Assembly (NCBI GenBank): GCA_045642665.1
Contig: JAZUJH010000137.1
Coordinates: forward strand, 2,242-66,241
Reading direction: 5' to 3'
Length of the DNA stretch: 64,000 nt
Source: Treponema sp.
GTDB lineage: Bacteria > Spirochaetota > Spirochaetia > Treponematales > Treponemataceae
Shown here: piece after piece, positions 1 through 64,000 of the stretch
How positions within the stretch are numbered: position 1 is the stretch's first letter
Layout: the number at the start of each line of letters is the position of its first letter
Program-made: the position numbers and the translations under genes
Notes under the pieces: generated by a model
Database searches by the model: none
Told to the model about the DNA's origin: nothing
Seen by the model: the letters and a program-made list of their open reading frames with translations, nothing else

Positions 1-434
1 CACAACTTGCTCATCAGCTTCCAGGTTTTATGTCTTTCTTTGTAAGTGGAATGGTATTTGTAATAAATTGGGATTTTTTTATGAAAAAACTAAATATCAT
101 GATTATTCCAGCTATCATTTGTATTATTTTACATTATATTCTGAAAACAGAATTGATATTACCATTTGCATTAACAGTGATTGTAATGTTTGTAGGTGTG
201 AAAGTAACTTTTTTAAAGAATATTGGAAGACCCTTAGATTTTTCATATGGAATGTATTTGTTTCATTTTCCATTAATTCAAATTGCAGTTGTATCGGGGT
301 ATTTTAAAAATAATGTATTTGTACCTTTTATTTTTATAACTTCAACTGTGTTTTTTGTGACTTTTATTAGTGAAAAATATATACAAAAAAATATAGCTAA
401 ACTAATGGATAATAAGAAGGTAAAAAATGTCTAA
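1..434 (+). CDS. Acyltransferase-3 (OafA/YrhL-like) membrane O-acyltransferase, 5' part outside the window
   Basis: Frame is open from base 3 (QLAHQLPGF-M...). Hydrophobic helices and a DFSYGMYLFHFP motif typical of the AT3 C-terminus. Overlaps the GT2 start. Confidence 0.7.
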   Translation, partial: QLAHQLPGFMSFFVSGMVFVINWDFFMKKLNIMIIPAIICIILHYILKTELILPFALTVIVMFVGVKVTFLKNIGRPLDFSYGMYLFHFPLIQIAVVSGYFKNNVFVPFIFITSTVFFVTFISEKYIQKNIAKLMDNKKVKNV

Positions 435-1218
435 TCCAACTGTATCAATTATTACACCTATGTGGAAAGGGGCTGCTCTTGTAGGAGCAACTATTGAATC
501 TGTAATTGCCCAGACTTTTACTGATTGGGAAATGATTATTGTAGATGATTGTTCTCCAGATGAAGGGGAAGGTGCTGCAGTTGTTCAGTCTTATGCAGAT
601 AAAGATTCACGAATAAAACTTATTAGAGCAACTATGAATAGAGGATCTTCTGGTGCCAGAAATCAGGCAATGGATGCAGCAACTGGAAGATACTATGCTT
701 TTTTGGACAGTGATGATATTTGGCATCCCGATTATCTTTCGACTATGATGAAGCATATTCAGGAAAACAAGGATGAATCTATTGCAATTTACTTTGCTTC
801 ATACCGAAGAATGGACAGCAAATGTGATGCCGAGTTATTATCGCCTTATGTTTTTGAAGGTAAAAGAACTTATAAACAGCTTTTAAGGCATTGCCCAATT
901 TTTCCTTCAGTAGCTATTGTTGATACCCGGAAATTACCGGAACCGGTTCGTTTTAATGAAGCCTTAAAAGCACTTAGAGATGATTATGCTTACTGGCTTG
1001 ATATTATGAAGTTCGGGCTTACCGCCTACGGATACAAAGATGTTCTTGGTGATTACCGTATGCGAGATGATTCTATGACAGCATCTAAAACTAAGATGAT
1101 AAAACCTCAATGGAATATATATAGAAAAGTTCTTCGTATGAATCCGCTTTCTAGTGCATGGTATTTGTTTTGCTGGGGGTGTAATGGTTTGAAAAAATAT
1201 AAGATAAGTTGTAAATAA
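427..1218 (+). CDS. Glycosyltransferase family 2 (TuaG-like)
   Basis: VSIITP...WEMIIVDDCS, NRGSSGARN, AFLDSDDIW (DXD) motifs. Confidence 0.92.
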   Translation: MSNPTVSIITPMWKGAALVGATIESVIAQTFTDWEMIIVDDCSPDEGEGAAVVQSYADKDSRIKLIRATMNRGSSGARNQAMDAATGRYYAFLDSDDIWHPDYLSTMMKHIQENKDESIAIYFASYRRMDSKCDAELLSPYVFEGKRTYKQLLRHCPIFPSVAIVDTRKLPEPVRFNEALKALRDDYAYWLDIMKFGLTAYGYKDVLGDYRMRDDSMTASKTKMIKPQWNIYRKVLRMNPLSSAWYLFCWGCNGLKKYKISCK

Positions 1219-1219
1219 A

Positions 1220-1384
1220 ACTTTCGAAAACTGTTTCTACTGGAGAACTCCAGAAGAATTGCAGGGGCTGCTGGAAAATATTTCTGAAAACCAGAAAGAA
1301 TTGTGCGGAACTGTCATGCATGATCTTGCTGTTGAACATTATACCTGGAATCATATTGCAGAACAGTATGATGCATTGTATTAG
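1220..1384 (+). pseudogene. Orphan C-terminal remnant of a GT-B (GT4/DUF1972-like) glycosyltransferase
   Basis: Frame 1220-1384 reads TFENCFYWRTPEELQGLLENISENQKELCGTVMHDLAVEHYTWNHIAEQYDALY*. The ending matches the GT4 Y[ST]W..IA..Y..LY pattern. No suitable start; in-frame stop at 1205-1207. Confidence 0.55.
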
Positions 1385-1581
1385 GGGATTCAATTTTTTA
1401 ATGCCACGGCAGTTTCCCAAAACGTCGCGTTTTTTTGTGCTTACAAAGAAATATGTTTTGTGGTAGAATGAGTTCGTTTTCCATACTGAATGATGCATGG
1501 TAATTTTCCATGGAGTTTTTATGATCTGGTGGTCCTTAAAGGTTTCAGTTTTAGGGATGCCAATTTTTCTGGAGTTTTGTT

Positions 1582-2523
1582 ATGAAATTTTTTGTTACAG
1601 GCGTTGCAGGTCAGCTGGGACATGATGTCATGAATGAACTTAGTTCACGCGAATTTGAAGGTGTGGGCTCTGATATACATGAAAAATATTCAGGAATGCC
1701 GGACGGAAGTGCTGTATGTTCCATGCCCTATGTTTCTCTTGACATAACGGATTCTGAGGCCGTTTCAAAGGTGCTTAGCGAAGTTAAGCCTGATGTGATA
1801 GTTCACTGCGCCGCATGGACTGCCGTTGACCTTGCGGAGGATGATGACAAGAGGGAAAAAGTTTTTGCAATCAATTCAAGGGGGACAGAGAACATTGCCC
1901 TTGCCGCAAAGACTCTGGGCTGCAAGCTCATATATATTTCCACGGACTATGTTTTCAGCGGACTGGGAAGTGAGCCCTGGCAGCCTGACTGCAAGGATTA
2001 TGCTCCTCTCAATGTTTACGGAAAGTCAAAGCTTGAAGGGGAACTTGCAGTGAGTTCAAATCTTGAAAAGTATTTTGTTGTGCGCATTGCATGGGTCTTC
2101 GGAAAGAACGGAAAGAATTTCATAAAGACGATGCTCAACGTGGCAAAGACTCATGACACCCTCAAGGTTGTTTGCGACCAGATAGGAACTCCCACATACA
2201 CACTGGATCTTTCACGTCTTCTTGTGGACATGTCCCTGACAGAAAAGTACGGCTACTATCACGCGACCAATGAAGGCGGATTCATCAGCTGGTATGACTT
2301 CACAAAAGAAATTTTCCGCCAGGCTTCCCGGATGGGACGGTCAGAATATTCAGAGGAAAAGGTTACAGTAATTCCTGTCACCACTGCCGAATACGGAATT
2401 TCAAAGGCGAATCGTCCCTTCAACTCCCGCCTTGACAAGTCAAAGCTTGTGCAGAACGGATTTACTCCTCTTCCTGACTGGAAGGATGCTCTGTCCCGTT
2501 ATCTTTCTGAACTGGATTTCTAG
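1582..2523 (+). CDS. rfbD: dTDP-4-dehydrorhamnose reductase
   Basis: GVAGQLG NADPH motif, HCAAWTAVD, ISTDYVF, YGKSK catalytic YxxxK, DQIGTPT. SD GGAG upstream. Confidence 0.95.
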   Translation: MKFFVTGVAGQLGHDVMNELSSREFEGVGSDIHEKYSGMPDGSAVCSMPYVSLDITDSEAVSKVLSEVKPDVIVHCAAWTAVDLAEDDDKREKVFAINSRGTENIALAAKTLGCKLIYISTDYVFSGLGSEPWQPDCKDYAPLNVYGKSKLEGELAVSSNLEKYFVVRIAWVFGKNGKNFIKTMLNVAKTHDTLKVVCDQIGTPTYTLDLSRLLVDMSLTEKYGYYHATNEGGFISWYDFTKEIFRQASRMGRSEYSEEKVTVIPVTTAEYGISKANRPFNSRLDKSKLVQNGFTPLPDWKDALSRYLSELDF

Positions 2524-2773
2524 TTTTCGGGGAACAGGCGTTTCCGCAGTTTAATGGAGGGAATCTGGTTCCGTTACCTTTAAAATAGTTAAGGTAACTC
2601 CGGCTTTTGTGACGTAAGGCATAAGGAATGTGCTGCTCAAGGTTCATGAACCGGAGGGGGCTGAATGCCACGAAACTTTTTAGGAAAAAGGTTTCCCTGA
2701 TGAGTCTTTCTAAGAACGCCCTGCGGGAAAGAATTCGGCCTTCAGTCCTGGCCTACTAATTCATTGGTTTTAC

Positions 2774-2802
2774 TTTACATATTCCTAAAAAACATATAGA
2801 AT
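2774..2802 (+). promoter_or_regulatory. Sigma70-type promoter TTTACA-N17-TAGAAT, 6 nt before the ATG (leaderless)
   Basis: Read directly; no SD before ATG 2809. Confidence 0.6.
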
Positions 2803-2808
2803 TATGGA

Positions 2809-4170
2809 ATGAATTTTTCTAGAATCCGAAGACAGTTCTCTATTTTTCTGGGTGATGTCTTAATTTTAATTTTCAATATATTTTTATCGCTTCTGCTGAG
2901 AGACGGAAGTGTTCCGGAATTTGCAGATTTTCAGGTGCATTTCAAGTACCTGTTCATTCCGCTTATTGTTGTCGTAAGCTTCATGTATGTTTCAAACCTG
3001 TACAGCCTTACTGATGCATTTTCATTTCATAAGCTTTTTCTGAAGATTTCCGTCGCCTGTATTCTTGGAATGCTTATAGGTTTTGCAATTTTTTATCTTA
3101 ACCCGTCAACTCCTATAAACCCAAGGGGCATCTTTTTTTTGTATTCAGGTCTTTCCATACTCCTTCTTCTTGTCTGGAGAACCTTGTATGACAGGCTTTT
3201 CTTTGTGATACACAGGTACAAGAAATATATTGTTTTCGGATACAATAATAATGTCCAGGACCTTCTTGACAGTACAAAGGTGAAGAGCTACATAAACTAC
3301 AGACCGGCAGCTCTTTTTTCTCTTGAACCTGTGCAGGGACTTGATATTCCTGTCATCTCAACTCTTGAGGAGGTCAGGAATTTTGCAGAGAAGGGAGGCG
3401 TGGATAACTTTGTGCTCTCAATAAACAATGACATTCCGTCTGATGTGAAGAGATATATGTTCAGCAGGCTCGGACATAATTCACATTTCTACAGTCTTCC
3501 TGATTTTATGGAGATGGTATGCAGAAAGATTCCTCTCGGTTCCATCAATGAGCCGTGGATTATGCAGAACATCTGTCTTGACGGACGTCTTCTGCTTTCG
3601 TTCTGCAAGCGCGCATTCGATATATTTTTCGCCCTGGTCATTCTGATTGTCACAGGCATTTTCTGGCCTTTCATAGCTCTTATCATCAAGTGCGAAAGCA
3701 GGGGTCCTGTTTTCTTTAAGCAGGTGAGGGAAGGCAAGAACGGCAAGACTTTCTGCCTGTACAAGTTCCGCACCATGCGCACTGAGGGCAACAACTTTGC
3801 GATGACAACAAAGAATGACAGCCGGATCACTGCTTTCGGTAACTTCATGAGAAAGACCCGCATTGATGAGCTTCCCCAGGCACTGAATGTTCTTCGCGGA
3901 GACATGAGCGTAATAGGACCACGTCCTGAGCGTCCGGAACTTGCAGTGGAACTTGAAAAGGATGTTCTCTTCTACCGCCAGAGACTTCTTGTCAAGCCGG
4001 GAATTACAGGCTGGGACCAGGTAAGCGGTGAGTATCACAGTCCCAGCGTGGAGGATACATACAAGAAGGTTCAGTTTGACCTTTATTACATAAAGAACCA
4101 GAGCATATTCCTGGACATATCAATTCTTTGTAAGACAATTGTTACGGTCCTGAAGAAGGCCGGCCGCTGA
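2809..4170 (+). CDS. Polyprenyl glycosylphosphotransferase (WcaJ/WbaP-like priming sugar transferase)
   Basis: N-terminal TM helices. C-terminal Bac_transf domain: KRAFDI, YKFRTM, RKTRIDELPQ, GDMSVIGPRPE, KPGITGWDQV, DLYYIKN. Confidence 0.92.
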   Translation: MNFSRIRRQFSIFLGDVLILIFNIFLSLLLRDGSVPEFADFQVHFKYLFIPLIVVVSFMYVSNLYSLTDAFSFHKLFLKISVACILGMLIGFAIFYLNPSTPINPRGIFFLYSGLSILLLLVWRTLYDRLFFVIHRYKKYIVFGYNNNVQDLLDSTKVKSYINYRPAALFSLEPVQGLDIPVISTLEEVRNFAEKGGVDNFVLSINNDIPSDVKRYMFSRLGHNSHFYSLPDFMEMVCRKIPLGSINEPWIMQNICLDGRLLLSFCKRAFDIFFALVILIVTGIFWPFIALIIKCESRGPVFFKQVREGKNGKTFCLYKFRTMRTEGNNFAMTTKNDSRITAFGNFMRKTRIDELPQALNVLRGDMSVIGPRPERPELAVELEKDVLFYRQRLLVKPGITGWDQVSGEYHSPSVEDTYKKVQFDLYYIKNQSIFLDISILCKTIVTVLKKAGR

Positions 4171-4195
4171 TTTCTGGTTTCTGATTTCCTGTATC

Positions 4196-4226
4196 AAGGG
4201 GATGCCGTTTTGGTATCCCCTTTTTT
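4196..4226 (+). terminator. Intrinsic terminator after the priming transferase
   Basis: Stem AAGGGGATGCC/GGTATCCCCTT, 5-nt loop, T6 tail. Confidence 0.75.
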
Positions 4227-4325
4227 ATTTTGTATTTTTGCCTGAAGGGTGATAGAATAAGGAAAGCTGAAAGGGGACGACGGATTTTGTGTCCGGGACT
4301 TCCTGTAATGTTTTTGGAGGAAATC

Positions 4326-5276
4326 ATGCCGAATGCCGGTGACGGACTTATTTTTATTGGAAGCGTACTGAAGGAAACTATCTGGGGAGGAAACAGGCTC
4401 TCTGATTTTGGCTTCAGCCTTCCTTCAGAAACTGTAGGAGAAGCCTGGGTTGTAAGCGCCCACCCAGGAGGAGACTGCAAAGTTCTGGGAGGAACTTTCG
4501 GCGGCATGACCTTAAGCAGGCTCTGGAAAGAAAGGCCCGGTCTTTTTGGCCGGAGTGAAAATCCCTCTGAACCTTTTCCTCTCCTTACCAAGATCATTGA
4601 TGCCCGTACAGACCTTAGCATACAGGTGCATCCTGATGATGATTATGCGAGGCTTAACGAAAACGGAAGCCTTGGAAAGACGGAGTGCTGGTATGTTCTT
4701 GATGCGGAGCCGGGGGCAAAGATAATTATAGGTCACAACGCAAGGGACAAGGTCCATCTTGCGGATCTTATAGAAAAGGAACAGTGGAATGACTTGATAA
4801 GGGAAGTTCCAGTAAGGAAGGGGGATTTCTTCTTCATTGAGCCGGGAACCGTGCACGCTATTAAGGGCGGAACACTGGTTCTTGAAACCCAGCAGTCCAG
4901 TGACATCACTTACCGCGTCTATGACTACGGGAGGCTCCAGAACGGGAAACCCAGGCAGCTTCATGTTAAGCAGAGCCTTGATGTAATCAGATGCCCCTAT
5001 GTTCCCGTACCTGCTCCTGTTGATGAAAGCCGTACCTGTAATAAGAAACTTGTGCCTCTCGTGAACTGCAGCAAATTTTCAGTCTGGCATGCCTGTACAG
5101 AAGATTCCATGGAACTTGTCCAGGACCGGAACTTCATGATTGTTTCCGTCGTGGAAGGAAAAGGTTCTGTTGACGGAGCAGAAATCAGGAAGGGGTCAAA
5201 TTTCATAATTCCAAGGGATTATGGCACGGCAACTTTCTGCGGAACCATGGAGCTTATAGTTTCTGCGGAAGGTTAA
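4326..5276 (+). CDS. manA: Mannose-6-phosphate isomerase, class I
   Basis: IWGG, GEAWVVSAHP, DLSIQVHPDD, GKTECWY, GTVHAI, ETQQSSDITYRVYDY. Start moved to ATG 4326 (SD GGAGG at 4316-4320). Confidence 0.9.
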   Translation: MPNAGDGLIFIGSVLKETIWGGNRLSDFGFSLPSETVGEAWVVSAHPGGDCKVLGGTFGGMTLSRLWKERPGLFGRSENPSEPFPLLTKIIDARTDLSIQVHPDDDYARLNENGSLGKTECWYVLDAEPGAKIIIGHNARDKVHLADLIEKEQWNDLIREVPVRKGDFFFIEPGTVHAIKGGTLVLETQQSSDITYRVYDYGRLQNGKPRQLHVKQSLDVIRCPYVPVPAPVDESRTCNKKLVPLVNCSKFSVWHACTEDSMELVQDRNFMIVSVVEGKGSVDGAEIRKGSNFIIPRDYGTATFCGTMELIVSAEG

Positions 5277-5334
5277 AATGTTTCGTTACTGCTGATGCTT
5301 CCATTTAACATGAAAATCAGTTAGAATAAGCCCT

Positions 5335-5886
5335 ATGATTGGTAAGCGAAGAGGTCAGACTGATTTTTATTGCATTTTCGTCATGGGAGGAAGGGAAGAG
5401 CTTTTTAAAGCTGAAGCCCAGGAACTGTTTTCCCGTCTCTCCCTGGACGGAACCTTCTATTTTTTTACCCATGAAGTTTGGGTAGGAAAGGCAAGGAAGG
5501 GCATAAAAACTACTGTCCCGTTTTTCCCCGGATACGTTTTTCTTGCGTCTGATTCACTTGAACTTGAAACCGTTGAGGAACTTCGTAAGCTTACGGGCTT
5601 CATCCGCTTTCTCTATGACAATACGAATATCGTGAAGCTGGATTCCTCGGACCTCAGGATACTTGAAATACTTATGATGCATGGTGAGAATCAGCCCATG
5701 TCAGGTGCGGAATATACTGTTGATGACAGGGTGCGCATTATTTCGGGAAGCCTGAAGGATTTTACAGGTTTCGTAACAAAATATGACCGGCGCAGACAGA
5801 AGGTAAGCGTGCAGATCAATACTTCAAACCTCAAATGCACTCTGGAGCTGAGCTATGACATTGTAGAAAAGATTCCTGAAAACTGA
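5335..5886 (+). CDS. Specialised NusG paralogue (LoaP/UpxY/RfaH-like antiterminator)
   Basis: NGN domain (FYCIFV..GREE, FFPGYVFL) plus KOW motif (RVRIISGSLKDFTGFV). TAGAAT lies 7 nt before the ATG. Confidence 0.85.
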   Translation: MIGKRRGQTDFYCIFVMGGREELFKAEAQELFSRLSLDGTFYFFTHEVWVGKARKGIKTTVPFFPGYVFLASDSLELETVEELRKLTGFIRFLYDNTNIVKLDSSDLRILEILMMHGENQPMSGAEYTVDDRVRIISGSLKDFTGFVTKYDRRRQKVSVQINTSNLKCTLELSYDIVEKIPEN

Positions 5887-5894
5887 TATAATGT

Positions 5895-6818
5895 ATGTCC
5901 ATGAAACACAATATGCAGATTTTACAGGACCTGGCGGTCAAAAACGGACCGCTTTGTGTTGGCTTGGATACTGATCCTTCCTATATACCTGAAGCACTTG
6001 TCAAACAGTATGCTTCTCCTGCCCAGGCAGTTCTTGCCTATAACAAAGAAATAATCAAGAGAGTCAAGGAAACATCCAGCGCATGCTGTTTCAAGGTTCA
6101 GATTGCCTATTACGAGGCCATGGGACTTGAAGGTATGCAGGTTTATGCAGAAACTCTCAGGCTGGTAAAAGAAAGCGGACTTTCATGTATTTCTGACATC
6201 AAGAGAGGAGACATTGCTGCTACAGCCGGTGCCTATGCCCGTGCCCACTTTGCAGGCGACTTTGAGACGGACATAATCACAGTGAACCCTTATATGGGAT
6301 TCGATACTCTTGAGCCCTTCACAAAGTACTGTGATTCCGACGGAAAGGCAATGTTCGTTCTTCTTCGTACAAGTAATCCCGGAATGGTGGACATTGAGCA
6401 GCAGGAACTTAAGGACGGTTCACGTGTTCTTGATGCTGTAGGAAACGAGCTTAGCCGTCTCGGAAAGGTTTATGCAGAAAAGTACCCTGAATGCAGGACA
6501 AGTCCTGTCGGTGCTGTAGTAGGATGTACTGAAGAAAGTGATGCCAAGCTGCTCAGGGATGCTTATCCTGATGTATTCTTCCTTATTCCGGGATACGGTG
6601 CACAGGGTGGTGCTGCAAGAATTTGTGCGACACTTCTCAGGAATGCAGGCGGAGCTGTTAATTCTTCCCGCGGAATTCTCTGCGCATGGAAGAATGATGC
6701 AGACTGCATGGCAAAGGTTGAAAATAGTACTGTAACTATGGAAGACCTTGGAAAGGCTGCTCAAAAGGCTTGCATTGACTCAAAGAAAGATCTTCTTGAT
6801 GCAGTAAAGTCGCTGTAA
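5895..6818 (+). CDS. pyrF: Orotidine-5'-phosphate decarboxylase
   Basis: LCVGLDTDP, FKVQIAYYE, DIKRGDIA (DxKxxD), RTSNPG, LIPGYGAQGG, NSSRGI. Start may be ATG 5901. Confidence 0.93.
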   Translation: MSMKHNMQILQDLAVKNGPLCVGLDTDPSYIPEALVKQYASPAQAVLAYNKEIIKRVKETSSACCFKVQIAYYEAMGLEGMQVYAETLRLVKESGLSCISDIKRGDIAATAGAYARAHFAGDFETDIITVNPYMGFDTLEPFTKYCDSDGKAMFVLLRTSNPGMVDIEQQELKDGSRVLDAVGNELSRLGKVYAEKYPECRTSPVGAVVGCTEESDAKLLRDAYPDVFFLIPGYGAQGGAARICATLLRNAGGAVNSSRGILCAWKNDADCMAKVENSTVTMEDLGKAAQKACIDSKKDLLDAVKSL

Positions 6819-6857
6819 GTTTTCAGCAAGCATCTCAGTGCCTTGTGTGCCGGGATG

Positions 6858-6893
6858 CCAGTCATTCTGGTGCTTGAATAACAGGATGACTGG
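6858..6893. terminator. Hairpin downstream of pyrF
   Basis: CCAGTCATTCTG/CAGGATGACTGG stem; lacks a clear U-tract. Confidence 0.4.
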
Positions 6894-7064
6894 AAATGGA
6901 GAGACTTTGAGTTTTCTTCATCTGATAACGTTTTCAAAATAAGTTATGAAAATTTTAGAGAATATTTATCTGCTTTGTGGACAAAGCTATTTGCTCGTGT
7001 TAAATTCCATGAATGGAGAGGGTTTAGCACATGAAGATGGATAAAGATTATTTAAAATAGAAAA

Positions 7065-7682
7065 ATGAAAAAATATTTTGCCTTTGCTTTTTGTGCCTGC
7101 ATTCTTTTGCTGGCCGTTTCTTGTACTTCCGATGCAAATACTGGATGTGAATTTGTCAGGCATTCAGTTATATCCTCTTTGAACGATGTCTATGTTGCCT
7201 CTTCCCGTGTAACTTTTGAAGAATATAACCGCTACTGTTCCTTCAGCTGCAGGTATGTTGAATCCGAAAACCGTAAGAAACAGGATGAGGCTGTCTCCTG
7301 TATAAGCTGGTATGATGCAATAATTTATTGTAATCTCAGAAGCATGGGCGAAGGTCTGAAGCCTGTATATTATATCAATGCGGAGAATAATCCCCGTAAG
7401 TGGTCAGGAGTTAACGTCATAAACGGAAAGCTATGCGGTCCTAACTACAAGAATGCGCTCTGGGATTCAGTTCAGATGGACCTGAGTTCTGACGGTTACC
7501 GTCTTCCTACCAGAGAGGAACTTGACGTGGCAGGTTCAGATGATGTTTTCTTTTTTAACATAGAGAACATGCCTGTCAATTACCGCGAATGCTATTCTGA
7601 TTTCATAAAATCAAATCCGGGAAAATCTGTTCATTACAGGACGAATTCAGAAAGCCTTGTTCTCTGCAGAACTGCATTTTAA
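7065..7682 (+). CDS. Lipoprotein with a degenerate FGE-sulfatase (SUMF1/C-type lectin-like) domain
   Basis: Lipobox LLAVS-C20; ISWYDAIIYCN, GLKPVYY, GYRLPT motifs. C-terminal part is shortened. Confidence 0.6.
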   Translation: MKKYFAFAFCACILLLAVSCTSDANTGCEFVRHSVISSLNDVYVASSRVTFEEYNRYCSFSCRYVESENRKKQDEAVSCISWYDAIIYCNLRSMGEGLKPVYYINAENNPRKWSGVNVINGKLCGPNYKNALWDSVQMDLSSDGYRLPTREELDVAGSDDVFFFNIENMPVNYRECYSDFIKSNPGKSVHYRTNSESLVLCRTAF

Positions 7683-7694
7683 ATGAAAATCCCT

Positions 7695-7723
7695 TTGTCA
7701 AAATCCCTGTAAAATTGTAGAAT
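7695..7723 (+). promoter_or_regulatory. Promoter TTGTCA-N17-TAGAAT for pyrK-pyrD
   Basis: Read directly; implies ATG 7724 is not the real start. Confidence 0.6.
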
Positions 7724-7792
7724 ATGGAAACCTCCGGAACTGGAATTCCCGGGGGTCTCCATTATTCGAAACAAGTTTACGAGGAGCGTATT

Positions 7793-9595
7793 ATGGTTGA
7801 CGAACCGCAGATTAATGACGAAGGAAAGGGTATTCTTTTTAACGGAAAGGGACCTGTTACAAAATGTGTTCAGGTTGAAGGCCAGAAGGATGTTTATCTT
7901 CTTGAGACAATCCTTGAAATGGAATCATACCAGACAGGACCCAAGGCCGGTCAGTTCTACATGATACGTGCCCTTCAGAGTGCAGGTTATTTCAAGAGAC
8001 CTATAAGTGTTTATCATTCAGAGGAAACTGTTTCTTCCGGCGGCAAAAAGAATGTGAAGGTTCAGTTCCTGATTCTGAAGAAAGGTGCGGGAACTTCTGA
8101 GCTTTGTGCTCTTAAAGAGGGAGATGAATTTCTTCTTGAAGGTCCCATGGGAAACACTTTTGATGTTGCAGGAGAATATAAGTCGGGAAAGATTTGTATT
8201 GTAGGCGGCGGTATTGGTGTTGCTCCTGTTGCAAATTTTGCTTCAACTCTTGCTGATGATTCCTATGATTTTTATGCAAGCTTCAAGTCAAACAGCTACG
8301 GTCTTGAATATGTGGGACCTAATGTTACTGTTACAACAGATGACGGTTCCGTGGGAATTAAGGGTATGCTTCCTGCTGCCCTTAATGCTGATGTAGTAAG
8401 GTCCAGGGGATACAAGGTAATTTATGCCTGCGGTCCTACTCCGATGCTCGTATACCTTCAGAAGCTTGCCGCGGAATGCGGAATCAAGGCTTTCCTTAGT
8501 GTGGAACACAGAATGCTTTGTGGGGCGGGTGCCTGCCTTGGATGTACGATCGTAACTAAGAAGGGAAGCCTTCGCGTCTGCAAGGACGGCCCTGTCTTTG
8601 ACTCTGAGATTCTTGACTTCGGGAACCCTCCTGCAAGAAGAGCACCTCTTGAAACCGGAACGGAACCTGATGTAAGTGTTGACATTGCAGGCATTCATTT
8701 TGATAATCCTCTTATTGCTGCTTCCGGAACTTTCGGCTACGGTCAGAATTACCGCGGATTCAGTGATGTCAATTACTGGGGCGGTATCAGCTCAAAGGGT
8801 ACTACCCTGAATCCCCGCGACGGAAATACCGGTGAACGTTGCATTGAAGTTGCTTCGGGAGACATTAATTCAATCGGTCTGCAGAATCCTGGAATGAATT
8901 ACGTAATTGAAAATCTCTTGCCTGAAATGATGAAGCTTAAGCCTGTTGCAATTATGAATGTTGCGGGAAGTGATCTTGATTCTTATGTTGAGGCTGTTAA
9001 ACTTCTGGAAAAGACCGACGTAAAGATGATTGAACTTAACATCAGCTGTCCGAACGTTAAGGCAGGCGGTCAGGCATGGGGTATTGATAAGGATCTTGCC
9101 TTCCAGTGTGTAAGTGCTGTAAAGAAGGCTACAAGCAAGAAACTCATGGTAAAGCTTTCGCCGAACGCTCCCGATCTTAAAGGAGTTGCCATGGCCTGTG
9201 TTGAAGCAGGAGCTGATGCGCTTAGTCTTGTTAACACAATACAGGCTGTTGCAATTGATATTGACAATGCAAAGCCGTGGTTCAATAACATCCGTGCCGG
9301 TCTTTGCGGTCCTGCAATCAAGCCTATTGCTCTTCGTATGGTTTATGATGTCGTTGAGGAAATGAACAGGCTCCCTGCTGATAAAAGAATTCCTGTTGTA
9401 GGTTTGGGAGGAATTTCAAAGTGGCAGGATGTTGTTGAGTTCATAATGGCCGGCGCAAGTGCTGTTCAGATTGGAACTGCCAATTTTGAGAACCCTGATG
9501 TTGCAAAGGAATGTCTTGAAGGTCTCAGAAACTTCATGAAGCTTAAAGGCTATAAGTCCATTGAGGAAATGCGCGGCCTTGCTCAGGTGAACTGA
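7793..9595 (+). CDS. pyrK-pyrD: Fused dihydroorotate dehydrogenase 1B: electron-transfer subunit PyrK plus catalytic PyrD
   Basis: PyrK: RPISV, GGGIGVAP, YACGP, MLCGAGACLGC...VCKDGPVF (2Fe-2S). PyrD: NPLIAASGT, NSIGLQNPG, ELNISCPN, VKLSPN, AVQIGTA. Single ORF; SD GAGGAG before ATG 7793. Confidence 0.92.
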   Translation: MVDEPQINDEGKGILFNGKGPVTKCVQVEGQKDVYLLETILEMESYQTGPKAGQFYMIRALQSAGYFKRPISVYHSEETVSSGGKKNVKVQFLILKKGAGTSELCALKEGDEFLLEGPMGNTFDVAGEYKSGKICIVGGGIGVAPVANFASTLADDSYDFYASFKSNSYGLEYVGPNVTVTTDDGSVGIKGMLPAALNADVVRSRGYKVIYACGPTPMLVYLQKLAAECGIKAFLSVEHRMLCGAGACLGCTIVTKKGSLRVCKDGPVFDSEILDFGNPPARRAPLETGTEPDVSVDIAGIHFDNPLIAASGTFGYGQNYRGFSDVNYWGGISSKGTTLNPRDGNTGERCIEVASGDINSIGLQNPGMNYVIENLLPEMMKLKPVAIMNVAGSDLDSYVEAVKLLEKTDVKMIELNISCPNVKAGGQAWGIDKDLAFQCVSAVKKATSKKLMVKLSPNAPDLKGVAMACVEAGADALSLVNTIQAVAIDIDNAKPWFNNIRAGLCGPAIKPIALRMVYDVVEEMNRLPADKRIPVVGLGGISKWQDVVEFIMAGASAVQIGTANFENPDVAKECLEGLRNFMKLKGYKSIEEMRGLAQVN

Positions 9596-9608
9596 AAGTT
9601 TTCAGGGG

Positions 9609-11090
9609 CTAACGGTTTATGTGATTCCAGTCACTTTTAAGCAGCTGGCTTTCGGGGTACACTTCCAGTGCTTCCTTTAGTATTTTCTTTGCATCTTCGA
9701 TTCTTCCCTTGTTTACTAAAGGAACTATTGAGTTGTGTACCGTCACCGAATAATTGTACATGGACTCGTTCTTGTACTTCCTGAGTCTTGTGCTGCCGGG
9801 AAGATATGTGAGCGCTTCATCGCAAATTGCCGCTGCTTCAAGAAATTTTTCGCTTTTTATTTTGGACATAATTTTTTTTGCCCATGCACTTTCCTGGTAG
9901 GCGTTTATTTTTTTTATCAGCTGGTAATCATTTTTTATCTCATCCATCGTTATAAGGTTTCCATAAAAAGTAATTTCCTCATCAGGACTGGTGAACTTGT
10001 CAATGTTCTGGCTGATGTAGTTGTCAAGCAGGATGTCCACTATTTCGTCCTGGGTTTTTGGGGACAGTAAATCTTTTCTGCTTTTGTAGATTTCGTTTGA
10101 CTGTTCAAGATTTCTGGATTCTGAAAAATATAGCACGCTGTTATACACGCAGTCATTATATATGTCAGAAAGCTTTTCAGTTATTCCGAATTTGTTTATC
10201 ACGTTTTCAATCCATATCATTGAATCGAAATACATTTTCCGGTTCTGCAGAAATACAGCATAGTTTATGCAGATAGAATCGAGGTCATTTCGGCTGTCAT
10301 TATTTCTGGTGTCTCTTTCCGTGAAGAGAAAATAGTAGCGGGAAACGGCGGGCGGCACAGCCCTGAAATAATTGCTGGCATCGTTTGCATAGCTTGAAAG
10401 GTTCCGGGCAATTAGGCTTACTGCCATTCTGTCTGAAATTTCTGTTCTCTTTACGTAACTGGTTTTAGGAATGATTGCATAAACTGTTCCGCTGTTGCCG
10501 CTAGAAATCATCTTCTTTGTGCCAGGGTCGAAGCCTTTTGGATTTGTTGTCTCCACATCAATTTTTTTTCCGTCCACATATACTGTAATGAAGCAGTGTG
10601 AAGGACTTCGCTGTGCACGGGCATCAATTCCGCTGGCCTTTGCGAATGCAAGATAAAGTATGCTTGAAGAAACGCAGTTATATTTTCCTGAATGAAGAGC
10701 CTCATTTATTGTTGTAATATTGATGGAATATTCAAGAAGAATATTTTCGTATATGAAGTCAAGAATTTTCTCTGCCCGCTGGGTTTCACTGAGGGACAGA
10801 AAATCCGGTACAAGAAGGAGATCTCTTAATCTTCTGTATTCATTGAAGTATTCGTTTTCGTGCTTAAGCTGTTCGCTCATGAAAAGGCTTGTCTGTCCGC
10901 GGTAAAATCCTAGGGCCGCGGAAATAATTTCCTCATCATTGAGAGATGAATCCTGAATTCCGTTCTGGGGTTTGAATGTATATGAAGGTTCCAGAGACGG
11001 AAATCCCATGCTGTTCTGTGCCCAAAGATTGTGGATGTTCATGAGAAGAGTAAACAAGAGTGCGGGAAAAATAAATATATGCTTTTTCAT
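9609..11090 (-). CDS. Secreted transglutaminase-like (papain-fold) protein with C-terminal TPR-like helices
   Basis: Signal peptide; YNCVSSS...PSHCF...IDVETT gives a Cys-His-Asp/Glu triad. SD AGGAG. Confidence 0.65.
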   Translation of the reverse strand: MKKHIFIFPALLFTLLMNIHNLWAQNSMGFPSLEPSYTFKPQNGIQDSSLNDEEIISAALGFYRGQTSLFMSEQLKHENEYFNEYRRLRDLLLVPDFLSLSETQRAEKILDFIYENILLEYSINITTINEALHSGKYNCVSSSILYLAFAKASGIDARAQRSPSHCFITVYVDGKKIDVETTNPKGFDPGTKKMISSGNSGTVYAIIPKTSYVKRTEISDRMAVSLIARNLSSYANDASNYFRAVPPAVSRYYFLFTERDTRNNDSRNDLDSICINYAVFLQNRKMYFDSMIWIENVINKFGITEKLSDIYNDCVYNSVLYFSESRNLEQSNEIYKSRKDLLSPKTQDEIVDILLDNYISQNIDKFTSPDEEITFYGNLITMDEIKNDYQLIKKINAYQESAWAKKIMSKIKSEKFLEAAAICDEALTYLPGSTRLRKYKNESMYNYSVTVHNSIVPLVNKGRIEDAKKILKEALEVYPESQLLKSDWNHINR

Positions 11091-11157
11091 TGCGGGTCTC
11101 CTTACAGATATTATAACGGTAAACAGACAAAAAAAAAGTGGGTGAAGGTTCCGGGGG

Positions 11158-11186
11158 AAAAAATAGACGGCTCCGAGGAACCGTCC
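11158..11186 (-). terminator. Intrinsic terminator after pyrC
   Basis: Minus strand GGACGGTTCC-TCG-GAGCCGTCT followed by ATTTTTT. Confidence 0.65.
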
Positions 11187-11217
11187 GTTATTTTAGAGAT
11201 GACATTGGAAATGCATC

Positions 11218-12585
11218 TCAGATAGAATTATTAGATATGTCCTGGTTCTGGAAAACAATTTTTCCGTTGAAGAATGTAGCTTCTACTTGTCCTGTAAGTT
11301 CTTTGCCTTCAAGTGGAGTGAATTTTCCTTTGCTTGCGAATTCTTCTCCGCAGACCGTCCAGGTTTTGTTTTCGTCCACCAGCACAAGATTTGCAGCATA
11401 GCCTTCCTTGAGAAGTCCTGTCTTTTTGAGTCCAAGAATCTGTGCTGGCGCAAGTGACATCTTCCTTGAAAGATCATTGAGTGTGAATGAATTCTTTTTG
11501 CACAGGATTGTGTTGCAAACTGCGAAGGCTGTTTCCAGTCCGCTGAATCCTGGGCTTCCGTTCTTTTTGTCTTCGGCCGTGTGAGGAGCGTGGTCTGTTG
11601 CAATTGCATCAGCCGTTCCGTCTTTAAGGGCTTCAATTACAGCAAGCCTGTCATCTTCTGTTCTCAGAGGAGGGTTCACGATATTAAAAATACCGGGCGA
11701 CTTTTCTCCGCTAAGTCCGATGTGGTGAGGCGTGACTTCGCAGGTAACATCGTAACCCTTTGCTCGTGCTCGGCGAACAAGTTCAATGCTTTCACGTGTG
11801 CTTACATGACAGATGTGAACATGGGCACCGGCTTTTGCGGCGAGTTCAATGTTCCTGTAAGTGCATGAGTCTTCTGCGGCAGCAAGAAATTTGTTTGCCT
11901 CCGTAAGATAATTTTCTGCGGACCTTATTTCTTCTTCGCTTAGGCTTTCAATTCCTTTTTCAAGAATCCTGAGAGCATTCATTCTGTAAGGACGGGCCTT
12001 TGCTGCAAGCGACGGGTCTTCGCAGTGGCAGGAAACAATAATATTTTTTTCAGCAGCAATTTTCATTGCATCAAACATTACAGATGAATCAGTAACTTCC
12101 TTTCCGTCTTCAGTGATTAAAGGAACAGTTGCACTGTCCAGGGATTCAAGATGGGAAATTGTTTTTCCGTCAAAATCTTTTGTGATGCTTACACTCTGAA
12201 TTACTTTCGTATAACCGAAAGCAGTTGCCTTGCTGTTATTTATCACCGCAGCTTCCTGGGAAGATACAACCGGACTTGTGTTCGGCATGAGAACCAAAGT
12301 CGTGAATCCGCCTGCAGCAGCTGCAAGAGAACCTGTTTCAATATCTTCTTTGTGAGTGAGTCCCGGATCCCTGAAGTGTGCATGCATGTCAATGAAACCC
12401 GGCATAAGTGTTCGGCCCTGTGCGTCAAACTTTGCAACGGTTTCATCTTCAAGCAGTTTCTTTACCGCATCCTTTGACGGAAAACCTGCAATGGAACTGT
12501 CGTCAAGAAGTATGGCTCCGTTTTTTATTGTAATGTTAGCGTCAACAAGATTTGCATTGTAAATGAGAAAAAGATTTTTGTTCAA
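11218..12585 (-). CDS. pyrC: Dihydroorotase
   Basis: PGFIDMHAHFRDPG, SCHCED, HICHVST, CEVTPHH, NPPLR, ATDHAPH. Confidence 0.93.
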   Translation of the reverse strand: MNKNLFLIYNANLVDANITIKNGAILLDDSSIAGFPSKDAVKKLLEDETVAKFDAQGRTLMPGFIDMHAHFRDPGLTHKEDIETGSLAAAAGGFTTLVLMPNTSPVVSSQEAAVINNSKATAFGYTKVIQSVSITKDFDGKTISHLESLDSATVPLITEDGKEVTDSSVMFDAMKIAAEKNIIVSCHCEDPSLAAKARPYRMNALRILEKGIESLSEEEIRSAENYLTEANKFLAAAEDSCTYRNIELAAKAGAHVHICHVSTRESIELVRRARAKGYDVTCEVTPHHIGLSGEKSPGIFNIVNPPLRTEDDRLAVIEALKDGTADAIATDHAPHTAEDKKNGSPGFSGLETAFAVCNTILCKKNSFTLNDLSRKMSLAPAQILGLKKTGLLKEGYAANLVLVDENKTWTVCGEEFASKGKFTPLEGKELTGQVEATFFNGKIVFQNQDISNNSI

Positions 12586-12597
12586 CTAAATTTTCTC

Positions 12598-13044
12598 CTA
12601 GTTTTCACCTACAGCTATTTCACCTGCTGTATAAAGTGAGTCGCAGTAAATGCAGCGGTACTGTTTGAGGCTTTTGTCCACGAGATAGAATTCCTGAGGA
12701 ACATAGTGTTCTGTAATTGTAATGCAGCGCGGATTCTTGCACTTGATTACGTTTTCAACTTTGTCAGGGAATTCCATTTTAATTTTTCTTACAATCTGAG
12801 AATCCTGGATTACATTTACAGTGATATTCGGGTCAATGAATCCGAGTACGCTGTAGTCAATGTTAATGAGGCTGTCGATCTTAATAATGTCTTTTGTTCC
12901 TGATTTCTGTGAAACTGCATTTACTATAAGTGCGCATGAGAACTTTGCTTTATCAAGTCCAAGCCATTTAAAAACTTTCCATCCGCTTCCTGCCTGGATG
13001 TGGTCAATTACAAATCCGTTCTTTATTTCAGCAATATTGATCAT
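12598..13044 (-). CDS. pyrI: Aspartate carbamoyltransferase regulatory chain
   Basis: [14 protein letters not shown], Zn motif CKNPRC...CIYC. Confidence 0.93.
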
Positions 13045-13071
13045 CTTAATTTCTCCTAACAGTTACCAGAA

Positions 13072-13995
13072 TCAGAGGCATCCTGTAACTTTTGCAATAA
13101 GTGCCATGCGTGCGTACATTCCGTATTTTACCTGCTTGAAGTAAGCAGCCCTTGGGTCGTCATCTATTTCTGTTGCAATTTCATTTACACGTGGAAGTGG
13201 ATGAAGAACAATCATGTCCTTTCTTGCCATTGACATCTTTGCTTTGTCAAGAATGTAGCTGTCCTTGAGGCGGATATAGTCCTGCTCGTTGAAGAAGCGT
13301 TCCTTCTGTACGCGTGTCATGTAGAGAATATCAAGGTCACCGATTACATCTTCAAGTCTTTCTGCAGTTACATATTCAACGCCTGCAGGTTCAAGAACTG
13401 ATTTTATATAATATTCCGGAAGGGAAAGTTCGTTCGGGCTGATGAAAACGAATTTGTTTTTCGGATAGCGGCTCATTGCTTTTGCAAGGGAGTGTACTGT
13501 GCGCCCGAACTTTAAGTCTCCGCAGAAACCTATTGTGTGTCCTTCGAATCCACCCTGAAGAGCACGGATTGTAAGAAGGTCAGTAAGTGTCTGTGTCGGA
13601 TGATAGTGTCCTCCGTCACCTGCATTGATTATAGGACAGGCACTGAATTTTGAAGCCAGCATTGCGGCACCTTCCTTTGGGGAACGCATTGCAATTACAT
13701 CAACGTAGGAACTTACTACTCTGATTGTGTCGGCTAAAGTTTCGCCTTTTGTAGAGGATGTGCTGTTTGCATCTGAAAATCCTTCTACGCTGCCTCCGAG
13801 ATGAAGCATTGCGGCTTCAAATGAAAGACGGGTTCTGGTGCTTGGCTCAAAAAAAAGTGTCGCAAGAATTTTCCCACGACACACATCCTGAAACGAAACT
13901 GGATCAACAATCATCTGTTCTGCAATAGAACAAATTTCATTTATTTCTGAGATTGACAAATCACCTGGCTCGAGAATATGAGCACCTTTTAACAT
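13072..13995 (-). CDS. pyrB: Aspartate carbamoyltransferase catalytic chain
   Basis: [58 protein letters not shown]. Start ATG 13995 after SD AGGGGGA. Confidence 0.96.
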
Positions 13996-14172
13996 GTAAG
14001 TCCCCCTGTGACAAATTTTTATCATTATACTCATTTAAATATTTTTTAGCAATAGAAAACAGGGGGATTTTTTATTAACTTACGGGTACCTCCAAAAAAT
14101 CCGGAGCGTGTCCGCCAGATCTAATTTGCATGTCTTTTAAGTTCTTCCTGAAACAGATGCTTCATGGAGAAT

Positions 14173-14880
14173 TCAAGAATTATACCAGTGAGATGCAGTT
14201 TCGTCCGCAAACTGTACGAGCATTACAAGCGGATTTTTAAGGAAGTTTGAATAGTTGTATGACTCGTATTCGCTTAAATCAAAGACTCCCATGTGACGGC
14301 TGATTGCTTCAAGAACTGTGCGGTTCTTTATGAGTGAAGGCATGAGTTCCAGAACTCTGAGCACTGATTCATTTCCGTGTCCGAGTACGCGGGAATCCTG
14401 ACGTGATTTGTAGATAGGAATTTTCTTCCAGTTACCGAATATGTCCTTGTTATTTTTGTATTCAATCTTGTAGGAATTGACTTTGCAGAAGTCGTGGCAT
14501 ATTGTGCTTATGAAAATATCTCCTGCAGTAAGTCTGTAATCTGCATTAAGTTTGCTTGCCGTAAAGTTTTCAATGTATGCTTCACACATTGAAAGTGCCT
14601 GCAGCAGTACCCTGAAGCTGTGAACTGCAAGTCCGTGCTCAAAGTCTCCATGAAATTTTGTTGAGGCAGGGCTTGTATAGAAGTCCGAGTTTTCCATCCA
14701 GTTAAGGAGATTTTCTTTTTCTTCCTTGTTCTCAATAACTGCATCGGCCATTTTCTGTATGCAGATTTTTATTCCGTCAAAATTAAAACTGGCGTCCTCG
14801 TTGAAGCATTTGCATTCCTTTGAAATCTCCAGCATCATGCGGCAGTCCGCGTAAAGTTTGTTTTTTTCTTCTTCAGTCAT
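14173..14880 (-). CDS. HD-domain phosphohydrolase
   Basis: FHGDFEHGLAVHS...ICHDFCK...GHG...RHMG...FADE metal-binding pattern. Confidence 0.75.
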   Translation of the reverse strand: MTEEEKNKLYADCRMMLEISKECKCFNEDASFNFDGIKICIQKMADAVIENKEEKENLLNWMENSDFYTSPASTKFHGDFEHGLAVHSFRVLLQALSMCEAYIENFTASKLNADYRLTAGDIFISTICHDFCKVNSYKIEYKNNKDIFGNWKKIPIYKSRQDSRVLGHGNESVLRVLELMPSLIKNRTVLEAISRHMGVFDLSEYESYNYSNFLKNPLVMLVQFADETASHWYNS

Positions 14881-14886
14881 GGGTAA

Positions 14887-14915
14887 AATATAGAATATTT
14901 TTATGTGTTAGTCAA
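14887..14915 (-). promoter_or_regulatory. Promoter TTGACT-N17-TATATT, 6 nt before the HD-gene ATG (leaderless)
   Basis: Read directly; no SD. Confidence 0.6.
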
Positions 14916-14961
14916 ATAATTTATGGGCGAAGAGAATGTGCGGTTACGGATAATCATCCGG

Positions 14962-16302
14962 TTATGTTACAAGGTTCCGGGCTTTCTGCAAAAAATTTTC
15001 GTCTACCAGTTGAGGATATTTTTCTTTTATGATTTCCAGATTCTCTATGAGGGATTCAAAATTTTCATCAGGCCTTCCGTCTGTCCCGAAGATTATTTCG
15101 CAGTAACCTTTTTCCCTTTCCTGCTTGGCGCTCAGGTTTCTCAGCTGATGGAGATATTTAATGTAAGGCAGAGAAGAAATTTCTTTGAGAGTTTCAGTTT
15201 CTGTCAGAGGAATCTTAAAATTGCACATTTTTTTCATTGCTCTTATTTCGTCCTGGCCTGGCAATCTGTTTTGTGAAAGTTCAAATAAAATTTGCGGCAG
15301 AGTTTTACCTAAAGCGGCTGCATAAGTTTCGCTCATTCCGGAAAGACGTGGATTGATTTCAATTGCAAACCATCTTCCGTTTTTGTAAATGAGGTCCACC
15401 TGGCTTATTCCGTTCAGGTTTAATTTTTCTGCAATGTGTGTGAGCATTGAAATAAGTTCATCTGAATAGAATTCATCATCCGTGAGAGGACCGATTTTTA
15501 CACTCTGCTTCGGGCTTGTAATTCCGTAGCGGTTCACGGAGAATGCGAAGGGAGGAAGAACAACATGTTTTCCGTTGGCACTGTAAATTTCACATCCGCA
15601 CTGAAGTCCGGCAATGTACTCTTCAACAAGGCGATCAGAATTTGTTTTTCCCATGTTCAGATAGTGCACTGTTTCCTTGAAGGAGACTGCCACTTCCATT
15701 CCGTATGAACTTAATCCTGAGGTGTCCTTTATTACGACAGGGAAATTCATTTTGCTGATCTGGGAAAAAATAAATTTTTTATACGGGTTGGTTTTTATTT
15801 CCTTTCTGCTTCGTTCCGCCCAGTAAATATCATGCTTAACATAAACGGAAAAGGGAATGCTGATATTGTTCTGGATAAAAAAGTTTTTAGTTGCGTTCTT
15901 GTCAAAGCATATCATCTGGCTTAATGAGGGATGGCATAAAGTTTTTATTCCTCTTGAAATCAGTGTTTCGCCTATGAGTGAATCATTCAGGCTAAGCCAG
16001 TCAAAAGGTCTCTGCCAAAAGCTGCATGCAACGGCAACATCAGGATTCATCTGAATGATTTCATCAGCACAATCTTCTGCAGAAACTTTCTGTGAAATTA
16101 CGATGTTCAAATTTTTTATGCCGCTGATTTTTTCATCTTCAAGAACAAATTTTCCCGGCGACTGTGTGTAAATAAAAAAAACGTCATCAGAATTTTCTGC
16201 ACATAAATTTTTCCAGCATTCAGAGCGAGAAGGGAAAACATTTATTTCGTAATCAGAAGGATTATAATTGTTTGTGTTCGTGCTGTAGAAAAGAATATTC
16301 AT
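14962..16302 (-). CDS. Stand-alone ATP-grasp domain protein
   Basis: FPVVIKD, LVEEYIAG, QVDLI...AIEINPRLSG. Confidence 0.75.
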   Translation of the reverse strand: MNILFYSTNTNNYNPSDYEINVFPSRSECWKNLCAENSDDVFFIYTQSPGKFVLEDEKISGIKNLNIVISQKVSAEDCADEIIQMNPDVAVACSFWQRPFDWLSLNDSLIGETLISRGIKTLCHPSLSQMICFDKNATKNFFIQNNISIPFSVYVKHDIYWAERSRKEIKTNPYKKFIFSQISKMNFPVVIKDTSGLSSYGMEVAVSFKETVHYLNMGKTNSDRLVEEYIAGLQCGCEIYSANGKHVVLPPFAFSVNRYGITSPKQSVKIGPLTDDEFYSDELISMLTHIAEKLNLNGISQVDLIYKNGRWFAIEINPRLSGMSETYAAALGKTLPQILFELSQNRLPGQDEIRAMKKMCNFKIPLTETETLKEISSLPYIKYLHQLRNLSAKQEREKGYCEIIFGTDGRPDENFESLIENLEIIKEKYPQLVDENFLQKARNLVT

Positions 16303-16308
16303 GCGGGA

Positions 16309-16317
16309 AGTTTAGCA
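16309..16317 (-). promoter_or_regulatory. Extended -10 (TG-C-TAAACT), 6 nt before ATG 16302
   Basis: Read directly; no SD; no clear -35. Confidence 0.45.
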
Positions 16318-16376
16318 CAATTTTATTTTTTTGTCTTGCTGATGATTTCAGGTGCATGAGATTTTAAAATGCTGTG

Positions 16377-16412
16377 CCAGGCTTAAAATCTTGCCTGGGA
16401 TATTAAGCCTGG
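16377..16412. terminator. Hairpin after kduI
   Basis: Perfect 10-bp stem CCAGGCTTAA/TTAAGCCTGG. Confidence 0.5.
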
Positions 16413-16443
16413 TACTTTCATTAAGAATTATCTGTGCTTTCCT

Positions 16444-17292
16444 TTATCTCAGGTCTTCTGTCCTGATAATGTCCTGGTCAGTGTAGGTTCTGTTTTCACC
16501 ACCCATTGACCAGATGAAAGTATAATTCTTTGTTCCGCAGCCTGAATGAATTGACCAGCTCGGATTGATGACGGCTTCTTCGTTGTGCATAAGAATGTGT
16601 CGTGTTTCCTGCGGTTCTCCCATAAAGTGAAATATTGTCTGGTTCGGCTCAATGTCAAAATAGAAATAAACTTCCATTCGTCTTTCATGAGTGTGGGCCG
16701 GCATTGTATTCCATACCGATCCTTCCTCAAGATGTGTAAGTCCCATTGAAAGCTGGCAGGTATCAAGAACATCAGGATGGATGTACTGGTTGATGGTTCT
16801 TTCATTACATTCGGCAAGGCTTCCCAGATGAAGATGTTTTGCATCATTGTAGGTAATCAGTTTTGCCGGGAAGGGATGATGAGCCGGTGTTGAGTTCATG
16901 TAGAATTTTGCGGGAGCTGATGGGGAGTCTGATGAAAGATGAACTTCCTTTGTACCCATGGGCAGATAGAGTGCGTCATAATGTTTGACAGCAAAAATTT
17001 TTCCGTCTGCCTCTACAGTACCGTCTCCGCCTATGTTTATTATTCCAAGCTCCCGGCGTTCAAGAAAATAATTTACGCCAAAATCTTTCATGGGGTCAAT
17101 GTTTTTTGAAAGGTTAACTTTTTCATTTACAGGCATGCATCCTAAAGTGACGATGCGGTCAATGTGAGAATAGACAGCGCTCACGTCGTCTGCAATAAAA
17201 ATATTCTGAACCAGAAATTCTTTTCTAAGTTCATCAGTTGTCATTCTCTTGAAGGGCTCCTTGCCGGTTGAATATCTTATATCCATTTTCAT
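16444..17292 (-). CDS. kduI: 4-deoxy-L-threo-5-hexosulose-uronate ketol-isomerase
   Basis: YSHIDRI, FLERRELGIINIGG, RTINQYIHP, QLSMGLT, WNTMPAHTHERRMEVYFY, SWSIHSGCGT. Confidence 0.96.
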   Translation of the reverse strand: MKMDIRYSTGKEPFKRMTTDELRKEFLVQNIFIADDVSAVYSHIDRIVTLGCMPVNEKVNLSKNIDPMKDFGVNYFLERRELGIINIGGDGTVEADGKIFAVKHYDALYLPMGTKEVHLSSDSPSAPAKFYMNSTPAHHPFPAKLITYNDAKHLHLGSLAECNERTINQYIHPDVLDTCQLSMGLTHLEEGSVWNTMPAHTHERRMEVYFYFDIEPNQTIFHFMGEPQETRHILMHNEEAVINPSWSIHSGCGTKNYTFIWSMGGENRTYTDQDIIRTEDLR

Positions 17293-17349
17293 TCTCCTGT
17301 TTCTTTTTGTCTTCCTGTGAAATGTAGTTGGATTTGTTTATATAAAAAG

Positions 17350-18153
17350 TTATTTGGGCTGACGGCCTATGTATGCAAGAATTCCGCCGTCAACATAAAG
17401 AATATGTCCGTTCACAAAATTTGATGCGTCGCTTGCAAGAAATACTGCAGGCCCTGCAAGATCTTCAGGTGTTCCCCAGCGTTCCTGAGGTGTCTTTGAA
17501 ATGATGAAGGAATCAAATGGGTGTGGAGAACCGTCGCCCTGTTTTTCGCGAAGGGGTGCCGTCTGCTCAGTCGCAATGTATCCGGGGCCTAAGCCGTTGC
17601 ACTGGATGTTATATTTCCCGTATTCCGAACAGATGTTTTTTGTAAGCATCTTGAGTCCGCCTTTTGCAGCTGCGTAAGCGCTGACAGTTTCGCGTCCAAG
17701 CTCACTCATCATTGAGCATACGTTAATAATTTTTCCGTGGCCTTTGTTTATCATCTGAGGAATTACTGCCCTTGAAACTATGAAAGGGGAGACCACATCA
17801 ATGTCAAGAACTTCCTTGTATTCTTCAAGCGTCATTTCCGTCATCGGAATGCGTTTAATTATTCCAGCGTTGTTTACAAGAATATCAATTACGCCTAAGT
17901 CCTTGTTTATCTGTTCAACTGTTTTTTTTACTTCGTCTTCTTTCGTTACATCGCACAGATAGCCTCTGACATCAAGGCCCTCTGCTTTATAGGCTTCTGT
18001 TCCTCTGCTAAGTTTTTCTTTCTTCCGTTCACAGAATGCCACACTTGCACCAGCCTTTGCCAGTGCAGAAGCAATTGCAAAGCCTATGCCGTAGGAAGCT
18101 CCTGTAACCCAGGCAACTTTGCCTTTTAATGAAAATGATGAAATCACGTCCAT
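17350..18153 (-). CDS. kduD: 2-dehydro-3-deoxy-D-gluconate 5-dehydrogenase / gluconate 5-dehydrogenase (SDR)
   Basis: TGASYGIG, VNNAGII, SELGRETVSAYAAAKGG, NGLGPGY; adjacent to kduI. Start ATG 18153 after SD GAGGG. Confidence 0.85.
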   Translation of the reverse strand: MDVISSFSLKGKVAWVTGASYGIGFAIASALAKAGASVAFCERKKEKLSRGTEAYKAEGLDVRGYLCDVTKEDEVKKTVEQINKDLGVIDILVNNAGIIKRIPMTEMTLEEYKEVLDIDVVSPFIVSRAVIPQMINKGHGKIINVCSMMSELGRETVSAYAAAKGGLKMLTKNICSEYGKYNIQCNGLGPGYIATEQTAPLREKQGDGSPHPFDSFIISKTPQERWGTPEDLAGPAVFLASDASNFVNGHILYVDGGILAYIGRQPK

Positions 18154-18217
18154 ATTACCCTCTTTCTTTGAAAACCTTTTCATAAAGTATATATCCGAAA
18201 GAGGGATTTGTAAATGC

Positions 18218-18253
18218 GGGGACCTCTAAAAAATACATTTTTTAGAGATGCCC
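18218..18253. repeat. Short family-A palindrome (GGGGACCTCTAAAAAA...TTTTTTAGAGATGCCC)
   Basis: Same termini as families B and C. Confidence 0.75.
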
Positions 18254-18315
18254 AAGTCTTTCTTTTTTAATTGACCTGTATTTGCTTTGCCATCTCCGAC
18301 CTGAGATTCCGTAAA

Positions 18316-18465
18316 CTAATTACCGTTTCTTTCTCTTGCTTTAGCGATGTTCTCTTTGTAATCATACCGGTGCTGTCGGTCATAGATGTAGTTCGCAATA
18401 AAAGTTCCGACCATACCTGATACAATTCCAATGAAGATTGCGGCAAAAATAATATTCGAATCCAT
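18316..18465 (-). CDS. Unannotated 49-aa single-pass membrane protein
   Basis: MDSNIIFAAIFIGIVSGMVGTFIANYIYDRQHRYDYKENIAKARERNGN*. SD AGGGGA upstream; one hydrophobic helix and a charged tail. Confidence 0.6.
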   Translation of the reverse strand: MDSNIIFAAIFIGIVSGMVGTFIANYIYDRQHRYDYKENIAKARERNGN

Positions 18466-18621
18466 TTTTATAGTTCCCCTGGGATTAAATAATGTAGCTG
18501 ATATTATTCATTATATATATTTATATGTCAATGAAAAATCTGCAGAATATACTAAGGTATACCGTTTTTCTCACGGCAATCAAAATTAGAAATTCATAGC
18601 TTTCTGGGAAAATGATTTTTA

Positions 18622-18650
18622 TTTACACCTAAAAAACTCTGTGATATAAT
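18622..18650 (+). promoter_or_regulatory. Promoter TTTACA-N17-TATAAT with extended TG
   Basis: Read directly; ATG 18660 follows after 9 nt, no SD. Confidence 0.65.
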
Positions 18651-18659
18651 TCTTAACCT

Positions 18660-19511
18660 ATGGATAAAAAAAAGAAAAGTCTGCTTGACCGAATCTTAAA
18701 AATGGATAGCGTAGTATTTAAGGTAATTCCAATTTTTGGTGTTATTTTTTTGAGTATGATTCTGGTTTATTCATTTTTTTTTAACCCTTTTTTTGATGAG
18801 GGCGTAAACTATCCTGTTATATTGTTTTTTCTTAGAATAATTGCGCTGGGATTTTGTATTTTTCTTATTTTCAGGCCTTTCTGTTTTTATGCATATTCGA
18901 TTGTGGGATTCATTTTTTCTGTTTTCTGGACAGTTGATTCTTCTAACATGCTGCTGAGTTTTCTTTATATTCTTCTGTTCATGACAACAGCATCCATATC
19001 AGGTTTTTTTTACAGGAAGAGAAATTTGAAGGTCATAATTATAGCGGTAATCTATATTCTGCTTCCTCTGGCACAGCTGCGGTTAGGCAAGGAAGCTTTC
19101 TTTGATTATATTGTGACTTGCCTTTTTGCAATTCCTGTTATTTTTCTTAGTTTCATTTTCATTTTTTCTTCATTCCATACTTATTACGACAAAATCAGAG
19201 CTTTTCCTCTTGAGCTGAATCTGTATTCTGATCTGACTAAGGAAGATATAATTATTGTATGCAGGATTCTTCAGAATGAAAAATACACATCGATTTCATC
19301 TTCACTTAAGCGTAGCGAAGTTACAATTAAAAAACGTGCGGCAAAAATTTTCAGATGCTTCAGTTCCGTTGACAAATATGATTTTGTGGCAAACTTTTCG
19401 AATCATCCCGTAATGTATAACGGTAAACTTCTTATGGATGCCGACAGAAATGAGACATCATATTTTGCAGAAGTTTGCAAAGATGTTCAGGGGACGATTG
19501 CGAAAAGCTGA
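18660..19511 (+). CDS. Multi-pass membrane protein with a C-terminal LuxR-type HTH
   Basis: About 5 TM segments, then LTKEDIIIV...YTSISSSLKRSEVTIKKRAAKIF. Confidence 0.6.
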   Translation: MDKKKKSLLDRILKMDSVVFKVIPIFGVIFLSMILVYSFFFNPFFDEGVNYPVILFFLRIIALGFCIFLIFRPFCFYAYSIVGFIFSVFWTVDSSNMLLSFLYILLFMTTASISGFFYRKRNLKVIIIAVIYILLPLAQLRLGKEAFFDYIVTCLFAIPVIFLSFIFIFSSFHTYYDKIRAFPLELNLYSDLTKEDIIIVCRILQNEKYTSISSSLKRSEVTIKKRAAKIFRCFSSVDKYDFVANFSNHPVMYNGKLLMDADRNETSYFAEVCKDVQGTIAKS

Positions 19512-19719
19512 AGCTGATTTTGTTTCGGCATCAAAATTCTGTCAGTTTTTTCTCTTGCGTAATACCGTATCAGGTTCATATATTTTTTTATTTCTGATCC
19601 TCAAATTTCGGAACACTGAAGGCAGAATTTTTTTGTGTGAACCGATAAGAATTGCAATTTTTAGGGATGCCCCTGACCTTGATATTTTTCTGCCTGTCAG
19701 TCTTATATGGTAATACTGT

Positions 19720-20613
19720 TTAATTTGCCTTGAAGAAACTCTTTTTTCCGGGAGCTTTTATATTCTTCGGAACGTATCGGACTTCATTTACGTTGTAGAC
19801 AGTCACGAATGCTTCTGGAGCATTTTTAACAAGATAGCTCATAAGCTTCTGATATTCTGTTTTGTCAACGATGGTAATAATTTCATTACGTATAATTCCG
19901 TCATGAGCACCTCTTGCCTGATAAATTGTGGCACCGCTTTTAAGGTCATTGATAATCCAGTGATGTATTTCCGCTTCCTTGTCCTTTGAAATTATGCAGA
20001 CACGGCGCTTTATCTTTTGACCGAATACAAAGTGGTCAATCAGTATGCCGTTGAAATAAGTTCCTATAACACTGAGGACAACAGTTTCCTTGTCGTAAAC
20101 AAGAGCACTGCTCAGGGCAACTATCATTCCGCTTATGCTCATGGCGTGTCCCAGGTCCATGTGAAGATACTTGTTCATTATCTTGGCAACAATATCCAGT
20201 CCTCCGGAAGATGCGTTCATGTTAAACAGAATTGCGATACCGATGCTTACAATGAAGATATATGCAATAACGTCAAGCATATTGTTTCCTGTAAAGGACT
20301 GCACATTAGGGAATATGGTTTCAAACAGCTTAAGGTAAAGAGGCATGATTATTGTATTGAATACTGTCCTGGCCCCGAATTCGTTTCCGCAGAAAATGAA
20401 ACCCAGTATCAGGAGAAATACATTCAGTATCATGGTGATTGCTGACATGGAAAGTGGTATGAAGTTTTCAAGGACAATAGCCAGTCCTGATATGGAACTT
20501 ATGGACGTATGTGTCGGTACAAGAAAGAAATAAACGGCAACAGCTATGATGAGACTAGCCAGGGACATAATCAAATATTCTTTGGCTGTACTAAAAAAAT
20601 TTTTAGTATTCAT
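19720..20613 (-). CDS. YitT family membrane protein
   Basis: SSISGLAIV, NASSGGLDIVAKI, C-terminal DUF2179 (GATIYQARG...AFVTVYNVNEVR). Confidence 0.9.
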   Translation of the reverse strand: MNTKNFFSTAKEYLIMSLASLIIAVAVYFFLVPTHTSISSISGLAIVLENFIPLSMSAITMILNVFLLILGFIFCGNEFGARTVFNTIIMPLYLKLFETIFPNVQSFTGNNMLDVIAYIFIVSIGIAILFNMNASSGGLDIVAKIMNKYLHMDLGHAMSISGMIVALSSALVYDKETVVLSVIGTYFNGILIDHFVFGQKIKRRVCIISKDKEAEIHHWIINDLKSGATIYQARGAHDGIIRNEIITIVDKTEYQKLMSYLVKNAPEAFVTVYNVNEVRYVPKNIKAPGKKSFFKAN

Positions 20614-20763
20614 AAAACGACCTTCATAAAAAAGATAGAATATGAATTTATCATAAGAACAGGATTGTGTGAATATTTTTACGTGATTTTTATGTTTTTT
20701 TTTGCAGAAAAAATTGTTTTATGGAAAAGTACCGGGAACTTCAGCAGGGAAATATCCTTCAAT

Positions 20764-20795
20764 AAAAAAACGCCGGATTTGATTCCGGCGTTTTT
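20764..20795. terminator. Bidirectional intrinsic terminator
   Basis: A7-CGCCGGA-loop-TCCGGCG-T5. Confidence 0.8.
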
Positions 20796-20828
20796 CTGTT
20801 ACTGCATATTTCCGGCTAACTTAATCAA

Positions 20829-22337
20829 TTAGTTAGCAAATGGATTTTCATCCTTGTAGAGCATTCCTGCTGGCTGGTTGAAAGCTACATCACCAATTCC
20901 GAGGTACTTGAAGATTGTGAAGAGAGCCTTTCCATAGTGACCGAATGCAACAGCTCCGTGGTGTGGATACTGTTTTCCTACGAGTACATGGCGGTAGAAG
21001 CGTCCCATTTCTGGAATAGCGAATACACCGATGCCACCGAATGACTGTGTTGCAACCGGGAGAATTTCACCCTGTGCAATGTATGCCTGGAGCTTTGTAT
21101 CCGGGGTTGTCTGGAGACGGAAGAATGTGATTGGTCCGTCCATGATGTCTCCTTCGAGGGTACCGCGAGTAAAGTCTGGTGTACCGCCGTTTTCAAGGAG
21201 ACGGTTCTGGATAAGCTGGAACTTAACAGCCGGCTTGCTTCTCTTTGCGAGGCAGCAGAATGGTGTGTTTCCGCAGTGGAAAGCCATGAATGTATCGTTG
21301 AGCTTGTAGTTGTAGCTGAACTTTCCCTTGATGCTGTCTTCGTACATATCTGATGGAACTGAGTTATTGATGTCGAGCAATGTAACAGGTGCTGCAGATA
21401 CACAGGTTCCGATGTATTCAGAAAGTGCACCGAAGATATCAACTTCACATGCAACTGGAATACCGCGGCTTGCAAGGCGGCTGTTTACATAGCAAGGTTC
21501 AAATCCGAATTCCTTAGGGAATGCTGGCCAGCATTTGTCAGCCAGGGCAACATATTTCTTGCATCCCTTGTTAGCTTCAATCCAGTCGAGGAGTGTAAGT
21601 TCAAACTGTGCCATACGTGGGAGCATTTCCGGATACTTGTTTCCTTCCATTCCAAGTTCTTCTGCCATGTCCTTTGCAACATCAGCGATACGTGGGTCAT
21701 CTTTGTGTGCACGGTAAGCAACCAGAAGGTCAAGTTCTGAGTTTTCCTGGATTTCAACACCAATGTCATAGAGACCCTTGATAGGTGCATTGCATGCGAA
21801 GAAGTCCTGCGGGCGTGGTCCGAATGTAATGATCTTAAGGTTCTTGATACCGATGATTGTTCGTGCAACAGGAATGAATTCTTCAATCATTTTTACGATG
21901 TCATCAGCTGTTCCGACAGGATATTCAGGAATGACTGCAGGAATCTTGCGGAGGTTGAGGTTGTAAGAACAGTTGAGCATACCACAGTAAGCGTCACCGC
22001 GTCCGTTGATAAGGTCTTTCTGTGTTTCCTCAGCTGCTGCTACGAACATGCATGGACCGTCAAAGTTCTGTGCAATCTGTGTTTCCGGTGTTTCAGGACC
22101 GAAGTTTCCGAGGAATACAACGAGTGCGTTACATCCTGCTTCCTTAACTTCTGCTACAGCTTTGAGCATATCCTTTTCGTTTTCTACAGTTGTCTTTGCT
22201 TCGTAGAGTGAGCCCTTGTTTCCGAATGCCTTAACGATAGCAGCACGTCTTTTTTCTGAAAGTGAAATTACAAAACAGTCACGGCTAACAGCAATGATAC
22301 CAAGTTTTACGTCTGGAATATTTGTCATCTTTTCCAT
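20829..22337 (-). CDS. L-fucose/L-arabinose isomerase family protein (candidate XylA-II-type pentose isomerase)
   Basis: GIIAVSRDCF, LGNFGPE, GRGDAYCG, KCWP, ACEVD, FHCGN, YPHHGAVAFGH. Confidence 0.8.
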   Translation of the reverse strand: MEKMTNIPDVKLGIIAVSRDCFVISLSEKRRAAIVKAFGNKGSLYEAKTTVENEKDMLKAVAEVKEAGCNALVVFLGNFGPETPETQIAQNFDGPCMFVAAAEETQKDLINGRGDAYCGMLNCSYNLNLRKIPAVIPEYPVGTADDIVKMIEEFIPVARTIIGIKNLKIITFGPRPQDFFACNAPIKGLYDIGVEIQENSELDLLVAYRAHKDDPRIADVAKDMAEELGMEGNKYPEMLPRMAQFELTLLDWIEANKGCKKYVALADKCWPAFPKEFGFEPCYVNSRLASRGIPVACEVDIFGALSEYIGTCVSAAPVTLLDINNSVPSDMYEDSIKGKFSYNYKLNDTFMAFHCGNTPFCCLAKRSKPAVKFQLIQNRLLENGGTPDFTRGTLEGDIMDGPITFFRLQTTPDTKLQAYIAQGEILPVATQSFGGIGVFAIPEMGRFYRHVLVGKQYPHHGAVAFGHYGKALFTIFKYLGIGDVAFNQPAGMLYKDENPFAN

Positions 22338-22376
22338 TTTAATATTTCTCCTAAAATTTGTGTTTATAAATCATCA

Positions 22377-22401
22377 GAGTCCCTGAAAGTTTCAGGGATT
22401 C
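22377..22401. repeat. Short family-A-like hairpin between DUF4867 and the isomerase
   Basis: GAGTCCCTGAA/TTCAGGGATTC. Confidence 0.55.
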
Positions 22402-22403
22402 AT

Positions 22404-23069
22404 TTATTTTTTTGATTTCTTTGCAAGATCAATGTTTTCGCCTGTAAGGCCAATGAAAGCACCTTCCTTAGCCGGTTCAGAATCAGCATGGGCAATGAGC
22501 CACTTATTTTTTGCCCAAAGAAGTTTGTCTTCATCGTCAATGTTCGTGATTTCAGGCTTTTCAGTGTTTGTTCCTTTCGGAAGAACAATGATAACTCTGA
22601 ATCCCTTTGAAACTTTTCCGGCCTTGTCTACATCACAGCATGGAGCAAAGTGAAGTGTTGTTTCATAAATCTGAACAACAGTTCCCGCAGGAACTCTGAA
22701 AGCTTCAACGTGGTCTGTACAGAGCTTGCCTTCTTTTACGTCCTGGAGAGAAGCAAGAAGAAGAATAGCATCCTGTGAAGGGATGTTGAGTTCGCTTCCC
22801 CTGTGATATTCAAGACAGTTGAGCTTTGTATTGTAACCGTTGCAGTATCCTATCTGGATATCCATTCCGCCGTATACATTTGTGCTGAACTTCTTCATAA
22901 TATCAAGGCTCTCAAGATTAGCAACCGAAGGTTCGTAAACTGTGGAAGCTTCCGGCATTGGACTTATCTCATCCAGCATGGAAAGCAGAGGTTTTACATC
23001 ATAACCTTTCAGAACTTTTCCGTAGCGTTCAAAGCTGCGTGAAAAAACACTTTTGATTTTAAGTTTCAT
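22404..23069 (-). CDS. DUF4867 family protein (cupin-like)
   Basis: IQIGYCNGYNTKLNCLEYHRGSE, TTLHFAPC, LWAKNKWLIAH. Confidence 0.8.
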   Translation of the reverse strand: MKLKIKSVFSRSFERYGKVLKGYDVKPLLSMLDEISPMPEASTVYEPSVANLESLDIMKKFSTNVYGGMDIQIGYCNGYNTKLNCLEYHRGSELNIPSQDAILLLASLQDVKEGKLCTDHVEAFRVPAGTVVQIYETTLHFAPCCDVDKAGKVSKGFRVIIVLPKGTNTEKPEITNIDDEDKLLWAKNKWLIAHADSEPAKEGAFIGLTGENIDLAKKSKK

Positions 23070-23334
23070 TCATCCTCCAAAACTCTGCTCCCCGAAACTT
23101 TGTAACCAGAGCAGCAGTTCCCATTTATTTGTTCCCTGAAGTTAATTCATGTGCCTCTAAAAATTTATGTTTTTAAAGGTTTATCTATGGCATATTAGTA
23201 TGCAAGTATGTATTATAAATCCGTTTTTAAAAAAAAGGAACATTGAATTTTTAGTTTTTTTATTTTTTTTTAAGAGGATTTTTTATCGGATTTTTTTAAG
23301 GAAATTTTAAAGTTTGTAATTATTTTTTTTAAAT

Positions 23335-23412
23335 TTTTTAGAAATGAATACGAGTTCTGGGCCTTGAAATTACAAGGCCTAAAGACATTGCGTTTTCACG
23401 GTAGCCGCTAAA
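23335..23412 (+). repeat. Family-B element, partial copy
   Basis: TTTTAGAAATG..CGAGTTCTGGGCCTTGAAATTACAAGGCCTAAAGACATTGCG matches the other B copies; abuts the DUF1848 stop. Confidence 0.75.
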
Positions 23413-24346
23413 ATAATTCAAGCTGAAAGTTCTTTTCCCTTAGAAAGGATTTCTGTTTTGCAGGAACTATTTTGTCTGTGGGAAGAGGTTTCCCGAATAG
23501 CATAGGAGAGTGCGGGTCGTGCACCTTATAGTTTTTCAGGGCAAGCTCTGTGTTGTCCGTTGCGTAACAGTATCTGCAGCCTGCAGGGCATGAACTGTAG
23601 GCACCCATGTCGCTGTATTTTATGCAGTGACAGCCTTTTCTTGTTCCTCTGTGAGTCAGGTCCTTGAATTCAATGTTAAAAATTTTTCCGATCTCACTGA
23701 GATTAACGCATCCGCTTTTTTTGATTCCAAATCTTGTGAAATCCTGATAAGTTTCGCATGTCTGAAGTTCGATTGAATATTTTTTTGCAATACGGCCGAG
23801 TCCTTCCGCAAGTTCTTCCATTTCTTCGGCTGTAAGAATCTGTATATCCTTCATATTGAATTTTACTTTCCCGTACATTTCCACGAAGCTGAAAATACAT
23901 TTGGCGACATGTCCCTGCAGTCTTGCCGCCATGTGCTCAAAGGTAATGAGGTGCTGTTTTATTGTATATTTCTTTGTAAGGAGCACAGGGTCGTAGCGCC
24001 AGAAAATTTTATCTTTTCCCACAAGCTTTTCAAGTTTTAAAAGAGTGTCAATGCTCTGGTCTGCGGAAGGGACATCACTTTCCATATCCTTTCCGTATGC
24101 AGTTATAGTGTAGAAGAAGATTGCGTTGAATTTTTCCGTTATTTTTTTTACATGCTCCAGCAGAGGTTCATAATTTTTGGAGCAGAAACACAGGCAGTCC
24201 ACTTTTGAGGGAGAAAGCTCGTAGCGGCTTATCTGTTCCGGGTTATACGGATTTCTTACAAGTACGTAACCTTCCTTCAGTCGTTCCATTAGCCATGGTG
24301 TGTAGTAGTGAACAATGTCCGTTCTTCCGCTGATATTCAGAATCAT
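23408..24346 (-). CDS. DUF1848 domain protein (radical-SAM/SPL-like)
   Basis: ILNISGRTDI, VRNPYN, FCSKN, WRYDP, DMGAYSSCPAGCRYCYA. Start ATG 24346 after GAGG. Confidence 0.88.
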   Translation of the reverse strand: MILNISGRTDIVHYYTPWLMERLKEGYVLVRNPYNPEQISRYELSPSKVDCLCFCSKNYEPLLEHVKKITEKFNAIFFYTITAYGKDMESDVPSADQSIDTLLKLEKLVGKDKIFWRYDPVLLTKKYTIKQHLITFEHMAARLQGHVAKCIFSFVEMYGKVKFNMKDIQILTAEEMEELAEGLGRIAKKYSIELQTCETYQDFTRFGIKKSGCVNLSEIGKIFNIEFKDLTHRGTRKGCHCIKYSDMGAYSSCPAGCRYCYATDNTELALKNYKVHDPHSPMLFGKPLPTDKIVPAKQKSFLREKNFQLELF

Positions 24347-24926
24347 AGGTAACCTCATGAATATGGTAATGATTTGCACTCTTTGGTTCAAGTTGTGCAC
24401 AAGTTGTTTACACATTTTATGAACAACTTAGTAACATCATTTGAACTGGAATTTGCTGGTGCATTGTTCAGGTAATTTGGACCTTCATTGAAGTCGGATA
24501 ATGGTTTTTAAGTGGTTTCAGGTGCTTATCGTAAAAATTTTTGAAATGTTTAAGATTTTTTTTATGTTTCTCTTGATATTTTTATATTCTGTGTTATCAT
24601 TGTTAGTGAATGGGGAATATTGTGAATATTTTGGGGATAAAAAGTTTATAACATTTTCTTTTCTTCTGCAACTTATTTCATGGTTAAAATTCATCAGACC
24701 ATCACTGGTATTGTGTTTTTAGGGAGGGGAAATTCTATTGACACAATGCTTGCATAACTCCCGGGTGGGGGCGGGCAGAATCAGGTATTTTCAGACGGCA
24801 GTTAAAAATGTTTTCTGAAGTATATGGTAAATTTTTTATAAGTTTTTCTTAGTCCTTGGATGAGGGCAGTTTCAGTAAAAGTGCTGTATTATCTCCTGCA
24901 TACACTGAAAACTGCTCTCGTCTTTT

Positions 24927-25652
24927 TTATCTGCACAGTTCACCGTCAGCAATTTTGATTACATGGTTACACATCTGGACAATCTTTGAGTCGTGTGTAG
25001 AGAAGATGAATGTTGTGTGAAGTTCCTCATTAAGTCTCTTCATTAGGTTAAGAATCTGGTCACCGTTTTTTGAGTCAAGGTTAGCTGTCGGTTCATCGGC
25101 AAAAATAACGCTTGCCTTTGTTACAAGTGCACGGGCAATGGCAACTCTCTGTCTCTGTCCGCCTGAAAGTTCAGAAGGTTTGTGACGTTTCCATGATGTA
25201 AGCCCTACAGTTTCAATGAGATAGTCAACCCATTCCTTTTTCTGCTCAGCATTGAATCCCTGTGTGAGTCTGGAATTACCCAGTTTGAGAGGAAGGCTTA
25301 CGTTTTCTTCAACGTTCAGGACAGGAACAAGATTGAAGTTCTGGAAAATGAAACCAAGTTCCTGTCTGCGGATATCTGTTAAAGCTGAATCAAGTTTGAG
25401 CGGAATTTTTCCTCCGTCCGTAAGTTTTACGTCCTTGTAAATATCCTTGCCGTTTATGATAACCTGTCCGCTTGTAGGAATGTCAATGAGTCCCATTATG
25501 TTAAGCAGGGTAGATTTTCCTGAACCAGAAGGACCTGAAAGACATGTAAATTCTCCTTCCTCAATTGAGAATGAAATGTCCTTGAGTGCAGCAACTGTTA
25601 CGTCACCCATTATGTAGTTCTTGTATATGTTGTTAAGACGTACAACTTCCAT
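24927..25652 (-). CDS. ABC transporter ATP-binding protein, LolD/MacB-like
   Basis: GPSGSGKST, LSGGQRQRVAIARAL, ADEPTANLDS, STHD. Confidence 0.93.
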   Translation of the reverse strand: MEVVRLNNIYKNYIMGDVTVAALKDISFSIEEGEFTCLSGPSGSGKSTLLNIMGLIDIPTSGQVIINGKDIYKDVKLTDGGKIPLKLDSALTDIRRQELGFIFQNFNLVPVLNVEENVSLPLKLGNSRLTQGFNAEQKKEWVDYLIETVGLTSWKRHKPSELSGGQRQRVAIARALVTKASVIFADEPTANLDSKNGDQILNLMKRLNEELHTTFIFSTHDSKIVQMCNHVIKIADGELCR

Positions 25653-25678
25653 GTATCCGCTCCTTTATGTTCCGTAGA

Positions 25679-26845
25679 TTAATAGTCCAATGCAATTGAA
25701 AGCTTTGTTCCTAAGGTACAGTTTATATCAGTACCGTAGTTTACAGTAATACCGGTGTTAAGATTTGCATGAGGGAATGTGTTCTTTAATACAAATCCTG
25801 GGGTTATATAACCTTTCTTGTTTGTAAGATCGTGATAACCTGCAAGGACAAGAGCTATTTTGTTATTGAATAGTCCGTTCCATCCCCATTGTTCACCTAT
25901 TTCGCAAGTATTCTTGTTTTCTGTAAAATCATAGCCGTGACGGTATTCAATATTGATTCCCATGTTAGGTGCTGACCATTTTCTGTAGAATCCTGCTATA
26001 ACATTCAGTTTGTCAAAGCTCTGAAGATTCATGCCTTTTTCAATCTTAAAATCAATGTCACCGTGCATGTAGGCATCAAAACCGAATATGGTGCGCTTGA
26101 GTTCAAGACCGGCGATTGTAGAAAAATCAGTTGCTTCCGGGTGATACTGGTGTGCGCTTAAACTTATAAGTGTATCGAATACAACAAAATCAAAGAGGCC
26201 GGCATAGGATACATCCTTCAGATTTACGTTTGTGTTTATGTTTGTGTCAATGAACCCTGATGCGCTGGAAGGAATGGTTCCTTTCATGAGACCTGCGAAA
26301 GTTAGATTTGTGGATCCGAAGGGAATGCTTACGGTTCCTGTTATTGTATTGCCTTGAGTGTTTCCGAGAACCGTATTTGAGTCAAAAAGTCTGCAGTTTC
26401 CCCAGCTTATATTTTTTTTCCCCACGCTTATAAACATTCTGTCCCACAGATTATAGTCCATGTACATCTGGTAAAGTTCCAGTGATGGGCTTGTGTTCGT
26501 GAGACTTGTATAAATGTCTGCAAATATTTTTATGGGAGATACAGGCCGGGAGGAAACATAAAAGTGGTTCGCTAAATTTAGGTATCCTGTATGGCTTATT
26601 CCTGCGGAACTTACGATTAATCCATAGCCTATGTCTGTATCAAGATGTCCGCTGAAGGTTATTGGGTATGTTGATACAACGTCAGTCACTTCCTGCTCTG
26701 TTTCATCAGTAGTTTCCAGGTCAGTGGCGTCATCAAAAAGAAAATCAAAGTCTTCTGACGACGCATCCTCAATAGATTCCTCCGCTGTCAGAGCAGTCAC
26801 TGTAAAAGTGAGAAGTACAAGGCTCAGGGCTATGATTTTTTTCAT
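25679..26845 (-). CDS. Putative outer-membrane beta-barrel protein with an acidic N-terminal linker
   Basis: Signal peptide, acidic stretch, alternating aromatic/hydrophobic strands, terminal aromatic (LSIALDY). Confidence 0.6.
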   Translation of the reverse strand: MKKIIALSLVLLTFTVTALTAEESIEDASSEDFDFLFDDATDLETTDETEQEVTDVVSTYPITFSGHLDTDIGYGLIVSSAGISHTGYLNLANHFYVSSRPVSPIKIFADIYTSLTNTSPSLELYQMYMDYNLWDRMFISVGKKNISWGNCRLFDSNTVLGNTQGNTITGTVSIPFGSTNLTFAGLMKGTIPSSASGFIDTNINTNVNLKDVSYAGLFDFVVFDTLISLSAHQYHPEATDFSTIAGLELKRTIFGFDAYMHGDIDFKIEKGMNLQSFDKLNVIAGFYRKWSAPNMGINIEYRHGYDFTENKNTCEIGEQWGWNGLFNNKIALVLAGYHDLTNKKGYITPGFVLKNTFPHANLNTGITVNYGTDINCTLGTKLSIALDY

Positions 26846-26872
26846 TTTCAGGTTCCTTTAGTGCTTAAAAAA

Positions 26873-27670
26873 TTACTGGCTTGCCATCATTTCGAGATAG
26901 TTTTTTGTATAAACCATGTCGCTCTGCTTGTCAAAGTTAACGTTAGTTATGGTAACCTGTGTCTTTTCGTACTGAAGCTTTCCGTCAATTTTTTTTCCGC
27001 GCAGATTGTCTACGATAAGCATCTTGTGCGGAACGGATCGACCGTTATTTGCTTTCTGATAGGAAGGAATTGCTGTTGTGCGCAGGAGCTGGCTTGAAAG
27101 ACTGTAATCTTCCTTCTTGCGGATAAGTCCGTCTTCTTCTGTAACCCAGAGCTTTATTTCAGGGTAGTCTAGATTCTTTGCAGTTGCAAGGAGATGGAAT
27201 TCGACACAGTTGTAGGAACCGAGCTTAACTTTTTTCGCATAGTCAATTTTATAGTCCCTTACAAAGTGCATAGGCGAAAAGTCACCGTTGTTTGCATTTG
27301 TGTTCTGGAATTTGTTCTGGCTGCTTGTAAATGTAAACTGATTGTCATGGGGATCATAGAACCAGATGACATTGTCGTACTGTACGTATCCCTTGCCTTT
27401 GTCCGCTGTAGGTTTTGTAACAAGAATCGTATAGCGGCTGGTGCTGTCCCTTCTGTGCATGATTGCTTCCGTAAGAGTAGTTCCCTGTCCCGGTTTTTCC
27501 TGTACGAGTGAGTAATATGCGTTGAAATCTGAACCTTCAAAATTTGTGCTGGCGTCAGTTTTTTTAAGAAGAGCAACAGCTTCGTTCTGGCTTAAGTTTT
27601 GTGCATGAAGTGACGCAGCTGTAATAAGTGTAGCTGTGATAATCATGAATATTTTCTTTGTAGGTTTCAT
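26873..27670 (-). CDS. Outer-membrane lipoprotein-sorting protein (LolA-like)
   Basis: Signal peptide; KPTADKGKGY, DNVIWFY, YPEIKLWV, KKEDYSLS, PHKMLIVD. Confidence 0.8.
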   Translation of the reverse strand: MKPTKKIFMIITATLITAASLHAQNLSQNEAVALLKKTDASTNFEGSDFNAYYSLVQEKPGQGTTLTEAIMHRRDSTSRYTILVTKPTADKGKGYVQYDNVIWFYDPHDNQFTFTSSQNKFQNTNANNGDFSPMHFVRDYKIDYAKKVKLGSYNCVEFHLLATAKNLDYPEIKLWVTEEDGLIRKKEDYSLSSQLLRTTAIPSYQKANNGRSVPHKMLIVDNLRGKKIDGKLQYEKTQVTITNVNFDKQSDMVYTKNYLEMMASQ

Positions 27671-27715
27671 TTTAATCTCCTGAAATAAAATTCAGCCTGA
27701 TGAAGTCAAATAAAA

Positions 27716-29002
27716 TCAGACTGTTGCTGAAAAGGCTTTGGCCGGACTAAGATGAATAATCTTATTGAGCGTCAAGAACACAGACACCAAAGTTGCAGCG
27801 GAAATGCCTGCAAGTATGCAAACAGTTTTTATGAAACTGTAGTCCGGTGCAATTTTTCCTCCAATCAGGAACAGGTCAAAGGCCGGTATGAAAGAAAAAT
27901 TAAAGCAGCCTATAATTCCGCTTAAAATAAATGAAAATATAATTCCTATAATGAATCCGAAGACCAAAATAAGGAAGACTTCCGCAAAAAATAATTTAAC
28001 AACCCCCTTAGACTTTAAGCCAAGCGCGCGGAAAGTGCTTGTCTCAATAATTCGCTTAAGAATTACAACTCTGTAGGAGCATCCAATTCCTATTGCTACT
28101 ATTAGAACAAGCGGAATGATAATAAGATACACAATAAGTTTAAGGGCCTTTGTCATCATTACAACTTCAGGGCGGTTTGCATCCAGTGTTATAAGTCCGT
28201 AAATGTTTCCCTCATACATTCTTGGAGCTTCAGAGAAGAATTTGTCTTTGTTCTCAGGAATAGGTGCCATGGGAATCTTTCCGGAAAGTTTTTCCTGGAG
28301 AACTTCAAGCTGTTTGTTTGTGATGGAATTATTGTGAGTGTAAATTCCAAGCCTGTTTACATAATCTTCTGGATAGCCTGCAAGTTTGGTAAGGGAATTT
28401 ATATCAAGGTATGCGGTGTACATGCCGAACAGACTGGAATCCTGGAAAATTCCCAGCACTGTAAGTTTTAGCGTGTTGCTGTAACCGTATATTGTGTTTG
28501 TAAGAACAGTAACCGAATCTCCTGCATGAATACCAAGAAGCTTTGCGATAGGCTGGCTGAAAAGGATATAGTCCTCTGCATCTGAAAATTCTGCTCTTTC
28601 TGTGAAGGTGAAAACATCAAGAAGATTCTTTTCATCTTCAATGTTTATGCCCTTGAGAATCCTTGAAAGAGTTGTGGCTCCTTCAAAATAGAACTGTGTG
28701 TTTGCTCCGTCATAGTCAAATCTTTTATAGACTTCGGATTCAATTCCCATTTCTGAAAGGGTTTCTTTAATCAGCTGAACCTTTTCGTCCGGATTATCAA
28801 TTGCATAGATATTTCCGTTGGCCAGCTGCAGTTCTCCGCCATAATACTGCACGGCCTTTGTATTTAAGGCTTTGAGCATACCGTCGGAAACGGCGGTCAC
28901 GGCAAGGATTATGCATACAGAAACAGAACATACTGCAAAAAGAGAGATGTATTGTTTTCTTCTCTGTACAAGAGATTTTAGCGCGTATTTAAAATAGAAC
29001 AT
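27716..29002 (-). CDS. FtsX/LolE-like ABC permease
   Basis: N-terminal TM, periplasmic domain, RIIETSTFRALG, three C-terminal TMs. Confidence 0.85.
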   Translation of the reverse strand: MFYFKYALKSLVQRRKQYISLFAVCSVSVCIILAVTAVSDGMLKALNTKAVQYYGGELQLANGNIYAIDNPDEKVQLIKETLSEMGIESEVYKRFDYDGANTQFYFEGATTLSRILKGINIEDEKNLLDVFTFTERAEFSDAEDYILFSQPIAKLLGIHAGDSVTVLTNTIYGYSNTLKLTVLGIFQDSSLFGMYTAYLDINSLTKLAGYPEDYVNRLGIYTHNNSITNKQLEVLQEKLSGKIPMAPIPENKDKFFSEAPRMYEGNIYGLITLDANRPEVVMMTKALKLIVYLIIIPLVLIVAIGIGCSYRVVILKRIIETSTFRALGLKSKGVVKLFFAEVFLILVFGFIIGIIFSFILSGIIGCFNFSFIPAFDLFLIGGKIAPDYSFIKTVCILAGISAATLVSVFLTLNKIIHLSPAKAFSATV

Positions 29003-29010
29003 AGTTTCCT

Positions 29011-30465
29011 CTAGTTGTTTTTCTGCATTGCCACAACAGGGCTGACTTCCATGGAAATCTTAACCGGGTAAATCCAACCTATGATGCCCAAAATTACAGA
29101 AAGGAGCATGCATTTGATTATATTTGAAGCAGTTATGCTTGTTTTAAGAACTGTGCCACCAAAAATTTGGATGAGGTAAATGTTATCAAAAGTGATGCCA
29201 AAGGAATTCAGTATGGAATTAAAAATTATGCCCAGAATGCATCCAAGAATTCCTGCTGTAATTGTAAGCATCGAAGTTTCTGCAATGAACTGGGTAATGA
29301 TGAAACGTTTTCTTCCGCCGAGTGCTCTCAGGGTTCCTGTTTCACCGATTCTGTCTAAAGCTGAAATTGTAAGCGCGTTGTTTACAATAATGAAGCCTAC
29401 GCCAAGAAGAACTATGATACCTATTGTAAAGATGTTGTGAATCCAGTAAATGTACATGGCACTTAAACCTGCACTGCTTCTCCAGTTTACGGCCTGGACC
29501 TCAAGTCCATGTTTTCTGAAGGCCCTGTTAAGTTCTTTCATTGTATGCTTGACGGATGAACCGTCCTTGACTTTGCATACCAGGAAGTTCCATGATGTAC
29601 GCTCTCCGGAATCTTCTTCAGCTTCTGCATCCTGGCCTGCATTATCTGTTGCATAGTCTGCATCAATAATGATAGCTGAATCTGTTGTTTCACCAAAAAG
29701 ATTGTCAATATCAAATTCTTCAGAGGAGTCTGATATCAGGTCTTTCTGCATTGAATCTATGTTTTCGTTGTTTTCGATTGCAAGTGCAATGCCTGTAAGT
29801 TCTCTGAGCATATCCGGTGAAACAAGTACAATTTTATCAAGAACTTCATTTGTAATCTTGTATTCATAGATTCCTGTAATCGGAGCAGCTCTAAGTGAAT
29901 AACTTGAACCGCTCTTTGAAATCATCTGGATGTTTTCACCTACCTGATATTTTTTTCCAGTGTTTTCTGCCAGGTTTTTGATCATGGATGTAGAAAGCAT
30001 GACACCTTTTTCGTTTCCGTCAAAACTTCTGCCATCTATAATGTTTATGCCGCTCATTGTCTGCGTGTATATTTCTGCATTTACACCAAAAATTACGGCC
30101 GCGTCATGATGTCCTTCGGTGTTTATGGCTGCAATGCCGGTAAGCTGAGGAATTATGGTTGCAATATTATCGTTCTTTTCAACAGTCTCGAATACTTTTT
30201 TATAAGGAATGAGCTGCGGTATTGTAGAAAAACTTCCTGTTGCAGGGGTTTCATCTCCCAGGAGACTTAATGGAAAGTCTGCTTTAGGACGTATAACAAT
30301 GTCTCCTGTAAAACTGTTTACGAAAGTTTCTTCGATACCTTTCCCTGTCCCGTCAAAAAAAGCATTTGAAACAACCAGCAGTGATATGGCAAATGCTATG
30401 AAGAGAATGATGGCTAGGGAACTTTTTCTGCTTATTACATTCTTGAACGCCAAATAAAAAGCCAT
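29011..30465 (-). CDS. FtsX/LolC-like ABC permease with an acidic periplasmic insert
   Basis: RIGETGTLRALGG, 1+3 TM topology. Confidence 0.85.
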   Translation of the reverse strand: MAFYLAFKNVISRKSSLAIILFIAFAISLLVVSNAFFDGTGKGIEETFVNSFTGDIVIRPKADFPLSLLGDETPATGSFSTIPQLIPYKKVFETVEKNDNIATIIPQLTGIAAINTEGHHDAAVIFGVNAEIYTQTMSGINIIDGRSFDGNEKGVMLSTSMIKNLAENTGKKYQVGENIQMISKSGSSYSLRAAPITGIYEYKITNEVLDKIVLVSPDMLRELTGIALAIENNENIDSMQKDLISDSSEEFDIDNLFGETTDSAIIIDADYATDNAGQDAEAEEDSGERTSWNFLVCKVKDGSSVKHTMKELNRAFRKHGLEVQAVNWRSSAGLSAMYIYWIHNIFTIGIIVLLGVGFIIVNNALTISALDRIGETGTLRALGGRKRFIITQFIAETSMLTITAGILGCILGIIFNSILNSFGITFDNIYLIQIFGGTVLKTSITASNIIKCMLLSVILGIIGWIYPVKISMEVSPVVAMQKNN

Positions 30466-30469
30466 AATA

Positions 30470-31366
30470 TTATTTCCTGCTCCATGCTTCCTGTATTATT
30501 TTACTGGCCTTCGGATCTTTTTTTATATTTTCTATAGCATTTCTAAGGAATGCAATGAAGATTGCAAAAAAGAATCCTGCCAGGGTTATGATAATAATTT
30601 TTTTCAGGCTTGATTTTTTTGCTGGTCTTTCAACCAGTTCAAAAGGATCTTCGTCAAGTGTAATGAACTGTGCGCAGGAATCCTTGATGCCGTTCAGTTC
30701 GGACTGTGTTTGCAGGAGGCCTGATAAGTCTGATTTGTTGTCCGGGTCAGAGATTTTCTGCTTTGAAATAAGATCGCTGATGCCTGCCAGGATAGGATTT
30801 ATTGTTTCATTCACTTGGGAATTTGTCATTTCAATGCAGGAGCTGATATATTCAGCTATGAATTTTCTGTAGTCATCCATCCGGTTTTCAGGAAGCTTTG
30901 CAACTATGTAGAAATTCAAAGGATTATCAGAGATAATATAAAAATTTTTCTGGTCTGCAGGGATTTCTTTTTTAAAGAAATTATTAATTATTTCGTTGTT
31001 CCTAAGGTCCGAAGAGCTTTTGTCAGTGAAGATATTGTATTTTTTTTCAATTCTTGCGAAATTGAATTTGTCGTTCAAATTGTTCAGGGTCATTCGAGAA
31101 ACGCTGCTGCCTATGAAGTCTGAAAGCTTTTGAGGAGTCTGTGTTATTTTCAGGGAATATGTTACTGAAAGTGTATCTACTGCCGGCATACTGTTTTTTG
31201 GTGGCCTGCTGCTGATAAAAAAATACGTACAGCTGGAAACAAGGAAAATGAGTACAGTGATTAAGATGGATTTTCTGTATCGTATGAGCACTGCAAGTAA
31301 ATCGATAAGTGAAATTTCATTTTCATTGCCGGCATTAAGTGTTACATTAGATTCAATTTCATTCAT
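30470..31366 (-). CDS. Wzz-like polysaccharide co-polymerase (chain-length determinant)
   Basis: EISLIDLLAVLIRYRKSIL N-terminal motif; two TMs flanking a periplasmic region. Confidence 0.7.
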   Translation of the reverse strand: MNEIESNVTLNAGNENEISLIDLLAVLIRYRKSILITVLIFLVSSCTYFFISSRPPKNSMPAVDTLSVTYSLKITQTPQKLSDFIGSSVSRMTLNNLNDKFNFARIEKKYNIFTDKSSSDLRNNEIINNFFKKEIPADQKNFYIISDNPLNFYIVAKLPENRMDDYRKFIAEYISSCIEMTNSQVNETINPILAGISDLISKQKISDPDNKSDLSGLLQTQSELNGIKDSCAQFITLDEDPFELVERPAKKSSLKKIIIITLAGFFFAIFIAFLRNAIENIKKDPKASKIIQEAWSRK

Positions 31367-31478
31367 AGCACATAAATTATATCTAAAATGGAAAAAAAAT
31401 CAACATACGGATGCTTTGTTGGCGTGGCACATTTGTTTGCCTGGTCTGTGAATAAAAATTTAAACAAATTGTTGTTGG

Positions 31479-31507
31479 TTGATTTAATCGGGGAAATAGC
31501 TTATACT
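31479..31507 (+). promoter_or_regulatory. Promoter TTGATT-N17-TATACT for wecA
   Basis: Read directly. Confidence 0.5.
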
Positions 31508-31544
31508 TAGAGAGCTTGGTTTATAAAGATGTTGGGATTCTGAA

Positions 31545-32606
31545 ATGTATGTTTCAATCGTATTAGCTTTCGTTATTTCTGTGGTCCTTGAGCCGCTTGT
31601 TATATTGTTCTGTAAAAAAAAGTCTGTTTATGATTCCACTAATGACCGGAAGATTCATAGCGGAAATATTCCCCGGTTAGGTTCAGTTGGATTTATGACA
31701 GCTTTTTGTCTTGCGAGTGTTTGCTATTTTCTTATTGATAAAGATATTAGTTGCGTTCGGTTTGTGCCTGTCATTATCGGAGGGATGGTTATTTTTCTTT
31801 TCGGTTTTATTGATGATGTTAAGGAACTTGACGGCAAAATAAAGCTTCTTTTTCAGTCAATTGCAGCTTTCATAACGATTTTTACAGGTTTCCGTTTTAC
31901 GCATGTAGGTCCTGTCGGTCTTGGTTATTTTTCGTATGTGCTGACTTATTGCTGGATCATCGGCATGGTTAATTCCTTTAATCTTATTGACGGACATGAC
32001 GGGCTTTGCGGAGGTCTGTCTTTCCTGATTGCTTTGGGCATTGCCGCATGTACAGGCAGAAAATCTCCCGCTGTAGTTGCGGAATGTCTTATTCTTGCTG
32101 CATCTCTGTTAGGTTTCCTTGTCTACAACAAACCTAAGGCAAAGATTTTTATGGGGGACGGAGGTTCACAGACTTTAGGTTATCTTATTGCTGTAATTCC
32201 GCTTTATACAGCTGATAATGCTTTTCATAGTACAAAGTTCTGGGGAATTATCCTTTTGTGTTCAATTCCTTTGCTTGATACTGTGGCTGCAATGTGGCGC
32301 AGAATAAGAGAGCATCGTTCATTTTTTTCTCCGGACAGAGCTCATCTTCATCACAAGCTTATGAATCTGGGATTCGGGCCCTGGCCGCTTCTTATTTTTC
32401 TTTATTCCATTCAGATCGGAATTGATGCTGCCGTTTTTGCATGTTCCCGTACATGCGGATGGATTTCCTTTGTAATTTATTTTGCTGCCGTAATATTTAT
32501 TTTAGCTTTCTACTGTTCAATTCATTACATGAACCGCGCTGTTCTTAGAAGAAAGCATCTGGATTTTAACGGAAAACCTGTAGGTGACATCCTGGATGTT
32601 ATGTAA
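31545..32606 (+). CDS. wecA: Undecaprenyl-phosphate GlcNAc-1-phosphate transferase (WecA/TagO, MraY family)
   Basis: RKIHSGNIPRLG, GFIDD, NSFNLIDGHDGL, IFMGDGGS, FFSPDRAHLHH. Confidence 0.88.
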   Translation: MYVSIVLAFVISVVLEPLVILFCKKKSVYDSTNDRKIHSGNIPRLGSVGFMTAFCLASVCYFLIDKDISCVRFVPVIIGGMVIFLFGFIDDVKELDGKIKLLFQSIAAFITIFTGFRFTHVGPVGLGYFSYVLTYCWIIGMVNSFNLIDGHDGLCGGLSFLIALGIAACTGRKSPAVVAECLILAASLLGFLVYNKPKAKIFMGDGGSQTLGYLIAVIPLYTADNAFHSTKFWGIILLCSIPLLDTVAAMWRRIREHRSFFSPDRAHLHHKLMNLGFGPWPLLIFLYSIQIGIDAAVFACSRTCGWISFVIYFAAVIFILAFYCSIHYMNRAVLRRKHLDFNGKPVGDILDVM

Positions 32607-32615
32607 ACTTATTTA

Positions 32616-32644
32616 TTGCGAAAATTTATAATGTGCATTATACT
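32616..32644 (+). promoter_or_regulatory. Promoter TTGCGA-N17-TATACT upstream of element B and the sensor operon
   Basis: Read directly. Confidence 0.5.
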
Positions 32645-32663
32645 TAAAGACTACGAAAACATA

Positions 32664-32782
32664 AGGGCATCTTAAAAAGACTTTTCAGAGATGCCTGTAA
32701 GTTTTAATCCTTGAAATTACAAGTCTTGAGGCATTATGTTTTCAAAGTTGTCTCTAAGATTTGGAATTTTTAGGGATTCCCA
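32664..32782 (+). repeat. Family-B element, full copy
   Basis: AGGGCATCTT...AGAGATGCC-TGTAAGTTTTAATCCTTGAAATTACAAG...AATTTTTAGGGATTCCC. Confidence 0.85.
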
Positions 32783-32798
32783 TAAAAAGTTTGGTATA

Positions 32799-33836
32799 AT
32801 GCATAATTTTTTTTATTTTATCAGAACCGTTAAATTTTTTTCTCTTTTTCTGCTGACTTTTGTGGCTGTGTTTTCTTTTATTTCTTGTTCATTAAAAAAA
32901 CAAAATCAAATTGCAGAGGCTGAACTTTCGGAAAAATCTCCTCTGATTATTGGGTTTTCGCAGATCGGGTCGGAAAGTGCCTGGCGCAAGCAGAATACCC
33001 GTTCAGTTCTGTCTGCTGCAGAGAAGAATGGAATACAGGTTGTTTTTTCCGATGCACAGCTAAAACAGTCAAACCAGATCAGAGCAATCCGTTCCTTTAT
33101 TTTGAACCAGGTAGATGTAATCGTTTTTGTACCCCTTGTTGAGAATGGCTGGGAAGATGTTCTTGGAGAAGCAAAAGAAGCAGATATTCCTGTAATAATT
33201 CTGGACAGAAAACTGAAGGTAAGGGATGACAGTCTGTATGCCGGATATCTTGGTCAGGAAGGTTATGAGGAAGGAGTCCGTGCTGCTAAATTCCTTGTAG
33301 AAAAATTTTCGGATACCGAAGAGAAGGTTAATATAATTCAGTTGAAGGGAACTGAAAATTCTTCAGTCACTCAGGAACGGAACAAGGGGTTCAGGGAAGT
33401 TCTTAAGGATTATCCCAAGTTTGAAATTATTTATGAAGAGTATGGTGATTTTCTGCGTTCCAGGGGCGAAGAAATAATCAGGCAGATTATTTTCTATAAC
33501 GGTGGCCTTAAAATAGGAAACAAGAAAATAGATGTAATTTTTTCGCAGAATGATGCAATGACTTTAGGAGCTCTTGATGTTCTCAAGAAAAATGAAATCA
33601 GTGCTGGCCATGATGTTGTAATAGTTACAGTTGATGCTGAACAGAAAATAATTGATGAATTAAAAAATAAGAATGTTAATTGCGTTGTTGAATGTAATCC
33701 TAATTCAGGTGAAAAACTTATGGAACTTGTTCAGCAGGTTGCTGAGGGCAAGGAAATTCCTAAGATTACTTACATAGAAGAAAAAGTTTTCTACGAAGGT
33801 GCTGATTTGAATTATATTCCGCCGCGTGGATACTGA
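32799..33836 (+). CDS. Sugar-binding lipoprotein (YtfQ-like), probably a dedicated sensor subunit; start uncertain
   Basis: Lipobox FIS-C; GFSQIGSESAWR, PVIILDR, SQNDAMTLGA, VECNP. Overlaps the kinase start. Confidence 0.85.
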   Translation: MHNFFYFIRTVKFFSLFLLTFVAVFSFISCSLKKQNQIAEAELSEKSPLIIGFSQIGSESAWRKQNTRSVLSAAEKNGIQVVFSDAQLKQSNQIRAIRSFILNQVDVIVFVPLVENGWEDVLGEAKEADIPVIILDRKLKVRDDSLYAGYLGQEGYEEGVRAAKFLVEKFSDTEEKVNIIQLKGTENSSVTQERNKGFREVLKDYPKFEIIYEEYGDFLRSRGEEIIRQIIFYNGGLKIGNKKIDVIFSQNDAMTLGALDVLKKNEISAGHDVVIVTVDAEQKIIDELKNKNVNCVVECNPNSGEKLMELVQQVAEGKEIPKITYIEEKVFYEGADLNYIPPRGY

Positions 33837-35304
33837 AATGAAAAACAGAAAACCAAAAAGTTTATACAGACGGATAATGTTATCCTATACAGCAATTGTT
33901 GTTGTACTGATTATTCCTACAGTCTTTGCCTTTACAGTTTCACATCTTTATAACCAGCGTTATGACGCCATCATAACTAATGTTAGTGACGCCAACACAA
34001 TTATGCGCATTGCGAAGGAAGAAATTTCCATAGAACTTTGGGATATTGTTGCAGGAACCATTTCTCTTGAAAACGGAAAGTATCAGGAAATGCTTAATGA
34101 AATATCAAGCGGAATTGACAGGCTTATGCTTAGGACTGCAACTGAAAATAATCGTCAGAGACTTGAAGTTGCCAAGCGTACATTTCTTTCTCTTGAAAAA
34201 AGAATCAGCTCGCTTGAAAAGCAGATAACGGAAGGCTCAAGAGTCAGCAGCAATGAAAAAGTTCTCGATGAAATCCGCGATATTGCATCCCTTCTTTCTG
34301 AGGTTCTCCAGGAATTTATTGTTGAGGAAATTGAAAGTGCCTCGCAGACTAACGGCGCAATCCAGACTCTTTCCATGTGGCTCACTGTAATTCAGATTAT
34401 TATTTTTCTGATTGTCATAAGTGTTTCCATAATAAATATTTTTTCAATTTATATTTCAATTGAAGATCCGATTACGCAGATGAAAAATCTTTCTACACAG
34501 ATTGCAAGCGGAAATCTCTCTGCAAGACTCTCGTCGCCGTCTCTCATGGAGTTTAACACTCTTGCAGAGAACCTGAATACAATGGCAGTTAAAATTGATG
34601 ATCTTATAAAGGAAAACATTGAGGAACAGAAAAATCTTCAGAAGGCAGAAATGAAGGCTCTGCAGGCTCAAATTTCCCCTCACTTTCTGTATAACACTTT
34701 CGATACAATTATCTGGCTTGCGGAGGAAGAAAAAATTGATGAGGTTGTGAAAGTTACAAGAGCTTTCTCTGATTTTCTGCGCATCAGTCTTAGCCGTGGC
34801 CATGAATGGATTACCGTTCAGCAGGAAGTTGATCACGTGCGGAATTATCTTACTGTCCAGAAAATCCGTTATGCGGAGATTCTCAATTATGAAATTGAAG
34901 TTGATGAAAATCTGAATGAATATTTGATGCTGAAGCTTAGTCTGCAGCCGCTGATTGAAAATGCAATTTATCATGGGATTAAGAATAAAAGAGGAAGAGG
35001 TCATCTTAAACTTTGTGCAGGATTTTCTGATAAAAACAAAAGCAGAATCAGATTTTCCGTATCAGATGACGGAGCAGGTTTTACAGAAGAAAGAATGGAG
35101 CAGGTGATTGCAGAACTGAAAAAAAACATGAGAAGTGCCGAGACTCTTACAAGTGTTTACGGTCTTTATAATGTGAACAACCGTCTGATTTTATACTTCA
35201 ATAATGAAACTGACGGTCTGCATATTGAAAGTGAAAAAAATAAAGGTACTGAAGTCTGGTTTGAAGTGCCTGCACAATTGAAATTGGAAGAGAGCAATGT
35301 ATAG
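33826..35304 (+). CDS. YesM/LytS-like sensor histidine kinase
   Basis: 2 TM plus HAMP; LQAQISPHFLYNTF, LQPLIENAIYHG, DDGAG, GLYNVNNRL. Alternative start ATG 33838. Confidence 0.92.
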   Translation: MDTEMKNRKPKSLYRRIMLSYTAIVVVLIIPTVFAFTVSHLYNQRYDAIITNVSDANTIMRIAKEEISIELWDIVAGTISLENGKYQEMLNEISSGIDRLMLRTATENNRQRLEVAKRTFLSLEKRISSLEKQITEGSRVSSNEKVLDEIRDIASLLSEVLQEFIVEEIESASQTNGAIQTLSMWLTVIQIIIFLIVISVSIINIFSIYISIEDPITQMKNLSTQIASGNLSARLSSPSLMEFNTLAENLNTMAVKIDDLIKENIEEQKNLQKAEMKALQAQISPHFLYNTFDTIIWLAEEEKIDEVVKVTRAFSDFLRISLSRGHEWITVQQEVDHVRNYLTVQKIRYAEILNYEIEVDENLNEYLMLKLSLQPLIENAIYHGIKNKRGRGHLKLCAGFSDKNKSRIRFSVSDDGAGFTEERMEQVIAELKKNMRSAETLTSVYGLYNVNNRLILYFNNETDGLHIESEKNKGTEVWFEVPAQLKLEESNV

Positions 35305-36871
35305 TGTATTTATAGTTGATGATGAGCAGATAGTTCTTGAGGGAATCAGAAATAAAATTGACTGGGACAATTCTGATTTTACATTTGCCGGTGAGGCGAC
35401 TGACGGTGAAATTGCATTGTCCATGATTCAGGAAGTCAAACCTGATATTCTGATTACAGACATCAAGATGCCTTTCTTAGACGGTCTTGAGCTTTCGAGG
35501 ATATTAAAAAAAATACAGCCCTGGATTCGCATTATAATTTTATCAGGCCATGATGAATTTGATTATGCAAAGAAGGCAATCTCCATTGGAGTCGAGGATT
35601 ATATTTTAAAACCCTTTACTGGAGAGGAAATTCTTCGCAGCCTTAAAAAAATTTCTGCATCACTTGATGTTGAAAAAAAACAGTTCACAGATATGAATAA
35701 ACTTAAGGAGGAGCTTGAGTCAAATTCAAATTTACGGAGAAGCAATTTCCTGACGGATGTTGTTTTGGGTACAACAGATTTTTCAACAGTTGTTGGTGCC
35801 GCCGAGGAATTTGGAATAAATCTTCTTTCGCATTTCTATAAGATAATTATTTCTGATATAAGGCACAGTGAAAATCGTTTTGAGGATATGCATACTGTCC
35901 GTTCAAAACTTGTTATGCGTTTAAAGAATCAGAGCGAGTGTCTTTCATTTTTTATCGGCCCCCAGAAACTTGTTTCCATTTTGCTGAACAATTCGGAAAC
36001 TGATATTGTCGATGCAGCCTATAATCTTACAGAAACAATAGAACATCTTGTATGTGAGAGCGAAGGATATTTTGTTGTTTCGTCAATGGGAAAAACTGTT
36101 GAGCACATTGCAAATATTTCTGCTTCTTACAGTGAAGCGGAACAGATGCAGCATATTACCTATGAGTTCAAATCGTCCAGGGTAATTGATTCCGATGATA
36201 TGAGAAAATCAGATTCCTCTGTGCTGAATCTTGATGAAACGGATTCTCTTGCTGACAGACTTAAATTTGCAAACTCAAATGACATTGATGATATTGTAAA
36301 TTATTATGCAAATTCTTTAAGTGATAATCCTGTTCATTTTACTATAGTCGGATCCTATCTGTTTGTAAACATGATTATGTCTGTTTCAAAGTTTATTGAA
36401 TCCTTGGGCGGTGATGTAAACGAAATTCTTCCGCAGCTTCACAGTCATGCTTACATTGAAGAGTCTGTCAAGAACAGGGATGTGTTTCTTTCAAATATCC
36501 GTATGATTATTGAGACCGTGCTGAAGTTCCGTGATAAAAGCATTCAGGGGCGATATTCTGATGTCATATTAAAGGCCAAGGATTATATTCAGAAAAATTA
36601 TGCAAGCCAGGATACTTGTCTTCGGCTTGTTGCCGAAGAAGTTCACCTGAGTCCCAATCATTTCAGTACAATTTTTTCTCAGGAGTGCGGCACAACTTTT
36701 ATTGAGTATCTTACTAATGTTCGTGTTGAAGCAGCAAAAAAACTTCTGAAGGAAACAGAAATGAAGGGCGCTGATATTGCATACGAATGTGGTTTCAGTG
36801 ATCCTCATTACTTCAGTTTCATCTTCAAAAAAACAACGGGAGTTTCTCCGCGTGAATACAAGGTTATGTAG
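35297..36871 (+). CDS. YesN-like response regulator (REC plus AraC HTH)
   Basis: IVDDE, ITDIKMP, YILKP; HLSPNHFS...GFSDPHYFSFIFKKTTGVSPREY. Confidence 0.93.
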   Translation: MYSVFIVDDEQIVLEGIRNKIDWDNSDFTFAGEATDGEIALSMIQEVKPDILITDIKMPFLDGLELSRILKKIQPWIRIIILSGHDEFDYAKKAISIGVEDYILKPFTGEEILRSLKKISASLDVEKKQFTDMNKLKEELESNSNLRRSNFLTDVVLGTTDFSTVVGAAEEFGINLLSHFYKIIISDIRHSENRFEDMHTVRSKLVMRLKNQSECLSFFIGPQKLVSILLNNSETDIVDAAYNLTETIEHLVCESEGYFVVSSMGKTVEHIANISASYSEAEQMQHITYEFKSSRVIDSDDMRKSDSSVLNLDETDSLADRLKFANSNDIDDIVNYYANSLSDNPVHFTIVGSYLFVNMIMSVSKFIESLGGDVNEILPQLHSHAYIEESVKNRDVFLSNIRMIIETVLKFRDKSIQGRYSDVILKAKDYIQKNYASQDTCLRLVAEEVHLSPNHFSTIFSQECGTTFIEYLTNVRVEAAKKLLKETEMKGADIAYECGFSDPHYFSFIFKKTTGVSPREYKVM

Positions 36872-36942
36872 CTGAATATTTTTTTATTTTAATTTTTATA
36901 TTAGGTAAGCTCTAGAATTTGCATTTTTTAGAGATGACTATA

Positions 36943-37063
36943 GGGAACCTCTAAAAACTTCAGTTTTTTAGAGGCAACATTAGAAATGTGATGTTTAAAA
37001 CCGAGCCGATTCAGCGGTTTTAAACTCGACGGTGCACCTCGATTAGGGTTTATAGAGGTGTCC
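36943..37063 (+). mobile_element. Family-C MITE-like element, copy 1 (121 bp), TA on both sides
   Basis: Termini GGGAACCTCT...AGAGGTGTCC; 12 mismatches against copy 2 by manual alignment; preceded by a family-A hairpin (36903-36938). Confidence 0.8.
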
Positions 37064-37156
37064 TAAAATAAATAAAAGTGGCTTAGCGGAAAGAATTTTG
37101 TTAAACCACTTTTATTTGTTTGACGGAAAGTTTTAAAACTTCTGTTTTACTTTCCC

Positions 37157-38203
37157 TTATTTTTTTGTTCGTCCCTTGATAATAACTATTGCACTCTGAA
37201 GTACGATGAAGAAACAAAGTATTACAGAAAGTACAATGCGGCTCCACCAGGATGAAAGTGTACCCTGGAAGTTGATGAGGGCTTCGATTGTAGCTTTTAT
37301 GAGAACTCCGAAGAATGTTCCCACAACTGTACCTACACCACCTGTAAGCATTGTTCCTCCGATAACTGCAGAAGAGATTGCATCCATTTCAAAACCTCGT
37401 GCCTGTTCAACGAAGCCTGCGCATGTGTTCAGACAGAACAGAAGTCCTGAAAGTGAAGCAAGGAATCCTTCAAGCATGTATGCAAAGAATTTATTTTTCT
37501 TTACATTGATACCCATAAGCATTGCAGACTGTTCGTTGCCTCCGATTGCAAAAAGATTTCGCCCGAATCTTGTGAACTTGAGCATGAACCAGATTACCGC
37601 AACAGTAATCAATGCAATCACAACATTTGGATGAATGAACGGAGCAATATATTTCCCGGCTCTGTTTACGTAACCTCCAAAAGGAACGTTGATTGATTTC
37701 TGGCACATTGCAAGGAATGTAGGATTTGTAATTGCAATCTGGTTAGAGCTGATAATGGCTGTCAAACCGCGGCAGAAGAACAAACCTGCAAGGGTAATGA
37801 TGAAGGGCTGAAGTTCCATGTAAGAAATAAGCAGTCCCTGAACGGCTCCGAATATTAATCCGAACAGCAGTACAATTAATATTGCAACTCCGCATGGAAG
37901 TCCCATTTTTTCCATTCCGAATGCCAGAATCATACATACGAGACCGACTACAGAACCTACAGAAATATCAATTCCGCCTGTAATCATAACAACCGTCATA
38001 CCTGCGGCTGCTACAAGAAGACCTGCATTGTTTATGAGCATGTTCATAAAATTCTGCAGACGGTAAAAATTTTTGTGCCCGTAAATTATAAGCCCGAAGA
38101 TGTACATAAGAACGAACAGAGCAATAGTAACAATGAGAAGAAAGTTTGTACTGTCTATGCGTTTCTTTTTTGCAACTGAAGAAATATTTTTTTCATTACT
38201 CAT
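37157..38203 (-). CDS. Sugar ABC permease (YjfF-like)
   Basis: GGIDISVGSV, QPFIITLAG, RNLFAIGGNE, GTMLTGGVG. Confidence 0.9.
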   Translation of the reverse strand: MSNEKNISSVAKKKRIDSTNFLLIVTIALFVLMYIFGLIIYGHKNFYRLQNFMNMLINNAGLLVAAAGMTVVMITGGIDISVGSVVGLVCMILAFGMEKMGLPCGVAILIVLLFGLIFGAVQGLLISYMELQPFIITLAGLFFCRGLTAIISSNQIAITNPTFLAMCQKSINVPFGGYVNRAGKYIAPFIHPNVVIALITVAVIWFMLKFTRFGRNLFAIGGNEQSAMLMGINVKKNKFFAYMLEGFLASLSGLLFCLNTCAGFVEQARGFEMDAISSAVIGGTMLTGGVGTVVGTFFGVLIKATIEALINFQGTLSSWWSRIVLSVILCFFIVLQSAIVIIKGRTKK

Positions 38204-39330
38204 TTTGCTTCAACTCCTTTAAATTTGTTTTCTCTGTTAAGCTTGCGCTGTGCGTTCCATTTTTTGATGGCAGGAGACTGGAGAAGAACAATCAGAATAA
38301 CTACAATTGCTTTGTAAACCGGAAGCTGGTCAGCTTTTACACCGAGGGAGTAAAGACAGGTTGTAAGACATTGAATTGTAATAGCTCCAATGATTGAACC
38401 TGCAAGATTGAACTTACCGCCGCCAAGACTGTTTCCGCCTAAAGCTACAGCAAGAATTGCATCCATTTCAAGGTTGAGACCAATGTTGTTGGCATCACTT
38501 GAATAGATACGGCTGGCTGCAATTGTACCTGCAACACCTGAACAAAGACCGCTGAAAAGATAGCAGAAGAATATAATCATTGTTGAGTTGATTCCAACAA
38601 GGCGACCTGCCTTAGGGTTTATGCCAACTGTCTGAATGTAAGTTGAAAGTGCAGTTTTCTTCAGCAGAAGAACTGTAAGTGCAACGAAGGCAATTACAAT
38701 GAATACAGGAGTAGGAACCGGACATCCGGGAATGAATCCGCCTATCCATTTGAAGGATTCCATACGGACGTAAAGAATAACTCCAGTTGCAGTTTCTGTA
38801 GAACTTATAAGCTGGGCAATACCGCGGCCTGCTGTGTAGAGAATGAGCGTTGCAACCATAGGCTGAATTTTAAGGTTCGCAACAAGAAGTCCGTTGAAGG
38901 CACCGCATGCAATACCACCTAAAAGACCTACGAAGATTGCGATGGATGGAGCTGTTGCATAAGCGTCATAACTTGACCCAAGAAGGCGTACAATAATAGC
39001 TCCGGAAACAGCCATAATAGCACCAACAGAAATATCAGTACCTCTTGAAGAGGCAACAACAAGAGTCATTCCTACTGCAAGAATAATAAGTTCGCAGGAA
39101 CGGTTCAGGATATCAATAAGGAATCCGTAGAGAACAGGATTTCCGTTTATATCATGGGAAATGGAAATTTCGAAAAAGTTTTTTCCCTGTACGCTTGTAA
39201 TGATAAGGTTTATGATAAGCATCACAACAAGCGCTATAATAGGAAATGCCAGCTGATTTGAAAGACATTTTCTGGCGAATTTCCTGCAATCAAATTTTTC
39301 TTTAGCTTGTGAAGGAGCATTGTTTTCCAT
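38200..39330 (-). CDS. Sugar ABC permease (YtfT-like)
   Basis: GTDISVGA, IQPMVATLIL, DAILAVALGGNSLGGG. Confidence 0.9.
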   Translation of the reverse strand: MENNAPSQAKEKFDCRKFARKCLSNQLAFPIIALVVMLIINLIITSVQGKNFFEISISHDINGNPVLYGFLIDILNRSCELIILAVGMTLVVASSRGTDISVGAIMAVSGAIIVRLLGSSYDAYATAPSIAIFVGLLGGIACGAFNGLLVANLKIQPMVATLILYTAGRGIAQLISSTETATGVILYVRMESFKWIGGFIPGCPVPTPVFIVIAFVALTVLLLKKTALSTYIQTVGINPKAGRLVGINSTMIIFFCYLFSGLCSGVAGTIAASRIYSSDANNIGLNLEMDAILAVALGGNSLGGGKFNLAGSIIGAITIQCLTTCLYSLGVKADQLPVYKAIVVILIVLLQSPAIKKWNAQRKLNRENKFKGVEAK

Positions 39331-40841
39331 TATTTGTCACCTCCTGCAATTGCGGCCATAACATCTTCTTGTGTAAGGCCATTATTTTTTAACTCTCCAA
39401 CCTTTTTGCCGTCACGCAGAACGCAGAGTCTGTTGACAGTACGGAGCATTTCTTCAATCTCTGAACTGATGAACATAACTGTCATTCCTTCGCCCGCAAG
39501 TTTTACGACAAGCTTCTGGATTTCGGTTTTTGTACCAACGTCAATACCTCTGGTAGGTTCATCAAGAATAAGGAAGTCCGGATGAGTAACAAGCCAGCGG
39601 CCGATGATAACTTTCTGCTGGTTGCCGCCCGAAAGCTGCTTGATTAAAGTTTCGCCGCTAGGAGTCTTAATGTTAAGTGCCTTTATGTACTGGTTGGTAA
39701 GCTCAATCTGCTTTGACATAGGAAGAAGCTTGAATATACCGGTCTTTGCCTGGAGCGCGATCATCATGTTTTCACGTATTGAAAGGTCAGCGATGATGCT
39801 TTCAGCTTTTCTGTCTTCAGGAAGATAAGCCATGCCTCTTCTGATTGAATCAATAGGTGCGTTTGATGTAAGAGGGGAACCGTTGAAGTCAATGTTTCCT
39901 CCATCAGGTTTGTCTGCTCCATAAATTGTGCGTGCCATTTCTGAACGTCCTGATCCCAGAAGACCTGTCAGACCAATAACTTCACCCTTTCTGATAGTAA
40001 CATCAAAAGGTTTGATTGTACCTGTATGTGTAAGACCAACAGCCTTAATAACTTCAGGCTTGTCTGTTTCGTCATATTCGTTTGAATGAAGGTTGTCAAG
40101 TTCAGCAACTTCACGACCCAGCATTGCCTTAACAAGTTCAAGGCGTGGAAGTTCAGAAATTGTGTACTGACCTTCAAGCTGACCGTTCCTTAGAACTGTA
40201 ATCTTGTCGCAGACTGCATAAACCTGTTCAAGAAAGTGTGTGACAAAGATAATACTTACACCGTCAGCCTTTAGTTGATTCATTACGTTAAAAAGATTTT
40301 CTACTTCATGGTCGTCAAGGGAACTTGTAGGTTCATCAAGAATCAGAACCTTGCAGTTGAATCTGACTGCGCGGGCAATTGCAACCATCTGCTGGATTGC
40401 AACGGAATATTCTCCAAGACTTCTTGTAACATCTATATTTTCAAGACCAACCCAGGCAAGAATTTCCTTTGCTTTCTGGTTCATTTTCTTCCAGTCGATT
40501 ATTCCTATCTTGTTTCTTGGTTCGTCACCAGCAAAAACATTTTCTGCAACTGAAATATTTGTACACAGGTTTACTTCCTGATAAACAGGACTTATTCCGT
40601 TAAGCTGAGCTTCCTGCGGTGAATGGTTGTTGATTTTTTTACCTTCAAGAAAAATTTCTCCGGCATCTCTAGTGTGAACACCAGTAAGAACTTTGATGAG
40701 CGTACTTTTTCCTGCACCGTTTTCACCCATGAGAGCATGGATTTCACCTTTTCCTAAAGAAAAATTTACGTTATCAAGAGCCTTAACACCAGGAAACGAA
40801 ATGGAAATGTTTTTCATTGAAAGAAGAACTTCTTCTGCCAT
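39330..40841 (-). CDS. Sugar ABC ATP-binding protein (YtfR/RbsA-like, two NBDs)
   Basis: GENGAGKST, LDEPTSSL, LSGGNQQKV, LDEPTRGIDVG. Confidence 0.95.
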   Translation of the reverse strand: MAEEVLLSMKNISISFPGVKALDNVNFSLGKGEIHALMGENGAGKSTLIKVLTGVHTRDAGEIFLEGKKINNHSPQEAQLNGISPVYQEVNLCTNISVAENVFAGDEPRNKIGIIDWKKMNQKAKEILAWVGLENIDVTRSLGEYSVAIQQMVAIARAVRFNCKVLILDEPTSSLDDHEVENLFNVMNQLKADGVSIIFVTHFLEQVYAVCDKITVLRNGQLEGQYTISELPRLELVKAMLGREVAELDNLHSNEYDETDKPEVIKAVGLTHTGTIKPFDVTIRKGEVIGLTGLLGSGRSEMARTIYGADKPDGGNIDFNGSPLTSNAPIDSIRRGMAYLPEDRKAESIIADLSIRENMMIALQAKTGIFKLLPMSKQIELTNQYIKALNIKTPSGETLIKQLSGGNQQKVIIGRWLVTHPDFLILDEPTRGIDVGTKTEIQKLVVKLAGEGMTVMFISSEIEEMLRTVNRLCVLRDGKKVGELKNNGLTQEDVMAAIAGGDK

Positions 40842-41075
40842 GGTTAACCTCTTTTTTTTCGTTTTATATTATTTGGAATATTTTAAATTCAATGAACCGT
40901 GTTTTTCAGATTTGTCGTGCAAATATTATGCTGCCGTGTGCGGCAAAATATTTTGCGTTCTCAAAGAAACTTCCAAAAACTGCCTATTGAAATTGTTTAT
41001 AAAAAGGGCCGCCGATTTGAACTTATGGAGTCCATACCGACGGCCGCATTACATTAAGTTCTGATTAGTCTGGTA

Positions 41076-42083
41076 TTAGTATTTGCGAGTTGGGAGCATT
41101 GCTTCTGCGTTTTCTTCATCAAATACAGCTTCATCAACGTACTGAATCTTGCTGATAGAAGACATCTGGCCAGCTTCAATTTTCTGGATGATTTCTGCAA
41201 CACGTGGACCGTGGAGAGGGTTACATTCTGCTGCACAGTTGATTTCACCTGCAATCATCTTGTTGAATGATTCGTGAACAGCATCGAAACAGATGATGAT
41301 GATGTCTTTTCCAGGAACCTTACCAGCAGCCTTGATTGCGTCGATTGCACCCCAAGCCATGTTGTCGTTTTCTGCATAAACTACATCAATTTTGCTGTGC
41401 TGCTTGAGAAGTGATTCCATAACTTCCTGACCCTTTGCCTGTGTGAATTCACCTGTCTGCTGAGCAATGAGCTTCCAGTTGGAATGTGAAGGAAGAGCTT
41501 CCTCGAGGCCCTGTGTACGTCCGATCTGTGCTGAAGCACCGATTGTACCCTGGAGGTCAACAATGTTGATTTCTTCGTTCTCACGTCCAACCTTCTTGAG
41601 GTAAGCGTCCAACCACTTTACAGCATCCTGACCTTCTTTAAGAAAGTTTCCTCCAACCCAGCAGAGGTAGAGGCTGTCATCTGAAACCTGCATCTGGCGG
41701 TCAGAAAGAATAACAGGAATTCCTGCATCCTTTGCTTCCTTAAGAACTGTTTCCCAACCTGTTTCAACAACTGGTGCAACTACGATGTAGTCAACTTCCT
41801 GCTGTACGAAGTCGCGGATAGCCTTGATCTGGTTTTCCTGTTTCTGCTGTGCGTCTACGAAGAGAAGTTCGTAACCGTTTGCAGCTGTAAATGTAGATTT
41901 GAATGAGTCTGTATTAGCAAGACGCCAGTCTGATTCTGCACCAACCTGAGCGTACCCAACTTTGATTAATTTCTTTTCCTTTGATGTGGTGTTTGATGTT
42001 GCGTCTGTTTTCTTTCCACCACAACTTGTAAGTGCGAGAGCACCCATAAGCAATGCGCCTGTTAAGCTAAGAGCTTTTTTCAT
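41076..42083 (-). CDS. Sugar ABC substrate-binding lipoprotein (YtfQ-like)
   Basis: Lipobox LTS-C; GYAQVGAESDWR, AENDNMAWGA, AECNP. Start ATG 42083 after GGAGG. Confidence 0.92.
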   Translation of the reverse strand: MKKALSLTGALLMGALALTSCGGKKTDATSNTTSKEKKLIKVGYAQVGAESDWRLANTDSFKSTFTAANGYELLFVDAQQKQENQIKAIRDFVQQEVDYIVVAPVVETGWETVLKEAKDAGIPVILSDRQMQVSDDSLYLCWVGGNFLKEGQDAVKWLDAYLKKVGRENEEINIVDLQGTIGASAQIGRTQGLEEALPSHSNWKLIAQQTGEFTQAKGQEVMESLLKQHSKIDVVYAENDNMAWGAIDAIKAAGKVPGKDIIIICFDAVHESFNKMIAGEINCAAECNPLHGPRVAEIIQKIEAGQMSSISKIQYVDEAVFDEENAEAMLPTRKY

Positions 42084-42440
42084 ATAAATTCCTCCATTAA
42101 TTAAATGCACCAATCTAATGTTACTGCCGTTGGTTTCATTTGATTGTTAAATAAATGATAAAGGCGAATTTGTTATCCGTAAATGGAATTTTTTACGATA
42201 TTTTTTTGAAATTTTTCATATCTCTGCTTAAAAAAATTGGTGGAATAAGAAAAAGGTTTAAAATCTTACAGGAAAATTTATGTTTTTTTCAGTTTATGGC
42301 AGGACATAACAAATCACCGCAGAATTTCTGATTAAATTAAACCCTGCGATGAAATTTTTGATTCTGTTTCCGGATTGTCTGTACATATATGGATATTATT
42401 TTTGAGATTATGCAGTTCCGTTTATGTAAGTGGCTGTATT

Positions 42441-42496
42441 GGGTATCTCTGAAAAAATATTTTTCAGAGATGCCTGCGAGTTTTACTCCTTGAAAT
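42441..42496 (+). repeat. Family-B element, 5' half
   Basis: GGGTATCTCTGAAAAA...TTTTTCAGAGATGCCTGCGAGTTTTACTCCTTGAAAT. Confidence 0.8.
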
Positions 42497-42567
42497 ATGT
42501 GCAGTTCCGCTGTTTTTTCTTCAACGGTTCCGAACTGCTGCATTTTGTTTCTATATTCTTACGATTC

Positions 42568-44346
42568 TTACGCAATATTTTTAAACTGTGACATGTAAAG
42601 TTCATAATAGAATCCCTTTGAATCCATAAGTTCCGCAGGTGTTCCCTGCTCTACAATTCCGCCGTCATCAATTACAAAAATTCTGTCCGCATTTTTTATG
42701 GTAGAAAGTCTGTGGGCAATAACAAAGGATGTTCTTCCTTTCAACAAATTTTCGATTCCCTGCTGCACTAGAATTTCTGTATGAGTGTCAATAGAACTTG
42801 TAGCCTCATCAAGAATAAGAATCTTAGGTTTGCTCAGCATTGTGCGTGCAAAAGCGACCAGCTGTTTCTGTCCGTTACTCAGTCCGCCTCCGCGTTCGCT
42901 GAGCTTTGTGTTGTAACCTTCGGGAAGTTTTGAAATGAAGTCATCCGCGTGAACCATTTCTGCGGCCCTGTAAACTTCTTCATCTGTTGCACCAAGGTTA
43001 CCGTAGCGTATGTTCTCCATGATCGTACCTGTGAACAGATAATTTTCCTGTGTCATAACGCCCATCTGCTTTCTGAGACTCTTGAGAGTTACCTCCTGAA
43101 TATTATGACCGTCAATTTTTATTGCACCTTCCTGGATATCATAGAAGCGAGAGAGCAGATTTACTACCGTTGTTTTTCCTGCTCCTGTAGGACCGACAAG
43201 TGCAATTGTTTCTCCAGCATTTACACAGAATGACATGTTTTCAAGAATCTTTATGCCGTTGCCGTAAGAGAAGGTTACGTTTTCAAACTTCACGTCGCCT
43301 TTCACTTCCGGAAGATTTTTTGCATCACAAGCGTTCTTTACGCAAGGATCCGTGTCAAGAATCTCGAATACACGTTCTGCGGCTGCAATGTTTGTGACAA
43401 GCTGGTTATAGAAGTTGCTCAGGTTCTGTATCGGCTGCCAGAACATTCCCATGTAAGTTCCGAATGCAATGAGAGTTCCGATGCTTACGTCTTCAACTCC
43501 AATCACTTTTATGCCGACATAGTACATGAGAACCGCACCGATTGTTCTGCAGAAAACTGTTGCACTGAAGAAACTGTCCGTAAGATAAACAGCCTTCGTG
43601 TAAGTATCCTTATAGTCCTTTGCAAGTTTTGAAAATTCTTCGTTTGTTTCTTTCTCACCGTCAAAAGCCTGTACAACACGGATTCCGCTGATGTCTTCAT
43701 GAAGGAAAGCGTTGATGTTTGAACTTTTCTTTCTGAAGCTTTCCCAGAGTATGTTCCCGAACTTTTCGATAAGGAAAAGAAGAACAACCAGAACCGGAAG
43801 AGTACACAGTGCGGCTGATGCAAGAATAGCATTCTTTGTAAACATGATTACAACAACTGCAACAAGTGTAAGAAGTTCTGGAATAAGTGTCGTTACACTG
43901 TTTTCAAGTATTTCCTTCAGAGAGTTTACGTCACCGATAATTCTTGCAAGAATTTTTCCTGTCGGACGGGAATCAAAGAACTGGAAGTCCAGAGTCTGGA
44001 TGTGGTCAAAAAGCTGCTGACGTATGTCAAGGATAACGTGATTTGAAACTTTTGCCATTATAAACATTCTGAGCTTAACAAGAAGAACCATAAGAACATT
44101 CAGTCCGAGTACAATTCCTCCAAGAACCAGAAGTCCTTTAAGATTTTTCTGAGCAATATATTTGTCAATGGCAGACTCCACGAAGAGTGGATTGACGGTT
44201 GTAATGCCGACGCAGATTAGCATTATGAAAAGCACAAAGCATATCTGCCATTTAAATTTCAGCATGTAGGAAAACAGTCTTGTAAGAACAACGGATGTCT
44301 TCATCTTCCGCTGCTTTTCGTCTTCCTTGTATGAATTAAATTCCAT
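42568..44346 (-). CDS. Multidrug-type ABC half-transporter (TMD+NBD), subunit 2
   Basis: GPTGAGKTT, LSNGQKQL (degenerate signature), LDEATSSID, AHRLST. Confidence 0.92.
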   Translation of the reverse strand: MEFNSYKEDEKQRKMKTSVVLTRLFSYMLKFKWQICFVLFIMLICVGITTVNPLFVESAIDKYIAQKNLKGLLVLGGIVLGLNVLMVLLVKLRMFIMAKVSNHVILDIRQQLFDHIQTLDFQFFDSRPTGKILARIIGDVNSLKEILENSVTTLIPELLTLVAVVVIMFTKNAILASAALCTLPVLVVLLFLIEKFGNILWESFRKKSSNINAFLHEDISGIRVVQAFDGEKETNEEFSKLAKDYKDTYTKAVYLTDSFFSATVFCRTIGAVLMYYVGIKVIGVEDVSIGTLIAFGTYMGMFWQPIQNLSNFYNQLVTNIAAAERVFEILDTDPCVKNACDAKNLPEVKGDVKFENVTFSYGNGIKILENMSFCVNAGETIALVGPTGAGKTTVVNLLSRFYDIQEGAIKIDGHNIQEVTLKSLRKQMGVMTQENYLFTGTIMENIRYGNLGATDEEVYRAAEMVHADDFISKLPEGYNTKLSERGGGLSNGQKQLVAFARTMLSKPKILILDEATSSIDTHTEILVQQGIENLLKGRTSFVIAHRLSTIKNADRIFVIDDGGIVEQGTPAELMDSKGFYYELYMSQFKNIA

Positions 44347-44378
44347 TTGTATAAATCCTGTTAGTTGTCTAACTGATT

Positions 44379-44493
44379 AGGGCATCTCTAAAAAAATCAG
44401 AGATGCCTGCGAGTTTTAATCCTTGAAATTACACGGCCTAAAACATCGCGTCTTAAAAGTTGCTACTAAAAATTGTAATTTTTAGAGGTTACC
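44379..44493 (+). repeat. Family-B element, full copy, between the two ABC subunit genes
   Basis: AGGGCATCTCT...AGAGATGCCTGCGAGTTTTAATCCTTGAAATTACA...CTAAAAATTGTAATTTTTAGAGG. Confidence 0.88.
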
Positions 44494-44494
44494 A

Positions 44495-46249
44495 TTATTC
44501 ATTTACTGCTGCTGGAAAGCTTCTGTACTGGTTCACCTCGGAAGGAAGTTCCCCGTACTGTGCCATCCATGTCTGGTAGTAAAGACCTTTCTGTTCAAGA
44601 AGTGATTCATGAGTTCCGCGTTCGGCAATTCTTCCTTTGTCAAGAATTATTATTTCGTCTGCAAAACGTACTGAACTGATTCTGTGGGCGATAATAATTT
44701 TGCTGGAATCAGTTACGCTTCTTATTGTCTTCTGAAGCTTCTGTTCAGTTTCCATGTCCAGTGCTGATGTTGAATCATCAAGAATGAGAACAGGAGTTCT
44801 TTTTGCTAATGCGCGTGCAATTGTGAGCCGCTGTTTCTGTCCTCCGCTAAGTCCTACTCCGCGTTCACCGATTACAGTCTTCTCTTTTTCAGGAAGAGAC
44901 TGCACGAATGCTGATTCAGATTTTTCGATTGCAGTTTTCACTTTGTCCGGATCAAGACAATCCCGTTTACCGAATGCAACGTTCTGTGCAATTGTATCAC
45001 TGAAGAGAAAAACATCCTGTGTAACAGGTGCAATGTTCTTTCTCAGCTGATGAACATCAAGTTCCTTAATGTCAACTCCATCGAAGGTAATTGTTCCGCC
45101 TGTGGTATCGTACATTCTTGTCATAAGATTTACGATGGAAGTTTTGCCGCTTCCTGTTGCTCCCATAATACCGAGAGTTTTTCCCTGCGGAAGATTGAAG
45201 CTTATTCCCTTAAGAATTTCTTTTCCGCTGCGACTGAAATCAACCTTGTCAAAAACAATGTTGCCCTTTGCGTTATCAAGTTCAACTGCATCATTTGCAT
45301 TTGTGATTTCAGGAATCTCGTTGTAAAGATTTTTGATTCTCTTCCATGATGCAACTCCGAACGAAACACCGTTCATAAGCCAGCCTAGCATTTCCATAGG
45401 CCATACCATGTTCATTGAATACATGATGAAGGCACTCAGTTCTCCTACAGAAAATTCTCCGCGTATAACGTAAACTCCTCCGTGAATAAGAACAATTACA
45501 GGTACGACCATAGATATTACCTGGATAATCGGATAATACTTTACAAAAACTTTTGACTGGGAAACGTTCAGTTCGTAGAACTTCCTGTTGTGCATAAAAA
45601 ACTTGCTCTTCTCAAAACTTTCACGGGAAAAGGCTTTTACTGTTCTGACTCCCGAGAGATTTTCTGATGCAGTATCATTCAGCACTGAATCTTCCTGGTC
45701 AATTTCATCATAAATCTTGCCAAGATTTTTTTCCATGAGAACTGCAACAAGTCCTGCAACAACCATAAGAACTGTAGGAGCAATTGAAAGTTTCCAGTTC
45801 ATCTTGAACATGCAGTAAAGAACTGCAACTGTGTGGAAGGCAACTTCAATAAGGCACTGGGAAATAAAAGACACGGCCCAGCGAACCTTGTCAACGTCGC
45901 TCTTAATTTTTGACATAATTTCGCCAGCATTGTTCTTGTCGAAGAATGATGCTGAAAGAGTCTGGACGTGTGCAAATAGATCTTTCTGCAGCGGTTCAGC
46001 AATTTTAATTCCGTTAATGTCAAATGTGATTTGCTCAGTGTATACCATGACAACTCTTGCAAGCCCAACACCGAGCATACATAAAAGTATTCTTGCAAGA
46101 AATTCAATTTTTCCTCCAACAATAACGTCATCAACAAGACGCTGTGTAAGAACCGGAGAAACCATGTCGAATAATACGTTCAAAATTGTACATAAAAGTC
46201 CTGCAATGTACAGCCACGTATAACGTTTTACGTAATTAAACAGTTTCAT
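44495..46249 (-). CDS. Multidrug-type ABC half-transporter (TMD+NBD), subunit 1
   Basis: GATGSGKT, LSGGQKQR, LDDSTSALD (degenerate Walker B typical of heterodimers), AHRISS. Confidence 0.92.
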   Translation of the reverse strand: MKLFNYVKRYTWLYIAGLLCTILNVLFDMVSPVLTQRLVDDVIVGGKIEFLARILLCMLGVGLARVVMVYTEQITFDINGIKIAEPLQKDLFAHVQTLSASFFDKNNAGEIMSKIKSDVDKVRWAVSFISQCLIEVAFHTVAVLYCMFKMNWKLSIAPTVLMVVAGLVAVLMEKNLGKIYDEIDQEDSVLNDTASENLSGVRTVKAFSRESFEKSKFFMHNRKFYELNVSQSKVFVKYYPIIQVISMVVPVIVLIHGGVYVIRGEFSVGELSAFIMYSMNMVWPMEMLGWLMNGVSFGVASWKRIKNLYNEIPEITNANDAVELDNAKGNIVFDKVDFSRSGKEILKGISFNLPQGKTLGIMGATGSGKTSIVNLMTRMYDTTGGTITFDGVDIKELDVHQLRKNIAPVTQDVFLFSDTIAQNVAFGKRDCLDPDKVKTAIEKSESAFVQSLPEKEKTVIGERGVGLSGGQKQRLTIARALAKRTPVLILDDSTSALDMETEQKLQKTIRSVTDSSKIIIAHRISSVRFADEIIILDKGRIAERGTHESLLEQKGLYYQTWMAQYGELPSEVNQYRSFPAAVNE

Positions 46250-46385
46250 TTTTTGTGAGAAATCCTAATGAAATAAAAGAAGAAATATCTTTAAAAAGTC
46301 AGGCCTGTGAGGTGAGTTCCTGAAGCAAAGATAACAATAACTAAGATGCCACGATTTTTGTGGAGACCAAATTTCTTGAAAATCT

Positions 46386-46495
46386 AAAAAAATCATTAGT
46401 CTAAGGCGAGGTATTTAGAGGAATGATTTAGATCGAGTAAGATACTAAACTAATCATAATAGTTTTACTCTATTGCGGAAATTATTTTTTGTCAA
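46386..46495 (-). promoter_or_regulatory. Promoter TTGACA-N17-TAGAGT, 9-codon uORF and overlapping terminator-like hairpin (candidate attenuator)
   Basis: -35 at 46495-46490, -10 at 46472-46467, uORF 46457-46428 (MISLVSYSI*), hairpin 46429-46390 plus T-run. Confidence 0.5.
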
Positions 46496-46699
46496 TAGAA
46501 TTATTGCTGACAAATAATTTTTTTTATTTTTATTTACTTAAATAATTTTCTGCAAAGTATGGCATCCCTGATAATTTAAAATGCGATGCTCGTCGGATTT
46601 TTGCAGTTGAACTGATGCTGCTCCGGATGCAGCATTTTCATATGCTTGTGGAATTTCAATTCAGCAGATTCCATTGATTAAAAGAAATAGCAAACGGAA

Positions 46700-47278
46700 T
46701 CATATGTTTTCTATTTTATAATTTTTGAAGATGTATGCAAAAATGAATCCGATGATGGAACCTAATATGCTTGTCGTCAGTGTGTTTACGAGAAGAAATT
46801 TCAGTGCAATACGAAAATATCCTTCCGTGATGTGACGGTGGATGAGCAGAAAAGCTGCGGGACGAATTATGAAGAGAGCTGTAATATGTGTAACTAATGT
46901 TGCCAGTGGAAAAATGAAATAATCTTTCAATGTCATGGAACCGTTTCTGGCGTTTGAATATTTTCTGAAAAGACCTGTAATAATTCCGATTGAGGTTGTT
47001 GTTATGAGAGTTGAAATCATGAAGTGAGTTTCATGGCATAAACATACAAGCAGCTGTCCGCAGAAACCTGCTATCGCTCCAGGAATTGAACCGAAGGCAA
47101 TTGCAAAGGTTCCGAGAATTGCATACTGGAATGGAATTTCAATATCGGTAAAACCGCTCGGGATATGAATGAATCTGGCTGTAATAAAAAACATAGAGCT
47201 TATTGTCCCGATGGGAATGATTGTATTGAATGCTAACGATTCCTTGTCTTTTGGTTTCTTTTTATATTCATTTTTCAT
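46700..47278 (-). CDS. ECF transporter S-component (UPF0397-like)
   Basis: RFIHIPSG...QYAILGTFAIAFGSIPGAIAGFCGQLL, multi-TM; overlaps the M48 stop. Confidence 0.6.
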   Translation of the reverse strand: MKNEYKKKPKDKESLAFNTIIPIGTISSMFFITARFIHIPSGFTDIEIPFQYAILGTFAIAFGSIPGAIAGFCGQLLVCLCHETHFMISTLITTTSIGIITGLFRKYSNARNGSMTLKDYFIFPLATLVTHITALFIIRPAAFLLIHRHITEGYFRIALKFLLVNTLTTSILGSIIGFIFAYIFKNYKIENI

Positions 47279-48608
47279 CTTCCTGGTTCTCCTTTTTTAG
47301 TGTTTTTATTCTTTCGAGAAGAGGCGGATGGCTGTAGTTAAAGATGCAGTAAAGTTTGGGAGGTGTAAAGTCATTTAAGTTTTCCCTGTTAAGCTTTATG
47401 AGTGCTGTAATAAGATTTTTTTCTGTTCCGCAAAGTTCCTTTGCAAATTCGTCAGCCTGGAATTCATTTCTTCGGCTGAAGGTGTTTGAAACTAAATTTA
47501 TTATCGGAGAAAAACCTTTTAATATTTCTGCAATGAGCATTATTCCGGCGAACTGCAGGAAAATTATAAAGTTCGTCCATCCTTCAGGAATTATTTTTGA
47601 AGCAAAAACATCTGCCGTTGTCTGTGTTTCATTTGCAATGAGTCCGAATGAAAGGTAGATGTCCATATTCCATATAAGCTTGCTTGCAACAAACAGTGCA
47701 AGGAATATGCAAGGAATTGTTGCTGCAAGGTTTTTCTGTATGTGCTTCTTTTTGTAGTGCCCTAGCTCGTGTGCAAGAACAGCTTCAATTTCTGCTGGAC
47801 TGAGAGTCTTTATGAGGGTGTCATAGAGAACGATTCTTTTGCTCTTTCCGATTCCCGTAAAATAGGCATTGGAATGGGAACTTCTTTTTGATGCATCCAT
47901 TACAAAGATTCCTGTTGTCTTGAATCCTGTTTTCCTTAGAAGAGCTTCAAGACGTGTCTTCAGTTCTCCGTCTTCAAGTGGAGAAAACTTATTGAAGAGC
48001 GGTGCAATGAACATTGGATACAGAAAGGAAACTGCAAGTGAAAAGACGACATAAAAAATTCCTAAAAGCCACCACCAATGTTCTGAGAGGAACAAAAGAT
48101 TTATGCAGACTCCAATAATGATGGATTCCATGATGAATGTGATTATAAGGGATTTGACTATGTCCAGTATCCATTCCCTGACAGTTATTTTGCTGAATCC
48201 GAATTTCTTTTCGATTTTAAATTCATTGTAGATGTCAAAGGGAAGGTTTGCGATAAAGCTTATGCTCTGCAGGAGAATAAGAAATAATATCACGGCAAAA
48301 TAAGCATTGTTTGATACTGTGTGTGCAAGAAAGAAGAACTGAGAAAAGAAGAACAGAATAATCATGAGGTTGAGGAATGTTTCCGCAATGTTCCTTACAA
48401 CCCATAGGGCATATTTTTCATTTTTGTATTCGCAGGTCTGGATTATTTTTTCTTCGTCAACATAATCCATGAGTTCAGCAGGAATATTTGCACAGTGATG
48501 TTTCCTGTGGATGTATGAATAGAATTCAAGTATCTGGTTTAAAGTAAATTCTAAAAAAGTTCCTGCAATGAATAAAATATAGGGCCAAAAACATTTAATG
48601 CTGTTCAT
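47268..48608 (-). CDS. M48 family zinc metalloprotease (Ste24-like)
   Basis: DASKRSSHSNAYFTG, LYDTL, VLAHELGH, EFQADEFA, YSHPPLLERI. Confidence 0.93.
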   Translation of the reverse strand: MNSIKCFWPYILFIAGTFLEFTLNQILEFYSYIHRKHHCANIPAELMDYVDEEKIIQTCEYKNEKYALWVVRNIAETFLNLMIILFFFSQFFFLAHTVSNNAYFAVILFLILLQSISFIANLPFDIYNEFKIEKKFGFSKITVREWILDIVKSLIITFIMESIIIGVCINLLFLSEHWWWLLGIFYVVFSLAVSFLYPMFIAPLFNKFSPLEDGELKTRLEALLRKTGFKTTGIFVMDASKRSSHSNAYFTGIGKSKRIVLYDTLIKTLSPAEIEAVLAHELGHYKKKHIQKNLAATIPCIFLALFVASKLIWNMDIYLSFGLIANETQTTADVFASKIIPEGWTNFIIFLQFAGIMLIAEILKGFSPIINLVSNTFSRRNEFQADEFAKELCGTEKNLITALIKLNRENLNDFTPPKLYCIFNYSHPPLLERIKTLKKENQEDEK

Positions 48609-48618
48609 AGTTACGGAT

Positions 48619-48648
48619 ATTATAACAAATACAACAAAATAATGTCAA
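48619..48648 (-). promoter_or_regulatory. Promoter TTGACA-N18-TATAAT (extended TG) for the M48 gene
   Basis: Read directly; ATG follows after 10 nt, no SD. Confidence 0.6.
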
Positions 48649-48766
48649 ATTGTTTACTGAATTACGTATAAGCATGTAAATATATTCACGGCAATGTCAA
48701 ATAAGTGTATAAATTTTCATTTTTTTTATAATTGAATGAAAGTTATATTTTTGCTATAATATGGTA

Positions 48767-48781
48767 TACAATTTAATTGTG
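48767..48781. promoter_or_regulatory. OhrR-type operator TACAATT-T-AATTGTG
   Basis: One mismatch from the B. subtilis OhrR box TACAATT-N-AATTGTA; just downstream of TATAAT (48755-48760). Confidence 0.7.
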
Positions 48782-48795
48782 ATGAGGAAATATGA

Positions 48796-49242
48796 ATGAG
48801 TGAAGATAAATTTGACTGTCTTAAACTTCGTAACCAGTTGTGTTTTTCCCTTTATGCCTGCTCGAAGGAAATCATTAAGCGTTATAAGCCTATGCTCGAT
48901 GAGCTGGACCTGACTTATACCCAGTATCTTACAATGATGGTGCTCTGGGAAAGGAAGCAGATGAATGTAAAGGAACTTGGAAATTATTTGTATCTCGACA
49001 GCGGAACTTTGACTCCCGTACTGAAAAAACTTGAGGGAAAGAATTATATTACCCGCGCAAGAATGAAGGAAGATGAAAGAAATGTTCTTATCTCCATTAC
49101 TGAGGAAGGTGAATCCCTGAAAGAAAAAGCTGTAAGCATTCCTGCAAGAATGTGTTCCTGTGTTAATCTTGACAGAGAAGACGGACAGAATCTTCATGGT
49201 CTTCTGCAAAAAGTTCTTGAAGGCTTCAGGGAAGATAACTGA
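48796..49242 (+). CDS. ohrR: MarR-family organic-peroxide sensor, OhrR-like
   Basis: QLCFSLY with the conserved sensing Cys, LTYTQYL, YLDSGTLTPVLKKLE, DERNV. Confidence 0.8.
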   Translation: MSEDKFDCLKLRNQLCFSLYACSKEIIKRYKPMLDELDLTYTQYLTMMVLWERKQMNVKELGNYLYLDSGTLTPVLKKLEGKNYITRARMKEDERNVLISITEEGESLKEKAVSIPARMCSCVNLDREDGQNLHGLLQKVLEGFREDN

Positions 49243-50075
49243 TGGATCTTGTGAATGCTCCAAAACCTTTTCTCTTCAGGCTTGACGAGCTTATGGTCCG
49301 CCAGAAATATAGCACTTATCGTTCAGTGAGAAGGCTTCTGATCAGAAGCACTGTGTGTGTAAACGGCAGACAGGTTATTGAGGCGGGAACAATGATTGAT
49401 CCCCGCTATGATGTTGTGACTGTTGACGGCGAGGTGTTTCCTCTTAAGGGTGACATTTATCTGATGATGAACAAAAAGCAGGACACTGTATGCACAAGTG
49501 ATGAAGGGCAGCATGAAAGGGTTTTCCGGTCTGTTGCGCCTGAATATATTAATCCTGAATTCCTGGGAAAGCTTCATACGGTTGGAAGGCTTGACCTTGA
49601 TACGGAAGGTCTTCTGATTCTTACAACCAACGGCAAACTTTCTCACTGGCTTACGGATCCTATGTTTCATCATACGAAGAAATATTTTGTATGTCTGAGG
49701 GATGAACTTAATGCCGAAGAGAAACTTGAATATGAGCGGAAAATAGCTGAAGGTTTTTATATTGAGCCCGAAAAGAAGGCCCCTGCCTTTACCTGCAAGC
49801 CTGCAGAGATTCAGTGGATAGATGATGCGGAGAATAATCCTTACTGTAACCTGAGAACTTCATCTGATGAAATGGACTACAGGTTTACTGCATGCGTTCT
49901 TACCCTGACTGAAGGCAAGTTTCATCAGGTCAAGAGAATGTTCAGCACTTTGGGCAATCATGTAATTTTTCTGAAGCGCATTTCAATGGGGCGTCTGTAC
50001 CTTGATACATCTCTCAGGACCGGAGAATACAGGCATCTTACAGAAGAAGAGCTTGAACTCCTTCTGACTGTGTGA
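49242..50075 (+). CDS. RsuA-family rRNA pseudouridine synthase
   Basis: S4-like N-terminus, VGRLDLDTEGLLILT, TEGKFHQVKRMF; TGATG overlap with ohrR. Confidence 0.9.
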   Translation: MDLVNAPKPFLFRLDELMVRQKYSTYRSVRRLLIRSTVCVNGRQVIEAGTMIDPRYDVVTVDGEVFPLKGDIYLMMNKKQDTVCTSDEGQHERVFRSVAPEYINPEFLGKLHTVGRLDLDTEGLLILTTNGKLSHWLTDPMFHHTKKYFVCLRDELNAEEKLEYERKIAEGFYIEPEKKAPAFTCKPAEIQWIDDAENNPYCNLRTSSDEMDYRFTACVLTLTEGKFHQVKRMFSTLGNHVIFLKRISMGRLYLDTSLRTGEYRHLTEEELELLLTV

Positions 50076-50111
50076 AGGCGTTTCCTGAAGACTTTATGCA
50101 AAATGTCCCTC

Positions 50112-50149
50112 CGAGTTTAAAACTGACATCCTGTACGGTTTTAAACATC
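50112..50149 (-). repeat. Reversed, degenerate relic of the family-C central hairpin
   Basis: CGAGTTTAAAACTG...CGGTTTTAAACATC matches the reverse complement of the C middle segment. Confidence 0.6.
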
Positions 50150-50170
50150 GGCTTTCTGGGATTCCCTGAA

Positions 50171-51178
50171 TTATTTGCTAATCAATGATGCAGCAGGGAT
50201 TTTGCAGGTATAAGTCAGCGGAAGGTTTACTGCGTTTGAAAGTTCCGGGAAGCTTAATGAGCTTGAAAGATTGAAGTCAGGGTTCGTTATGCTTTTGTTT
50301 ATGAACTGTTCAATAAGGTCCACCGAGTTCATGGTATTCAGCTTTGCTGTCATAGGAACAGAGCCTTCTGAAGAGGATATTGTGTTTGTTCCGCTCGGGG
50401 TTATGGAAGCAACAGTTCCGTTTGCTGATGTCATGTTACAGGTGTTCACTGTAAATTTCCATGGAGCTCCGCCTTCGTTTTTTACGTTCAGGTTGAAGTT
50501 TATTTTTATGTCAAGGTTGACCTTTTTTAACAGCGAAGTATCAATGCCGTTGCCGCTTGTTATGGAACTTAGCATATTTGCAGCGGTTCCTGTATTCATT
50601 CCGCTTTTAAGGAGAACATTCAGAATAGTCTGGGAGTCCGGGAGGGTGACTGACGGGTTTGAAATGCTGAAACTTGGTTTGAAAACAGGCACGTCGAATC
50701 CGACGGAAAAAGGAAGGTTCACGGTACTTGAAACTGCTGAAATAACAGGAACGGAACTTACATCAAGACCTGCGGCTCCTTCAATCTTGAAAGGGATATA
50801 TGCACTGGCAGCAGAATTCTTTGCATAGCCGATTATTGTTTCGTAAGGAACCTTGAATGAGACATTGTTTCTTTCTGTTCCCATGGCCCTTACCCTGGCA
50901 CCTTCATTGGCTGTAATCTTTGTAAAGGTTCCCTGGCTTGTGCTTACATTTGCATTAAGGGATTTTATTGAAAGTTCTGCCGGATAAGGATTTGTAATGC
51001 TGTAGGCGCAGTTGAAGGTTATGCCTTCCATGTCAAGGTTCTTGATGATTACGCTGTTTACAGAAAGAGTAGGTTTTTCAACCCTGAAGTCTGAAGACTG
51101 GCAGGAAACGAAAAGTCCTGCGGCAATGGCAATGGAGGCAGCAGCCTCTAATCTGATTCTTAAAAACAATTTTTTCAT
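50171..51178 (-). CDS. LEA type-2 family lipoprotein (two LEA2 domains)
   Basis: Lipobox LFVS-C; ITNPYP...SFKVPY and a second NEGG...PMT repeat. Confidence 0.65.
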   Translation of the reverse strand: MKKLFLRIRLEAAASIAIAAGLFVSCQSSDFRVEKPTLSVNSVIIKNLDMEGITFNCAYSITNPYPAELSIKSLNANVSTSQGTFTKITANEGARVRAMGTERNNVSFKVPYETIIGYAKNSAASAYIPFKIEGAAGLDVSSVPVISAVSSTVNLPFSVGFDVPVFKPSFSISNPSVTLPDSQTILNVLLKSGMNTGTAANMLSSITSGNGIDTSLLKKVNLDIKINFNLNVKNEGGAPWKFTVNTCNMTSANGTVASITPSGTNTISSSEGSVPMTAKLNTMNSVDLIEQFINKSITNPDFNLSSSLSFPELSNAVNLPLTYTCKIPAASLISK

Positions 51179-51338
51179 GATACACTCCCTGAGATTTTTT
51201 TTATTACTATTATTGTATTACGGAATTTTTTAAAAGCAAACTTAAATTGAAGGTAATTTAAGTGATTTATTGCAGAATTCAGAAAAAAAAATACTTAATT
51301 AAGCCTGTTTGCAATTTTTTGTGCAATAAGCTGTTTCC

Positions 51339-51579
51339 GGTATCTCTGAAAATACTTTTAAGGATGCCTGCGGGTTCTGATTCCTGAAATTACAAGTCAT
51401 AAGATATTGTGTTCTTGAAGTCGTCCCCAAAAGCTTTAAGGGAACATCTAAAAAATTCAGTTTTTTAGAGGTAGCTTTAGAAATGTGATGCTTAAAACCG
51501 CGCCAATTCAGCAGTTTTAAACTCGACGGTGCACCTCAATTGGGGTTTATAGAGGTGCCCTTAATTTTTTGAGATTCAC
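51339..51579 (+). repeat. Family-B element interrupted by a family-C insertion
   Basis: B 5' part at 51339-51435. Removing C and one TTAA restores an ungapped B 3' end (24/35 identical to the 32664 copy). Confidence 0.75.
51440..51560 (+). mobile_element. Family-C MITE-like element, copy 2 (121 bp), TTAA on both sides
   Basis: GGGAACATCT...AGAGGTGCCC; TTAA at 51436-51439 and 51561-51564. Confidence 0.82.
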
Positions 51580-51612
51580 TATCTCCTGTTCCTCTTAATA
51601 AATCAGAGTGAT

Positions 51613-51641
51613 TTGAAAAACCCCTGCATATCTGTTATACT
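51613..51641 (+). promoter_or_regulatory. Promoter TTGAAA-N17-TATACT (extended TG), 7 nt before ATG 51649
   Basis: The TTG start in the ORF track is the -35 box. Confidence 0.65.
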
Positions 51642-51648
51642 TGGAGAT

Positions 51649-52443
51649 ATGAAAATTACACCGGATTATTCACTTATTTATGAAGATGATTCAATACTTG
51701 TATTGAACAAGCGTAGCGGTTTGCTTGTTGCCGCCGACCGTTATGATCCCGTTGCACCACGTCTTGATCTTCTTGCCTCAAAAGAATTCGGAGATCTTTT
51801 TGCCGTACACAGAATTGATAAAGATACCAGCGGTATTGTTATTTATGCAAGAACTGCCGAGGCCCATAAAAATCTTTCTCTCCAGTTCCAGAACCGTGAG
51901 GTGAAGAAGACTTATCACTGTCTTGTAAACGGTCATCCTCTGTGGAATGAACTTCATGTAGACCTTAAGCTTCTGCCTGACGGAGATGCAAAGCACCGTA
52001 CAATTGTAAACTCAAGGTCGGGAAAGGTTTCTGTCACTGACTTCAGGTCCGTAGGAAACTGCGGTCCTTATACATGGATAGAAGCTTGTCCTCATACAGG
52101 CAGGACTCATCAGATTCGTGTTCATCTTAGCGCAAACAATCTGACAATTGTTCGTGACCCTTTGTATTCAGGAAATCAGCATCCAGTTCTTCTTAGCGAC
52201 ATCAAGAAGAAGTGGAACGGAGATACGGAAGAAGAACGACCTCTTCTTGACCGTCTTGCCCTTCATGCATATTCAATTGAAATCACTCATCCTGAAACTG
52301 GTGAACGCGTACGCTATGTCGCCCCTTATCACCGTGACATGGAAGCTGTTCGCAAGCAGATTGCAAAGCTCTTTAAGGTTGATCCTGTTGCTTTCAGTGA
52401 AGCAAAGTATGCTGAGGAAGCTGGAAAAAAGGATTCGGAATAG
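51649..52443 (+). CDS. RluA-family pseudouridine synthase
   Basis: LNKRSGL, VHRIDKDTSG, HTGRTHQIRVH, RLALHAY. Confidence 0.92.
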   Translation: MKITPDYSLIYEDDSILVLNKRSGLLVAADRYDPVAPRLDLLASKEFGDLFAVHRIDKDTSGIVIYARTAEAHKNLSLQFQNREVKKTYHCLVNGHPLWNELHVDLKLLPDGDAKHRTIVNSRSGKVSVTDFRSVGNCGPYTWIEACPHTGRTHQIRVHLSANNLTIVRDPLYSGNQHPVLLSDIKKKWNGDTEEERPLLDRLALHAYSIEITHPETGERVRYVAPYHRDMEAVRKQIAKLFKVDPVAFSEAKYAEEAGKKDSE

Positions 52444-52452
52444 GAGCTGATT

Positions 52453-53448
52453 ATGACTGCACATTTTTCCAAAAAGAAAACTATCTTCACTATGATTTTA
52501 TGTGCAGCCATACCAATTTTTTCATTGGAATTTCCTGCCGCAAGTTTTGAAGTGACGCCTTTTTTTTCTTCAAGGCTCGGCTGGTATGGGGAACATTTGT
52601 ATACGAAAGTTAGGAATGCGGAACATCCAATGACCAGTTATCTTGAATGGCAGCAGAATTCAGTGTTCACTTTCGGTACAAAGGCTGAAGGCAGGATCAG
52701 TAATTTTTATTTGAACGGGGAATGCTCCTTCGGAATTCCTATGCGTACAGGTTTGATTTACGATTATGACTGGTTCATGAATACTAATATCTGCCAAAGC
52801 CTTTCAGTAGGTGAAGAAAATCTTATTAGGAGTTATGATTTTGGCGGAAGTATTTCTTATCTTTTTCCCCTGAAGCATCTTGATTTCATGATTTCAGCTG
52901 GCTGTTCATACGCTTATGTTTATTTCGACAGTCCTGAAAATCAGTATGGAAGAGCGGATCCTCATAGGGGTGATTCTGACGTAATATCTTATGATTCTGA
53001 AGAGGCCGTTATTTTTTCGACTTGCCATCTTTCTTATGAACGTTATACTTTTTATTCCTGGCTGGGAGGAGAATTCAGATACCATCCTTCAGATAAGCTG
53101 TCGTTTAATTTAGCTTTCAGCCTCTCTCCATATTCCTCTACAGAATCTGAAGATCATCATGATTATGATAATGATTATGATGCTGATTCCGGGGAATATT
53201 TTCAGGATGTTTGCAGCGGTTTTTTTTGGGCATATAAGTTTAGTGCCGGCTGCAGATATTATTTTTCAAAATATGCGGGAGCTTATACAGGTGCCCGGAT
53301 AGTTTATATGCCGCCGATTTATGGCAGAACTTATACATCCGGGCATTCCCGTGTGCTTGGCTCGTTAAGTTCCGCGGATTATGTCGGTGCAAGTGAATTT
53401 ACCTGTACATTTTTTGCTGGAATAATTTTCAGAGTCAGTAATTTTTAA
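52453..53448 (+). CDS. Omptin-family outer-membrane protease
   Basis: SYLEW (OmpT SQLDW), GLIYDYDW (D-x-D-W) and SEDHH (D-x-H) match the OmpT catalytic pairs; beta-strand pattern; terminal F. Confidence 0.65.
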   Translation: MTAHFSKKKTIFTMILCAAIPIFSLEFPAASFEVTPFFSSRLGWYGEHLYTKVRNAEHPMTSYLEWQQNSVFTFGTKAEGRISNFYLNGECSFGIPMRTGLIYDYDWFMNTNICQSLSVGEENLIRSYDFGGSISYLFPLKHLDFMISAGCSYAYVYFDSPENQYGRADPHRGDSDVISYDSEEAVIFSTCHLSYERYTFYSWLGGEFRYHPSDKLSFNLAFSLSPYSSTESEDHHDYDNDYDADSGEYFQDVCSGFFWAYKFSAGCRYYFSKYAGAYTGARIVYMPPIYGRTYTSGHSRVLGSLSSADYVGASEFTCTFFAGIIFRVSNF

Positions 53449-53508
53449 CGGAAACCATTTACTTTCATTAGGGCATCCCTGTAAATTCCCTGAAAAGAAT
53501 AAATGATA

Positions 53509-53631
53509 AGGGCATCTATAAAAATTACTTTTTAGAAATGCCGACGAGTTCTGATGCCTGAAATTACAATGCTTAAAGCATCGTATTTTTTTTAGTACCC
53601 TTCAAAAATTGTAATTTCTGGATGTTCCCAT
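53509..53631 (+). repeat. Family-B element, full copy; extra terminal half-site at 53470-53480
   Basis: AGGGCATCTATAAAAA..TTTTTAGAAATGCCGACGAGTTCTGATGCCTGAAATTACA...AAAAATTGTAATTTCTGGATGTTCCC. Confidence 0.82.
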
Positions 53632-53876
53632 AAAATTTAAGAACGAATGAATCATTTGATGAAGATGAACGGTCATCAAAATTGAGTGAACCGGGAGATT
53701 CACTCAAAAAGTTGAATAAAGTAACGGAACGGGAAATCTTCATAGAAACCAGGACTCCGCCGCCGTACATAACCTGCTTTCGGATTTATGACAAATTCTC
53801 CTGACGGCATTACGGTTCGTTGCATCGGAAAAAACGGTCTGCATCTTGGGGATGCCCTTAATATTTTACCGGAATC

Positions 53877-55403
53877 TTAAAGTTCGCTTGCAATGGTCTT
53901 AACTCTTTCCGATGAACTTGAAATGTTTTCTGTTGCCTGGCTGAAGCTTTCGATTCCGTCTGCTATCTGCTTCAGGGTAATGAATATCTGTTCGCTGGTA
54001 GTTGAAAGCTGTCGTATGTAAGAAATAATATCCTTGCTGCTTTCTGCTGTAATCTCTGACGACTTTTTGATGCTTTCGAATTTAGATTCCAGAGTTTTTG
54101 CACGGTTGTATCCTTCTTCTATTTTTACGGTACCCTTTTTGCTGGTAAAGATGAGTGTATCGGAAGCTTTCTGTATTTCCTCAATCTTTTCCTTGATTTC
54201 ATGGGTCCCGTCAATGATGTTATCAGAAAGTCGTCGCACTTCTGTAGCAACGATATGGAAATTCTTTCCAGATTCCCCTGCCGAGCTGGCTTCAAGTTCC
54301 GCATTGAAGGCAATGATTTTTGCTGTATCCGCAATGTCGTTGATGAGAGAAACAATGTCCCAGACTCGTTCTATCTTGACTCCAAGATTTTTGATTCCCT
54401 CTATCGTAGATTTATTGCATTCCATTATTTCAAGAAGTCCCTGAGCATTTTCATCAAGGGCAATGACACCTGCAATGACATCGTTCCTTGATTTTTCTGC
54501 GTGCTCGCTTACGCTCCGTACTTTTTTGTCTATGTTGTCATTCAGCTCTGAATTTCCCTGCATGGTTGCAACAATTTCTTTTACAGCCGCATTCTGGTCC
54601 TGGCTTGTGCTGGCTGACTGTTTTGTTGCAACGGCAAGATTTTCTGTCTCTTCATGCAGTACCCGGCTGACTTCAGCTTCATTGTTCTGCATTCTCTTGA
54701 TGAGGAGCCTGTACATTATCCAGCACCCCAGAACCGTAAGTGCAGCTCCTATTGTTGCATACAGGCCGTATGTCTGCATCGGGGCCGGACGTGGACTCAG
54801 AATAAGACCTTCCGAAACAAGCGTCATGTTCATGATGCACATATATATGATGCAGACAACTGTTGCCGAAAGTATGCTTGATAAGCTGTTCTTAATGTTC
54901 CTTACACCAACTTTCCGTAGAATTTTTGTCATTTCAATTCTCTTGACGCAGAAAACAATTATCACAAAGTTCAGGAAACCGAATCCTACTGACTGCATGA
55001 TTATCTGGATAATCAGTATTATGCTGAAAGGTTCAGGGGCTGCCATGGATTCGGATATAACGGAATAACCTGAACCTAAAACGAAACCTATTGTTTCTGT
55101 AACGGCTACTCCAATGTCAAAGTTTTTATAGCTTTTCATGCAGGCTTCAATTTCTGTGGGAGTAAGTTCACGTTTTTCACGGAGTGCTTTGTCTGTGTAC
55201 ATGATGAATGGTTTAAGAACTCTTCTTTGTACCAGACTTACAATGATGTATAGAAGCATTGAGACAAGACATACTTTTCCACAGCCTGTTATTATTTCAA
55301 TAGGTTTTTCATAGATGAATGCGAAATGGAATATTCTTAGGTAGAATACTCCTATAAAAGTTGTGGCAAAAAGGTAAATTAAAAATTTTTTGTATACTGT
55401 CAT
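53877..55403 (-). CDS. Methyl-accepting chemotaxis protein with a multi-TM N-terminus
   Basis: IADTAKIIAFNAELEASSAGESGKNFHIVATEVRRLS signalling hairpin. Start moved to ATG 55403. Confidence 0.88.
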   Translation of the reverse strand: MTVYKKFLIYLFATTFIGVFYLRIFHFAFIYEKPIEIITGCGKVCLVSMLLYIIVSLVQRRVLKPFIMYTDKALREKRELTPTEIEACMKSYKNFDIGVAVTETIGFVLGSGYSVISESMAAPEPFSIILIIQIIMQSVGFGFLNFVIIVFCVKRIEMTKILRKVGVRNIKNSLSSILSATVVCIIYMCIMNMTLVSEGLILSPRPAPMQTYGLYATIGAALTVLGCWIMYRLLIKRMQNNEAEVSRVLHEETENLAVATKQSASTSQDQNAAVKEIVATMQGNSELNDNIDKKVRSVSEHAEKSRNDVIAGVIALDENAQGLLEIMECNKSTIEGIKNLGVKIERVWDIVSLINDIADTAKIIAFNAELEASSAGESGKNFHIVATEVRRLSDNIIDGTHEIKEKIEEIQKASDTLIFTSKKGTVKIEEGYNRAKTLESKFESIKKSSEITAESSKDIISYIRQLSTTSEQIFITLKQIADGIESFSQATENISSSSERVKTIASEL

Positions 55404-55618
55404 ACTTGAGACTATAACGCAATTTATAATATTGACTACCTTAAATTTATTTTTTGGTACATGTGGCATACAAAAAGTCCTGTTCCATGATAAAATTCCG
55501 GGAGGATAGTGTTTTAAGTTGTTGCATATCAATGAGTAATAGTATCTGGTAAGTTAGGGGCGTAAATCATTGGCTGTTCATTCTTCAGTGACGGCTGTGC
55601 GGATGAAAGATTTGTATA

Positions 55619-55653
55619 AGGGCAATCCAGAAAAATCTTTTCAGGGATTCCCT
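55619..55653. repeat. Short family-A palindrome
   Basis: AGGGCAATCCAGAAAAA/TTTTCAGGGATTCCCT, flanked by TA. Confidence 0.65.
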
Positions 55654-55743
55654 TATTTTTTTTTCAAATCAGGCAATCCGTGGTATAATTTTTTAGAGAA
55701 GTCCAAGAATTAATTTGGAAAGTTTAATGAGAGGAGCGTAAAC

Positions 55744-56391
55744 ATGAAGAAATTCATAACAATCAGCCGCGAATACGGTAGCGGTGGTCATACAATTGCA
55801 AAACTTGTTGCAGAAAATTTGGGTCTTCCTTTCTATGACAAGGAAATTATTGACATGTCTGCAAAGAATTCAGGTCTTTCACCGGATTTTATTAAGGAAA
55901 CTGAACAGAATATTTCTTCCGGCTGGATGTACACAATGCTTCTGGGCGCAAGTTATGCGGCTCCCGGAACCAGTGCAATTAACGGAGGTGCAGCCCATAC
56001 ACCTACGCTTCCTCTGGCTGACCAGGTCTTCAATGCACAGCGTAATGTTATTATTGAACTTGCAAAGAAGGGGCCGTGTGTAATTGTCGGCCGTTGCGCT
56101 GATTATATTTTGCGCAACTGTAAAGAAGTTGACCGCAGTGATGTATTCAATGTTTTCATATACGCACCTCTTGAAGACAAGGTAAAGCGTGCCATTGAAC
56201 AGAAGGGACTGAATCCTGCTACTGCGGAAAAAGAGGTTAAGCTTATTGACAAGCGCCGTGCAAATCATTACAACACTTTTACGGAAAGAACCTGGGGAAA
56301 CAGGACTCATTATGATATGCTTATAAACAGCTCACTTCTGGGACTGGAAAAATCCGCAGAAATGATTGCTGAAATTGTTAAGCATTCCTGA
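55744..56391 (+). CDS. Cytidylate-kinase-like family protein
   Basis: ITISREYGSGG, FYDKEII, VIVGRCADYIL, YDMLINSS. Confidence 0.88.
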   Translation: MKKFITISREYGSGGHTIAKLVAENLGLPFYDKEIIDMSAKNSGLSPDFIKETEQNISSGWMYTMLLGASYAAPGTSAINGGAAHTPTLPLADQVFNAQRNVIIELAKKGPCVIVGRCADYILRNCKEVDRSDVFNVFIYAPLEDKVKRAIEQKGLNPATAEKEVKLIDKRRANHYNTFTERTWGNRTHYDMLINSSLLGLEKSAEMIAEIVKHS

Positions 56392-56394
56392 AAA

Positions 56395-57681
56395 TCATCT
56401 GCCAAGGAATTTAATTCTTACGTTCTGGATCCGTCTTGCACTTTGGTCTTCTACAATGAAGACTGTCCTGTTGTAAGTGTAGGCGGCTCCAAGAGACGGA
56501 AGTTCATCAAAACATTCGAGAAGCCATCCGCCGAGTGTATCAAAATTTTCACTTGAAAGGTTCAGCTTCAGAACATCGTTCAGGTCATCAAGCTTCATGT
56601 CGCCTGGAACAAGGAATTCGTTTGCACTTACAATGCTGATTCTTGCTTCTGGAGCAACTTCAAGTCTTCCGTATTCGTCTGTCATTCTTCCGAAGACTTC
56701 CTTAAGAATATCATCCATTGTAACAATGCCTGCAGTTTCTCCGTATTCATCAATTGCGGCTGCAAAGTTTGTGTTGTGTTCCTTCATCTTTTTTAGAAGA
56801 TCCGTAGCGCTCATTGTTTCAGGAACAAACAGAATATCTTCCATGCAGATGCGTACAAAATCTTTGCTGCACTTAAGTTCCTTTGAGGCAAACAGAACGG
56901 ACTTATAATTTAGAAGACCTATTATGGAATCCTCCGAATCCCTGCAGACAGGAAGTTTTGAATAACCGGAACAGGCAAAAGTTTTTATAACCTCATCAAT
57001 AGAGTCATTTATGTTCACATACTTTATGAAAGACCTGTGTCTCATGATGCCGTGTACCTGGAGATCAGAAAATTCAAAGATCCTGTCCAGCATCTTCTTT
57101 TCGTCCTCCTCAAGGGTACCTTCTTTTTTGCCGACATCAAGAAGCATTTTAAGTTCATCTTCCGTAATGAGAGGAGATTCTGATTTTATCAGAGTCTTTT
57201 CCAGGAAGTTAATGAACTTTGCAAGTAGGTCAAAGACATAGACAATAGGGAAAAGTATTTTCTGCAGAATTATAATTGTACGGGCACTTTTCAGTGCAAC
57301 TTCATCACTTTTTACGGCCGCATAAGTTTTAGGGATTATTTCACTGAAAATTATTATGCAGACACTTATTAGTGCAGTTCCGTAGGAAACATATTCAGGT
57401 CCGAGAACATTCAAGGAGAATGCGGTTGCCACAGCAGAGGAGAGGGTCGTAATGAAGTTTGTCCCGATTAGGACTGTAGAAATGAGACGGTCCAGGTTGT
57501 TTTTTAATCTTGAAACCTTCTTTGCATTCCTTACGTTGTCCTGAACCATCTGTCGTACTTTGATTCTGGAAATTGAAGTGTATGCGGTTTCTGATGAAGC
57601 GAAGAATGCTGCGCAGAAAATAAGAAGAACTTCCGCTGCCAGAGGAATAATAATTTTTGTCAGCACATAAGTTAAAGTCAT
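56395..57681 (-). CDS. HlyC/CorC (CNNM-CBS-CorC) family transporter, paralogue 2
   Basis: FFASSETA, SEIIPK, SGYSKLPV, DEYGETAGIVTMDD, DTLGGW. Confidence 0.9.
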   Translation of the reverse strand: MTLTYVLTKIIIPLAAEVLLIFCAAFFASSETAYTSISRIKVRQMVQDNVRNAKKVSRLKNNLDRLISTVLIGTNFITTLSSAVATAFSLNVLGPEYVSYGTALISVCIIIFSEIIPKTYAAVKSDEVALKSARTIIILQKILFPIVYVFDLLAKFINFLEKTLIKSESPLITEDELKMLLDVGKKEGTLEEDEKKMLDRIFEFSDLQVHGIMRHRSFIKYVNINDSIDEVIKTFACSGYSKLPVCRDSEDSIIGLLNYKSVLFASKELKCSKDFVRICMEDILFVPETMSATDLLKKMKEHNTNFAAAIDEYGETAGIVTMDDILKEVFGRMTDEYGRLEVAPEARISIVSANEFLVPGDMKLDDLNDVLKLNLSSENFDTLGGWLLECFDELPSLGAAYTYNRTVFIVEDQSARRIQNVRIKFLGR

Positions 57682-58976
57682 TCGTCCTCCTCATCGTTAT
57701 CGTCTGAATCTGAGTTCCTGCATGCGTTGACCTGTGCAACTCTTTTGTCTTCCATCTTCGTGACTGTAAATGTAAAGCCTTCTGAGTTTATGCTTTCCCC
57801 GCACTGGGGAATATGTCCAAGAACTTCGCAGATGTAACCGCCAATTGTTTCGCAGTTTTCTGATTCCATTTTTGTGTTCAGTTTTTCGTTGAGGTCAATT
57901 AAACGCATCAGGCCGCTGAAACTTGAATCAGGTTCAAGTGAATCCGGCTGGGAGTTTCTGTTCTGATTTTCTGCCGGCCCGAAAATTTCAAACGTAATGT
58001 CATCAGTTGTAAGAACTCCGTCCGTTCCTGAATATTCATCAATTACAATCGCAATGCTCTGACGGTTTTCACGGAGCATCTGCTGTATGCTGGACATTTT
58101 TTTTGTTTCAAGGATGAACAGGGGAGGTCTCATTACTTTGGAAAGAGAAAATTCTTCTTCGGAGAAATTATCCTGTGATGAAATGAACAGCAGGTCCTTC
58201 AGGTACAGTACACCAATAATATCGTCTATGTCTTTCCTGTAAATCGGAAACCGAGAAAGCTGATGCTTCTGGGAAAATTCAATTATTTCCCTGTAGCTTG
58301 CCCTTTCATGCAAAGCTTTTATTTCTTTGCGGGGAATCATAATGTCCTTTGCTTCAAGGTCAGAAAATTTGAAAACCTGTCGCATCATTGTTTTCTCGTT
58401 GTTTTCGATGATACCTGCTTCGCTGCTTACGTCAATGAAGGTTTTGATTTCTTCTTCCGTGAAGGAAATATTTTTCCTGCGGGTATCAATTCCCATAAGC
58501 TTCAGAATAGAGCGCGAGATGTGAGTAAACAAAAATACAAATGGAGTGAGAATCATCTGCACGAAGTCTATGAATCCACAGAAGAAAAATGCAATTGCTT
58601 CAGGATGGTGTGTGGCAATTGTTTTAGGAGAAATTTCTCCGAAGACCAAAAGCAGAAGCGTTGCACAGAAAGTTGCAATTCCAACACCGGCACTTCCAAA
58701 AAGTTTAATGGCTATGAAAGTAATAATTGAAGAAAGTGCCACGTTTACAATGTTGTTGCCTATCAGCAGTGTGTTTATCAAACGCTCCTTGTTGCTGAGC
58801 AGCTTGAGAACACGTATTGCCCGTTTGTTTTTCCGGTTCTTAAGTGAACGCAGCCGAAGCTTGTTTACAGAAAGAAATGCGCTTTCGGCTGCAGAAAAAG
58901 AAAGTGAAAGCAGAATCAGTATGAGCGCTGCAATAAGTAAAAGACCTATGGGAATTGGTGCGGAATCAGTTTCCAT
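57678..58976 (-). CDS. HlyC/CorC (CNNM-CBS-CorC) family transporter, paralogue 1
   Basis: FSAAESA, LLIGNNIVN, GEISPK, SRFPIY, DEYSGTDGVLTTDD, ETIGGY; ATGA overlap with paralogue 2. Confidence 0.9.
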   Translation of the reverse strand: METDSAPIPIGLLLIAALILILLSLSFSAAESAFLSVNKLRLRSLKNRKNKRAIRVLKLLSNKERLINTLLIGNNIVNVALSSIITFIAIKLFGSAGVGIATFCATLLLLVFGEISPKTIATHHPEAIAFFFCGFIDFVQMILTPFVFLFTHISRSILKLMGIDTRRKNISFTEEEIKTFIDVSSEAGIIENNEKTMMRQVFKFSDLEAKDIMIPRKEIKALHERASYREIIEFSQKHQLSRFPIYRKDIDDIIGVLYLKDLLFISSQDNFSEEEFSLSKVMRPPLFILETKKMSSIQQMLRENRQSIAIVIDEYSGTDGVLTTDDITFEIFGPAENQNRNSQPDSLEPDSSFSGLMRLIDLNEKLNTKMESENCETIGGYICEVLGHIPQCGESINSEGFTFTVTKMEDKRVAQVNACRNSDSDDNDEEDE

Positions 58977-59065
58977 ATTATTTGTTCGTTTGCCTCCGTA
59001 AAGTGTTTCTCGGCATCCCTGTTCCGTGGTGACGCCCTTTATTAAGTCTGCTTCAGAATTTTCCT

Positions 59066-60034
59066 TTATTCAAACAGCTCGGAATCTTCTTCTGATAAAT
59101 CTTCAGGATATTCGTCTTCTTTGATTTCCTGAGAAGCTTTGTTGCAAAGTTCCTGCATTATTTTTGCATTGTCCATCATGTCCTGTACATGAGTCTGGGC
59201 AATTGCATCTGATGTATTTTCGTATGCAGTCTGCAGAAGATCAAGCATTCTGTCATAGCGTTGGCTTTCCGTAATTGCATAAACCCAGGCACCCTGGTAT
59301 GCGGCTTCAAACATCTGTGACTTATCAAGATGCCCGTTCTGGACAAGCTTTTCAAAAACAAAGCAGGCTTTATCTTTCTCATCACTTATCAGATAATCCA
59401 TGCACTTTGCATAAGCGTTTATCAGTTCGTATTTTCCCAGAAGTCCGGATGTGTTTTTCTCATCAAGGGCAGGAACTTCTTCGCAGAGACTGTCCAAGGG
59501 ATGCCTGAAATAAATATCCGTTGCTTCATACAGTTCGTCTATTGCAAAAAGTTTCCTGTTTCCGGTAAAAGAATTTGTATTTGCAATCTTATCCTTTATA
59601 GTCTTATTTGCTTCCTCAAATGAAAGAACCTCGGCTTCAAGATTTCCTTCCGACAAATATTTATCTTCGTATTGAATGTAGCGGATAACATAGCCTTCCT
59701 TTGACAGGACAAATATTCCCGGAAGATATTCAATGTAGTAGTCACGCTCAATTTTGCTGCAAACTTCAGGATGATTTTCATCATTTACGTTCGCATCAAG
59801 GAATACATATTTTTTTTGCAGGAGAGAAGCAAAATTTTTGTTCGACTTCAGCTGACCAATAAAATTCTGTGAGGTTTCATCATCGCCTCTTATAATCATC
59901 AGAATATCTTTTTCATTTTTTGTACACTGATTTTTTGCATCCTCAAAAGTGTAAACCCATTTATCCTTTGTGCAGGAAATAAAAGTGAATGCAGAAATTA
60001 AAAGTAATGAAACTGTACAAAAAGTTTTTTTCAT
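59066..60034 (-). CDS. Lipoprotein with a thioredoxin-like domain lacking CxxC, plus a helical C-terminus
   Basis: Lipobox FIS-C; WVYTFEDAK...DILMII, YYIEYLPGIFVLSKEG. Confidence 0.55.
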   Translation of the reverse strand: MKKTFCTVSLLLISAFTFISCTKDKWVYTFEDAKNQCTKNEKDILMIIRGDDETSQNFIGQLKSNKNFASLLQKKYVFLDANVNDENHPEVCSKIERDYYIEYLPGIFVLSKEGYVIRYIQYEDKYLSEGNLEAEVLSFEEANKTIKDKIANTNSFTGNRKLFAIDELYEATDIYFRHPLDSLCEEVPALDEKNTSGLLGKYELINAYAKCMDYLISDEKDKACFVFEKLVQNGHLDKSQMFEAAYQGAWVYAITESQRYDRMLDLLQTAYENTSDAIAQTHVQDMMDNAKIMQELCNKASQEIKEDEYPEDLSEEDSELFE

Positions 60035-60126
60035 TTGTTTTCTCCATTTAATGGATTATGTTAAAATATATAATGAACTGATATTCGCGAACTGCAAGTT
60101 GTGCTTAAAATTCGGAGAATATATTT

Positions 60127-60161
60127 GGGCATCCCTAAAAATTGTAATTCTCAGGGATGCC
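60127..60161. repeat. Short family-A palindrome after purL
   Basis: GGGCATCCCT-AAAAATTGTAATTCTC-AGGGATGCC; the loop equals the B 3' hairpin core. Confidence 0.78.
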
Positions 60162-60181
60162 TGATATCTTTTGCCTGCAGC

Positions 60182-63100
60182 TTAGTTGAAGTATCTTACT
60201 CCGGCTCTGAAGATATTCTGAGCCTTGTCCCCGTCAACATTCTTGAAGAGGTCAGAACTTGAACCGTCAGCATTAATTCCGACAGAACGTTCGTTGTGTC
60301 CCATCTTACCAAGAACTCTACCGTCAGGACTTGTGATGCCTTCAATTGCGAAGGCTGAACCGTTAGGATTGTCCGGCTCACTTATTGCAGGAACTCCGAA
60401 TTCATCAACATACTGTGTGAATACCTGTCCGGAAGCAAAAAGTTTTTCTGCAGTAGCATTGTCTACTACGAATCGTCCTTCTCCGTGGCTTATTGCAACA
60501 AGGTGTGTAGCAGGATCAAGCACTGAACGGTCAAGAGCCCAAGGACTTGCTGCACTTACCATGCGAGTTCTTACAATGCGGCTGATGTGGCGGCTTATCT
60601 TGTTGTATGTAAGAGTCGGCATTTCATCAGTCATGTCACGGAATTCTCCGTACATTGCAAGACCTGTCTTAACAAGAGCCTGGAAACCGTTACAGATACC
60701 AAGCACAAGACCGTCGCGGTTCTTGAGAAGATCTGTAACCTGGTCAGAAATCTTTCCGTTTCTCAGAACATTTGCAATGAATTTTGCAGAGCCGTCAGGT
60801 TCATCACCTGCAGAGAATCCTCCTGAAAGTGCAAGAATCTGAGCGTTCTTAAGTTCTGCTTCAAGGTCCGAAAGTGAAGCTTCAAGCTGGCCAGGAAGCT
60901 TATTTTTCAGGAGAACAATCTTTGTGTTTGCACCTGCAAGATTGAATGCACGGGCCATATCAAATTCACAGTTTGTTCCCGGGAAGACAGGAAGAACTAC
61001 CAGAGGCTTTTTGGCGCTTCTGTTTTCTACATGGAAAGTCTTTCTTGCTTCTTCAAGGGAAGAGTGAACCTTTGTTGCAAATTCAGGAAGGGCATCCTGT
61101 TCCTTTGCACCGCTGACTGCCGGATAGACCTTTGCAAGTTTTGCTTCCCATGCGCTTTCAATTTCATCAAGACCAATTTCAGCATCGTCAAATGTAATTG
61201 ACCTGTTTTCCGTTGTCTTACCGATGCAGAAAACAGTTCCCGAAACAAATGAACCAATTTCTTCAAGCTCTTCAGCTGTTTCAACAATGATTGAACCGTA
61301 GAGAGGTGTAAAGAGATCTTCAACGCCTGCTTCTTTTTTGATTCCGACTGCAGTAGCACTGTACGGAATGGTCTCAAGGTCACAACCGATCTTGTTGCCC
61401 AAAGCCATCTTGCTTACTGCTTCCGCAATACCGCCTGCGTTTACAGGATACATTGCATCAATCTTTCCGCCTGCATTAAGTTCGTAGAGAACCTTCGCAT
61501 TCTTCTTGAAAGTTTCAAAGTCCGGAGCAAGCTGTGCTGAATAAGGAACAGTAACAAGATAAACATTGTTGCCGGCTTTCTTGAAGGAACCGCTTGTAAT
61601 GTTCTTAACATTTTCTGTGTCAACTGCAAAAGAAACCAGAGTGTGAGGAACGTTCAGGTCTTCAAAAGTACCGCTCATTGAGTCCTTTCCGCCAATTGAA
61701 CCCGTTCCCATGGAAACCTGTGCATCAACAGAACCAAGGAGAGCTGCAGCAGGATATCCCCATGCGTTTTCATTTACGGCTCTTCCAAAGAATTCCTGGA
61801 AAGTAAGACGACAGCTTTCCGGCTTACCACCCATACAGGCAATCTTGGCAAGACTTGAAAGGACAGCTACCTGTGCACCGTGCCATGCACTCCACTGGGC
61901 AACTCTGGGATCAAATCCGTAGGACATAAGGCTTGCAGTTGAAGTTTCTCTAGGGCTAACGACAGGAAGCTTTGCAGCCATACCAGCTTCAGGTGTGCCC
62001 TGATATTTTCCTCCGTAAGGGAAGAGAACAGTGGATGAACCGATGGAACCGTCGAAGCGTTCACCCAGACCTCTCTGGGAACAGCATGCAAGGTCGTTCA
62101 TGTTTGCAAGCCAGGCTTCCTCAATCTTATCAGCCGCAGCATTTTCACCTGCATCGTTTGCACTGTCATAGTCGGCGAATACCTTTGAAACAGTTTCAAG
62201 AGGTTTTACGAGCGGAGAATCTTCCGGCGCAGAAGGAGATGCAATGTTTGCAACCGCATGATGTTCTGCACCTGCTGCATCAAGGAATGAACGGTCAAGC
62301 TCAACAACAGTCTTGCCGCGCCACTTCATTACAAGCTTGTTCGTATCTGTAACAGTTGCAACAACAACTGCGTTAAGGTTTTCATCGTTTGCAGCCTTAA
62401 TGAAACGTTCCGCATCGCCCTTGCGGACAACACATGCCATGCGTTCCTGGCTTTCACTGATTGCAAGTTCCGTTCCGTCAAGACCGTCATACTTCTTTGG
62501 AACAAGGTCAAGATTAATATCAAGACCAGGAGCAAGCTCGCCTATTGCAACAGAAACACCGCCGGCACCAAAGTCATTGCAGCGTCGGATCATTTTGCAT
62601 ACATCTTTGTTGCGGAAAAGTCTCTGTATCTTTCTTTCCTCAACAGCGTTACCTTTCTGAACTTCAGCGGCGGCGGTTGTAACAGATTTTGTAGTGTGAA
62701 CTTTAGATGAACCTGTAGCACCGCCAATACCGTCTCGTCCGGTTCCTCCGCCCAACAAAACAACAACATCACCGGCATCAGGTTCTTCACGGAGTACCTG
62801 TTCAGCAGGACTTGCAGAAATAACGGCACCAAGTTCCATGCGCTTTGCAACATAACCCGGGTGATAAATTTCTGCAACCTGACCAGTCGTAAGACCGATC
62901 TGGTTACCGTAAGAAGAGAATCCCTGAGCAGCTTCACGGCAAATCTTAACCTGAGGAAGCTTTCCCTTCAGAGTTTCGTTCAAAGGAACAGTCGGATCAG
63001 AAGCACCTGTAATGCGCATTGACTGGTAAACCCATGAGCGGCCTGAAAGAGGGTCACGGATTGCACCTCCAAGACATGTTGCGGCTCCACCGAATGGTTC

Positions 63101-64000
63101 AATTTCTGTAGGATGGTTGTGAGTCTCATTCTTGAACTGCAAAAGCCATCTTTCTGTTGCCTCAGGAGAATTTTCATCTATAGGGTTACCGTTTTCATCA
63201 GTCGTGTAATGAACATCAATAAAAATGGAACATGCATTAATTTCAGCACTTGTTTCAAGGTCATCAAGTTTTCCGTGCCTGCGAAGATATTTTGCACCGA
63301 TGCATGCCATGTCCATAAGAGTAACAGGCTTATCCTTGCGGTCAGCATAAAGATCTGTACGCATGGAAGTATAGTTTTCCCATGACTTTCTGAAAAGAGA
63401 TGCGTAAGGACCTTCTTCAATCTTAACATCGTCAAGCTGTGTAAGGAAAGTTGTATGGCGGCAGTGGTCTGACCAGTATGTATCAAGAACACGGATTTCA
63501 GTAAGCGTAGGGTCGCGGTTTATTGATTTGAAATAATCCTGAAGGAATTTAATGTCAGCAAGGTCCATTGCAAGACCAAGTTCTTTTCTATAGGAATCAA
63601 GCTTTGGATCGTCAAGTGAAGTGAAACCTTCAACAGTAGGAATATCTGAAGGAACTGCCGCATCCATCTTAAGAGTTGCAGGCTTGGAAGAATCTGTAAG
63701 ACGGCTGTCCACAGGGTTTATAAGATAGTTCTGGATTTTTACAAGATCATCTGCTGAAACTGTTCCCGAAAGAAGAACAACCTTTGCACATCGTACACGA
63801 GGAGGTTCAGTTCCGACCGCAGTTTCATTCTTCATCCCCTCGCGCAGAAGAGAAAGACACTGTTCGGCACTGTCAGCTCTCTGATCGTACTGTCCGGGCA
63901 GATACTCCCAGATAATCTCCTGACAACCTTCTGGAATCTCTAGTGCCTCGAACATAACGCAGTCACTCTGAGGTTCAGAGAAGATGCGTGTTGCAGCAGC
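60182..64000 (-). CDS. purL: Phosphoribosylformylglycinamidine synthase (large fused form), 5' end outside the window
   Basis: YWSDHCRH, KNETHNHPT, DFGAGG, SESQERM, GGKDSMSG, FPGTNC, GGFSAGD, LGICNGFQ, SHGEG, KMGHNER. Frame stays open to base 64000. Confidence 0.96.
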   Translation of the reverse strand, partial: AAATRIFSEPQSDCVMFEALEIPEGCQEIIWEYLPGQYDQRADSAEQCLSLLREGMKNETAVGTEPPRVRCAKVVLLSGTVSADDLVKIQNYLINPVDSRLTDSSKPATLKMDAAVPSDIPTVEGFTSLDDPKLDSYRKELGLAMDLADIKFLQDYFKSINRDPTLTEIRVLDTYWSDHCRHTTFLTQLDDVKIEEGPYASLFRKSWENYTSMRTDLYADRKDKPVTLMDMACIGAKYLRRHGKLDDLETSAEINACSIFIDVHYTTDENGNPIDENSPEATERWLLQFKNETHNHPTEIEPFGGAATCLGGAIRDPLSGRSWVYQSMRITGASDPTVPLNETLKGKLPQVKICREAAQGFSSYGNQIGLTTGQVAEIYHPGYVAKRMELGAVISASPAEQVLREEPDAGDVVVLLGGGTGRDGIGGATGSSKVHTTKSVTTAAAEVQKGNAVEERKIQRLFRNKDVCKMIRRCNDFGAGGVSVAIGELAPGLDINLDLVPKKYDGLDGTELAISESQERMACVVRKGDAERFIKAANDENLNAVVVATVTDTNKLVMKWRGKTVVELDRSFLDAAGAEHHAVANIASPSAPEDSPLVKPLETVSKVFADYDSANDAGENAAADKIEEAWLANMNDLACCSQRGLGERFDGSIGSSTVLFPYGGKYQGTPEAGMAAKLPVVSPRETSTASLMSYGFDPRVAQWSAWHGAQVAVLSSLAKIACMGGKPESCRLTFQEFFGRAVNENAWGYPAAALLGSVDAQVSMGTGSIGGKDSMSGTFEDLNVPHTLVSFAVDTENVKNITSGSFKKAGNNVYLVTVPYSAQLAPDFETFKKNAKVLYELNAGGKIDAMYPVNAGGIAEAVSKMALGNKIGCDLETIPYSATAVGIKKEAGVEDLFTPLYGSIIVETAEELEEIGSFVSGTVFCIGKTTENRSITFDDAEIGLDEIESAWEAKLAKVYPAVSGAKEQDALPEFATKVHSSLEEARKTFHVENRSAKKPLVVLPVFPGTNCEFDMARAFNLAGANTKIVLLKNKLPGQLEASLSDLEAELKNAQILALSGGFSAGDEPDGSAKFIANVLRNGKISDQVTDLLKNRDGLVLGICNGFQALVKTGLAMYGEFRDMTDEMPTLTYNKISRHISRIVRTRMVSAASPWALDRSVLDPATHLVAISHGEGRFVVDNATAEKLFASGQVFTQYVDEFGVPAISEPDNPNGSAFAIEGITSPDGRVLGKMGHNERSVGINADGSSSDLFKNVDGDKAQNIFRAGVRYFN

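Follow-up and report, generated by a model that had tools for sequence, protein, structure and literature searches.

A probable miniature inverted-repeat element of gut Treponema, mostly oriented with replication and sharing its core hairpin with the candidate RNA TD-1

Repeats in the window

The window, a 64-kb stretch from a 3.6-Mb Treponema genome (a metagenome bin of 156 contigs), contains several copies of a non-coding, hairpin-forming repeat of about 120 bp, here called family B, together with two copies of a sister subfamily, "70", and a solo version of the terminal palindrome (Table 1). The original prediction had named six places and a layout of 5' hairpin, core and 3' hairpin, and the nhmmer profile search recovered all six. 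Its statement that all six read on the plus strand holds for the canonical subfamily only, and the two minus-strand sister copies were overlooked. These belong to subfamily "70", which the prediction had listed separately as "family C".

Table 1. Family-B copies and related repeats in the 64-kb window
Feature	Position	Strand	Basis or remark
Solo terminal palindrome (terminus-loop-terminus; "family A" of the original prediction)	18217..18253	.	termini same as H1 and H3
Partial canonical copy	23333..23413	+	nhmmer, model positions 19-98
Full canonical copy	32665..32781 (profile match 32664-32782)	+	nhmmer and sequence
Full copy, sister subfamily "70"	36943..37064	-	nhmmer
Half copy	42441..42496	+	model positions 2-56, H1 and beginning of H2
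Full canonical copy	44380..44493 (profile match 44379-44493)	+	nhmmer and sequence
Older canonical copy, H3 broken	51339..51435	+	nhmmer, model positions 3-101
Full copy, subfamily "70"	51440..51561	-	inserted into H3 of the copy at 51339
Full canonical copy	53510..53629 (profile match 53509-53630)	+	nhmmer and sequence

The partial copy at 23333 has neither the outer H1 arm nor any of H3, and adjoins the stop of a DUF1848 gene (Pfam). The copy at 32665 is flanked by wecA-like and ytfQ-like genes, with ATAA duplicated at 32661-32664 and 32782-32785, and the copy at 53510 lies between convergent genes, with ATAA duplicated at 53506-53509 and 53630-53633. Convergent genes likewise lie on either side of the "70" copy at 36943, whose duplication is imperfect (TTTA/TATA). 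The copy at 44380 takes up the whole interval that separates two heterodimeric ABC-exporter genes; here ATTA is duplicated at 44376-44379 and 44494-44497 and the right-hand ATTA includes the stop codon of the upstream gene; the half copy at 42441 is located downstream of the second ABC-transporter gene. The copy at 51339 is interrupted by the second "70" copy, which has TTAA duplicated on both flanks, and the rest of its H3 resumes at about 51566-51579.

Structure of the element

The family-B unit is made up wholly of hairpins: H1 (GGGCATCTCTAAAAA..TTTTTAGAGATGCC), the core hairpin H2 (CUGCGAGUUU...AAACAUCGC, core CGAGTTYTRATCCTTGAAATTACA..) and H3 (CTCTAAAAATTGCAATTTTTAGAG, closing in the inverted terminus). 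Its length ranges from 111 to 141 bp with a mode of 118-121. In the consensus the terminal inverted repeats are 5' GGGCATCTCTAAAAA and 3' TTTTTAGAGGTTCCC. At each end the terminal repeat GGGNAYCTCTRAAAA makes up a palindrome of 33-36 bp, and the true ends, GGG...CCC, are nearly symmetric and bounded by 4-bp duplications. Approximately 230 solo palindromes of 33-36 bp share these termini and likewise have 4-bp duplications. As the termini also exist on their own, the 120-bp unit looks like a miniature composite, in which two mini-elements surround a core.

RNAalifold returned no structure for the 165 full copies together, and a consensus fold was used in its place. Its stems contain 73% Watson-Crick pairs with frequent mismatches, and double changes across species occur at 14 of the 30 consensus pairs, a pattern of covariation. 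In H2 the base CGAGTT...AACATCG and the loop are conserved across species and the inner stem covaries; the H2 core is invariant or nearly so in 27 copies from at least 10 species. Single strands of the copies fold much more stably than shuffled sequences (z -3.8 to -6.4), equally on both strands.

Copy number and distribution

Over three iterations the raw nhmmer matches rose from 236 to 443, of which 302 do not overlap and 165-219 are full length; some 300 non-overlapping matches genome-wide place the family far beyond chance. The roughly 256 orientable copies and the solo palindromes together occupy 1.0% of the genome and 7% of its intergenic DNA. Between ORFs lie 236 of the 256 copies, a further 12 at contig edges and 8 within called ORFs, and the repeats are also found inside operons. 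Clustering or self-targeting was not convincing (6 copies within 10 nt of another element, 2.5 expected).

The family is present in nine of 25 genomes of the same genus and in none of 16 genomes of other genera. Copies occupy species-specific places, and searches of plasmid and phage collections yielded no match.

Evidence for mobility

Perfect 4-bp duplications flank 72 of the 165 full copies (shuffles: mean 6.3, maximum 15) and 43 of the 230 solo palindromes (5.2 expected), and duplications of 2, 3 or 5-7 bp gave no signal in the full copies. The duplicated sequence has the AT-rich consensus TTWA, and the target as a whole is AT-rich and roughly palindromic, A-rich before and T-rich after the TTWA. 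The relative G002 experienced a recent burst of copies, in which near-identical elements are flanked by differing 4-mers that match perfectly from left to right (TATA, TTAA, ATCT, TTTT, ATAC).

An empty site was likewise found. The search for one had been proposed in the original prediction, and in our comparison between species the two ABC genes that enclose the copy at 44380 abut without the element in four relatives (G011, G009, G024 and G001). Neither of the two outcomes that the prediction itself had named as speaking against it, copies at identical loci in distant relatives with no empty sites or a random orientation genome-wide, was observed in this genome.

Search for an autonomous partner

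The claim that the window holds no transposase is sustained for the ten ORFs adjoining its copies, in which a Pfam scan found none. A partner with matching ends could be found neither in this genome nor in G002; as the present assembly is a metagenome bin, this absence is weak evidence. Terminus pairs 300-6000 bp apart with matching 4-mers numbered 14; the one traced (C1) pairs outer ends that belong to two different copies, and given approximately 690 terminus matches per strand the others are expected by chance. Most of the orphan termini proved to be additional solo palindromes, the one at C2:859725 of G002 is a truncated copy, and the recurring GGGGATGTCTAAAAA of that genome was ruled out as an IS end. 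The repeats at contig ends are IS256-like (the main assembly breaker), CRISPR arrays and a GC-rich repeat.

Genes with PF01609 do occur here (an IS982 on C63, an IS1182-like element on C106), with ends unrelated to family B. Among eight element-bearing relatives searched, PF01609 is absent from five and gave only weak or fragmentary matches in the other three. G002, despite its recent burst, has neither PF01609 nor a Y1 gene.

A different mode of transposition, in which a RAYT-type or IS200/IS605-type Y1 (HUH) transposase moves the element as single-stranded DNA, would explain both the hairpins at the two ends and the replication-strand bias described below, which resembles the one-strand bias of IS200/IS605 families (PMC3971601). 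However, PF01797 (Y1_Tnp) had 0 matches in this genome (G000) and in G002 and G011, two relatives holding many copies, and within the genus the occurrence of Y1 does not follow that of the element. Y1 elements carry their right cleavage site along and make no duplication, contrary to the matching flanks of the near-identical copies. We consider this mode very improbable. The original prediction of a non-autonomous MITE or REPIN-like family is consequently narrowed to its first half: the 4-bp duplications, inverted repeats, lack of coding capacity and empty site argue for a MITE, and the duplications and the lack of a Y1/RAYT gene argue against a REPIN.

Orientation relative to replication

Throughout the genome, 189 of the 256 copies are co-oriented with the local GC skew and 67 are anti-oriented (Fisher p = 3e-14). 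The ratio is 68:13 in subfamily "58", 105:37 in the other canonical copies and an unbiased 16:17 in the young subfamily "70". In the canonical subfamily 74-84% of copies are co-oriented with G-rich leading-strand sequence, independently of the direction of neighbouring genes: even between two lagging-strand genes the ratio is 43:10, and in tandem gene contexts 64 copies read in the same direction as the genes and 68 in the opposite one. Adjacent copies are oriented alike in 128 of 193 cases. The bias was not reproduced in relatives (co:anti 3:9 in G002 and 23:14 in the others), and the closed genomes of the same genus, G143 and G123, contain only one or two copies.

The stems themselves carry a second asymmetry. 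Co-oriented copies have a G:T to A:C mismatch ratio of 1.96 and anti-oriented copies one of 0.52, and this flip indicates that the asymmetry follows the replication strand and not the strand of the element.

Two causes of the bias can be set aside. A polar chromosome motif (KOPS- or Chi-like) is not apparent, as the top strand-skewed 6- to 8-mers of the genome are absent from the element; only lower-ranked, T-rich skewed 6-mers occur in it, mostly on the bottom strand, with strand log-odds near 0. An asymmetric target motif is likewise not seen, the target profile being roughly symmetric.

Among IS elements that generate target duplications, non-random orientation relative to fork movement is known (Gomez et al. 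2014, PMC3971601); these authors explain it by the transposase binding the beta sliding clamp, and they argue against selection after insertion. Their survey covers transposase-bearing IS and nowhere uses the word MITE. Family B, by contrast, has no gene, so that transcription of a transposase gene cannot cause its bias.

Alternatively, insertion may be random and the bias may arise afterwards, through loss of, or selection against, anti-oriented copies (hairpin instability, replication clashes). The youngest bursts, subfamily "70" and that of G002, are unbiased or reversed, as this would lead one to expect, and nearly symmetric termini make an oriented insertion hard to picture. Nevertheless, older copies are not more strongly biased: co-oriented copies number 50/64, 48/64, 49/64 and 42/64 by score quartile, and 26 of 33 (26:7) with perfect duplications, 20 of 25 with one mismatch and 56 of 80 with two or more. 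The absence of the genome's top strand-skewed words from the element and the equal folding energy of its two strands also speak against it. An origin after insertion is possible, in our view, but on the unlikely side. The replication-linked insertion bias suggested in the original prediction stands as an orientation bias in this genome (189:67), but an origin at insertion finds no support in the unbiased "70" and G002 copies.

Relation to the TD-1 motif

TD-1 and TD-2 are motifs of T. denticola (Weinberg et al. 2007, PMC1950547), of which TD-1 (RF03155) was put forward as a candidate RNA rather than a transposon. The authors reported covariation with many disrupting mutations and copies that overlap in reverse complement (PMC1950547). 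Such disrupted covariation and reverse-complement overlap form the pattern expected from a palindromic mobile element. TD-1 passes the cut-off set by Rfam in 31 of the 91 Treponemataceae genomes and reaches E <= 0.001 in at least 14 genera of the family; one match in this genome, elsewhere than at the family-B copies, has E = 2.6e-8.

Like family B, TD-1 is a multicopy intergenic repeat of Treponema, about 120 nt long with several hairpins. Both share a core of CUGCGAGUUU, a variable covarying stem and AAACAUCGC(A)UU, after which comes a long hairpin rich in A/T. The statement in the original prediction that no description of the family was known accordingly does not apply to H2. Outside this core the two differ. 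In TD-1 of the T. denticola type the 5' hairpin is another one (GATAAACAG..CTGTTTATC), an additional hairpin is present, and the unit ends ..TATAGGAG immediately before a start codon, oriented with the gene. The inverted termini of family B read GGG...CCC, 4-bp duplications flank its copies, and its orientation is unrelated to the direction of genes.

This likeness raises the question of whether family B is instead a structured RNA in many copies, which acts as a small RNA or regulates in cis (the published reading of TD-1), was spread by some means and is kept for its function in transcripts. The covarying inner stem of H2, with its base and loop conserved across species, would agree with such a role, as would the weak full-length matches of two copies to TD-1 (16.7 and 24.1 bits), itself proposed as an RNA (PMC1950547). 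Those scores remain below the gathering score of 64.5; nothing in the Rfam search attained a gathering score, and by Rfam's rule the family-B copies are not members of TD-1. Moreover, orientation is unlinked to neighbouring genes, the mismatch asymmetry tracks replication and not the element strand, both strands fold equally well, stem mismatches are frequent, and the copy at 44380 was found to contain no promoter-like or terminator-like site. The target duplications and solo termini finally demonstrate mobility as DNA. We regard an RNA maintained for its transcript as quite unlikely.

Interpretation

As a whole, the observations are best explained by family B being a MITE of gut Treponema that is transposed at the DNA level with a replication bias, a reading to which we give a probability of about 0.8. 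The transposase would act in trans, would be of the DDE type and make 4-nt staggered cuts, and would be encoded outside this assembly. The hairpins would function in the DNA; evidence for a strand-specific constraint at the RNA level was not seen. The bias would most likely arise at or soon after insertion, from a transposition complex coupled to the replication fork, as has been proposed for several IS families (PMC3971601); orientation-dependent retention could be an alternative source. How a complex would sense orientation through nearly symmetric termini is a point against this explanation.

Conservation of CGAGTT...AACATCG around a covarying stem across a bacterial family exceeds that of a passive spacer and could point to a function as RNA or in protein binding. 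More speculatively, and in our opinion unlikely, the TD-1-type repeats of Treponemataceae, family B included, may move by a hitherto undescribed mechanism, which would read folded hairpin ends at the replication fork, leave a 4-bp duplication all the same and so confer a replication-strand polarity on an element without a gene, with recognition through this motif. In that case an "RNA motif" long listed as an orphan would turn out to be the cis-acting site for transposition of a new kind.

Through the core hairpin shared with a transposon-like repeat, TD-1, a candidate RNA described in 2007 from T. denticola only, gains a concrete reading. Repeats that fill 7% of intergenic DNA and sit in operons matter for annotation and for screens of small RNAs and riboswitches in spirochaetes. 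A gene-less element with near-symmetric ends, duplications and such a predominance of one orientation provides a clean case for fork sensing by transposition complexes, and its copies hold in their G:T and A:C mismatches an internal record of replication-strand mutation bias.

Comparison with other known systems

REP/BIME-REPIN sequences and IS200/IS605-derived PATEs resemble family B as abundant intergenic palindromes, single and composite, with hairpins at their ends. REP/BIME-REPINs, with their RAYT, and PATEs make no target duplication and need a Y1 transposase; family B, in contrast, has 4-bp duplications and no Y1 gene.

The Correia elements (NEMIS) of Neisseria, ERIC, RUP and Nezha are non-coding units of 100-160 bp, bounded by terminal inverted repeats and flanked by short AT duplications of the target. 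Correia-like MITEs occur in hundreds of intergenic copies, sometimes within operons, and comprise subfamilies and internally deleted forms. We know of no replication-strand bias described for the Correia, ERIC, RUP or Nezha families. Family B is similar to Correia-type MITEs in size, inverted repeats, AT duplications and intergenic abundance. It differs in duplicating 4 bp, where Correia elements duplicate TA (2 bp), and in that each terminus is a complete palindrome of 33-36 bp which also exists as a mobile unit on its own.

Structure and copies in the window

The sequences at all six sites originally assigned to family B were read and aligned, and they do form one family; a separate repeat search finds the same copies (its families D1, D2 and D6). 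Copy positions in the window (see table) were obtained with a profile seeded with three copies and iterated across the whole genome. The consensus of 165 full copies, GGGCATCTCTAAAAAATACTTTTTAGAGATGCC TGCGAGTTTTAATCCTTGAAATTACAAGGCTTAAAACATCGC GTTTTCAAAGTTA CCTCTAAAAATTGCAATTTTTAGAGG TTCCC, has the terminus GGGNAYCTCTRAAAA and confirms the proposed layout, with three hairpins (H1, H2, H3) and GGG...CCC ends that are mutually inverted repeats. Folded single strands of the element are much more stable than shuffles (z values of -3.8 to -6.4), and folding is equal on both strands.

Solo palindromes of 33-36 bp, about 230 in the genome, consist of two termini and a short loop, e.g., GGGAACCTCTGGAAATTGCAGTTTTTAGAGATGCCC. 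As H1 and H3 are each one such palindrome, the 120-bp unit resembles a small composite in which two mini-elements enclose the core hairpin H2.

Family B copies and related elements in the window
Element	Position	Strand	Extent	Remark
Family B copy	23333-23413	+	model 19-98, partial	profile search
Family B copy	32664-32782	+	full	profile search
Family B copy	42441-42496	+	model 2-56, half	profile search
Family B copy	44379-44493	+	full	profile search
Family B copy	51339-51435	+	model 3-101, interrupted	profile search
Family B copy	53509-53630	+	full	profile search
Subfamily '70' copy (sister subfamily)	36943-37064	-	full	originally filed under another name
Subfamily '70' copy	51440-51561	-	full	insert splitting the 51339 copy; TTAA either side
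Solo terminal hairpin	18217-18253			

The half copy is bracketed by a direct repeat, ATGCAGTTCCG (42410-42420) and ATGTGCAGTTCCG (42497-42509), which points to a local duplication or deletion at this site rather than to an ordinary 4-bp insertion.

Abundance and spread

The genome (genus Treponema, 3.6 Mb in 156 contigs, 40% G+C, 95% complete) contains about 300 non-overlapping family B matches in the iterated profile search, with 165-219 of full length and 256 orientable. The orientable copies lie almost entirely between ORFs (236), with 12 at contig edges and 8 within called ORFs. Mean pairwise identity among copies is 57%; two tight subfamilies, '58' (canonical) and '70' (family C of the original prediction), stand beside many diverged singletons. 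Combined, the elements account for 1.0% of the genome and 7% of its intergenic DNA, and are present in 410 of the roughly 2,500 intergenic regions. At blastn sensitivity, family B is found in 9 of 25 genomes of the same genus; 16 genomes representing further genera of the order lack it.

Other repeats occur in the same assembly. There are two CRISPR arrays (left ends of contigs C153 and C81; right end of C123): the repeat of one is ATCTACAACAGTAGAAATTTAATAGGAATTCTGAAC, whose end resembles that of Cas12a-type repeats, and the repeat of the other is GTCGCATCCTTCACGGGTGCGTGAATTGAAAC. A G+C-rich repeat of ~140 nt (..TTCCGGCCCAGCCCCGATTGCAGTGGAAATGGGCAGGGCCGATTGGAACGGAAAGCGGGTGATGG..) is present at about 15 places, at the ends of C5, C153, C57, C50 and C100.

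Target duplications and an empty site

Family B is mobile DNA. In 72 of 165 full copies, the 4-mer preceding GGG recurs directly after CCC; with shuffled flanks this happens in 6.3 copies (at most 15). The signal is absent from the same copies at 2, 3, 5, 6 and 7 bases. The duplicated words (TTAA, TATA, TTTA, ATAA, TTAT, ATTA) vary among near-identical copies and are thus not part of the element. The target profile runs from A-rich through TTWA to T-rich and is roughly symmetric. Solo palindromes are likewise flanked by 4-bp duplications (43 of 230; 5.2 expected), copies in the related genome G002 are ~98% alike and have perfect duplications, and in the window perfect duplications are found at four of five full copies.

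The full copy at 44380 occupies the spacer of a heterodimeric ABC-exporter gene pair (44495-46249 and 42568-44346, minus strand), where the stop codon of the gene upstream lies within the right-hand duplication. In four related species (genomes G011, G009, G024 and G001) the element is missing and the two orthologues directly adjoin or overlap, and other species have their copies at different places than this genome. The first observation that the original prediction named as refuting it, identical loci in relatives and no empty sites, is therefore not borne out. Together with the 4-bp duplications, the empty site supports the MITE reading of the original prediction.

Orientation relative to replication

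The plus strand was defined as the one reading H1-H2-H3, and orientation was compared with the sign of the GC skew over 10 kb on each side of a copy, the element being masked. GC skew is an established marker of the leading strand in spirochaetes. Among all orientable copies, 189 are co-oriented with the skew and 67 are anti-oriented (Fisher p = 3e-14). The ratio is 68:13 in subfamily '58', 105:37 in the other canonical copies and 16:17 in subfamily '70'; neighbouring copies have the same orientation in 128 of 193 cases. The skew of the window is positive, and its six canonical copies, all on the plus strand, fit the genome-wide rule.

The bias is no by-product of gene direction, since it is present in four gene contexts: between leading-strand (56:27), lagging-strand (43:10), convergent (42:8) and divergent genes (37:21); 62% of all genes are co-oriented with the skew. 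Neither does it grow with age, as judged from score quartiles and from duplication classes, with co-orientation in 26 of 33 copies with a perfect duplication, 20 of 25 with one mismatch and 56 of 80 with two or more. A KOPS- or Chi-type cause is unsupported because the element lacks all of the genome's most strand-skewed words.

A recent burst in G002 gives 3 co-oriented to 9 anti-oriented copies, those in G011, G013 and other relatives give 23:14, and closed genomes of the genus have too few copies for an orientation test. Given these values and the unbiased subfamily '70', we regard the bias as firmly established only for the canonical family of this genome. The original suggestion of a replication-linked orientation is supported for this genome; the bias may arise either at insertion or through retention.

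Candidate transposases

The comparison with REPINs made in the original prediction is not supported. No PF01797 (Y1/RAYT) gene is found in this genome, G002 or G011, which, together with the 4-bp duplications, is evidence against a REPIN or IS200-type element; across the genus, PF01797 presence does not follow family B presence. The DDE_Tnp_1 genes of this genome (IS982, IS1182-like) have ends unrelated to family B, and G002 has no PF01609 gene. Orphan termini in G002 are truncated family B copies. The search of this genome and G002 yielded no autonomous partner. The IS5, IS701 and IS1380 groups include elements that duplicate 4 bp at T/A-rich sites; family B is assignable to none of them.

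Fragments of an IS256-type (mutator-like) transposase gene and of its downstream end recur at the ends of contigs C71, C140, C46, C100, C131 and C73; this IS256-like repeat is the one breaking the assembly, and its ends have no relation to those of family B. Elements of the IS256 type make duplications of 8-9 bp.

RNA or DNA level

A consensus structure from 27 copies of ten or more species recovers H2 and H3, with pairing kept through double changes at 14 of 30 pairs. Across species there is hardly any variation at the base of H2 (CGAGTT / AACATCG) or in the linker to H3, which suggests that the hairpin is read by something. The strand test for RNA was negative: co-oriented copies have 1.96 G:T mismatches per A:C mismatch and anti-oriented copies 0.52, an asymmetry that tracks the replication strand, not the element strand, and thus indicates mutation bias. 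In tandem gene contexts, orientation has no relation to gene direction (64 same, 68 opposite), and neither a promoter-like nor a terminator-like site is present in the 44380 copy.

Relation to TD-1 and other known elements

The original prediction knew of no description of the family. This holds at Rfam gathering scores, where nothing matches family B, and needs revision at relaxed thresholds, where TD-1 (RF03155) is the sole recurrent, full-length, same-strand match (16.7 and 24.1 bits for two copies). In the alignment, both have the exact core CUGCGAGUUU, a stem, AAACAUCGC-UU and then an A/T-rich hairpin. A 2007 paper proposed TD-1 and TD-2 as structured RNA candidates, found in T. denticola alone (28 and 36 copies), and remarked on covariation, on numerous disruptive mutations and on overlaps in reverse complement (PMC1950547). 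We find TD-1 above the cut-off in 31 of 91 Treponemataceae genomes, and at E <= 0.001 in 51 of the 91, from 14 genera.

Oral-type TD-1 units differ from family B: their 5' hairpin is a different one, they have one hairpin more, their end provides the next gene's ribosome-binding site, and some form tandem arrays. Family B thus has a module in common with TD-1 and counts as its relative, not as a member. In T. denticola-type genomes (loci L131-L138), TD-1 units end in AAAAAGTTTTTATAGGAG, ~8 nt ahead of the next start codon, and the same 17-mer lies directly upstream of the unit, which thus appears to carry or duplicate a ribosome-binding site. Another locus (L140, G119:C1:599348-599970) is a tandem of four TD-1 units with a period of 165 nt.

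A census from 2024 found Treponema genomes to be rich in MITEs and does not describe family B (PMC11602168). For insertion sequences with a transposase gene, a replication-related orientation bias has been attributed to beta-clamp binding (PMC3971601). Family B helps to explain the nature of TD-1, its published distant relative.

What the first reader, a model, noticed from the sequence alone, without database searches (positions are those of the whole stretch)
51339..51579. Nested insertion: a 121-bp MITE (family C) inserted into family B with a TTAA duplication
C (51440-51560) has inverted ends GGGAACATCT/AGAGGTGCCC and TTAA on both sides. Deleting it and one TTAA gives GTCGTCCCCAAAAGCTTTAATTTTTTGAGATTCAC, which aligns without gaps to the intact B end at 32747-32781 (24/35). 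A second C copy 14.5 kb away differs at only 12 positions. This is internal evidence that C transposes and is younger than B. B, C and the short hairpins share related termini, so one unidentified transposase lineage may have produced successive waves. TA/TTAA targets fit IS5-family-like specificity (inference). This is my best candidate for an undescribed system in the window.
Basis: partly seen in the sequence, partly recalled or inferred. Interest (0 to 1): 0.72.

Follow-up and report, generated by a model that had tools for sequence, protein, structure and literature searches.

The report
Nested small transposon in Treponema
A 121-bp non-coding mobile element (a MITE) in a gut Treponema chromosome really has jumped into an older, related copy of itself, duplicating TTAA; this is an ordinary kind of bacterial junk-DNA event, although the family may be the same thing as two unexplained 'RNA motifs' described in Treponema denticola in 2007.

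Summary
C (51440-51560) has TTAA on both sides. A second copy sits at 36943-37063, with 12 of 121 differences. The ends are inverted repeats (12 of 15 matching). Removing C plus one TTAA restores a gap-free family-B right end.

The interpretation needs one correction. C is not a separate family. Its reverse complement aligns end to end with a profile of intact B copies (E about 1e-13). C is therefore a younger subfamily of the same element, inserted in the opposite orientation.

Transposition is supported by identical 4-bp flanks that differ from copy to copy:
- B32: ATAA
- B53: ATAA
- B44: ATTA
- C1: TTAA
- Two elements in another Treponema genome: TTAT and TTAA; the TTAA-flanked one is the host of a second nested insertion.

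These direct duplications argue against hairpin-type (REP/RAYT, IS200/IS605) mobility. They fit a DDE transposase making 4-bp staggered cuts at AT-rich sites.

I found no transposase in the window. No strain showed an empty site, and three samples carry C at this position.

Related elements occur in other Treponema genomes. They give weak, full-length, sub-threshold hits to the Rfam motifs TD-1 and TD-2.

Verdict: a real, ordinary MITE family of modest interest.

The parts
51440..51560 (-). C1: a 121-bp non-coding inverted-repeat element (MITE), the young subfamily. The strand is given relative to the B consensus, because its reverse complement aligns with B end to end. It forms three hairpins: a terminal palindromic unit, a conserved central hairpin (GTTTAAAACCG..CGGTTTTAAAC type), and a terminal hairpin.
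   Evidence: (40.3 bits, E 6.5e-14, profile 2-124 of 125)
51436..51439 (.). Left copy of the TTAA target-site duplication of C1.
51561..51564 (.). Right copy of the TTAA target-site duplication of C1.
51339..51435 (+). Left part of the interrupted old copy B51: a terminal palindromic unit, the conserved core GATGCCTGCGGGTTCTGATTCCTGAAATTACAAG, and the left arm of the 3' unit.
   Evidence: 42.3 bits, profile 2-100
51565..51579 (+). Right end of the interrupted copy B51 (TTTTTTGAGATTCAC), separated from the rest of B51 by C1.
36943..37063 (-). C2: the second copy of the young subfamily, 90% identical to C1. Its flanks are TATA / TAAA (3 of 4 matching). It lies 3 bp from a solo palindromic unit.
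36904..36939 (.). Solo palindromic unit (GGTAAGCTCTAGAATTTGCATTTTTTAGAGATGACT) next to C2. It has no intact duplication.
32665..32781 (+). B32: an intact old copy (117 bp), flanked by ATAA at 32661-32664 and ATAA at 32782-32785.
44380..44493 (+). B44: an intact old copy (114 bp), flanked by ATTA at 44376-44379 and ATTA at 44494-44497. Its fold has three hairpins, and the central one is GCGAGTTTTAA..TAAAACATCGC.
53510..53629 (+). B53: an intact old copy (120 bp), flanked by ATAA at 53506-53509 and ATAA at 53630-53633.
42441..42496 (+). B42: a 3'-truncated old copy.
   Evidence: 27.2 bits, profile 1-55
23335..23414 (+). B23: a degenerate old copy lacking a recognisable 5' unit.
   Evidence: 37.7 bits, profile 20-98
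50100..50166 (+). A degenerate short relative that keeps mainly the central hairpin (GAGTTTAAAACTG..ACGGTTTTAAACATCGG). It lies between convergent genes.
   Evidence: 15.2 bits
18218..18253 (.). Solo palindromic unit GGGGACCTCTAAAAAATACATTTTTTAGAGATGCCC, with no flanking duplication.
19637..19672 (.). Solo palindromic unit, degenerate, with no flanking duplication.
60127..60160 (.). Solo palindromic unit GGGCATCCCTAAAAATTGTAATTCTCAGGGATGC, with no flanking duplication.

Best explanation
B, C and the short hairpins are one family of non-autonomous inverted-repeat transposable elements (MITEs) in a gut Treponema chromosome. A full element is about 115-121 bp and has three parts:
- a palindromic terminal unit with the end GGG(A/C)A(C/T)CTCTAAAAA;
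- a conserved central hairpin (CGAGTTT..AAACATC type);
- a second terminal unit.

Shown: the 51440-51560 copy, a young subfamily member, inserted in inverted orientation into the AT-rich loop of the 3' terminal unit of an older copy (B51) and duplicated the 4-bp target TTAA.

Inferred: a transposase encoded elsewhere in the genome binds the terminal inverted repeats, makes 4-bp staggered cuts at WTWW targets, and moves the element in trans. That is the behaviour of a DDE enzyme, and an IS5-group enzyme is the best guess. The family has been active in at least two waves, B first and then C.

Unexplained: why the central hairpin is conserved across Treponema species while the termini differ.
For: 1. 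Target-site duplications. Identical 4-bp direct repeats differ between copies: B32 ATAA/ATAA, B44 ATTA/ATTA, B53 ATAA/ATAA, C1 TTAA/TTAA. In another Treponema genome a 35-bp unit has TTAT/TTAT and a 44-bp unit has TTAA/TTAA. The chance that two intergenic 4-mers are identical is 0.0088. ATAA, ATTA and TTAT are direct repeats, not inverted, so they are not extensions of the terminal repeats.

2. Reconstitution. Removing C plus one TTAA gives the best, gap-free fit of B51 to the B profile: 66.1 bits against 56.1 as it stands, with 0 of 300 shuffles reaching it.

3. One family. The reverse complement of C aligns with the B profile over positions 2-124 of 125, at E 6.5e-14 for C1 and 1.3e-12 for C2.

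4. Age. C1 and C2 are 90% identical; B copies are 69-76% identical to each other.

5. Multiple dispersed copies. Other C copies with unrelated flanks occur in four gut-metagenome runs. Their flanks are TTAA, TATA, TTAT and ATAT.

6. Relatives with the same architecture occur in three other Treponema MAGs. They have different termini (AAACCTGTTCGGAAAC) and 3-bp direct flanks, ATT in five copies and AAT in one.

7. A second, independent nesting. In L008 one of those elements sits inside a B-type unit that is itself flanked by TTAA/TTAA.

8. Elements lie in intergenic DNA in every orientation relative to genes.
Against: - No autonomous element or transposase was found. None of 53 window ORFs scanned (45 against Pfam, 8 against NCBIfam) shows one, and I could not search the rest of the genome.
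- No empty site was seen. Two other samples (L012, L013) carry C at the same position, a related contig in X2 may be the same locus, and contigs of a near-identical strain contain C2, B42 and B44.
- C2 has imperfect flanks (TATA/TAAA). The one metagenomic copy seen with both flanks has TTAA/TTAT.
- The five solo units in the window have no duplications.
- A central hairpin that stays conserved while the termini diverge is the reverse of what is usual for MITEs. It hints at an additional function that I cannot explain.
Confidence: 0.82

Rival explanations
1. The elements are primarily structured non-coding RNAs, like the TD-1/TD-2 motifs proposed for Treponema denticola. On this view they are multi-copy because each copy acts as a cis-regulator or small RNA, and the apparent insertion is two adjacent RNA genes.
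For: - There are weak but full-length hits to TD-1: L008 at 28.4 bits, E 0.0037; C2 at 21.6 bits, E 0.11; B44 at 16.7 bits, E 1.2. TD-2 hits fall on the opposite strands.
- The single-strand folds are stable, with z-scores from -2.7 to -5.8.
- The central hairpin is conserved across species, and the first hairpin shows compensatory changes between species.
Against: - All hits are far below Rfam's gathering scores (64.5 and 48.7 bits). C1 and B32 give no TD hit at all.
- Both strands fold equally well.
- G:U-type cells (5) equal A:C-type cells (5) in the consensus helices, so there is no sign of one transcribed strand.
- The central hairpin shows no compensatory (both-sides) change among the seven sequences aligned, so it gives no covariation support.
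- Copy-specific 4-bp direct flanks and the gap-free reconstitution of B51 are not expected for RNA genes.
- There is no fixed position relative to genes.
- No promoter-like or terminator-like site lies inside the element.

This reading is not exclusive: a MITE can also be transcribed.
Confidence: 0.08
2. The elements are REP/BIME-like or IS200/IS605-type palindrome-associated elements, moved as single-stranded hairpins by a Y1 (HUH) transposase such as a RAYT or TnpA.
For: - The architecture is modular: palindromic units occur alone or in pairs around a linker.
- The solo units in the window lack duplications.
- All six B copies lie on the + strand.
Against: - These systems make no target-site duplication (established knowledge of the IS200/IS605 and REP/RAYT systems). 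Here six elements have perfect 4-bp direct duplications of varying sequence.
- The elements have true terminal inverted repeats.
- The C copies are in the opposite orientation to B, so the strand count is 6 to 2, which is not a significant bias.
- No Y1 transposase was found among the window ORFs.
Confidence: 0.04
3. The juxtaposition arose without transposition, for example by recombination or slippage between palindromic repeats, and the two TTAAs are coincidental in AT-rich DNA.
For: - The flanks are AT-rich, and TTAA is palindromic and common.
- The right-hand B piece is only 15 bp long.
Against: - Exactly one TTAA has to be removed for the best gap-free alignment.
- Shuffled right-hand pieces never reach the real score.
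- The same 4-bp flank rule holds at five other elements.
- The boundaries of C1 and C2 coincide to the base.
Confidence: 0.04

Closest known systems
Bacterial MITEs in general (for example Correia/NEMIS elements of Neisseria, RUP of pneumococcus, Nezha of cyanobacteria), and the 'cMITEs' counted in Spirochaetes including Treponema (PMC11602168)
   Same: The element is small (about 120 bp), non-coding, intergenic and multi-copy. It has terminal inverted repeats, short target-site duplications and strong hairpin potential, and no transposase of its own.
   Different: The duplication is 4 bp (WTWW), not the TA of Correia and other IS630-derived MITEs (from my own knowledge of those families). Each end is itself a palindromic unit that also occurs alone. 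The central hairpin is more conserved between species than the termini. The parent insertion sequence is unknown.
TD-1 and TD-2 RNA motifs of Treponema denticola (Rfam RF03155, RF03162; Weinberg et al. 2007, PMC1950547)
   Same: - The genus is the same, and both are multi-copy intergenic elements (28 and 36 copies in T. denticola) with modular stems.
- TD-1 and TD-2 overlap as reverse complements, just as B and C are reverse-oriented relatives.
- They share conserved letters CUGCGAGUUU..AAACAUCGCAUU, followed by a long AT-rich hairpin with a UGA-containing loop.
- The alignments to the model are full-length.
   Different: - Scores of 16.7-28.4 bits are far below the gathering thresholds of 64.5 and 48.7 bits, and C1 and B32 do not hit.
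- TD motifs were proposed as functional RNAs, and the paper (as far as I read it) does not discuss mobility.
- I could not examine T. denticola copies for duplications.
IS5-family insertion sequences, IS5 group (the possible autonomous partner)
   Same: A 4-bp duplication at a T/A-centred target and terminal repeats beginning with GG are what I recall for this group. This is recalled knowledge and was not tested here.
   Different: No IS5-like gene with these ends was found. The target here is WTWW rather than the YTAR I recall for IS5. The assignment is an inference only.
REP/BIME elements of enterobacteria, and insertion sequences that target them (for example IS1397)
   Same: Palindromic units occur singly or as composites around a linker. 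Insertions land in or next to the loops of such units: C1 in B51, the L008 element in a unit, and C2 3 bp from a unit.
   Different: REP and BIME elements have no duplications and are thought to depend on RAYT enzymes. Here whole composites carry 4-bp duplications.

Membership tests
MITE (non-autonomous inverted-repeat transposable element) | Short and non-coding | tested here: met
   The elements are 114-121 bp with no ORF.
MITE (non-autonomous inverted-repeat transposable element) | Terminal inverted repeats | tested here: met
   12 of 15 positions match in both C1 and C2. The same GGGNAYCTCTAAAAA ends are present in B copies and solo units.
MITE (non-autonomous inverted-repeat transposable element) | Target-site duplication of fixed length that differs in sequence between copies | tested here: met
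   4-bp duplications: ATAA, ATTA, ATAA and TTAA in the window, and TTAT and TTAA in L008. C2 and one metagenomic copy match at 3 of 4 positions.
MITE (non-autonomous inverted-repeat transposable element) | Multiple dispersed copies | tested here: met
   In 64 kb there are 2 C copies, 6 B copies and at least 5 solo units. Further C copies with other flanks occur in four metagenome runs.
MITE (non-autonomous inverted-repeat transposable element) | Filled versus empty sites (evidence of movement) | tested here: inconclusive
   The internal 'empty site' is reconstituted: B51 minus C minus one TTAA fits the B profile best. No strain lacking C at this site was found: L012 and L013 are filled, and the other metagenome contigs are too fragmented to tell.
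MITE (non-autonomous inverted-repeat transposable element) | An autonomous insertion sequence with the same ends in the same or a related genome | not testable with these tools
   There is no transposase among the 53 window ORFs scanned.
Rfam TD-1 (RF03155) / TD-2 (RF03162) | Covariance-model score at or above the gathering threshold (64.5 / 48.7 bits) | tested here: not met
   There was no hit at gathering thresholds. The best TD-1 scores are 28.4 bits (L008), 21.6 (C2) and 16.7 (B44). TD-2 scores are 17.3 and 15.0 bits. C1 and B32 give no hit.
Rfam TD-1 (RF03155) / TD-2 (RF03162) | Architecture: a CGAGUUU..AAACAUCG hairpin, then a long AT-rich hairpin | tested here: met
   The alignments cover the full model (1-120) and the conserved letters are shared.
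REP/BIME-RAYT or IS200/IS605-derived palindromic elements | No target-site duplication; insertion next to a fixed short target; subterminal hairpins without terminal inverted repeats | tested here: not met
   Direct 4-bp duplications and terminal inverted repeats are both present.
IS630/Tc1-mariner-derived MITEs (Correia-like) | TA dinucleotide duplication | tested here: not met
   The duplicated flanks are 4 bp, and the outer bases also match in six of six elements: ATAA, ATTA, TTAT, TTAA. For the related family with ACCTGTTCGG ends, either a TA or a 3-bp ATT/AAT reading remains possible.
IS5-family-derived MITE | A partner DDE transposase (IS5 group) with matching ends; 4-bp duplication | not testable with these tools
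   The 4-bp duplication is consistent with this group, but no partner element is available for comparison.

The most novel reading that the evidence does not exclude
The Treponema-wide family, including the T. denticola TD-1 and TD-2 'RNA motifs', is a mobile cassette. Its conserved central hairpin would be a functional module, either a protein-binding site or an RNA element, spread by interchangeable palindromic ends. Its transposase would preferentially target the loops of palindromic units of its own family. That would explain the two independent nestings and the abutting copy. If so, two orphan RNA motifs would be reinterpreted, and the family would show hairpin-loop targeting by a DDE-type MITE system.
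Probability: 0.15. Interest if true: 0.55.

Novelty: new member of a known kind. Interest (0 to 1): 0.3.

Why it matters
- It gives a clean, internally documented case of MITE self-nesting in a spirochaete, which fixes the order of two activity waves.
- It defines the duplication length (4 bp, WTWW) that any candidate transposase must reproduce.
- It suggests that the orphan TD-1 and TD-2 motifs of T. denticola, listed since 2007 as candidate structured RNAs, may be decayed or active MITEs. That would caution against reading multi-copy palindromic intergenic motifs as regulatory RNAs.
- For genome annotation of gut Treponema MAGs, these repeats break assemblies: contigs L012 and L013 both end inside C1.

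Tried and rejected
- **Metagenome collection.** A scan with a C-specific 22-mer gave only one unrelated high-GC chance hit.
- **Genome collection.** The scan found relatives in three Treponema MAGs but not the source genome. Two Flavobacteriia hits were chance matches.
- **Empty-site search.**
  - No contigs on record encode exactly the window's own proteins beside C1 (RluA), B32 or B53.
  - The two other members of the RluA cluster come from short contigs that start inside C1, so the site is filled.
  - The next species (RluA 75-77% identical) have a 130-bp intergenic region and a different upstream gene, so they are uninformative.
  - Logan contigs of four runs are too fragmentary and showed no informative joints.
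- **RNA evidence.** No RNA run could be listed. Rfam at gathering thresholds found nothing.
- **Other collections.** There was no match in plasmids or phages or in viral contigs.
- **Literature.** A search for the sequence strings found nothing relevant.
- **TA-only duplication (IS630-like).** Considered and rejected for the B and C ends, because the outer flank bases also match.
- **Strand bias of B and C as evidence for single-strand transposition.** Rejected once C proved to be B-like in reverse orientation, which makes the count 6 to 2.
- **Promoter or terminator role.** No consensus site lies inside the element. The likely RluA promoter lies downstream of it, at 51613-51641.

Full report
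**Setting.** The window is an ordinary chromosomal stretch, about 40% G+C, of an uncultured gut Treponema.
- Its genes include pyrimidine and purine biosynthesis, sugar ABC transporters, two-component regulators and RluA-type pseudouridine synthases.
- The closest database proteins are named Treponema, and the related DNA comes from Treponema MAGs.
- The finding lies in the 470-bp divergent intergenic region between a gene of unknown function (50171-51178, minus strand) and an RluA gene (51649-52443, plus strand).

**Check of the observation.** Every stated feature is present.
- C1 occupies 51440-51560, with TTAA at 51436-51439 and 51561-51564.
- The second copy occupies 36943-37063 and differs at exactly 12 of 121 positions.
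- The termini are inverted repeats that match at 12 of 15 positions.
- Joining 51420-51439 to 51565-51579 gives a 35-mer. It matches the ends of the intact B copies without gaps at 24, 23 and 22 of 35 positions.

I made this quantitative with a profile of the three intact B copies (B32, B44, B53).
- B51 as it stands aligns only up to profile position 102 (56.1 bits).
- After deleting C and exactly one TTAA it aligns to position 119 and scores 66.1 bits. This is the best of all deletion variants; the others score 57.9-62.2 bits.
- None of 300 shuffles of the right-hand piece reached that score.

**What C is.**
- The reverse complement of C1 and of C2 aligns with the B profile over positions 2-124 of 125, at 40.3 and 36.1 bits (E 6.5e-14 and 1.3e-12).
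- The multiple alignment shows homology along the whole length. Identity between B and reversed C is 58-68%. B copies are 69-76% identical to each other, and the two C copies are 90% identical.
- All members have the same plan: a palindromic terminal unit with the outer arm GGG(A/C)A(C/T)CTCTAAAAA, then a central hairpin (CGAGTTTTAA..TTAAAACATCG in B orientation), then a second palindromic unit.
- The units also occur alone, at 18218, 19637, 36904 and 60127 among other places.
- C1 is therefore a young member of the family that inserted, in inverted orientation, into the loop of the 3' unit of an old member.

**Evidence for transposition.** The boundaries are set by the alignment of copies, which begin at GGG and end at CCC.
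- With those boundaries the four bases on either side are identical within each intact element and differ between elements: ATAA/ATAA (B32), ATTA/ATTA (B44), ATAA/ATAA (B53) and TTAA/TTAA (C1).
- In a different species, Treponema MAG CALCEK01 (locus L008), a 35-bp solo unit is flanked by TTAT/TTAT.
- In the same locus a 44-bp unit is flanked by TTAA/TTAA, and a related 122-bp element is nested in its loop.
- Two random intergenic 4-mers of this window are identical with probability 0.0088, so six perfect cases cannot be chance.
- ATAA, ATTA and TTAT are repeated directly rather than as inverted complements. They are therefore duplications and not part of the terminal repeats.
- C2 has TATA/TAAA. 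One metagenomic copy seen with both flanks has TTAA/TTAT. Both are compatible with later point changes.
- Contigs from four gut-metagenome runs show further C copies joined to unrelated flanks, again with TTAA, TATA, TTAT or ATAT next to the element.

**Relatives elsewhere.** A pattern taken from the central hairpin found eight loci in three Treponema MAGs.
- Six complete copies, five from MAG CALCEK01 and one from CAKZZK01, are near-identical (119-141 bp).
- Central hairpin, spacing and loop (CTTCAG) are conserved, but the termini are entirely different (AAACCTGTTCGGAAAC).
- Their direct flanks are ATT in five copies and AAT in one. A TA-only reading of these flanks is also possible.
- A third MAG has yet another pair of terminal stems (L007).
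- So the centre is conserved across species while the ends change. This is unusual for a MITE and I cannot explain it.
- The central hairpin shows no compensatory changes, and the first hairpin shows compensatory differences between the subfamilies.
- G:U-type and A:C-type cells are equally frequent (5 each), and both strands fold equally well. Nothing therefore points to one transcribed strand.

**Link to a catalogued family.** Sensitive Rfam searches of short stretches gave weak but full-length matches to TD-1.
- Scores were 28.4 bits (E 0.0037) for the L008 element, 21.6 bits (E 0.11) for C2 and 16.7 bits (E 1.2) for B44. TD-2 matched the opposite strand each time.
- The shared letters are CUGCGAGUUU..AAACAUCGCAUU, plus an AT-rich second hairpin.
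- TD-1 and TD-2 are T. denticola-specific multi-copy motifs of unknown function. They have modular stems, and their instances partly overlap as reverse complements (PMC1950547).
- The scores are far below the gathering thresholds, and C1 and B32 give no hit. The elements here are therefore not members by Rfam's rule. A distant relationship is likely but not proven.
- A 2024 census already reports high MITE counts in Spirochaetes, including Treponema (PMC11602168).

**What was not found.**
- No transposase or recombinase domain appears in 53 window ORFs scanned, 45 against Pfam and 8 against NCBIfam.
- No strain with an empty site was found. The two other database members of the RluA cluster come from contigs that begin inside C1 at the same position. 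A diverged contig in X2 may be the same B-C junction, on my reading of its flank. Contigs of a near-identical strain contain C2, B42 and B44.
- The insertion is thus present in every sample where this locus could be read.
- No RNA data could be listed.
- There are no copies in the phage, plasmid or viral collections.

**Mechanism.**
- Shown: the inverted-repeat ends, the 4-bp direct duplications at WTWW sites, the multiple dispersed copies, two age classes, and nesting.
- Inferred: mobilisation in trans by a DDE-type transposase that binds the GGG(A/C)A(C/T)CTCTAAAAA ends and makes 4-bp staggered cuts.
- An IS5-group enzyme is the best guess, based on my recollection of duplication length and GG-starting ends. 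This was not tested.
- Hairpin-type single-strand systems (REP/RAYT, IS200/IS605) are disfavoured, because they make no duplications.
- There are two nestings in unit loops, and C2 lies 3 bp from a unit. This hints at a preference for such loops, but the loops are AT-rich WTWW targets in any case, and the numbers are small.

**Verdict.** This is a real feature, accurately observed and largely correctly interpreted. It is an ordinary member of a known kind, a bacterial MITE family, with two modest points of interest: self-nesting that dates two activity waves, and a possible identity with the orphan TD-1 and TD-2 motifs.

Noticed in passing
window 50100-50166: A degenerate short relative keeps mostly the central hairpin (GAGTTTAAAACTG..ACGGTTTTAAACATCGG). 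It sits between the convergent genes 49242-50075 and 50171-51178. It has 14-nt exact matches to both C copies.
   Followed up: partly
window 18218-18253, 19637-19672, 23149-23184, 36904-36939, 60127-60160: These are solo 34-36 bp palindromic units with the family's ends but no flanking duplication. A solo unit in another species (L008 4865-4899) does have TTAT/TTAT. It is unclear whether solo units move on their own.
   Followed up: partly
window 23335, 32665, 42441, 44380, 51339, 53510: All six B copies lie on the + strand, which is also the G-rich strand over most of the window. The two C copies are in the opposite orientation relative to B. Six to two is not significant, but it would be worth a genome-wide count.
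   Followed up: partly
L008 7064-7240 (Treponema MAG CALCEK01): This is a second, independent nested insertion. An element with AAACCTGTTCGG ends and flanking ATT/ATT sits in the loop of a 44-bp B-type unit that is itself flanked by TTAA/TTAA.
   Followed up: yes
L005 (oriented element, 141 bp): One copy of the related family has a 21-bp expansion in the loop of its first hairpin. The other complete copies are 119-120 bp, so that stem-loop varies in length.
   Followed up: no
L009 6733-6772: A solo hairpin unit of the other subfamily (AACCTGTTCTGAAAC..GGGGCAGGTT) shows that both end types occur as solo units.
   Followed up: no
L012 and L013, first base (= window 51535): Two independent Logan contigs from different samples both begin at the same base inside C1. 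The repeat evidently breaks short-read assemblies of this species.
   Followed up: yes
window 42323: A contig of a near-identical strain (run X1) lacks 30 bases here, in the intergenic region upstream of B42.
   Followed up: no
window 49242-50075 and 51649-52443: Two RluA-family pseudouridine synthase genes lie 1.6 kb apart, separated by a gene of unknown function. In the nearest species the gene upstream of the second RluA is an enoyl reductase, so gene order differs exactly at the repeat-bearing intergenic region.
   Followed up: partly
window 9609-11090, 14173-14880, 18660-19511, 25679-26845, 30470-31366, 50171-51178, 52453-53448, 59066-60034: Eight sizeable ORFs have no Pfam match at E <= 1e-6.
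   Followed up: no
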